From: an uncultured virus (IMG/VR IMGVR_UViG_3300035422_000248)
Lineage: Duplodnaviria; Heunggongvirae; Uroviricota; Caudoviricetes
Reading direction: 5' to 3' (one strand)
DNA: 20,000 nt
IMG/VR virus record: IMGVR_UViG_3300035422_000248
Location: 47,949-67,948 of that record
Part shown: positions 1-20,000 of the stretch, in pieces
Position numbering within the stretch: position 1 is the first letter of the stretch
Layout: each line of letters starts with the position of its first letter
Position numbers and translations under genes: made by a program
Notes under the pieces: model-generated
The model's database searches: none
What the model saw: the letters and a program-made list of their open reading frames with translations, nothing else
What the model was told of the DNA's origin: nothing

Positions 1-3000
1 TTGGCGATTTTCAGACCTTGCAGGAATTTGTCAAGGAACTGCTGAACCTTTGCCTTGATTTTTCCCCAAAGCGTCAGTTCATCACGGTTCATCTTCTCAA
101 ACCCCTCGCTTCCGATGCGGCCGCCGAGGTCTGACATATATTCCTCCGTGGCTTCATTGCGGAATTGCCCGCGCTTCTTCTCGGCTTCTACACGTGCCTC
201 TGCCATGTCGGTATAGTAGTGTGAGTTCACATCTTCTCCGGCACGCTCATGAGCCATGCTCTTGCGCACACGCAGGCGGTCGGCTTCGGCTGATACCATC
301 TCATCAGTCATTTTGTCAATGACCTTGCGAATGGGATTAGAGGCATGAGCATAAACCTCTCCGAGGAACTCATCAAACCGATCTTCGCCGATAAGCGCAC
401 GCAGGCCCTTATGCCCGACAACCTCATGCACCACCGTGTTATCCACGTCAGCCACATTCACGTTGTTAGGCAGAACGACAACAACGCCATTATCATCCGA
501 ACTCCACCAACCTTTGGCACGTCTTTCCCTGCGAGTGGAGAGGTTGTTAACCTCCGACTGGTTGCGGATTACTCGGATATGCGTGTGTAGGTCATTAGAT
601 AGGCTTTCCACTCGTGCCTCCTTTGCTTCGGGCGATGACTCGTAAGCGTCCATGTATTCACGCGCTCTCTCCAGTCCTGCATCCCATTCGCCTGCATTTA
701 CACGATCGCGCAAATCTTCAAGCATAGTAACGTCTCCCTCGGCTACACTGCCGCTGATACCGCTGAACTTCGCGCCACGTTTGGCGAGTTCTGCGCGGAG
801 CATGGGAGGTACGGCGTTAATCGGGAATGCAACCTTTTGGTCACCCACACGCTCCATGATGAGGTCTGCAACCTCGCTCCACGGAACAATCCTGCTCGGC
901 TTGAAGTAGCGCGACAGCATGGTCTGAACCTTTGTCTCCTCGCTCAACTGGCCGTTAACGCTTCCGCTGTGCCAGTCCATAAGACCTACACTGTCTTTTG
1001 CGCCTTCGGCATGGTAGCCGCTGGTCTCTTCGCTTTCGGGATAGTAACCCTCCACGACAAGAAGTTCGGGGCGGTCGTAGGCGGCTGTGAACTGATCGTT
1101 GAGCGGTGAGGTGCGGATATGGAAATAGGGATTGTAGGCAACACCGCCGGTCGTGCGTCCGTTACCCTGCACAAGGTCGGCCTTGCCGTTGGCGTTCATC
1201 ATGCCCTCTTCGCTCTGCTCCCAACGGCTGAATATCATCGGAGCGCGCCACTCACCATTCTGCTTGGCCGTCATGGGAGGCAACACACCCATGTTCGCCC
1301 ACTGCGAATAGCGGAAGCCTTTCTTCAGCGGCTGATTGTTGAGGAAGTCAAGCACCGGTCCCTCTTCAACGAGACGATACTTGTTGCCGTCTCCATTGGT
1401 GGGAGTGTCCTCTCCGTCATCATCTAACGTAATGTCGGAAGCTGCATCAACGGATTTATCCATTTCGGCATACTTCTTCTCCTTTTCCTCCAGTTCTTTT
1501 CTCATCGCTTCCTCATATTGAGCGAGACGCGCCTTAGCCTCGGCGAGTTGCTGTTTATGGGGGAACTCCCTGCCGTTGCGCTCCTTGAGTTGGCGGTAGT
1601 CATCGGAGTATCGCGCGAGTTGCTTCTGGCCGCGTGAGAGAAGTTCTTGGCTGTCCGCGCCGGTCACAATCCTCTCCGCGATTTCCTCCATGATATTCTT
1701 GATGCGATTGCCTTTTACGGCCCGGTCCTTGATGCCGAGTGCCTCACACGAGTATGTAACTTCTCTCTTCGGCTCAAAGGATATTTGACCCTGTCCGTTG
1801 TTATCCACAATACGCGATACGTTGGTAGTCACCTCAAAAGGCAAACCGTCAACGTCAATGGTGAGTTTGCTTATCCAATTATCTGCACCCTCTTGAATTT
1901 GATCGGCGGCTTCATTCATCTTGGCGTTCTGCTCTTTGAAGAAATCGCCCATTGCTCCCACGCTGTCAAATGTGAGTTTGCCGATGGTTATCTTCTTGAT
2001 CGTGCCGTCGGGCCAATGTTTGCCGATGATTTCAAGGTTCTTGGTCTCAATCTCAATACGGCGTTCCGCGCCCTTGATGAGACCCTCCACCTTTGGCAAT
2101 TGGTTGTGGATGTAGATTTGGTCTATCTCATGACCTTTCTGCTTGGCGGTAAGATTGCGAACCTCGCGCTCGGCTTGGTTCTTCAGTATGGCATACTCAC
2201 TGCCCGACAACTGAGCGGTCATATCACCGAAAGAGTCCTCTTCCTCTTCAAGTACTCGGTTCTCCATTGAATTCTGCATCATCTTTGAGCCGTTCATAAT
2301 GGAATCCGCGATTGCGCCTTTGGTTTTCAGTCGCTGATATGCGGTAACGTCAAGACTATCCTCAACGCCGAAACGGATTATGCGCACCGGGATACCCATA
2401 TCCTTATGCAGGTTGCCCTGTCGCAGGGCACGTCCGTTGCGCTGGGTATAGTCCATAGGACGGTTGGGCGCGTCCACATGGATAAGCGTGTGCAGACGCT
2501 CCTGAATATTCACGCCGGTACCGAGTGTGAATGTTGAGCCGAGTATCACACGGATTTCTCCGGCATTGACTTTCTCGAAGATGTCTAACTTCTTCTTTAT
2601 TGTCATGCCCGATTTGATAATCACAATCTGCTCGGCAGGCACGCCCTCGGCAATGAGTTTGTTTCTGATCTCCTCGTAGAGGTTGAAACCGCTTCTCTTG
2701 TTTTGGTAGTTGTCGGAGAAGATTGCAACGGTGCCTTTATACTTCGCACTATCCTTGAGGGAACGCAGTGTCTCGCGCACGGTTGCGTTGGTCTTGCTGT
2801 TGGGGTCATCCTCGGCGTTGTCAACGACAAGTCGTGCATCTACGGCGGCCGCTTTGGCTATGCCGTACATGGTGAGGGGGATGTGAGAGTTCTCTTTTTT
2901 CTCCTTACCCTCCATTTTGTCGTAACGGTCCAGTTCTGCCTTTACATACTTCATCACACTGCGCAGGGCGCGGGTCTGAGGCAGGTAAATGTCAGTCGGC

Positions 3001-6000
3001 TTTCCTCCCTCCATTTCGGGGATTTTATCGCTCACACCGCCTGCCTCGCGTGTCAGAACGGTATCGGCTACACCGCTCCAAATGCGCACGAGTTCGGGTA
3101 GGTTTACATACCCGGCAAAGCGGCTCACCTCGGCAAACTTGCCGTTGGTCTTGAACTCAACCATCTGTGCGAGGTTGCCGAAGTTGCGGACAAAATCATC
3201 AAAGTAATATATGCCGTACTCTTTCATCGTGTCGGCAGGCATGAGGTAGCGCATGAACGTCCAGATTTCAGCGGCTGTGTTGGAGATAGGCGTACCTGTC
3301 GCAAACACAACATTGCGCCCGTGGTTGCGCTCCATGACTGCCTGCGTTTTCAGATATACGCCCTGCGACTTCTTGCTGTACGAGGGGTCAACACCTTTCA
3401 CTCCTCTCTGCATGGCAGTGGAGAAACCGAGGTGTTTGTATTCATGAGCCTCATCTATGAGAAGAGCGTCAATGCCCATATCATCGAAGTTTTCCACATC
3501 ATCCACCTCGCGGTCAAGCATCTCCATTGCTCGCACTTCGGCGTTCTGACGTGTGGTTGCCTCTCTCTTCTCATCGCGCTTTTTCTTCTTGCCCTGTATC
3601 GCTTCGGTCAGTTCGGCAAGGCGGTCGCGCTGTTCCTCAATCTCCTTTTCGGCCTGGCGCACAATCATGCTTCTGCCGTTATCATCGGCTTCACGCATGG
3701 CATCAAGAACTTTCAATTTTTCCTCAATGACATCTTGAATGTATGCCAGTTCGCGCTCCTCGCTGTCGGGTATGCGCTCAAATACCGACTGAGGAACGAC
3801 AATCATATCCCAGTCGTTGTACTTGATTTTCGCGTAGAAATTCTTGCGGCCCTCGGCTGTGCGGTCTGCTTCCTCAATAGTCAGCACCTTTGCATTGGGA
3901 TAAATCTCCTTTGCGCTCTCCACAAACTGACCGACTGTTGCGTTCTGCACAACTATCATAGGCTTGCGTGCTGTGCCGAGACGGCGCATTTCCATTGCCG
4001 TGGTGATAAGGGTGTAGGTCTTGCCGGTCCCGACCTCGTGAGCAAGCAGTATCGGCTCGGTCGTGCCTCTGACTACCGCTCGGCCTTGATGAGGACGCAA
4101 TGCAAAGGGTCTGCCGTGCAACTCTGTCACTTGACCGCCGAAATGCTTGGGAACAAACTCATCGGGAATTGACATAGGCACATAGTTGTTTAACTGCTCG
4201 TTGTAGGTATGCTCGATACGCGCCGACATATCCGGGTCTGCCTGCATACGTTCACGCGCCCAGTCTTTGAACTCTGCGCGGATTTCATCAATCTTGGTAC
4301 TGCACTCTGCGGTGGCGGCCTTGTCGGTTATGGTCTCTGATGTGCCATCCCATTTCTTTGTGGTCTTGCTGACGGTGATCTGCTTGTTGGTTATGGCAGC
4401 TTCAATCAGTTCATGCCCCATGATAGTCTTGTCACACATCTTGCTCGTTACCGACATGGCGCGGTTCTTTTCATTGAAGGTACTCCACGGAGTTTTCATA
4501 AACCATGTACCGCCTGCATTTGTCAGTTTCACACGGATACCTGTCTTTTCCTCCACGAAGTCCTCATAGAGTTTAGGTTCTATCCATGAAGAGCCGAGCG
4601 AGAACTCGATGAGGTGCGCAGGTATCGTCATGGGCATAACCTTTTCAAGAGCGGTGATATTCGGGTTATATCTGCCGTCCTCGTTGTTCTCCTGCGCGAT
4701 GTGCAGCTTCTCACGGACGTTGCCCGAAAGATACTGATACGACACCTCCATTGCCCCGGTTGAGGGGTTCTCGAAGCCGAGTCCGCTTTCCACGATTTCC
4801 TGCTTCACCTGCTCCTTGCTCTTGCCGAGTGCCTCGCTGATGTAGTCCACATCTATACTGCCACTCTTATAGAGGCTTGCAAGTATGCCGTCCTTGACTG
4901 TCGTAGGCTGTGGCTCTTTCTCCTTTTCAATCACACGGCGGCTGAAAATATCGGTCTTACCTGCCTTGACAACCTTGTTGCCTTTGTTGTCTCCTTTCTC
5001 CGAATAGGTCTCAAGTGCCATGATGCTTGAGAAGTCCACATCGTTGCGGAGGAAAGAGATTGCAGTATTCTTGTGGAGGTTGCCGTAGGTGCGCGTGAAT
5101 GTATCAAAGGCGCGGTTCAGTTCTTTCAACAGCGGCTCCAGTCCTGCGTCATCTTCATTGGTTGACTGATATTCCAGTACGTCCGACAACGCTTTCTTGA
5201 TCGCGCTGTATGCGTTGAAACACTCTGCCTTTGTGTGACCCTTGACCTTGTTTTTATTCAGTCCAATAGGCACAGCCTCGCCCATTCGGGCCATGCAGAG
5301 TTCTCCTTGTGAGTTCAACACCATGCTTCCCTCCTTGACACCATCGCCGAGTTTCTCATTGATGCGCATCACGGCTTCCTCTACATCGTGGTCTGAACGG
5401 AGTGAGGACATATCCTCCTCCATGTCTGCAAATCGGCTGACCCATTCGCTCAACATCTTATCCTGCGGTTTGTCAGCCGAGGGGAAGAGGGCGCGGCTTG
5501 TCGGTTGCCATGTCTCACCGCGCTCAAAGTTGAACATCATCTCGCCTGCCATATTCTCCGGGTGTTCCGCAAAATATTTGTTGTAGGTCATGCTGTACGG
5601 CTTGATGATAGGTACTTCCTGCCCCTTGACCTTGCGAGTATCCCCGGTGTCATAGTCTGCTACACGCACTGCGGTCACATCCGTAACGTCTATGGCGTTG
5701 GCTGACTGCTTGCCATTCACGCGCTTGCGCACAACGATAATATCAGAGGTTGCCCCGGTGCCTCCGAATGTCTTGTTGTGCATACGGAATGCCCCTATAA
5801 CATCGGTATTACCCTCGTTGATAATCCAACGGCGTAACTCTTTGGAGTTATCCATTGTACCGCTTGATGTGATGAAAATACCGATACCACCCTCGCGGAG
5901 TTTACGGACATTCTTTGCGATGCAGAAATCATGAATATTGCGGAATTTCTTGGAGAGGTCTTTGTCTCCAGTATCATCCTTAACGTGCAGACCTGTTACG

Positions 6001-9000
6001 AAAGGCACGTTGGTTATGGCAAGGTCAATGCTGTTGTTGCGCACTTTCGTTCTCTCAAAACCTTGTACGTCAACTCGTGCATCGGGATATAGCAACGAGA
6101 GTATGCCACCAGTGGTACGGTCAATCTCAACCGCATGGATATTACTGCGGTCGCTCATATCAGTGGGCATAAGTCCGAGGATATTGCCGATACCTGCTGA
6201 ACCCTCAAGCACATTGCCTCCCTTGAAACCTAATGCTCTCGCAACATTCCACATAGCATCAATGACTGGGGCAGGAGTATAGTATGCGCTATTTCGGCTC
6301 ATGACGGCATCATTATATCCGTCCTCGCCTAACAACTCACGCAGGCGGCTGACAGTCGGGTTATAGCCATTATCATTGAAAGCCTTACCGAGACCACCCC
6401 AACCGCTGAATTTTCGGAGTACCTCCATTTGTTCGGGCGTGGCGGTCTCTCCTGCATCAAGCAATTGCTTGGCAAGTTCAATAGCCTCAATGTTAGCCTT
6501 GATACGTGCGTCCTCACCTTTGGGGGCGTAGTCCACACCACGCTCCGCATGGTTGTTGCGCACGTTCCTACGCTCACCCTCAGGCAATCTCTCATTGTGG
6601 GAGGAGGTCTTATCGGTAGTTAAGGCTGATTTCGCAGGCTGTTCAGATACTCCTGCGCCTCCCTTACCGTCAGAGACAGGATGGTCGCTATCACGTCCAC
6701 CCATTCCTCCTCGGTCAGTTCGCTTAACTTCATTCCGCTGGCTCTCTCCCAACGGTTCATTCGGTTGAGGTTCGTGTCCTCCTGCTCGCTCGGTAGTGCC
6801 GGGGCGAGGTTGTACGTCAGTTTTCTTTTCATCGCTTATCGGTTCATCGAACAATCCACCGAAGAGGTCTCCGATCGGCTGTTCGGGTTTAACTTCCGCT
6901 TTTTTCTTCGCAGGTGCTTTCGGCTTCTTCTCCTGCGCCTCCTTTGCCACTCGCGCAGCTTCCTCAAAGATGTCCTCTTTGGGAGCGACAGCAGGTTTGT
7001 CTTTGGGTGTAGTCGGCTCTTGCTTCTCAATCTGACTCCACTCGCAAGCCTCATACATAACCGGTGCCATGCCGGTGTCAAGAGTAACATCAGAGCCGCC
7101 TCCGAAGTCAACGATGGTGGCGAGTTCGCGTTTGTGCTTGCCATCATTTCGGGTGTACCAAACCTTTTCACCGACCTTAAAGCCGTTCTTCTCGGTCTCG
7201 GCGATTTCGTGACGGTTCCAATAACCGCCTGCATCGTAAGGCTCGGCTTCCTCCGCTTTGGGCAGATAATTTCGCGCCTCGTATTTTACAGCGTTAAGGA
7301 AGTCAGAGTATGTGCAATCGGGTTGTATCCATTGATTATTGCCATATCGGTCTGCACCTTTCACTTCGGGTGCTTCCACTCGATACATGATGCTACGCAC
7401 TTCAAGGTTATCGCCATACCCATAGCCGTTCTTGTAAGCGTCGCCTCCGCGTCTATGCACAGGGTCAAGTCCGATGTAGATATGCAGTTCGCGTCCGTCC
7501 TGCAAAGGCAATGCAATAGTTACGTCACCTCCGGCGGGAGCGAGGTTTGCTCTTACAGCAGTGCCTTTCTTGACACTCTTGCGTCCGAGGGGAGTTGTCG
7601 CGCTCGTAACCTTGATGTCAAGACCAAGGTCATTAACCAACTGCTTGGCGAGTTTCGTTGCGTCTGCCACGGCTTTCTTCTCGGCTGTGAGCATATAGCC
7701 GTAACTCTCGTGGAATTTCGCGTCATCTGCCTCGGCTTCATAGTAGCCGAGCAGGGCCAGTTGATCGTTTATCTCATCGAGCGTGTTGTCTATTTCTTCT
7801 CCTGCTCGGTTGAGGGCTGTTGTATCTTCTGAAGTTTCTGCGAGACTTTCCGCTTCGCTTGCAACAGCCTCTGCTTTTTCTGCAAGAGCTGCTGTATCTG
7901 CTGCTGTTTGTTCATCCTGTTTCTTGCGGTTATTGTTACGGATTTCGGTTAATTCTTTCTGCGCCTGCTCTGATGCGGTGGAGGCTTTACGCTCCTCCAC
8001 AATCATGGCCGCCTGCGCGATTGGGTCTGCCTGCTTCTTGTCAAAGTTCTGCACATCGAAGCGTGCAACCTCCTCTGACGGAGTAAAGGCATAATTCTCA
8101 TAGCCGGGTGTCCAGCGTGCGCCCTCATAGAACGACTTGAGCCACGGACGTATCTTATTACCCAACAATCCCACCATCTTGGTAGCATAGTCAGGGAATG
8201 ACGTTGTGCCACGCTCCACGAGACCCATTGCCAATCGGATACCTGCCGACTGGATGCGCTGACGCTCCTGCGGGGTGAGTTCGCCCGGATCGCGGAATTT
8301 GAGAGTGCTGTCTCCCTCATCTTCTCCTATACCGAGGAGGTCACGCAACTCGTTAGCCAATGACTGCATCTCATCATCGCTAATCTCGTGCTGTGCCTCT
8401 TTCGGTGTGTCAGCAGGTTTGTCTTTGGGTGAAAGCGGCTCTGCATGGTCGCTTAACTTCGCTTCCCCCTTTGTCTGCAAGTCCTTTGCCACATCTTCAA
8501 GACTGACGCGGTTGATAGCTGCTTTCTTCGGCTTCTTTTCCGATGTAGGTTTCTTCTTTGCAGGCGCAACCGCCTCGCGGAGTTCCTCTGCGGTCATAGG
8601 CTGTGCGTCTGCAACCGCCTCGCCCGACTTGTCGGCAATCATCTCGCCTGCCTTGCGTGCGTCCTCCTCGGTGCGGAAGAGCCACTCTGAATATGTGTCT
8701 TTGTCCGAACACCAACCGCGGGCCTTTCTGCCGTCTGCCTTTTCACGAGCAAAGGCGGCCAACGCCTTGCGCTGTTCATAGGTGGGAGGTGTAGCGAAAG
8801 ACACTGCGTGCATCGGCGTGGTCTTGCCTGCCTTGTTGGTGTACGTGGAGGGAGTGATTGTGTAGGGTGCTGACGGTTCGGCGGGAGCAGGAGCATTGGA
8901 CGCTCCGACCGCTTTCACGCTCTTGTATTCAGAGAATGGTTTGGTCTTGCGCTTCGATGACTGCACCCACTTCTTGAACTCATCTTTGCTCACTTGGGTT

Positions 9001-12000
9001 ATTGCTCCCAGACCGGTCCACCCGGCTTCATAGTTGGAGAGGTACGCCTCGCGTGCAACTTCCTCCGAGGGGAAGCCATACATAACCTTGTGTTCATCAA
9101 ACGAGCCGTCCGCGTTGCGTTGGTCGATGACAAACACATCGCCCTCTTCGGGAGTGTCCGAGAGGAACACGTCAATGTGGTCTCCGTCCACACCCTCCGT
9201 GCCACGAATATAGCCGTAGTCATTGTGCATCTCGGTTTCCCACTCCGTGCCGTCTGCGTTCTTACCACGGCGCACACTTCCTTTGGGGTTCTCAATGCTG
9301 ATGTTGTAACCATCAATACGGCGGTGTTCCATCTTGTAATTTCCGGCGGCTTTCTGCGCTTCGGTAGGCTCGGCAGAGGCGGTGTCTATCGCCTGCGCTA
9401 TGCTTGCGAGGTCTCCGTAGTCCTTGCCGTTATAGGTGAGTTGACTGCCCGTGTACGAGCCTTTATCGTCCGGCGCATCAGTTTGGATAATCTCATGCTT
9501 GCCGTCAACGTAAAGTTTACGCTTGTATATCGGGTGAGCCTCATCGGGACCGGCTTCTTCCCACTCATCGCCTACGCTGATACGCGCACGCAGGGCGGCT
9601 TCTTCGGGGGTGTCCTCGTTGATGTCGTTACGGTCATTGCCGAGCGGCTCTAAATCGGTGCGCTCCTCCGCTACTGGTTCTGAACGCTCTGCATTGCGTT
9701 CATCAACATTCGGAGTTTGTTCACTTGCTTGGCCTCGTCCACGCTGTTCTGCTTCGGCTTCTGCTCTGCGCTTGCGCTCCGCAATGGCAGCGTCCACGAG
9801 TGCCTGCTGTTCTCTTGGGGTTGCATTTCTGAAATGTTCATTTACGTTTGTGAGAATATTTTCTTTGGTGGGTATCTCGCCTGTGAATAGGTCTGCTTGA
9901 CCGCTTGCAGACTGCGATGCCTCGTTGTTGTAGGAGGTCAGAACCTTGCGCAGGTCGCTCGGCTTGCCGCTGTTCAACAGGTCTGCAAGAAGAAGAGTGG
10001 TGGCGTCCGTCACGCGGCTGTCTCCGTACTCATCATCAAACAAACCCTGCATACGTCCGAAAGGTGACACTGGCATACCGTCAGTGTAGATGTCCGGCTG
10101 TGCGGCTTTGGCACGATACACGAGGTCAACCGCTTTGGATAGTTCCTCGCTCAAATCGTAGCCGGAGCGAGAGAGAGTGCGGTTGCTTGCAATCTCATTC
10201 AATCCCATGACGATAGACTGGCGCATGGTCGGCATGGAGATAATCTGACGCACTGCATCGGGCGAGGTTTGGAACACCTTGCCGATAAGTGTATTTTCGA
10301 TCAACTCCTTGCCTGCAGCCGACAGTGCGGTGCCGGTCCGCATTTCGGGCATTTGCTTGTCGTTGATTACACCTGCCTGCATCAGTGCGCCTAAAGCGTG
10401 CGCCACGGCTTTCTCATCGGCATAATAATCCGAAAGTCGGTCATAACGGCTGATCTCGCCTACAAGGTCATTGAAAATATTGTCGGGAACAATCTTGCCG
10501 AGTTTCACGGCGGCTTCGGGTTTAGACTGGCTCTTCATCTCCTGCGCGTTGAAACGTGAGAAGGTGGTTGCATCGTAGGGGAGGGCCTCATCCGGCACGA
10601 ATACCAGTCGGGGGTTCTTCATCCCTGCAACCTGCTCCGGGGTGAAGCCGTACTTCTGCCCGAACTCTCGCAGATAATCAATATAAGCCTTGTCAGTACC
10701 CTGCCGTGCGGCGAGGTCTCCGCTCATGGTGCGGTTGTTGCCCGACAGCACCACGCCGTCACGACTGACAATTACGGGAGTCTGCAAAGCGCGGTTGTCG
10801 TATGCGCCTGCCATTTGCTCCACAATGCGCTGTGCGTCCTTGTCGCGGAGGTAGTCGCGGTCATTCACGCTCTGTCCGTTCTCATCAATCGGGAAACCCT
10901 CGGTCGGCTCGTATGCGTTGTTGACATCGTGGCTCGCGGAGGCGGCTCCTGCTTCGGTAAGTACATAGCGACCGTGGATTGTAGAGCCGTCCGGCAAAGT
11001 GATTGCATCGGGGTTGCCCTCAATCTTCGGAGTGTTATCCCATTTCTCTTTGATTTTGGGATTGACCGCATGAACGCCTACGCGCTCCTGTTCGGCCTGC
11101 TTCTCGGCTTTGATGCGCTGTTGCTCTTCAAACTGAGCCACGGCTGCATCATGCGCCTCTGCATCACGCTGACGGCGTTCCTCCTCGCGCTGACGGCGTA
11201 ATTCTGCACTGCGTGAAGTATAGACACCCAATATCGCGTTCCATGCGTCAAGGCGCGCCTGCGTGTCGGCAATCTGCTGATTGTATTGGGCGAGTTCGCT
11301 CTGATACTTTTCGGCCGCCTCGCGCTTCGCCTGCGCCATAGCCATAGGTGAACCTTTCAGTTTGGGTGCTTTGGGTGTAGGCGGTTTCTTCTTGAGTGCT
11401 TCAAGGTCGGAGGTTGCCTGCTGAACCTGCGCCGTGGCAATGTCAGCCGCGTCACTCTCACCGCCGACAGCCTCAACAAGTCCATCCCAGGCCGTCTCTT
11501 TCTCCACGGCTTCAAACATCGGCTCTCCCTCCTCGTTGAGAGGGATGCGAGAGAGTGCCGTTTCCTGTCCGTTTCCTACACTTGCGTCCGTTTCAGACAC
11601 GTTTTCACCCTCTGAAACGGCGTTTTCGGTAGAATTGGGAACGCTTTCATCGGTTTTGGGAACGCTATTGGCGGCTCTGTCCTGCTGAACAAACTCCAGT
11701 GCTTCAAGTCTGCCACGGATATAATCATCCACGCGCCCTTGCTCCTGCATCTGCTTCTGCGCACCCTCGCGCAGTGCGTCCACATAGGTGGCAAGTCGCT
11801 CATCGGTGAGGCTCTCTGCCTCCTCGATTGCGTCACTATATCCACGGTCATACTCCTCAACATTGGGGGTTGGAATATTTTCCTCCCCATTGTTGCCTTC
11901 TACTGGAATATTTTCATCGGGGTTGTTGCCTGTCGGCTCTTCCGCAACCTCGGCAGTTTCCTCGGCAGGGTTCTCACGTCCACTGAACATTGACATCTGC

Positions 12001-12173
12001 TCCTGCTCAATGACTTCATGAGCGGCTCGCAACTCCTCCTGCGGATCCACCGCCTCGGAGATATTCAATATTTGGTCGGGTGAGGTAAACTCATACTCAC
12101 CGCTCTGCGCGTCCATGACAACGACACTCTCCGAAGAGTTCCGTACGTCAACGGCAGTGCCGTCGGGGAACAT
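1..12173 (-). CDS. Giant DarB-like polyvalent protein (>=4057 aa, 3' end outside window): DdrB/ParB-like + inorganic pyrophosphatase-like + N6-adenine DNA methyltransferase + SNF2/SF2 helicase + zincin metallopeptidase
   Basis: ATG at 12173-12171 begins MFPDGTAVDVRNSSESVVV. The same frame still reads as protein at the left edge (EATEEYMSDLGGRIGSEGFEKMNRDELTLWGKIKAKVQQFLDKFLQGLKIA). The ORF track has no - strand ORF closing in this frame below 12173, consistent with no internal stop. Motifs translated by hand: VLSGNNRT, GTEGVDGDHIDVF, FSGWGG, VLEGSAGIG, NVPF, HEVGTGKT, DEAH, ATGTP, QRNGRALRQGN, HEVVGH. Confidence 0.93.
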   Translation of the reverse strand, partial: MFPDGTAVDVRNSSESVVVMDAQSGEYEFTSPDQILNISEAVDPQEELRAAHEVIEQEQMSMFSGRENPAEETAEVAEEPTGNNPDENIPVEGNNGEENIPTPNVEEYDRGYSDAIEEAESLTDERLATYVDALREGAQKQMQEQGRVDDYIRGRLEALEFVQQDRAANSVPKTDESVPNSTENAVSEGENVSETDASVGNGQETALSRIPLNEEGEPMFEAVEKETAWDGLVEAVGGESDAADIATAQVQQATSDLEALKKKPPTPKAPKLKGSPMAMAQAKREAAEKYQSELAQYNQQIADTQARLDAWNAILGVYTSRSAELRRQREEERRQRDAEAHDAAVAQFEEQQRIKAEKQAEQERVGVHAVNPKIKEKWDNTPKIEGNPDAITLPDGSTIHGRYVLTEAGAASASHDVNNAYEPTEGFPIDENGQSVNDRDYLRDKDAQRIVEQMAGAYDNRALQTPVIVSRDGVVLSGNNRTMSGDLAARQGTDKAYIDYLREFGQKYGFTPEQVAGMKNPRLVFVPDEALPYDATTFSRFNAQEMKSQSKPEAAVKLGKIVPDNIFNDLVGEISRYDRLSDYYADEKAVAHALGALMQAGVINDKQMPEMRTGTALSAAGKELIENTLIGKVFQTSPDAVRQIISMPTMRQSIVMGLNEIASNRTLSRSGYDLSEELSKAVDLVYRAKAAQPDIYTDGMPVSPFGRMQGLFDDEYGDSRVTDATTLLLADLLNSGKPSDLRKVLTSYNNEASQSASGQADLFTGEIPTKENILTNVNEHFRNATPREQQALVDAAIAERKRRAEAEAEQRGRGQASEQTPNVDERNAERSEPVAEERTDLEPLGNDRNDINEDTPEEAALRARISVGDEWEEAGPDEAHPIYKRKLYVDGKHEIIQTDAPDDKGSYTGSQLTYNGKDYGDLASIAQAIDTASAEPTEAQKAAGNYKMEHRRIDGYNISIENPKGSVRRGKNADGTEWETEMHNDYGYIRGTEGVDGDHIDVFLSDTPEEGDVFVIDQRNADGSFDEHKVMYGFPSEEVAREAYLSNYEAGWTGLGAITQVSKDEFKKWVQSSKRKTKPFSEYKSVKAVGASNAPAPAEPSAPYTITPSTYTNKAGKTTPMHAVSFATPPTYEQRKALAAFAREKADGRKARGWCSDKDTYSEWLFRTEEDARKAGEMIADKSGEAVADAQPMTAEELREAVAPAKKKPTSEKKPKKAAINRVSLEDVAKDLQTKGEAKLSDHAEPLSPKDKPADTPKEAQHEISDDEMQSLANELRDLLGIGEDEGDSTLKFRDPGELTPQERQRIQSAGIRLAMGLVERGTTSFPDYATKMVGLLGNKIRPWLKSFYEGARWTPGYENYAFTPSEEVARFDVQNFDKKQADPIAQAAMIVEERKASTASEQAQKELTEIRNNNRKKQDEQTAADTAALAEKAEAVASEAESLAETSEDTTALNRAGEEIDNTLDEINDQLALLGYYEAEADDAKFHESYGYMLTAEKKAVADATKLAKQLVNDLGLDIKVTSATTPLGRKSVKKGTAVRANLAPAGGDVTIALPLQDGRELHIYIGLDPVHRRGGDAYKNGYGYGDNLEVRSIMYRVEAPEVKGADRYGNNQWIQPDCTYSDFLNAVKYEARNYLPKAEEAEPYDAGGYWNRHEIAETEKNGFKVGEKVWYTRNDGKHKRELATIVDFGGGSDVTLDTGMAPVMYEACEWSQIEKQEPTTPKDKPAVAPKEDIFEEAARVAKEAQEKKPKAPAKKKAEVKPEQPIGDLFGGLFDEPISDEKKTDVQPRPGTTERAGGHEPQPNEPLGESQRNEVKRTDRGGMGGRDSDHPVSDGKGGAGVSEQPAKSALTTDKTSSHNERLPEGERRNVRNNHAERGVDYAPKGEDARIKANIEAIELAKQLLDAGETATPEQMEVLRKFSGWGGLGKAFNDNGYNPTVSRLRELLGEDGYNDAVMSRNSAYYTPAPVIDAMWNVARALGFKGGNVLEGSAGIGNILGLMPTDMSDRSNIHAVEIDRTTGGILSLLYPDARVDVQGFERTKVRNNSIDLAITNVPFVTGLHVKDDTGDKDLSKKFRNIHDFCIAKNVRKLREGGIGIFITSSGTMDNSKELRRWIINEGNTDVIGAFRMHNKTFGGTGATSDIIVVRKRVNGKQSANAIDVTDVTAVRVADYDTGDTRKVKGQEVPIIKPYSMTYNKYFAEHPENMAGEMMFNFERGETWQPTSRALFPSADKPQDKMLSEWVSRFADMEEDMSSLRSDHDVEEAVMRINEKLGDGVKEGSMVLNSQGELCMARMGEAVPIGLNKNKVKGHTKAECFNAYSAIKKALSDVLEYQSTNEDDAGLEPLLKELNRAFDTFTRTYGNLHKNTAISFLRNDVDFSSIMALETYSEKGDNKGNKVVKAGKTDIFSRRVIEKEKEPQPTTVKDGILASLYKSGSIDVDYISEALGKSKEQVKQEIVESGLGFENPSTGAMEVSYQYLSGNVREKLHIAQENNEDGRYNPNITALEKVMPMTIPAHLIEFSLGSSWIEPKLYEDFVEEKTGIRVKLTNAGGTWFMKTPWSTFNEKNRAMSVTSKMCDKTIMGHELIEAAITNKQITVSKTTKKWDGTSETITDKAATAECSTKIDEIRAEFKDWARERMQADPDMSARIEHTYNEQLNNYVPMSIPDEFVPKHFGGQVTELHGRPFALRPHQGRAVVRGTTEPILLAHEVGTGKTYTLITTAMEMRRLGTARKPMIVVQNATVGQFVESAKEIYPNAKVLTIEEADRTAEGRKNFYAKIKYNDWDMIVVPQSVFERIPDSEERELAYIQDVIEEKLKVLDAMREADDNGRSMIVRQAEKEIEEQRDRLAELTEAIQGKKKKRDEKREATTRQNAEVRAMEMLDREVDDVENFDDMGIDALLIDEAHEYKHLGFSTAMQRGVKGVDPSYSKKSQGVYLKTQAVMERNHGRNVVFATGTPISNTAAEIWTFMRYLMPADTMKEYGIYYFDDFVRNFGNLAQMVEFKTNGKFAEVSRFAGYVNLPELVRIWSGVADTVLTREAGGVSDKIPEMEGGKPTDIYLPQTRALRSVMKYVKAELDRYDKMEGKEKKENSHIPLTMYGIAKAAAVDARLVVDNAEDDPNSKTNATVRETLRSLKDSAKYKGTVAIFSDNYQNKRSGFNLYEEIRNKLIAEGVPAEQIVIIKSGMTIKKKLDIFEKVNAGEIRVILGSTFTLGTGVNIQERLHTLIHVDAPNRPMDYTQRNGRALRQGNLHKDMGIPVRIIRFGVEDSLDVTAYQRLKTKGAIADSIMNGSKMMQNSMENRVLEEEEDSFGDMTAQLSGSEYAILKNQAEREVRNLTAKQKGHEIDQIYIHNQLPKVEGLIKGAERRIEIETKNLEIIGKHWPDGTIKKITIGKLTFDSVGAMGDFFKEQNAKMNEAADQIQEGADNWISKLTIDVDGLPFEVTTNVSRIVDNNGQGQISFEPKREVTYSCEALGIKDRAVKGNRIKNIMEEIAERIVTGADSQELLSRGQKQLARYSDDYRQLKERNGREFPHKQQLAEAKARLAQYEEAMRKELEEKEKKYAEMDKSVDAASDITLDDDGEDTPTNGDGNKYRLVEEGPVLDFLNNQPLKKGFRYSQWANMGVLPPMTAKQNGEWRAPMIFSRWEQSEEGMMNANGKADLVQGNGRTTGGVAYNPYFHIRTSPLNDQFTAAYDRPELLVVEGYYPESEETSGYHAEGAKDSVGLMDWHSGSVNGQLSEETKVQTMLSRYFKPSRIVPWSEVADLIMERVGDQKVAFPINAVPPMLRAELAKRGAKFSGISGSVAEGDVTMLEDLRDRVNAGEWDAGLERAREYMDAYESSPEAKEARVESLSNDLHTHIRVIRNQSEVNNLSTRRERRAKGWWSSDDNGVVVVLPNNVNVADVDNTVVHEVVGHKGLRALIGEDRFDEFLGEVYAHASNPIRKVIDKMTDEMVSAEADRLRVRKSMAHERAGEDVNSHYYTDMAEARVEAEKKRGQFRNEATEEYMSDLGGRIGSEGFEKMNRDELTLWGKIKAKVQQFLDKFLQGLKIA
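120..560 (-). other. Zincin-like metallopeptidase domain of the giant protein (polyvalent-protein type, HExxxH)
   Basis: AKGWWSSDNNGVVVVLPNNVNVADVDNTVVHEVVGHKGLRALIG, with HEVVGH at 428-411 and a downstream acidic helix EATEEY at about 155-138. This layout is typical of the metallopeptidases in phage polyvalent proteins. Confidence 0.72.
2300..4110 (-). other. SNF2-like superfamily 2 helicase/translocase domains of the giant protein (DarB-type)
   Basis: Q-motif LRPHQ near 4090, Walker A HEVGTGKT (4040-4017), DEAH (3455-3444), motif III ATGTP (3302-3288), motif V LGTGVNIQ and motif VI QRNGRALRQGN (2444-2412). Confidence 0.92.
5700..6560 (-). other. N6-adenine DNA methyltransferase domain of the giant protein
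   Basis: LRKFSGWGG, then SAYYTP, then SAM-binding motif I VLEGSAGIG (6212-6186), AVEID, and catalytic motif IV NVPF (6011-6000). Motif I precedes motif IV, as in DarB-like MTase-helicase fusions. Confidence 0.92.
6620..6832 (-). CDS. Putative overprinted 70-aa helical protein nested in an alternative frame of the giant gene
   Basis: MKRKLTYNLAPALPSEQEDTNLNRMNRWERASGMKLSELTEEEWVDVIATILSLTVREAQEYLNSLRNQP has normal, amphipathic-helical composition. The host frame over the same interval is a G/R/P-rich disordered linker. Confidence 0.55.
   Translation of the reverse strand: MKRKLTYNLAPALPSEQEDTNLNRMNRWERASGMKLSELTEEEWVDVIATILSLTVREAQEYLNSLRNQP
6974..7020. repeat. 47-bp imperfect direct repeat, copy A (partner at 8396-8442)
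   Basis: 40/47 identity by manual alignment, with an exact 21-bp core CAGCAGGTTTGTCTTTGGGTG (6989-7009). Encodes EPTTPKDKPAVAPKE. Confidence 0.85.
8396..8442. repeat. 47-bp imperfect direct repeat, copy B (partner at 6974-7020)
   Basis: Exact 21-bp core at 8411-8431. Encodes EPLSPKDKPADTPKE. The offset between copies is 1422 bp (474 codons). Confidence 0.85.
8925..9370 (-). other. Inorganic pyrophosphatase-like (InPase) domain of the giant protein
   Basis: PTEAQKAAGNYKMEH...ISIENPKGSVRRG...MHNDYGYIRGTEGVDGDHIDVFL...FDEHKVMYGF. The YGYI..T...DGDxxD and DxK pattern mirrors family I PPase active-site motifs, as seen in phage polyvalent proteins. Confidence 0.88.
10490..11000 (-). other. DdrB-like ParB/Srx-fold domain of the giant protein
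   Basis: IHGRYVLTEA..SHD...NDRDY...LQTPVIVSRDGVVLSGNNRTMS...FSRFN. The PVIV..DG.V.SGNxR motif (about 10778-10731) corresponds to the ParB/Srx GxxR signature. Confidence 0.75.
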
Positions 12174-15100
12174 CACCACTTGACAACATAGACCTGCCTG
12201 TCATCAACTTTCATCGTGGCAGGGATAATCACACCGCTGTCCTTGTGGGTGCGCTTCTCCACAGCCTGCTCAACCTCCGCACGCTTGCGGTCAGCGGCCT
12301 CATTGGAAGCGTCCATAACGCCGTCAAGCGCGGCCTTGGCGTTGATGTAGTACAGAACCGCGTCCTGCTGTTCAACGGTCAGTTCGGGGTCATTGAGCAA
12401 ATCCCACGGATTTTCATTGAGGTGGAACATATAATATTCGCTCTCCGCTCCGAAAGCGTCCTCAACGCCTTGGTATGCCTCCTGCATACGTATGGTGATA
12501 GCGTCCACGTCAGCCTGCGCGGTCGGGTCACCCTGCTCAAAGCGGCCATACAGCAATCGCCCCTCCTTTTGCATACGCCACGCACGGATTACGTCCTTAC
12601 GATGTTCATCTTTGGCTTCTTGGTATGCCTTTTGCCAAACATCATTGGCATTGCGTGTGCGCTCTCCCTCGGTGTAAAGACGCTCGATATACATCTGAAT
12701 AGCATCCTGCTCTTTGGGTGTGCGGTCTTTGGCGCGTTTCTTCAGTGCAGTGTCAATATCAACACCGAATTTGTCATTTATATGCTCCCTCAACACTGCG
12801 GGATTAAGCAGGCTCTCTTTATACATTCCCTCGGCGAGAGTGTTGACATCATCAATTATCTTCTGCTCGGCTTCCGAAACATTCTCACCGCGCAGATACT
12901 TCTCATAGATATTCTCAATGCCTTCGGGAATGATGCCGTGCTTCTCGCTGACCTCCCAAACAACATTGTGGGCCGCTGTCCTCTGCATTTCTTGATTGGC
13001 AAACTGCTCGCCTACGTCCACCGAATTGAGTTCTGCCTGTCGCATGATGTTGTCAACCTCACCCTGCGCTTTCTCCTTGTTGGCAAACCTGCGACTGGTA
13101 ACGACATCGCCGTTGGCGTTGGTGGCGTTCACAATCACACTGCCGTCCTCGGCTGTGGTGGTCTGATACCCGGTGACGCTTGACATCGGGAGCATACGAC
13201 CCGTGAGGATATAGTAGGCTTTGGCGCGGGCCGCTTCACTGACCCTGCCGTCCTGCATCAGTTTCTCCATTGCCGAATAGCCGTCAAATTCGGGTCTGCC
13301 GTTGTATATGATCTCAGCCTCCGCACGCTCGGCTCTCAACTCGATTGCTCCCTCCGCAGGGTTAGGCTGTGAGATAGGACGCTCCTTGTCGCGGCTGAAC
13401 AGGTCGGCAAGTTCGCCATAACCTGCCCGGCGCAACTCCTCGCGCTCATCGGCTGTGAAAGATAGATCGTTCGGACTCGCGTCCATATTCTTGCGCAGAC
13501 GCTCCTCAAAGTTCATGCGGTTGTGAGTGCGCTCTGCCTGCGTCAGAGGTCTGCCCTCAGTCGGCTTGATAGGACGCAGACCTGCAATGACACGCGGTGC
13601 GCTCTTGATACCGTGCTGTGCCTTGAAGCCAAGCATCATTGCCATGTTGTCAGTCCACACGTCCATTGCATCACGCTCTCCGCTTATCCATTCGGGGATA
13701 GAGAAGATTGTACCCTCCGCAAGAGTGGACACTGCAACCTCACCACCGCGCACAGCCATCTTGCCTGCCGTGGAGGTCGTAACCTTGACCGCCTTGTCAG
13801 CCACATTGCCTATGAGAGGGGATGCAGTACCAACTATACCACCCATTATGAAACCATGCTTGGTGGCATTGAGTAGGTCTTGCCCGGAAAATCCGTTGGA
13901 AGTGCCGGTTGCATAGTCGGGCATACCCCCGGTTGAGGCTTGCTGTTGCAAGTTCTTTAATGTCTCATAAGTGGCAAAGTTAAATGCACCTCCGGCTGCA
14001 CCCTGCACAAGTCTCCCAGTGAGGGTTCTTGCTGCAATCCGCTCGGCCATTTCTTTCGTAGCACCTTTAATCATTTGCTTACCCGCAATCTTTAACGCCT
14101 GCTTTCCCGCTGCGCTCCCAACACCTCCCGATATGTATGTGGTCGGGTCAATTGCCATATTGCCGATTGTGCCGATTATATCAAGCACACGATGCTCTTG
14201 ACCGTATTGAGACATAGCAGCTTGGTCTGCTATTGTCATTCCATACGAGCCAGTCATAGCCGAAGCGGCCATATCCATTGCTTGATAAGTGGAAACGAAA
14301 GGCTGATCGGCAAGTTTTCGCAAAAAGAACTCAGTTTTACTCTTAGGCATACGCGAGTCTACAGCGTGCTGATAGACCGCTTGGTAAACTTCACCTTTGA
14401 GTGCTTCCTCTGCGGCTGACTGGACGGTACGCCCATTCAGTTCGTTGGTATGAGTTGAGAAATACTGCTGATAGGCCTGAAGTTGAGAATTGCGATACGA
14501 TGAGGGCAACCCGGCATAAACGCTTTCAGCCATTTTTTCAAGGTTGAATGTCTCCTTACGCTTGACTGCCCGATTGTAGTCTCGTAAGTTCTCTTCGGGA
14601 GTAGGCAGAGGCATTCCGTCCGGTCCATAGGCTCGGATATTGCTCCGAACGGAATTATTATACTCCTTGAGTTGGCGTGTGTATTCCTCATCAGCCTCTC
14701 TATCCTCGGCTTCGGCTTGCGCCCAGACATTGCTAAGAACTTTGCGCATAGGTGCCTCATAGTCCAACTGCGCCTGTTTCTGAACGTCCTCCTGCTTGCT
14801 CGGGTCAAGTCCGTTCTGCTTCATGCGCTCTACAAACTGATTGCGCAGACGGACCGTGCGTGCGCCGTACTCCGCTTGGTCTGCCTCGATAAGGCTTGTA
14901 GTCAGTCGGCCATCGGGCAACAACCACTCCGTGACAGGCTTGCCGTCCACATACTTCACTCCGTAGGGGACTGGAGACTGACCGCTCTGAATAGGCTTCT
15001 GCTCTGCACCGTCCGTCTCACCGCCTTGTGTATCGGGCGCGGACACTGATGTTGGGGGGGTAAGACCCATGACCTGCGTGGGAGTGCCTGCAAGCTGCGC

Positions 15101-15574
15101 TTGAAATTTCTTCGCTTTTAGTTTCTTGCGACCCTCCGGGGTGAAATGTTCGGTCATTCGCCGCGTCTGCTCAATCCTCGCCTTTGACCTTTGGTTGAAA
15201 TCGTTGAGCATGGTGTTCAACTGATACGACATTCGTATCTTATCCTGCTCCGAGGGTTTCCACGTCTGCGCAGGCTTCGGTGCTTTCTGCTCCGCTTGTG
15301 GGGCCGGTGCAGGTGTTTGAGCAACGGGAGCCGCCGGTGCGCTCTGCTGTTGTTTGGATGCAGGGGCAGGAGCGGCCTGCGGTTTCGGAGCATAGCCGAT
15401 ATTGCGCTCAAAGTCGGCATACGCCTCCATGTTGTAGCCATCTTTCACAAGAGCGTCATAGGCTGCTTTACGCTTCTTGGGGTCTTTGAGGTTCTCGCGG
15501 AATTGAGCCTCTGACTCCATAGCATACCCACTCTTGATAAAAGCGTTGTATAAATTGGTTACTTTATCTGCCAT
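12173..15574 (-). CDS. Large putative ejection/internal virion protein (1133 aa), possibly the N-terminal part of the giant polyvalent protein
   Basis: Long ORF starting 12 nt after the 422-aa gene. It has a duplicated N-terminal helical motif (LYNAFIKSGYAMESEAQF / AYDALVKDGYNMEAYADF), a P/A/Q linker, and G/A-rich hydrophobic segments (IIGTIGNMAIDPTTYISGGVGSAAG; GFIMGGIVGTASPLIG). It ends abruptly at VYVVKW*, with the TGA overlapping the next ATG. Confidence 0.85.
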   Translation of the reverse strand: MADKVTNLYNAFIKSGYAMESEAQFRENLKDPKKRKAAYDALVKDGYNMEAYADFERNIGYAPKPQAAPAPASKQQQSAPAAPVAQTPAPAPQAEQKAPKPAQTWKPSEQDKIRMSYQLNTMLNDFNQRSKARIEQTRRMTEHFTPEGRKKLKAKKFQAQLAGTPTQVMGLTPPTSVSAPDTQGGETDGAEQKPIQSGQSPVPYGVKYVDGKPVTEWLLPDGRLTTSLIEADQAEYGARTVRLRNQFVERMKQNGLDPSKQEDVQKQAQLDYEAPMRKVLSNVWAQAEAEDREADEEYTRQLKEYNNSVRSNIRAYGPDGMPLPTPEENLRDYNRAVKRKETFNLEKMAESVYAGLPSSYRNSQLQAYQQYFSTHTNELNGRTVQSAAEEALKGEVYQAVYQHAVDSRMPKSKTEFFLRKLADQPFVSTYQAMDMAASAMTGSYGMTIADQAAMSQYGQEHRVLDIIGTIGNMAIDPTTYISGGVGSAAGKQALKIAGKQMIKGATKEMAERIAARTLTGRLVQGAAGGAFNFATYETLKNLQQQASTGGMPDYATGTSNGFSGQDLLNATKHGFIMGGIVGTASPLIGNVADKAVKVTTSTAGKMAVRGGEVAVSTLAEGTIFSIPEWISGERDAMDVWTDNMAMMLGFKAQHGIKSAPRVIAGLRPIKPTEGRPLTQAERTHNRMNFEERLRKNMDASPNDLSFTADEREELRRAGYGELADLFSRDKERPISQPNPAEGAIELRAERAEAEIIYNGRPEFDGYSAMEKLMQDGRVSEAARAKAYYILTGRMLPMSSVTGYQTTTAEDGSVIVNATNANGDVVTSRRFANKEKAQGEVDNIMRQAELNSVDVGEQFANQEMQRTAAHNVVWEVSEKHGIIPEGIENIYEKYLRGENVSEAEQKIIDDVNTLAEGMYKESLLNPAVLREHINDKFGVDIDTALKKRAKDRTPKEQDAIQMYIERLYTEGERTRNANDVWQKAYQEAKDEHRKDVIRAWRMQKEGRLLYGRFEQGDPTAQADVDAITIRMQEAYQGVEDAFGAESEYYMFHLNENPWDLLNDPELTVEQQDAVLYYINAKAALDGVMDASNEAADRKRAEVEQAVEKRTHKDSGVIIPATMKVDDRQVYVVKW

Positions 15575-15586
15575 AATGGGTTATGA

Positions 15587-16855
15587 TTATGCGGTGGGAG
15601 ATTGGCGGCCGGTCGGACTGGGTTTGCCTGCGTGACCGCCTTTCTTGGTCTTGGTTTGTGATGTGGATGACTTCTTACCTCGTGCATCCGTTTTTTCGGT
15701 AGCGGTGACTTCGCTGACATCCTCCTCTTGCCATGTGCCGTGTTGCTTGGCAAAAGCCTCTGCAGCTTCCTTCGTTCGGAATGGATGTGCTTTGCCGTGT
15801 TCATCCCATGCCGTGAACTCCGACACGTTGGAGCGGTCATGCGCCCTCGCTGAAGCATAGGAGTTGGCGGCAGAGGCTCTTGAAGCACTCGCGGATGCGC
15901 GTTGTGCTTCTCCTCGCGCCTTTTCCGTACTGAGTTTTGCGGCTTGGAGTGCCGGAGCATTGTCGGCTTCTGCCTGCGCTGTCCTCGCGTCCTGCTCGGC
16001 TTTGTCTGCCTTACCTGCCTGTTCACGCTGTTTGTCGGGTTGCAGGAGGGCAAGCCAATTATGCTGTTCAGCTTTGCGCTGTGCCTCCTCACGAGCAAGT
16101 TTCTGACGCTCCTGCTGTGCTTCCAGTTCGCGCAAGGTCTTGGCACGATCGTTCTCAATGTCTCCGAGTTTGAGCGAGAAGTTGAGATACTCATCGCGTT
16201 TCTTCTCCCTCTCTGCTTTCAACTTCTCTATACGAGCGTCCACGGCATTAGTCATGCTGCTCTTCTCGTGGTTATACATATTCGGGGCATACTGCGAGGT
16301 GAAGAAAAGATTGCTCAACGCGCCTATGCCGTCACTGATAGCGGCAATAATCTTCTTTGACTTCTCCCTGCGCTCGCGCTTCTTGCGCTGTTCAGCGGTC
16401 TCCGGGCGATTTTCCTCCGCGTTCATCCAGTCTTGGATAGTCTTGATTTGGCGGTCTGACCCTGCAACGGCCTCGGCACGCTGACGCTCATTCTCTGCGC
16501 GTTCGCGTTCCTCCTCGGCTCGTTTCTTCTCTTCATCCGTGGGTGAGGCTTCTTCATGCTCTGTATCCGATGCAGGGATCGGCTTTGACTCCGCTCCGTC
16601 ATCTTCTTTGTCCGCATTGACGGCAGGAGCCTCAATCGGTTTAGCCGATACAACCTCTTGCCCTGCTTCGGGTGCGCCTGCAAGGTCTGAGGATATTGGA
16701 GGAGGTACGGAAGCCGAAGCCACGGCGGTACCGGTCATGGGAGACTTGGGAGTGCCGTCATTCCCTCCCGGCATAGATACGGGCGCACCCTCAATCTCCG
16801 TAGCGAAACCCGGATTTGAGGGAACGACATCAATTGGTTTGTTGTTCTGTATCAT
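15587..16855 (-). CDS. Putative ejection/DNA-transfer protein (422 aa, coiled-coil)
   Basis: Acidic disordered N-terminus, one hydrophobic helix (IIAAISDGIGALSNLFFTS), long E/K/R/A coiled-coil and a basic tail. It is the middle gene of a tightly packed operon. The function is inferred from composition and synteny only. Confidence 0.8.
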   Translation of the reverse strand: MIQNNKPIDVVPSNPGFATEIEGAPVSMPGGNDGTPKSPMTGTAVASASVPPPISSDLAGAPEAGQEVVSAKPIEAPAVNADKEDDGAESKPIPASDTEHEEASPTDEEKKRAEEERERAENERQRAEAVAGSDRQIKTIQDWMNAEENRPETAEQRKKRERREKSKKIIAAISDGIGALSNLFFTSQYAPNMYNHEKSSMTNAVDARIEKLKAEREKKRDEYLNFSLKLGDIENDRAKTLRELEAQQERQKLAREEAQRKAEQHNWLALLQPDKQREQAGKADKAEQDARTAQAEADNAPALQAAKLSTEKARGEAQRASASASRASAANSYASARAHDRSNVSEFTAWDEHGKAHPFRTKEAAEAFAKQHGTWQEEDVSEVTATEKTDARGKKSSTSQTKTKKGGHAGKPSPTGRQSPTA

Positions 16856-16865
16856 CTGATGAGGG

Positions 16866-17357
16866 TTAGAACGCGCCTGCTATCCCTGCGCCTGCCTGTG
16901 CCACACCCTGCACGGCAGAACTGATAGCCTGCGCTTTGTTGATTTCAAGATTGTTCAGAGCGTCATTTATCTGCGCGTCCTTCTGCTGATAGGTCTGCTC
17001 GATTTGGTCTTTGCGTGCCTCGGCATTGACGGCGATCTGCGAAGTTGCATCGGCGAGAGCCTGATTGTTGGCAGCTTTGGCGGCTGCAACGCTCTCCTCC
17101 GTGCCTCCCATGACAGCCTGCGCCCCGGCGGCTTGGCGGTTGCGGTTCTTGATAGACTCCTCCGTCTTGGTGAGGATACGTTGAGCATCGGCACGCTGTG
17201 TCGCGTCCTCATTGTATCTGCGGTCGTACCAGTCTTGATTTGCCTGCTTCTGCGCCTGCAAATTCTTCTTGACTTTCTTCATGGCTTTACTTGCCGAAAT
17301 ACCGCCGAAAATACTCCCGACTGCCGACAAGCCTGCGCCTACTAAACTTCCTATCAT
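16866..17357 (-). CDS. Small putative ejection/DNA pilot-like internal virion protein (163 aa)
   Basis: G/A-rich hydrophobic N-terminus (MIGSLVGAGLSAVGSIFGGISAS), Q/N/A-rich coiled-coil core and G/A-rich hydrophobic C-terminus (AVQGVAQAGAGIAGAF). This architecture is typical of small podoviral ejection proteins (P22 gp7/T7 gp14 role). Confidence 0.8.
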   Translation of the reverse strand: MIGSLVGAGLSAVGSIFGGISASKAMKKVKKNLQAQKQANQDWYDRRYNEDATQRADAQRILTKTEESIKNRNRQAAGAQAVMGGTEESVAAAKAANNQALADATSQIAVNAEARKDQIEQTYQQKDAQINDALNNLEINKAQAISSAVQGVAQAGAGIAGAF

Positions 17358-17390
17358 GGTTGCGATATTTCAAAAGTTATAATTCCTGCG

Positions 17391-17412
17391 CGAAGATACG
17401 GACGTATCTTTG
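17391..17412. promoter_or_regulatory. Back-to-back Bacteroidetes-type -7 promoter boxes forming a palindrome (divergent promoter)
   Basis: The + strand has TATCTTTG at 17405-17412 (consensus TAnnTTTG), 24 nt before ATG 17437. The - strand has TATCTTCG at 17398-17391, 33 nt before ATG 17357. Together they form AAGATACG-GA-CGTATCTT. No clear -33 boxes were found. Confidence 0.65.
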
Positions 17413-17436
17413 TTCCCAACTTTTAAGTATTGTATC

Positions 17437-17877
17437 ATGGCAAAAGGTAAGAAAACAGGTGGGCGTCAAAAGGGTACGCCCAACAAGGAAAACCCTCTAA
17501 AAGGGTATCTTCGCGCTCATAGCCTTGCATACTTTGAGGCGCGAGTGCAGACTGACCCAATAACAGGTGGAGCGCGTGAGATACAGCGACAACGCCTCGT
17601 TTACGATAGTGAGACCGGCAACGTCTGCAAGGTCATTGACTTAATACCGCTCACTGACTATAAATCCGGGCAACCGCTTACAATCTCCGACTTTGAAGCA
17701 GATATGATCGCTCTAAGTCCTAACGAGCGCGTCAATGCCGAGCTGCGCCTGCTTGAGTTCCACACTCCGAAGATGAAAGCCGTTGAGGTTGATATGGATA
17801 TGCGTGCCACAACAGTCACCATTGAGGACCGTCTGCGCGAACTCTGCGGAGAAGATGACGAGGAAGATGATGACTGA
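17437..17877 (+). CDS. Phage protein resembling a terminase small subunit (146 aa)
   Basis: The preferred start is ATG 17437, because the track's TTG 17410 lies inside the promoter box. The N-terminal MAKGKKTGGRQKGTPNK motif is common in small-terminase-like phage proteins. It is followed by a helical core (LSPNERVNAELRLLEFHTPK) and an acidic tail. The function is inferred. Confidence 0.7.
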   Translation: MAKGKKTGGRQKGTPNKENPLKGYLRAHSLAYFEARVQTDPITGGAREIQRQRLVYDSETGNVCKVIDLIPLTDYKSGQPLTISDFEADMIALSPNERVNAELRLLEFHTPKMKAVEVDMDMRATTVTIEDRLRELCGEDDEEDDD

Positions 17878-17977
17878 CGCACCCCGGCTCTTTCTATTTC
17901 ATCTACTTTTAGACACAACCAAGCCTCAACCGGACATCCAACCATCGCACTTTTGAAATGTGTTTTTCATAAACCGA

Positions 17978-18007
17978 AAGCGAACCGTCCGCGAGGATAG
18001 TTCGCTT
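17978..18007. terminator. Stem-loop, probable (possibly bidirectional) terminator between convergent transcripts
   Basis: AAGCGAACCGTCC-GCGA-GGATAGTTCGCTT forms a 13-bp stem with one mismatch and one G-U pair and a GNRA loop. It lies 100 nt after the TerS-like stop. The U-tract is weak on both strands. Confidence 0.6.
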
Positions 18008-18034
18008 AATCTATCTTCCGACACCCGATTTTCA

Positions 18035-18155
18035 CAAACCTAAATCTAACCGAAACTAAACCAAAATAAAACCAAACACAAACCAAAACGTAACCAAACT
18101 ATAACCTATGCTTTCTACTGATAACGTCATTCCAAAAACCAAAAACTAACCAAAG
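18035..18155 (+). repeat. Degenerate AACC(A/G/T)AA short repeats in an A/C-rich, G-poor tract
   Basis: aaacctaaa, taaccgaaa, aaaccaaaa, aaaccaaac, aaaccaaaa, taaccaaac, taacctatg recur at about 11-bp spacing, with further copies near 18137 and 18147. Confidence 0.75.
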
Positions 18156-18215
18156 TGATACCTTCACGCGTGCGCGCGGGAAATTCCTTTATGGAATTCC
18201 TCTATGGATTAGGAC

Positions 18216-18284
18216 GTATATATTAAGTCGAATATATACTACGGATATAGGATAAGGAAGAAAAATATAAGTCCATATTTTTCT
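18216..18284. repeat. Two perfect inverted repeats sharing an AAGTC(G/C) loop
   Basis: GTATATATT-AAGTCG-AATATATAC (18216-18239) and AGAAAAATAT-AAGTCC-ATATTTTTCT (18259-18284). Confidence 0.85.
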
Positions 18285-18424
18285 ATGGAGTAGGAAATGG
18301 AATAGGGTTCGCTTCGCTCCGACAACGCCGACATTAAAAAATTTTGGAATTAAATTTTTTCTTTCTTTTGGCTGACGCTCGTAAACTCTGCGGAGCAGGA
18401 AAGAGAAAAAGAAAAAAAGTTGCG

Positions 18425-18477
18425 CGCAAAAAAGAAAAAGAGAAACGCCCGGCTCTGCGATGAAACAAAGTCGGGCG
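18425..18477 (-). terminator. Rho-independent terminator of the integrase gene
   Basis: On the - strand, CGCCCGACTTTG-loop-CAGAGCCGGGCG (18477-18446) is followed by TTTCTCTTTTTCTTTTTT. It begins about 30 nt after the integrase stop. Confidence 0.7.
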
Positions 18478-18506
18478 AAAAAGATTTAAGGGGGCCGCGC
18501 GAATTT

Positions 18507-20000
18507 TCAGAAGCCTTTGCCTTTCGTGTGTTCATATACCACCTCGCGGTCGGTGTCAACATTCTTGATGCGGAACTGGACTGCACACCCAGTCGGTATC
18601 GTGTCGGGAAACTGCTTTGCAAGTCGCTCTATGACTTCGCCAACGGTGCCGAAGCCTATGTCGCTGACCTCTGCAATAACCTCCCCACGGAAATAGGCAC
18701 GTGCATAGACCATGTACTTGGGTGACAATCTGAATAACTTGTCTTGTGGCTCTTCAAGGTCTCTCGCATTGCCCTGCTTCCCTTTCTCGGTGGAGAAGAA
18801 GATAAAGTCAATCACTTTGGCGTTCAACACCCAGGCCGGAGTGAAATCAATCTTGATGTAACCGCGAGTAATCGTGTGTCCGTGGCTGTGGTTCATGCCG
18901 AAAGCAACCTCGGCTATGGACGCTTCGCAATCATTCTGCGCGATTGTTCCCCATGTGTGTCTGAACGTATAGACGCAATACCACTTCTCTTTGGGAATGT
19001 TCATTGACCTGCACACCTGCCGGATGCCGTTGTTCACATTCGCTCCGAAAGAGTCAAAGTCGCAGTACCGCTTGTGGAAATTCAGCAGGTAAGGGTCATC
19101 CTCATCGGCGAGATACTTCTTGATGATCGGCTCGATGATTGGCTCAACTCGCATTTCGATGTATGCGTCATCACGCCTGCTCTTGCGCGTCTTGGCTCGC
19201 TTGTAGCCAATCACGCCGTCATGATAATTCTCTTTCTTCAACTCGTAGATGTCGGCGGTGTTCATCCCTGCGAGACACAACACCAACATAGCCACGTCTC
19301 GCCCCAGTTCGGGCAGTGGGTCAATCATTCGCGTTGCAGGGAGAGGAGCCGCAAAGAACGCACGGCACTCTTCGGGCGAGATTGCAATCTTCTCCGACCG
19401 GTCCGCAGGTGGTATCTTCACCTTGCCCCACGGATTAGTCTTGATACGGATAATGCCGTTATCGTAGTCGTTGAACTCCGCAATGGCAGCTCTGAACACC
19501 TGCCTCATGCACACAGGGTACATCTCCTTTGCCCGGCGCGTCTGCTCCAATGACTTTATCCACCTGCCCACCTGCATGGAGGTGAGCTGCCCGAACATGA
19601 TGCGGTTCGTGCCAAAGAAACGCTCCATGTGTTGAAGAGCCAGTTTGTAGTTGCGCGAAGTCCGCTCTTGGTTGTTATCAATCAAGCGGTCAATGTGGGT
19701 ACGCGCATAGTCGCTGAAACAAATATCCTCATCGCCATTCTTCAGGAACTCCACCACCTCCGCAACCGACCACTTGCTGATGTCCTTCTTGTTCAGCCGA
19801 TCGTTGAACGCCATGATGCGCTCCGTGCAATAGTTCAGCACAAAAGGGTCTTTGATTTCGCCCTGCTTGTTGAGTTCCTTTCTCGTTACCATCTTATCGG
19901 TCTTGATATATCCGTGTCTCTTATGGTGGCTGACCCGGATATAGACCTGCATAAATCCGTCAGTGCGGACTCCGCGAACAGTTGCTTTGAATGTTGCCAT
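18507..20000 (-). CDS. int: Tyrosine recombinase/phage integrase, Bacteroidetes type (497 aa)
   Basis: N-terminal arm-binding-like beta domain (VYIRVSHHKRHGYIKT), SAM-like core-binding region (RTSRNYKLAL...TNPW) and a catalytic domain with LAGMNTADI, YKRAKT, YTFRHTW, GMNHS and the nucleophile candidate ITRGY. Confidence 0.93.
   Translation of the reverse strand: MATFKATVRGVRTDGFMQVYIRVSHHKRHGYIKTDKMVTRKELNKQGEIKDPFVLNYCTERIMAFNDRLNKKDISKWSVAEVVEFLKNGDEDICFSDYARTHIDRLIDNNQERTSRNYKLALQHMERFFGTNRIMFGQLTSMQVGRWIKSLEQTRRAKEMYPVCMRQVFRAAIAEFNDYDNGIIRIKTNPWGKVKIPPADRSEKIAISPEECRAFFAAPLPATRMIDPLPELGRDVAMLVLCLAGMNTADIYELKKENYHDGVIGYKRAKTRKSRRDDAYIEMRVEPIIEPIIKKYLADEDDPYLLNFHKRYCDFDSFGANVNNGIRQVCRSMNIPKEKWYCVYTFRHTWGTIAQNDCEASIAEVAFGMNHSHGHTITRGYIKIDFTPAWVLNAKVIDFIFFSTEKGKQGNARDLEEPQDKLFRLSPKYMVYARAYFRGEVIAEVSDIGFGTVGEVIERLAKQFPDTIPTGCAVQFRIKNVDTDREVVYEHTKGKGF

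Follow-up and report, generated by a model that had tools for sequence, protein, structure and literature searches.

The minus strand of the window, the whole 20,000-nt stretch analysed here (positions 47,949 to 67,948 of a 67,948-bp viral record, IMG/VR IMGVR_UViG_3300035422_000248), carries a small, a medium and a very large reading frame in succession. The question raised by this locus is whether it encodes a trio of ejection proteins with a separate enzymatic payload or a single virion protein of exceptional size, and what such a product would do in the infected cell. That the DNA is of phage origin, as the earlier note held, is evident from the rest of the record, which contains genes for a P22-type portal (PHROG 156, 322 bits; Pfam P22_portal, 143 bits), an adjacent large terminase, an SU10-type capsid protein, a holin, an amidase and an integrase. 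In addition, a 100%-identical copy of the C-terminal part of the very large protein, hereafter the giant, occurs in a genome record titled Muribaculaceae. In the best explanation, which we consider probable as a whole, the source is a temperate, podovirus-like phage of Bacteroidales and the window is the start of its virion gene block.

The block of 163-aa, 422-aa and very large frames described earlier is present in the window (Table 1), the 163-aa, 422-aa and 1133-aa ORFs being separated by gaps of 10 nt and 12 nt. Furthermore, a stop-free minus-strand frame runs from position 12179 past the left end of the window, with 4059 codons inside it. Extension of the sequence reached the stop 3,691 nt beyond the window, within the same record, which gives 5,287 codons from the ATG at 12173. 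This frame had been presented as open for at least 4057 codons and as the last gene of the block; the open frame stands, but the position does not, as the P22-type portal gene begins 65 nt past the giant in the same orientation. In 73/74 related loci the portal gene is likewise downstream and on the giant's strand.

Table 1. Features of the window discussed in the text (positions count from the first letter of the window; P0001 to P0004 are reading frames)
Feature	Position	Strand	Basis
163-aa small virion protein, T7 gp14-like (P0004)	16866..17357	-	Pfam T7_gp14 at family level
422-aa charged, partly low-complexity protein (P0003), 'medium' position	15587..16855	-	ORF
Apparent 1133-aa ORF (P0002), giant residues 1-1131	12173..15574	-	collinearity with BKO1-TP3 gp55
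7-nt absence (GGTGATG on the minus strand)	12178..12179		comparison with other assemblies and relatives
Downstream frame of the giant, window part (P0001)	1..12173	-	ATG at 12173, stop outside window
DdrB-like ParB domain (P0001 398-526)	10602..10988	-	Pfam PF18763 and P1 DdrB BLASTP
Type-I inorganic-pyrophosphatase-like (InPase) domain (P0001 940-1073)	8961..9362	-	Pfam PF18823
N6-adenine DNA methyltransferase domain, DarB type (P0001 1892-2152)	5724..6506	-	P1 DarB BLASTP
SF2/SNF2-type helicase (P0001 2694-3384)	2028..4100	-	Pfam and P1 DarB BLASTP
Candidate zincin-like domain (P0001 3849-4029), HEVVGH at window 411-428	93..635	-	motif and AF2 model

The apparent boundary between the 1133-aa ORF and the long frame behind it lies at a site where 7 nt are missing, an absence that gives rise to a TGA with which an in-frame ATG overlaps (TGATG). 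The 7 nt are found in contigs of 4/4 runs from four studies, whose DNA is otherwise identical over 2 kb; in these contigs CATCACC stands behind 12178 and gives back ...VKGDVVMFP... They are likewise present in 5/5 aligned relatives, and a second copy of the sequence, 94% identical and located in another genome that also carries the 100% copy of the C-terminal part, is intact at this site. Across 54 related loci, no stop of the frame occurs at the junction; beyond it, 48 loci keep the frame open for at least 2,000 codons and 4 keep it open as far as the stored sequence reaches, while in the other two it stops 1,748 and 725 codons past the junction. Among the 31 relatives spanned end to end, 29 have a single ORF of 6,260-6,780 aa and 2 an interrupted gene. 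Moreover, gp55 of Bacteroides phage BKO1-TP3, one chain of 5,553 aa, matches both window ORFs at its ends, the 1133-aa ORF being collinear with its residues 6-141 at the N-end and 762-825 at the C-end. We conclude that the giant is encoded by a single gene, intact in nature, and that the two-gene appearance is a flaw of this record. The restored ORF is about 6,422 aa long (about 717 kDa), its 19.3-kb gene makes up 28% of the prophage, and there is no internal stop along this length. The 1,133-aa product once taken for a separate large ejection protein with a linked payload is the giant's own N-terminus.

The small protein has Gly-rich hydrophobic N- and C-termini and is matched over residues 4-160 by Pfam T7_gp14 (PF24072) with 23.5 bits, below the cut-off of 27. 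At the family level, 12/13 aligned homologs hit T7_gp14 at E <= 0.01 (best E 1.6e-9), and the suggestion that this is a T7-like ejection component gains support at that level, as probable membership in the T7 gp14 internal-virion family. A search of PDB sequences with its profile found no solved structure, T7 gp14 included. Homologs with 53-96% identity lie upstream of the giant in 52/55 related loci. The 422-aa protein has a conserved core at about residues 148-257 and no Pfam or PHROG match, and its homologs stand between the small gene and the giant in 54/55 related loci.

Within the giant, the N-terminal region (~1,130 aa) contains a conserved Gly-rich core at about 400-870 and gave no family match in Pfam, PHROG or PDB sequences. 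The giant matches PHROG 10089, 'DarB-like antirestriction', which scores 1958 bits between residues 803-4018 of the giant frame and profile positions 829-3593 of 4647; the last ~1,000 profile positions are unmatched by the giant. In the Pfam search, for which the giant was split over 20 segments, ddrB-ParB (PF18763) reached 35.0 bits against a cut-off of 27.6, and the same domain aligns with residues 108-164 of P1 DdrB in BLASTP (E 3e-6). In its SGNNRT motif, the N is kept in 28/28 sequences with the domain, and G, N and R in 27/28. The pyrophosphatase-like domain matches the full InPase model (PF18823) with 193-196 bits, and its GVDGDHIDVF and DEHKVM motifs, which hold the acidic metal ligands, are invariant in 30/30 full-length relatives.

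The methylase lies N-terminal to the helicase. It matches P1 DarB 47-274 (BLASTP, E 2e-20), with the NVPF at P0001 2057-2060 paired with that of DarB, whereas Pfam Eco57I scores 20.6 bits, under the cut-off of 25.3. The S, G and G of motif I (SxGxG, near 1994) and the NVPF of motif IV are invariant in 30/30 full-length relatives. For the helicase, Helicase_C scores 45.9 bits, ResIII 23.0 (cut-off 22.5) and SNF2-rel 22.9, below its cut-off of 24.9; collinear BLASTP matches to P1 DarB have E values of 4e-15 and 3e-5. Its motifs GTGKT (P0001 2717-2721), DEAH (2909-2912) and QRNGRALRQGN (near 3246) correspond to GxGKT, DExH and QxxGRxxRQGN, all invariant in 30/30 full-length relatives, and (T/S)GT is also conserved. 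The enzyme regions share about 60% identity among 29 relatives. The ParB, pyrophosphatase, m6A methylase and SNF2 helicase domains read from the sequence alone are therefore supported by Pfam, by BLASTP against P1 proteins and by invariant motifs, and DarB-like and DdrB-like parts do occur in one chain. By sequence comparison, the cargo core has homologs in P1 DarB, in DdrB and in the giant virion proteins that Bcep22-like phages encode.

Between the cargo and the C-terminal module lies the domain that had been called a zincin. Its motif is HExxxH (HEVVGH) rather than HExxH, with H, E and H kept in 30/30 full-length relatives, and it is probably a metallopeptidase. The AF2 model places three strands ahead of the HExxxH helix (pLDDT 60-93 over residues 128-436), and in VIA the sole non-hairpin matches are small zincin-like proteins with weak Z of 4.9-5.7. 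No match was obtained to Pfam MPTase, to PDB sequences or to the C-terminal peptidase part of DdrB.

The best-conserved part of the giant is its helical C-terminal module of ~1,060 aa; the C-terminal 1,100 aa are 65-90% identical and gap-free among the 29 relatives. A profile of the module finds 1,483 cluster representatives at E <= 1e-3, and the best 150 of these, proteins of up to 7,091 aa, have it close to their C-terminus. Judged from sequence, the module recurs C-terminally in giant proteins of this family. Its AF2 model (pLDDT 72, pTM 0.65) matches 107 BFVD models at E <= 1e-3. Most of those listed represent sections of long phage proteins under the names ART-PolyVal, LPD, MuF_C, nuclease or 'structural protein'; the hits also include proteins bearing the RefSeq product name of BPP-1 Bbp10. 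On the predicted structures, then, the same fold turns up in segments of numerous polyvalent phage proteins that bear the names of other enzymes. Foldseek against the PDB gave no match among solved structures at E <= 1e-3, a chain of the PhiM1 ejectosome appearing at E 0.96, and there was no PHROG match. To residues 1407-1737 of Bbp10 the module is weakly similar in hhalign (294 columns, 26% identity, E 0.028, with a probability of only 1.8%), and BLASTP aligns the two in the same register with E 0.026, a link that is not significant on its own.

The closest cultured relative of the giant is BKO1-TP3 gp55 (PQ571269.1), which is 65% identical over the methylase-helicase part and already annotated 'DarB-like antirestriction'. 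The gene order of that phage, namely integrase, small, medium, giant and portal, is the order seen here. Differences are found in length, gp55 being about 870 aa shorter, and in the N-terminal region, which has diverged to 38% identity over only the first ~150 aa. The available text of the BKO1-TP3 paper does not discuss gp55 (PMC12694917).

More distant are the giants of Bcep22-like phages (JC1 gp69 and Bcep22 gp75, both verified by proteomics), which have the central cassette in common with the giant at ~28% identity by tblastn. According to the available part of the JC1 report, gp69 (4,515 aa) was detected by mass spectrometry in CsCl-purified virions with 51 unique peptides, and the products of the two preceding genes, of 196 aa and 510 aa, are also virion-associated (PMC9144972). 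Small and medium virion protein genes thus precede the giant in JC1 as they do here, although JC1 gp67 and the 163-aa protein have no detectable relation. JC1 gp69 carries an N-terminal SLT transglycosylase (42 bits) and C-terminal LPD38 (118 bits) and LPD3 (65 bits); in the 20 segments of our giant, SLT has no match at E <= 1, and LPD3 and LPD38 are absent as well. The giant has instead its own N-terminal region, a ParB domain and the ~1,060-aa C-terminal module. In addition, the JC1 gene is described as closing the morphogenesis module, a long way from the portal gene (PMC9144972), whereas here the portal adjoins.

In phage P1, DarB (2,255 aa) has the methylase ahead of the helicase, as in the giant, and darB likewise adjoins the portal gene. 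DarB and DdrB (995 aa) are, however, separate proteins of a myovirus, described as head-internal in the available text (PMC8402733), while the giant is one chain. An anti-restriction function of DarB/DdrB is known for P1 only.

Proteins combining such domains have been treated under the polyvalent-protein model of Iyer et al. 2017, the available text of which covers phage-type polyvalent proteins with these domain types, lists InPase and DdrB-ParB as restricted to them, and describes fusions of peptidases with SNF2, adenine methylase and ParB (PMC5512222). As in those proteins, several conflict-related domains per chain stand beside portal and terminase genes: the giant holds at least two conflict-related enzymatic domains (ParB, InPase, m6A methylase, SF2 helicase) in one frame, and it is encoded among late/structural genes of a prophage with a portal-terminase system. 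A MuF domain or a named LPD domain was not found in the Pfam search, and the long helical C-terminal module is not named in the available text of that study (PMC5512222). The combination of DarB and DdrB in one virion chain is accordingly not a new idea, since polyvalent proteins and giant DarB-like podophage virion proteins had already been described. The giant joins the known polyvalent / DarB-like virion proteins as a new and very large member, for which packaging and anti-restriction are inferred.

The small, medium and very large order also recalls T7 gp14-gp15-gp16 and BPP-1 Bbp12-Bbp11-Bbp10, and BPP-1 has a DGR, as does this prophage, in which the repeat differences fall at template adenines only. 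Unlike in those systems, no transglycosylase is found here; the BPP-1 trio follows the head and tail genes, whereas here the trio is upstream of the portal gene. Bbp12 and the giant's N-terminal region gave no match in the comparison with BPP-1.

The locus is best read, with good probability, as encoding one polyvalent giant of ~6,422 aa, composed of the N-terminal region, a string of cargo and the C-terminal module, within a block of T7 gp14-like, 422-aa, giant and portal genes. The C-terminal module, possibly aided by the N-terminal region, would likely be the constant carrier through which the giant enters the capsid in the vicinity of the portal. A few copies would be packed there, and they would leave with the DNA or before it, in an at least partly unfolded state. 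A packaging precedent for the virion-delivered giant that had been proposed is provided by its homolog JC1 gp69 in purified virions, as the available JC1 text reports (PMC9144972). After entry into the cell, there is about an even chance that the methylase-helicase and ParB parts guard the incoming genome against restriction, in the manner of P1 DarB. More tentatively, the pyrophosphatase could remove PPi or a nucleotide signal, and the HExxxH domain might cut the cargo from the carrier. If so, a large group of Bacteroidales prophages (Muribaculaceae, Prevotella, Bacteroides) would join the phages whose particles contain a DarB-type anti-restriction machine, which bears on why such phages are able to cross restriction barriers in the gut.

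A part of this scheme has a serious competitor. The giant could be packaged cargo only, like P1 DarB in the head, with its end modules serving for capsid targeting and with the gp14-like, 422-aa or other proteins forming the conduit; we hold this to be possible rather than probable. P1 DarB and DdrB are head-internal in a myovirus and not parts of a conduit, so far as the available source describes them (PMC8402733). The giant itself has no SLT domain and, over its 6,422 aa, only one weakly hydrophobic segment, so that a membrane-spanning conduit role is without direct support, and the C-terminal module is also found in metagenomic phages labelled Myoviridae and Siphoviridae, which have no need of a gp16-type conduit. 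Against this, the giant's gene takes the gp16 position after a gp14-like gene, and its C-terminal module has the weak collinear similarity (E 0.028, probability only 1.8%) to Bbp10, the product of the third and largest gene of the bbp12-bbp11-bbp10 run of podophage BPP-1.

It has also to be considered that the enzymes work late and inside the producer cell, for instance by methylating progeny DNA before or during packaging, with virion association incidental or absent. The gene lies in the late structural block, and DNA modification in the producer cell is within the repertoire of this prophage, because a separate C5 methylase and SNF2 helicase are encoded among its early genes. This account is nevertheless unlikely, given that the homolog JC1 gp69 is reported as abundant in purified virions (PMC9144972, available text) and that a cytoplasmic enzyme would hardly be expected to be fused into a 717-kDa protein with a conserved carrier and encoded next to the portal gene.

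Still less likely is a genuine split, in which translation of a 1,133-aa N-terminal protein is followed by re-initiation at TGATG to give a second protein of 5,287 aa, and a trio plus a separate payload would be correct. The frameshift is present in the record as given, the new TGA overlaps a conserved in-frame ATG in an arrangement that permits coupled re-initiation, and the ESM Atlas holds the 1,133-aa product letter for letter as an entry of its own, which means that gene calling has yielded the short form on at least one occasion. That entry may, however, derive from the same record, and the four other assemblies, the five aligned relatives and the 54 loci free of a junction stop all speak for the undivided frame. 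Moreover, the site falls within a near-tandem repeat (GGTGATG T GGTGATG), which, along with the 94%-identical second copy beside the 100% C-terminal copy, invites assembly error. That the gene is a decaying remnant of a cryptic prophage without current function can hardly be credited: apart from the frameshift in the record and the 2/31 relatives interrupted elsewhere, the gene is intact in 4/4 other assemblies and free of internal stops, the catalytic motifs are invariant in 30/30, the record is rated 100% complete, the DGR differs between repeats at template adenines only, and the related BKO1-TP3 is described in the available text as isolated as a temperate phage (PMC12694917).

With the single-gene, virion-delivered reading retained, the conservation and recurrence of the C-terminal module lead to a broader and more speculative proposal. 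The end modules, above all the C-terminal one, might provide a delivery chassis common to all ejection proteins of tailed phages, into which arbitrary enzyme cassettes are spliced; the Bacteroidales version would be threaded unfolded through portal and tail, and the HExxxH domain would cut the cargo free after entry. We advance this only tentatively. If it is true, the Bacteroidales giants (6,260-6,780 aa, and up to 7,091 aa among library representatives) would be the longest phage protein on record. Pavtok gp27, with 5,007 aa, was reportedly called the longest known phage protein in 2021, and a gene of 14,256 bp is said to have been called the second largest phage gene in 2016. The piece not yet described is the C-terminal carrier module, which is highly conserved and offers a defined, foldable target for studying how capsids take up and expel very large proteins. 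In practical terms, a single gene is wrongly called as two in the deposited record, and the 1,133-aa product can already be found under a database entry of its own; the true gene of the giant is among the largest phage genes seen.

The polyvalent, DarB-like giant of this phage is encoded by a single gene, which appears in the record as a 1,133-aa ORF and a frame of 5,287 codons on either side of a junction at window 12178/12179, where the record is without 7 nt. The very large frame reported in the earlier note is real and well placed, whereas the separate large ejection protein ahead of it is an artefact of this flaw. The nearest cultured relative, Bacteroides phage BKO1-TP3, which is 65% identical across the methylase-helicase part, shares the gene order (integrase, small, medium, giant, portal) but with a single giant, gp55, of 5,553 aa; the 1,133-aa ORF aligns to gp55 residues 6-141 and 762-825, and the giant's first residues extend the same alignment. 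Moreover, a stop at the junction was found in none of 54 IMG/VR loci whose product is related to the 1,133-aa ORF: in 48 of them no stop follows for at least 2,000 codons beyond the junction, in four none follows before the stored sequence ends, and in the other two the frame stops only 1,748 and 725 codons beyond the junction. With N- and C-terminal loci merged by contig coordinates, all overlaps being identical, the giant is a single ORF of 6,260-6,780 aa in 29 of 31 end-to-end relatives. The remaining two are interrupted elsewhere, the gene being broken after 3,316 codons in L011/L067 and after 2,800 in L048/L075.

In a DNA alignment, the 7 nt absent from the window are present in all five aligned relatives, between GTCAA and GTGGTGATG, and their loss yields a TGA overlapping a conserved in-frame ATG (TGATG). 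The gap is a property of the record, not of the phage. At 0.99 of sampled words, the 2 kb surrounding the junction were found in 20 public runs from 9 studies, which are metagenomes of mouse gut plus two runs of a single coded organism, and contigs of 4/4 runs from 4 studies carry CATCACC behind window 12178 (GGTGATG on the minus strand), with no other difference from the window across 2 kb. Once the 7 nt are restored, the chain reads ...VKGDVVMFP..., as in relatives. A minority short form may exist beside the intact one, because contigs can mask rare variants; programmed frameshifting at the junction was dropped, as the 28-nt overlap of the frames holds no slippery heptamer and the intact form is itself found in DNA. 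The junction site is a near-tandem repeat, and a genome in which the giant's C-terminal part occurs at 100% identity (L134) has, in addition, a second prophage copy (L168, G001:C21:55463-59062), which is 94% identical at the junction with the 7 nt intact; either of these could mislead an assembler. In two metagenome runs, short contigs of doubled depth occur at window 12104-12140, which fits two such copies per sample.

With the 7 nt, the ORF encodes 6,422 aa (~717 kDa) in 19.3 kb, or 28% of the record. The downstream frame ends at a stop at record position 44,258, 5,289 codons from its first GTG and 5,287 from the ATG at window 12173. The record itself is 67,948 bp long, carries a provirus classification and a completeness rating of 100%, and contains the window as its bases 47,949-67,948. 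Its portal, terminase, capsid, holin, amidase and integrase genes identify it as a temperate phage whose head genes are of podovirus type. The operon was thought to end with the giant, and this did not hold, as a portal gene follows 65 nt further on, on the same strand; such a gene likewise follows the giant, on the strand of the giant, in 73 of 74 loci, the one remaining locus ending at the match. A conjugative-element origin was dropped in view of the surrounding portal, terminase and capsid genes, and so was membership of the Quimbyviridae, as the paper on that group concerns myovirus-related phages and such a protein is absent from it. The whole window had no megablast match in a phage collection. 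A sigma-70 promoter scan upstream of the block returned 0 sites, a result that carries no weight because promoters of Bacteroidota are different.

Genes of the record and parts of the giant (P0001, downstream frame of the giant numbered from its GTG; add 1,133 for full-chain numbering)
Feature	Position	Strand	Remarks
163-aa ORF	window 16866-17357	-	first in transcription order
422-aa ORF	window 15587-16855	-	second in transcription order
1,133-aa ORF	window 12173-15574	-	third in transcription order
Stop-free frame	window 12179 to beyond left end	-	fourth, after 1,133-aa ORF
N-terminal region (1,133-aa ORF)	before P0001 1		doubled 'GY-ME..F..N' motif at start, then Ala/Pro/Gln linker
Gly-rich core of N-terminal region	~400-870		50-70% identity
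DdrB-type ParB	P0001 398-526		Pfam 35.0 bits (cut-off 27.6); E 3e-6 to P1 DdrB 108-164
InPase	P0001 940-1073		Pfam 193-196 bits; acidic motifs invariant
Unnamed region	P0001 1080-1560		45-59% identity; part matches PHROG 10089
Charged low-complexity stretch	to P0001 ~1860
DarB-type N6-adenine methylase	P0001 1892-2152		E 2e-20 to P1 DarB 47-274; NVPF invariant 30/30
SF2/SNF2 helicase	P0001 2694-3384		Pfam matches; P1 DarB BLASTP E 4e-15 and 3e-5, collinear
Variable region	P0001 3370-3870		28-36% identity
HExxxH region	P0001 3849-4029
C-terminal module	P0001 4130-5190		outside window
P22-type portal gene	downstream of giant	-	PHROG 156 322 bits; Pfam P22_portal 143 bits
Large terminase gene	facing portal gene	+	same record
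SU10-type capsid gene, 2,806-aa protein, reverse transcriptase, holin, amidase	beyond terminase		same record
Early genes: RecT, SNF2 helicase, DnaC-like loader, radical-SAM protein, C5 methylase		+	same record
Integrase	window 18507-20000

The anatomy of the giant was read from an alignment of the window's chain with 29 full-length relatives, with identity taken per 100-residue bin. PHROG 10089, 'DarB-like antirestriction', spans P0001 803-4018 with 1958 bits, and helicase motifs I, II, III and VI are conserved in the 30 full-length sequences. PDB sequence and profile searches gave nothing credible for the methylase region or for the region between InPase and methylase. Pfam, PHROG and PDB sequences gave no match to the N-terminal region, and its core falls, as a lead, in unnamed viral clusters only of the ESM Atlas; the region also contains the sole hydrophobic segment of the chain, a weak one. 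The whole chain holds 16 cysteines in 6,422 residues (0.25%) and has a calculated pI of 5.3, and such a composition would suit a chain that unfolds and refolds during ejection.

For the part called a zincin in the earlier note, the H, E and H proved invariant in 30/30 sequences, as did a downstream Glu (in ATEEY), but the motif is HEVVGH, an HExxxH one residue longer than HExxH, and the region has no match in Pfam at E <= 1 or among PDB sequence profiles. An hhalign comparison with P1 DdrB found nothing, and the ESM Atlas gave LPD23 and LPD1 clusters as a lead (scores 0.95 and 0.90). The AF2 model of P0001 3640-4075 (mean pLDDT 61) leaves residues 1-127 unmodelled; over residues 128-436 the pLDDT is 60-93, and three short strands precede the HExxxH helix. 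Foldseek found no PDB match to this model at E <= 1e-3. In a wide VIA-align search, four entries alone cover the sheet-plus-helix part (model residues 210-288), namely 2ejq (Z 5.7, 75 residues aligned), 6cyj (Z 5.6, titled as a transcriptional regulator), 1oz9 (Z 5.3) and 3e11 (Z 4.9, titled 'predicted zincin-like metalloprotease'), and we take the first three to be zincin-like too. As these Z values of 4.9-5.7 are weak and lie in the range that VIA-align calls common, and as the sequence and profile searches were negative, the region is put forward as a candidate, probable metallopeptidase and not more firmly.

The C-terminal module is the best-conserved part of the giant, being 65-90% identical and gap-free versus ~60% for the enzymes, and in most of 74 IMG/VR loci its identity is 73-93% versus 31-73% for the N-terminal region. 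With E <= 1e-3 as the threshold, its profile of 1,063 positions retrieved 1,483 cluster representatives among 1.84 billion, and with <= 1e-30 it still retrieved 625; in the best 150 of the 1,483, proteins of up to 7,091 aa, the module is placed close to the C-terminus. Searches of Pfam, PHROG and PDB sequences gave no match to it. An AF2 model from a 22-sequence alignment (pLDDT 72, pTM 0.65) is nearly all helical and had no PDB match in Foldseek at E <= 1e-3; a wide VIA-align search returned generic long helical hairpins alone (residues 140-252, Z <= 10), which gives no evidence for a new fold. At E <= 1e-3, 107 BFVD models match it (best 2.6e-36, TM 0.64), and those listed are for the most part fragments ('_2', '_3') of long phage proteins, at 11-21% identity for nearly all. 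They bear names such as ART-PolyVal, LPD-containing, MuF C-terminal, nuclease, N-acetyltransferase, 'crystallin beta/gamma motif-containing' and 'structural protein'. Taken together, these results make the module look like a constant carrier beneath variable cargo. A sequence lead points to BPP-1 Bbp10, which aligns with the module over 294 collinear columns in hhalign (26% identity, E 0.028, probability 1.8%) and in the same register in BLASTP (E 0.026); the product name that RefSeq gives Bbp10, 'crystallin beta/gamma motif-containing protein', is also found among the BFVD matches listed. The N-terminal region gave nothing against Bbp10 in hhalign.

The two partners encoded before the giant accompany it closely, the 163-aa protein in 52 of 55 related loci (53-96% identity) and the 422-aa protein in 54 of the 55. 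Pfam T7_gp14 scores 23.5 bits, below its cut-off of 27, over nearly the full length of the window's 163-aa protein, and matches 12 of 13 aligned homologs (best E 1.6e-9). PDB sequence and profile searches with the 163-aa protein gave nothing credible, nor did hhalign relate it to JC1 gp67 or BPP-1 Bbp12. Relatives of the giant's C-terminal part occur at 34 loci in species-representative genomes, with record titles naming Muribaculaceae, Bacteroidales, Prevotella, Prevotellamassilia, Bacteroides, Porphyromonadaceae, Duncaniella, Tannerellaceae and others; misbinning may account for the few bins that bear the labels Eggerthellaceae, Akkermansia, Anaerovoracaceae or Clostridia.

The giant is a member of a described class. 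Polyvalent proteins were defined by Iyer et al. in 2017, whose available text restricts InPase and DdrB-ParB to the phage type, describes peptidase fusions with an SNF2 ATPase, adenine methylase and ParB domain, and proposes capsid packaging and processing by the peptidase (PMC5512222). In phage JC1, a 4,515-aa DarB-like protein was detected in CsCl-purified virions by 51 unique peptides, and the products of both preceding genes, of 196 aa and 510 aa, were virion-associated too (PMC9144972). JC1 gp69 has an SLT transglycosylase at its start and LPD3 and LPD38 at its end, whereas the giant here is without all three and has ParB and its own end modules; the small proteins of the two phages show no detectable relation. 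Compared with the verified Burkholderia proteins, the cargo core is common and the carrier is not. A 2021 paper from the P22 field names Pavtok gp27, of 5,007 aa, as the longest known phage protein, and holds that such ejection proteins must cross the channel at least partly unfolded (PMC8402733). A narrow literature search found no description of Bacteroidales proteins of at least 6,000 aa, and gp55 is not discussed in the available text of the BKO1-TP3 paper. The points worth following are the size of the giant and its unnamed, highly conserved carrier module.

The present analysis covers gene structure, domains and their conservation, and from these we infer the steps of a mechanism. The C-terminal module, possibly with the N-terminal region, would direct the 717-kDa chain, in a few copies, to a place near the portal inside the procapsid. 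On infection the chain, together with the gp14-like and 422-aa proteins, would exit via portal and tail in an at least partly unfolded state. Once inside the host, the methylase-helicase and ParB may act on the entering DNA, as is thought for P1 DarB and DdrB, and the pyrophosphatase might clear PPi or a nucleotide signal. The HExxxH domain sits exactly where cargo and carrier adjoin and may split the two.

Several minor features of the record were also observed. N runs occupy positions 6540-6549 and 38278-38291, the second inside the SU10-type capsid gene. A 146-aa ORF at window 17437-17877 on the plus strand is transcribed away from the virion block; its N-terminus is basic (MAKGKKTGGRQKGTPNKE...) and its tail acidic. 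PHROG and Pfam scans gave it no match, and its start is reminiscent of small terminase subunits. Outside the window, the record carries a diversity-generating retroelement (DGR), with a reverse transcriptase gene at record 25488-27053 (minus strand) and a 121-nt repeat pair at 27119-27239 and 27397-27517 (7119-7239 and 7397-7517 of locus L003), which sits between this gene and the final ~55 codons for the 2,806-aa protein. The DGR probably targets the receptor-binding end of a tail protein. The differences between the repeats all fall at adenines of the copy proximal to the reverse transcriptase, which is the DGR signature.

Follow-up and report, generated by a model that had tools for sequence, protein, structure and literature searches.

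The window analysed here, a stretch of 20,000 nucleotides, carries at 6620..6832 on the minus strand an open reading frame that lies in the +1 frame within a DarB-like gene of 5,289 codons in a Muribaculaceae (pro)phage. With a probability of roughly 0.8, it is a genuine protein-coding gene. The assignment is based on the ORF and its translation, on comparison with related loci and on AF2 structure prediction. We refer to the encoded family as the WE family. An earlier note on this DNA had suggested a dual-coded small protein in a linker of the giant gene. This suggestion is supported, as homologous loci retain the start codon, the uninterrupted frame and the stop codon, and the alternative frame is under purifying selection.

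The giant gene and its nested reading frame

The host gene is a DarB-like polyvalent anti-restriction ORF (3..12179, minus strand); it has 5,289 codons in the full record, of which the window covers 4,059. It matches ddrB-ParB, InPase and Helicase_C in Pfam as well as phrog_10089, annotated as "DarB-like antirestriction" (E 2.8e-197 and 0). The N6-adenine methyltransferase (MTase) part of its MTase-helicase block is located at 4680..6602 (minus strand) and was assigned by phrog_11801 ("DNA methyltransferase", E 1e-58) and phrog_10089. The block starts just downstream of the nested gene and is colinear in all clades. Judged by these predicted domains, the giant gene is a DarB-like polyvalent gene, whose single polypeptide contains additional effector modules besides an N6-MTase and SF2 helicase block. 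It is similar to DarB of the phage P1 Dar anti-restriction system and to the polyvalent proteins (PMC5512222) in having MTase, SF2 helicase and ddrB-ParB modules. The terms "frameshift", "overlapping", "alternative frame" and "linker" are absent from the main text of this article, and a nested gene in DarB or polyvalent proteins is not described in the portion of the literature that was searched. The neighbouring gene encodes a T7 gp14-like internal virion protein, as would suit an effector that is delivered with the virion.

The nested ORF runs from ATG to TAA (stop at 6620-6622, minus strand), comprises 70 codons in the +1 frame relative to the giant ORF and translates to MKRKLTYNLAPALPSEQEDTNLNRMNRWERASGMKLSELTEEEWVDVIATILSLTVREAQEYLNSLRNQP, followed by the stop; LSELTEEEWVDVIATILSLTVR is an example of a peptide in this frame. 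Position and translation were exactly as previously claimed, and the giant frame over the same DNA reads precisely the string quoted for it. In the main frame, this DNA encodes a disordered G/R/E/P-rich linker between the N-terminal effector modules, which are variable, and the conserved MTase-helicase block. The motif KPEQPIGDLFGGLFDEPIS (6834..6890, minus strand) lies immediately upstream of the nested gene. It is conserved when read in the main frame but not when read in the nested one, and its "DLF" core recurs in other clades and in a Parabacteroides record. That the ends of the ORF match those of the linker is roughly right: the ATG abuts KPEQPIGDLFGGLFDEPIS, and the stop is located about 15 codons before the conserved start of the MTase block.

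In its composition the ORF differs from other shadow ORFs of the gene, for which an R/S/P/T-rich composition had been noted earlier. The giant gene has 16 stop-to-stop ORFs of 60 codons or more in this frame, and among them the nested ORF has the lowest fraction of R+S+P+T (0.27; others 0.36-0.57) and is the sole acidic one (D+E 0.15; others 0.00-0.06). Its length was rejected as evidence. The +1 frame of the giant gene contains 139 stops in 4,059 codons, and the open stretch of 71 codons at 6620..6832 ranks only about tenth, which corresponds to chance level. Since a stop in the +1 frame requires T at position 2 of the main-frame codon, a linker poor in hydrophobic residues yields long +1 ORFs for free.

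Conservation, selection and predicted fold

A profile of the nested peptide recovered the ORF in all 50 related loci, which belong to 45 distinct contigs. A Met-to-stop ORF of 61-80 aa, always in the +1 frame and fully nested within a main ORF that stays open over at least 1,200 codons, is present in 42 of these contigs. One isolate genome (locus L002) is among them, with a nested ORF that is 97% identical. The exceptions are L010/L024, which carry a 1-nt indel, L048, where the host gene is degraded and the small ORF intact, and L052, where the 5' part is replaced and the Met is absent. In locus L025 there is no Met at the usual position and a Met is found 11 codons upstream. The nested ORF is also present in the complete RefSeq Parabacteroides record NZ_OY725834.1, whose MTase-helicase is 34% identical to that of the window and whose annotation lists the giant CDS only. 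Nesting holds from 86% down to 34% host-gene identity. The possibility that homologues have stops or frameshifts in the alternative frame, which the earlier note had regarded as decisive against a nested gene, was examined, and the frame was found intact in these 42 contigs. Four sequencing runs that were compared showed no indels and carried no signal on start sites.

The nested peptide of the window had no tblastn match in GenBank phages or PLSDB plasmids, P0039 none in phages, and P0008 and P0013 none in scans of viral contigs; the corresponding scan with P0039 gave a single match of 14 residues. Sampling of whole genomes yielded 2 matches in 401 at the order level and 2 in 401 at the phylum level. 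The extra phylum-level match, G541, was discarded as spurious, since it represents the low-complexity tail of an efflux protein. A profile-based search for longer homologous proteins of the nested peptide found none, which is weak evidence.

The selective constraints on the two frames were compared in 18 loci. Amino-acid identity is higher in the nested than in the main frame in 153 of 153 pairs, a count that overstates independence because the pairs are drawn from kindred sequences. For the nested frame, pS was 0.515, pN 0.220 and dN/dS 0.30, against a dN/dS of 1.48 for the main frame. The flanking control regions show the reverse, with dN/dS of 0.08-0.20 in the main frame and at least 0.96 in the alternative frames. 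The question raised earlier, which of the two frames is under purifying selection, is thereby answered in favour of the nested one. The main frame over the nested gene stays open: T was found at 0 of 470 at-risk sites, where 82.7 would be expected, and if synonymous codons were drawn at random, the main frame would be free of stops with a probability of only 4e-4 to 2.6e-2 per locus. As read from these substitution patterns, selection keeps the amino-acid sequence of the small protein, and in the main frame it keeps openness alone. The host frame is, on the same comparative grounds, maintained as well, as is required of true dual coding.

The phase of variation was scanned over all 5,289 codons in 836 windows using 5 full-length genes. 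It switches only at 6620..6832, at a second candidate ORF and in one stretch (aa 805-846) that diverged at all three codon positions. This stretch was rejected as dual coding and taken as a poorly aligned linker. The second candidate (7790..7915, minus strand) is a +1 ORF of 41 aa for a K/Q/L-rich helix, MNKQQQIQQLLQKKQRLLQAKRKVSQKLQKIQQPSTEQEKK. Main-frame third-position diversity collapses there, the dN/dS of its core is 0.28 in the +1 frame and 0.92 in the main frame, and every clade has the ORF in the +1 frame. A systematic scan of linkers in giant polyvalent proteins therefore appears worthwhile.

For the nested peptide, AF2 with an alignment of 35 sequences predicted three helices with a pLDDT of 92.8 and a pTM of 0.79. 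The main-frame translation of the same DNA (14 sequences) reached a pLDDT of 56 and a pTM of 0.12, and secondary structure is absent. According to the model, the nested product is an acidic three-helix-bundle protein of about 70 aa, belonging to an unnamed family with the motif R-M-x-x-W-E ... L-[ST]-x-E-E-W ... L-T-x-x-E-A-x-x-Y-L, a median net charge of -4 and a pI of 4.9. A profile search of 1.84 billion representatives identified 45 WE homologues at E<=1e-3. Many of the database entries listed as small proteins of this family may be nested ORFs that were called on broken contigs. The small protein had no match at a meaningful E in Pfam, PHROGs, NCBIfam, PADLOC or PDB sequences and no usable match in the ESM Atlas; the best library match was phrog_31592 of unknown function (E 0.0058). 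Fold searches returned only generic three-helix/HTH rows (Foldseek E>=1.1, VIA Z<=4.0). The best matches are the Nanog homeodomain at Z 4.0 and, in Foldseek, rows with E of about 1; the WE family is acidic. As these fold matches are generic, the proposed function of the WE protein derives from its gene neighbourhood.

Start region and alternative explanations

The ATG of the nested gene is located at 6830..6832 (minus strand), with its T as the third base of a main-frame Asp codon, GAT. The nested Met is kept in every locus listed while the main-frame residues over it vary (DE, HE, NG). It is also retained in divergent clades and displaced by one codon in locus L005. The start and the stop, whose conservation had been proposed as a check, are thus both kept in homologous loci, the former in spite of changing main-frame residues. 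Two codons upstream of the ATG, the codon layout places a nested-frame TAA (6836..6838, minus strand).

The putative translation-initiation region (6833..6862, minus strand) has low predicted structure and is A-rich in most relatives. In 20 of 23 loci, no more than 7% of the remaining ATGs in the +1 frame have as little structure over -30..+30, and the median percentile for A-richness is 0.04. The region of the window itself is less typical: it reaches only the 15th percentile for predicted structure and is not clearly A-rich, with an A content of 0.30 against a background of 0.29. Start sites of Bacteroidota that lack a Shine-Dalgarno sequence are unstructured and A-rich in appearance. The low structure around the nested ATG could also be a simple reflection of linker composition. 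The Bacteroidota -7 promoter consensus, TAnnTTTG, matches the window 5 times (6.8 expected), with no match on the minus strand inside the giant gene. In the proposed scheme, ribosomes would initiate internally on the giant mRNA at the conserved ATG and thereby produce a separate small protein. The conserved start codon and the unstructured, mostly A-rich stretch around it make such separate synthesis likely.

Alternatively, the WE sequence could be the end of a longer product. A +1 ribosomal frameshift or transcriptional slippage near GAA-AAG-AAA-ACT would yield a truncated N-terminal polyprotein that terminates at 6620 with a WE end, beside the full-length protein; dnaX and the tail-chaperone pair G/GT follow a similar logic, in which frameshifting gives two products. 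Support for such a fusion comes from four database proteins in which the WE domain is in frame with the IEAG/PYLK module, a main-frame module of the giant protein that lies upstream (8034..8384, minus strand). In P0044 and P0045 the WE domain is C-terminal and followed by a stop, whereas it is N-terminal in P0016 and P0031. These fused proteins, encoded on contigs of 1.8-3.4 kb, may represent frameshift chimeras. In a complex prediction, the WE protein and the IEAG/PYLK module gave ipSAE values of 0.01 and 0.00, which lend no support to an interaction but do not count against one. The window clade does carry an A-run at the frame junction, and natural or assembly variants that join the main to the nested frame occur in L010/L024 and P0006. 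However, a slippery sequence common to the clades is absent: L005 reads GAA-GAA-ACT, the clade of L055 is quite different, and only the ATG is shared, conserved across clades although the neighbouring residues vary. In several clades a nested-frame stop is located 1-4 codons upstream of this ATG, so close that almost no room is left for ribosomes entering the nested frame from upstream and the window for a shift is almost nil. Moreover, -1 slippage does not reach the nested frame, and free-standing homologues begin at the equivalent position. We therefore consider a frameshifted product improbable.

Much less probable still is that the conservation reflects an element acting at the nucleotide level, for example a structured RNA or a site for packaging, recombination or regulation, with the open +1 frame as a by-product. 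Such an element could account for the fact that all three codon positions vary less at 6620..6832 than in the flanks and that related-phage contigs from one metagenome run break or converge in this block. Yet diversity is phased on the nested frame (0.25 at position 1, 0.20 at position 2 and 0.40 at position 3), replacements in this frame are conservative, and the alignment of the peptide gives a high-confidence fold. Homologues are also found in unrelated nucleotide contexts, either free-standing or in genes of 34-50% identity, and the predictions show unusually little structure around the start. That the ORF is a random shadow ORF, or results from misassembly, for example through two compensating frameshift errors, is hardly credible: a 71-codon +1 ORF is indeed expected by chance in this gene with linkers that are poor in hydrophobic residues and free of +1 stops, but the same frames recur in the 42 of 45 independent contigs and in the complete RefSeq record, and selection (dN/dS, the open-frame test and the whole-gene scan), fold and homology contradict it.

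Free-standing relatives, origin and possible role

Free-standing WE copies were identified in four Bacteroidales genomes, namely G157, G988, G815 and, weakly, G804. Three of the four contexts are clear, and all three adjoin defence operons. The first is a Type III-like R-M operon. The second is brxA-brxB-brxC, with BrxC confirmed against PDB 9zdx (E 5.8e-25), and the third consists of a UvrD-like helicase, hsdR and ygjP (Type I R-M). The free-standing homologues start at the position equivalent to the nested ATG. The presence of family members in bacterial chromosomes indicates that the small gene is probably older and was engulfed rather than created de novo. De novo overprinting is unsupported in view of these copies and the 45 representative matches. 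The suggestion that a small gene was engulfed when the polyprotein fused, also made in the earlier note, fits better. The WE gene, with its kin beside Type I R-M, Type III-like R-M and BREX, is thus quite probably the older partner. An upstream and a downstream gene would have fused through its alternative frame, and the G/R-rich linker of the giant gene is better explained as a younger, merely open frame.

Nested genes are known from other systems. In phage lambda, Rz1 is a complete small gene inside Rz, with the same orientation, a +1 frame and its own start; both encode lysis (spanin) components of modest size. The WE gene shares these features, being entirely enclosed by a larger phage gene of like orientation, read in the +1 frame and equipped with its own start codon. 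In contrast to Rz, its host is an anti-restriction polyprotein of 5,289 codons, the overlap is limited to a disordered linker, and free-standing kin are found in bacterial defence loci. In Bacillus subtilis, comS encodes a small protein out of frame within srfAB on the same mRNA, overlaps an enzymatic domain of the NRPS and regulates competence. The WE gene, its expression being predicted, would similarly give a product on the scale of a few dozen residues out of frame in a giant multidomain gene. It differs from comS in that the overlap is placed in an inter-domain linker of a phage effector, in an arrangement conserved to 34% host-gene identity.

In viral genes that arose by de novo overprinting, DNA read in two frames encodes one ordered, conserved product and one disordered product. 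The WE gene is similar, as its product is ordered and conserved and the linker of the giant gene is disordered. In classical overprinting, the nested frame is the novelty, whereas in the WE case it is folded and probably the older of the two, and the host linker is probably younger and disordered. Overprinted viral genes are the subject of the reviews PMC8227390 and PMC3494269.

The WE protein has about an even chance of being a small accessory or regulatory partner of N6-MTase and SF2-helicase machines. The phage copy would then either aid the DarB-like MTase-helicase or hinder restriction or BREX enzymes of the host. A more far-reaching proposal, which we regard as rather unlikely at present, is that WE proteins form a new class of small acidic modulators of N6-MTase/SF2-helicase defence systems (Type I/III R-M, BREX), kept beside the operons by bacteria, and that gut Bacteroidales phages hide a copy, together with a second nested helical peptide at 7790-7915, out of frame in the linkers of their virion-delivered DarB-like gene. 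If this is true, the nested position would tie WE synthesis to translation of the giant gene, and the product would switch off or decoy restriction or BREX enzymes of the host, or gate the phage's own MTase-helicase.

Such nested genes are invisible to gene callers: the one curated RefSeq record marks the giant CDS only, and family libraries lack the WE protein. The present case represents clean, comparatively proven dual coding among gut Bacteroidales phages and elements that form a widespread group. The proposed order of origin is the reverse of textbook overprinting and suggests that a gene can survive its engulfment during gene fusion. Since free-standing relatives are found at loci for Type I R-M, Type III-like R-M and BREX, the WE protein may be a new small player in restriction and anti-restriction.

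Host gene and position of the nested reading frame

The giant gene (3..12179, minus strand; 4,059 codons) is the sole giant ORF on this strand and extends beyond the window, reaching 5,289 codons in the full 67,948-bp virus record. Pfam identified ddrB-ParB, an InPase module and Helicase_C in it. In PHROGs it corresponds to phrog_10089, 'DarB-like antirestriction' (E 2.8e-197 for the MTase part and 0 for the helicase part), with a further match to phrog_11801, 'DNA methyltransferase'. Upstream of it lie a gene for a T7 gp14-like internal virion protein (16866-17357, minus strand), a weak Pfam match (E 6e-5, 23.5 bits, below the 27-bit cut-off), and a phage integrase N-terminal domain (18507-20000, minus strand; Pfam). 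Two ORFs of 1,133 aa and 422 aa between the giant gene and these genes show no Pfam family; together they look like an ejection-protein module. A stretch identical to that of the window is contained in an uncultured Muribaculaceae MAG. These findings identify the element as a (pro)phage. Its giant gene probably encodes a polyvalent anti-restriction protein that is delivered with the virion, as such proteins are understood by Iyer et al. (2017; PMC5512222).

The nested ORF (6620..6832, minus strand) runs from ATG to TAA, encodes 70 aa and lies in the +1 frame relative to the giant ORF, which reads as a G/R-rich string over it. Conceptual translation confirmed this observation of the earlier note, and its unusual composition also held: the giant gene has 16 +1-frame ORFs with 60 codons or more, and this one stands apart with an R+S+P+T of 0.27 (0.36-0.57 in the others) and a D+E of 0.15 (at most 0.06 in the others). 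The +1 frame of the giant gene has 139 stops in 4,059 codons and the nested open stretch ranks about tenth by length; the length of the ORF proves nothing. The product and its homologues form an unnamed family with a W-E motif, here called WE proteins. Full-text literature searches on polyvalent proteins, DarB and overprinting in Bacteroides phages turned up no account of a gene nested in these proteins. The terms frameshift, overlapping, alternative frame and linker are absent from the main text of PMC5512222, as are the terms sought from that of a 2026 BREX survey (PMC12839542) outside its reference list.

Conservation and selection in the two frames

Scans with the flanking main-frame protein recovered seven other genome contigs and five viral contigs. 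The genome contigs with the homologous locus belong to Muribaculaceae, Porphyromonadaceae, Prevotella, Bacteroides and Bacteroidales MAGs. In the main-frame alignment, large indels abound around the supposed linker, which is itself more conserved. In 12/12 loci of this first set the +1 frame begins with an ATG, stays open for 69-72 codons and closes with a stop; in a thirteenth, L010, a 1-nt indel fuses the main frame with the nested frame. Further scans with the nested peptide as query added 25 viral and seven metagenome loci, and a much more divergent clade added six, with peptides about 35% identical to that of the window. An HMM from a 35-sequence alignment of nested peptides recovered the ORF in 50/50 loci, representing 45 distinct contigs. 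In 42 of these contigs it runs from Met to stop over 61-80 aa and is fully nested, always in the +1 frame, within a main ORF that stays open for 1,200 codons or more. The three exceptions are the viral contig of L010/L024 (indel), the metagenome contig L048, where the giant gene is degraded and the small ORF intact, and L052, where the 5' part is replaced and there is no Met. The position of the nested ORF, at the junction immediately before the MTase-helicase block, is the same in every clade. The sole curated record found with it is Parabacteroides distasonis NZ_OY725834.1 (186303-201215), which has a short-form WE ORF in the +1 frame at locus positions 8959-9168. Its RefSeq host CDS is a 4,970-aa 'LPD38 domain-containing protein' with no annotation inside it, and its MTase-helicase shows 34% identity to that of the window.

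Degraded junction remnants occur in L048 and in L069 (genome G983): stubs of 98-152 codons are all that is left of the giant gene there, yet the small ORF is intact. Single-base indels or deletions fuse the two frames in L010/L024 and in the database proteins P0006, P0015, P0011 and P0007. They could be A-run sequencing errors or natural variants, and they explain why gene callers occasionally report the small protein. In one metagenome (run X4), numerous short contigs with 90-99% identity stack up over the nested gene or stop precisely there (window ~6693-6890), as expected if several related phages have this conserved block in common.

In a first comparison, of a 60-codon block from 11 loci, pS and pN were 0.38 and 0.175 in the nested frame versus 0.19 and 0.23 in the main frame (L013, identical to L011, and the frameshifted L010 were left out; L011 is misaligned there by a one-codon indel). 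In an alignment of 18 loci, which left out the broken loci L048 and L052, amino-acid identity was higher in the nested frame in 153/153 pairs, which are not independent (means 0.675 versus 0.478), and dN/dS was 0.30 versus 1.48 in the main frame. Nucleotide diversity is phased on the nested frame (0.25, 0.20 and 0.40 at its positions 1, 2 and 3). Control regions of the same alignment gave a dN/dS of 0.08-0.20 in the main frame and at least 0.96 in the alternative frames. A main-frame stop arises where a nested codon ending in T precedes one starting with AA, AG or GA. Across the 18 loci, T was found at 0/470 at-risk sites versus 82.7 predicted from codon usage, and with synonymous codons drawn at random the main frame of a given locus would be open with a probability of 4e-4 to 2.6e-2. 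The main frame over the nested ORF is under selection too, only to stay open. These sequence comparisons support the dual coding proposed in the earlier note and show purifying selection on the nested frame. The nested frame is selected for its protein sequence, and the main frame only to carry ribosomes onward from the N-terminal modules into the MTase-helicase.

A sliding phase-of-variation scan over 1,650 and then all 5,289 codons (five full-length genes, 836 scan windows) detected a phase switch at three places only: window ~6851-6580, which is the nested ORF, ~7913-7805, and aa 805-846 of the giant protein (window ~9640-9767, minus strand). At aa 805-846 all three codon positions are about equally diverged; dual coding was set aside there in favour of poor alignment, and the region is probably a hypervariable or misaligned linker. 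A second +1-frame ORF at 7790-7915 (minus strand) encodes a K/Q/L-rich heptad-like helix of 41 aa in the A/E-rich linker just after the IEAG/PYLK module (8034..8384, minus strand). Main-frame third positions are almost invariant over ~29 codons of it, and dN/dS in its core is 0.28 in the +1 frame versus 0.92 in the main frame. Met and open frame are kept in 10/10 closely related loci, and every clade has the peptide in the +1 frame. It is a weaker candidate for dual coding than the WE ORF, because the main frame is moderately conserved there too.

Proposed expression and predicted structure of the small protein

The nested ATG is kept while the overlying main-frame residues vary (DE, HE, NG); in L005 it is displaced by one codon. 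Several clades carry a nested-frame stop 1-4 codons before it. In 20/23 loci, the -30 to +30 RNA has less predicted structure than that around 93% or more of the other +1-frame ATGs, and the 20 nt upstream are A-rich in most loci (median percentile 0.04). The start region of the window itself is unremarkable (A 0.30, 15th percentile for structure). The conserved ATG, the nearby upstream stop and the unstructured A-rich RNA fit an internal initiation of the SD-less Bacteroidota style on the giant mRNA, from which the WE protein would be made with a probability of roughly 0.7. Its main rival, a +1 frameshift from the giant frame, is improbable: the clades have no slippery sequence in common at the junction, and the nested-frame stops shortly upstream of the ATG also speak against it. 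The TAnnTTTG promoter motif is absent from the minus strand inside the giant gene, and therefore no separate transcript is proposed. Systems for comparison are lambda Rz/Rz1, comS/srfA and dnaX.

Directly before the nested gene, the main frame contains the conserved motif KPEQPIGDLFGGLFDEP (6834-6890, minus strand). Its 'DLF' core recurs in other clades, as NQLDLFGG in L046 and GNDLF in the Parabacteroides record. In sequence, the motif resembles the beta-clamp-binding motif QL[SD]LF.

For the nested peptide, AlphaFold2 with the 35-sequence alignment gave a pLDDT of 92.8 and a pTM of 0.79, with three predicted helices (residues 21-32, 41-51 and 56-67). The main-frame translation of the same DNA with flanks, used as control (14-sequence alignment), reached a pLDDT of 56 and a pTM of 0.12 with no secondary structure. 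Fold searches returned generic three-helix/HTH rows only (Foldseek E at least 1.1, VIA Z at most 4.0), and the family libraries searched contained no match to a named family. The family is acidic (median net charge -4, pI 4.9), which argues against a classical DNA-reading helix.

Free-standing relatives, origin and proposed function

At E<=1e-3, a profile search of 1.84 billion representatives returned 45 proteins, the majority 55-78 aa long. Several, namely P0006, P0015 and the members of the divergent clade, evidently stem from short contigs on which nested ORFs or frameshift chimeras were called as genes, so that the database count of free-standing WE genes is too high. Real free-standing copies exist. 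Matches were found in 5/201 genomes of the Bacteroidales family of genome G157. In G157, the WE gene lies 48 nt behind Res in a Type III-like R-M operon containing DUF4391, N6_N4 MTase, Schlafen/AlbA_2 and ResIII + endonuclease. In G988 it is followed after ~250 nt, with no change of strand, by brxA, a 184-aa gene and brxC (BrxC confirmed against PDB 9zdx, E 5.8e-25). In G815 it is preceded, at a distance of ~300 nt and again with no change of strand, by genes for a UvrD-like helicase, HsdR and a YgjP-like peptidase. The match in G804 is weak and motif-poor and diverges from cas9-cas1; in G983, what is left of the phage junction still includes an intact small ORF. The free-standing copies in Bacteroidales genomes suggest that the nested frame is the older of the two. 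Of the origins considered in the earlier note, engulfment of a small gene is the one favoured by these copies; de novo overprinting is not supported. In P0016, P0031, P0044 and P0045 the WE domain is in frame with the IEAG/PYLK module; these are candidate fusions, known from short contigs only (1.8-3.4 kb).

An N6-adenine MTase together with an SF2-type helicase or ATPase is the common build of the systems beside the free-standing copies and of the gene that hosts the nested one: Type I R-M, Type III R-M, BREX and DarB. This suggests, with about even odds, that the WE protein is a small partner or regulator of such N6-MTase and helicase machines. Its role in the phage would be either to help the DarB-like block or to counter restriction or BREX in the host.
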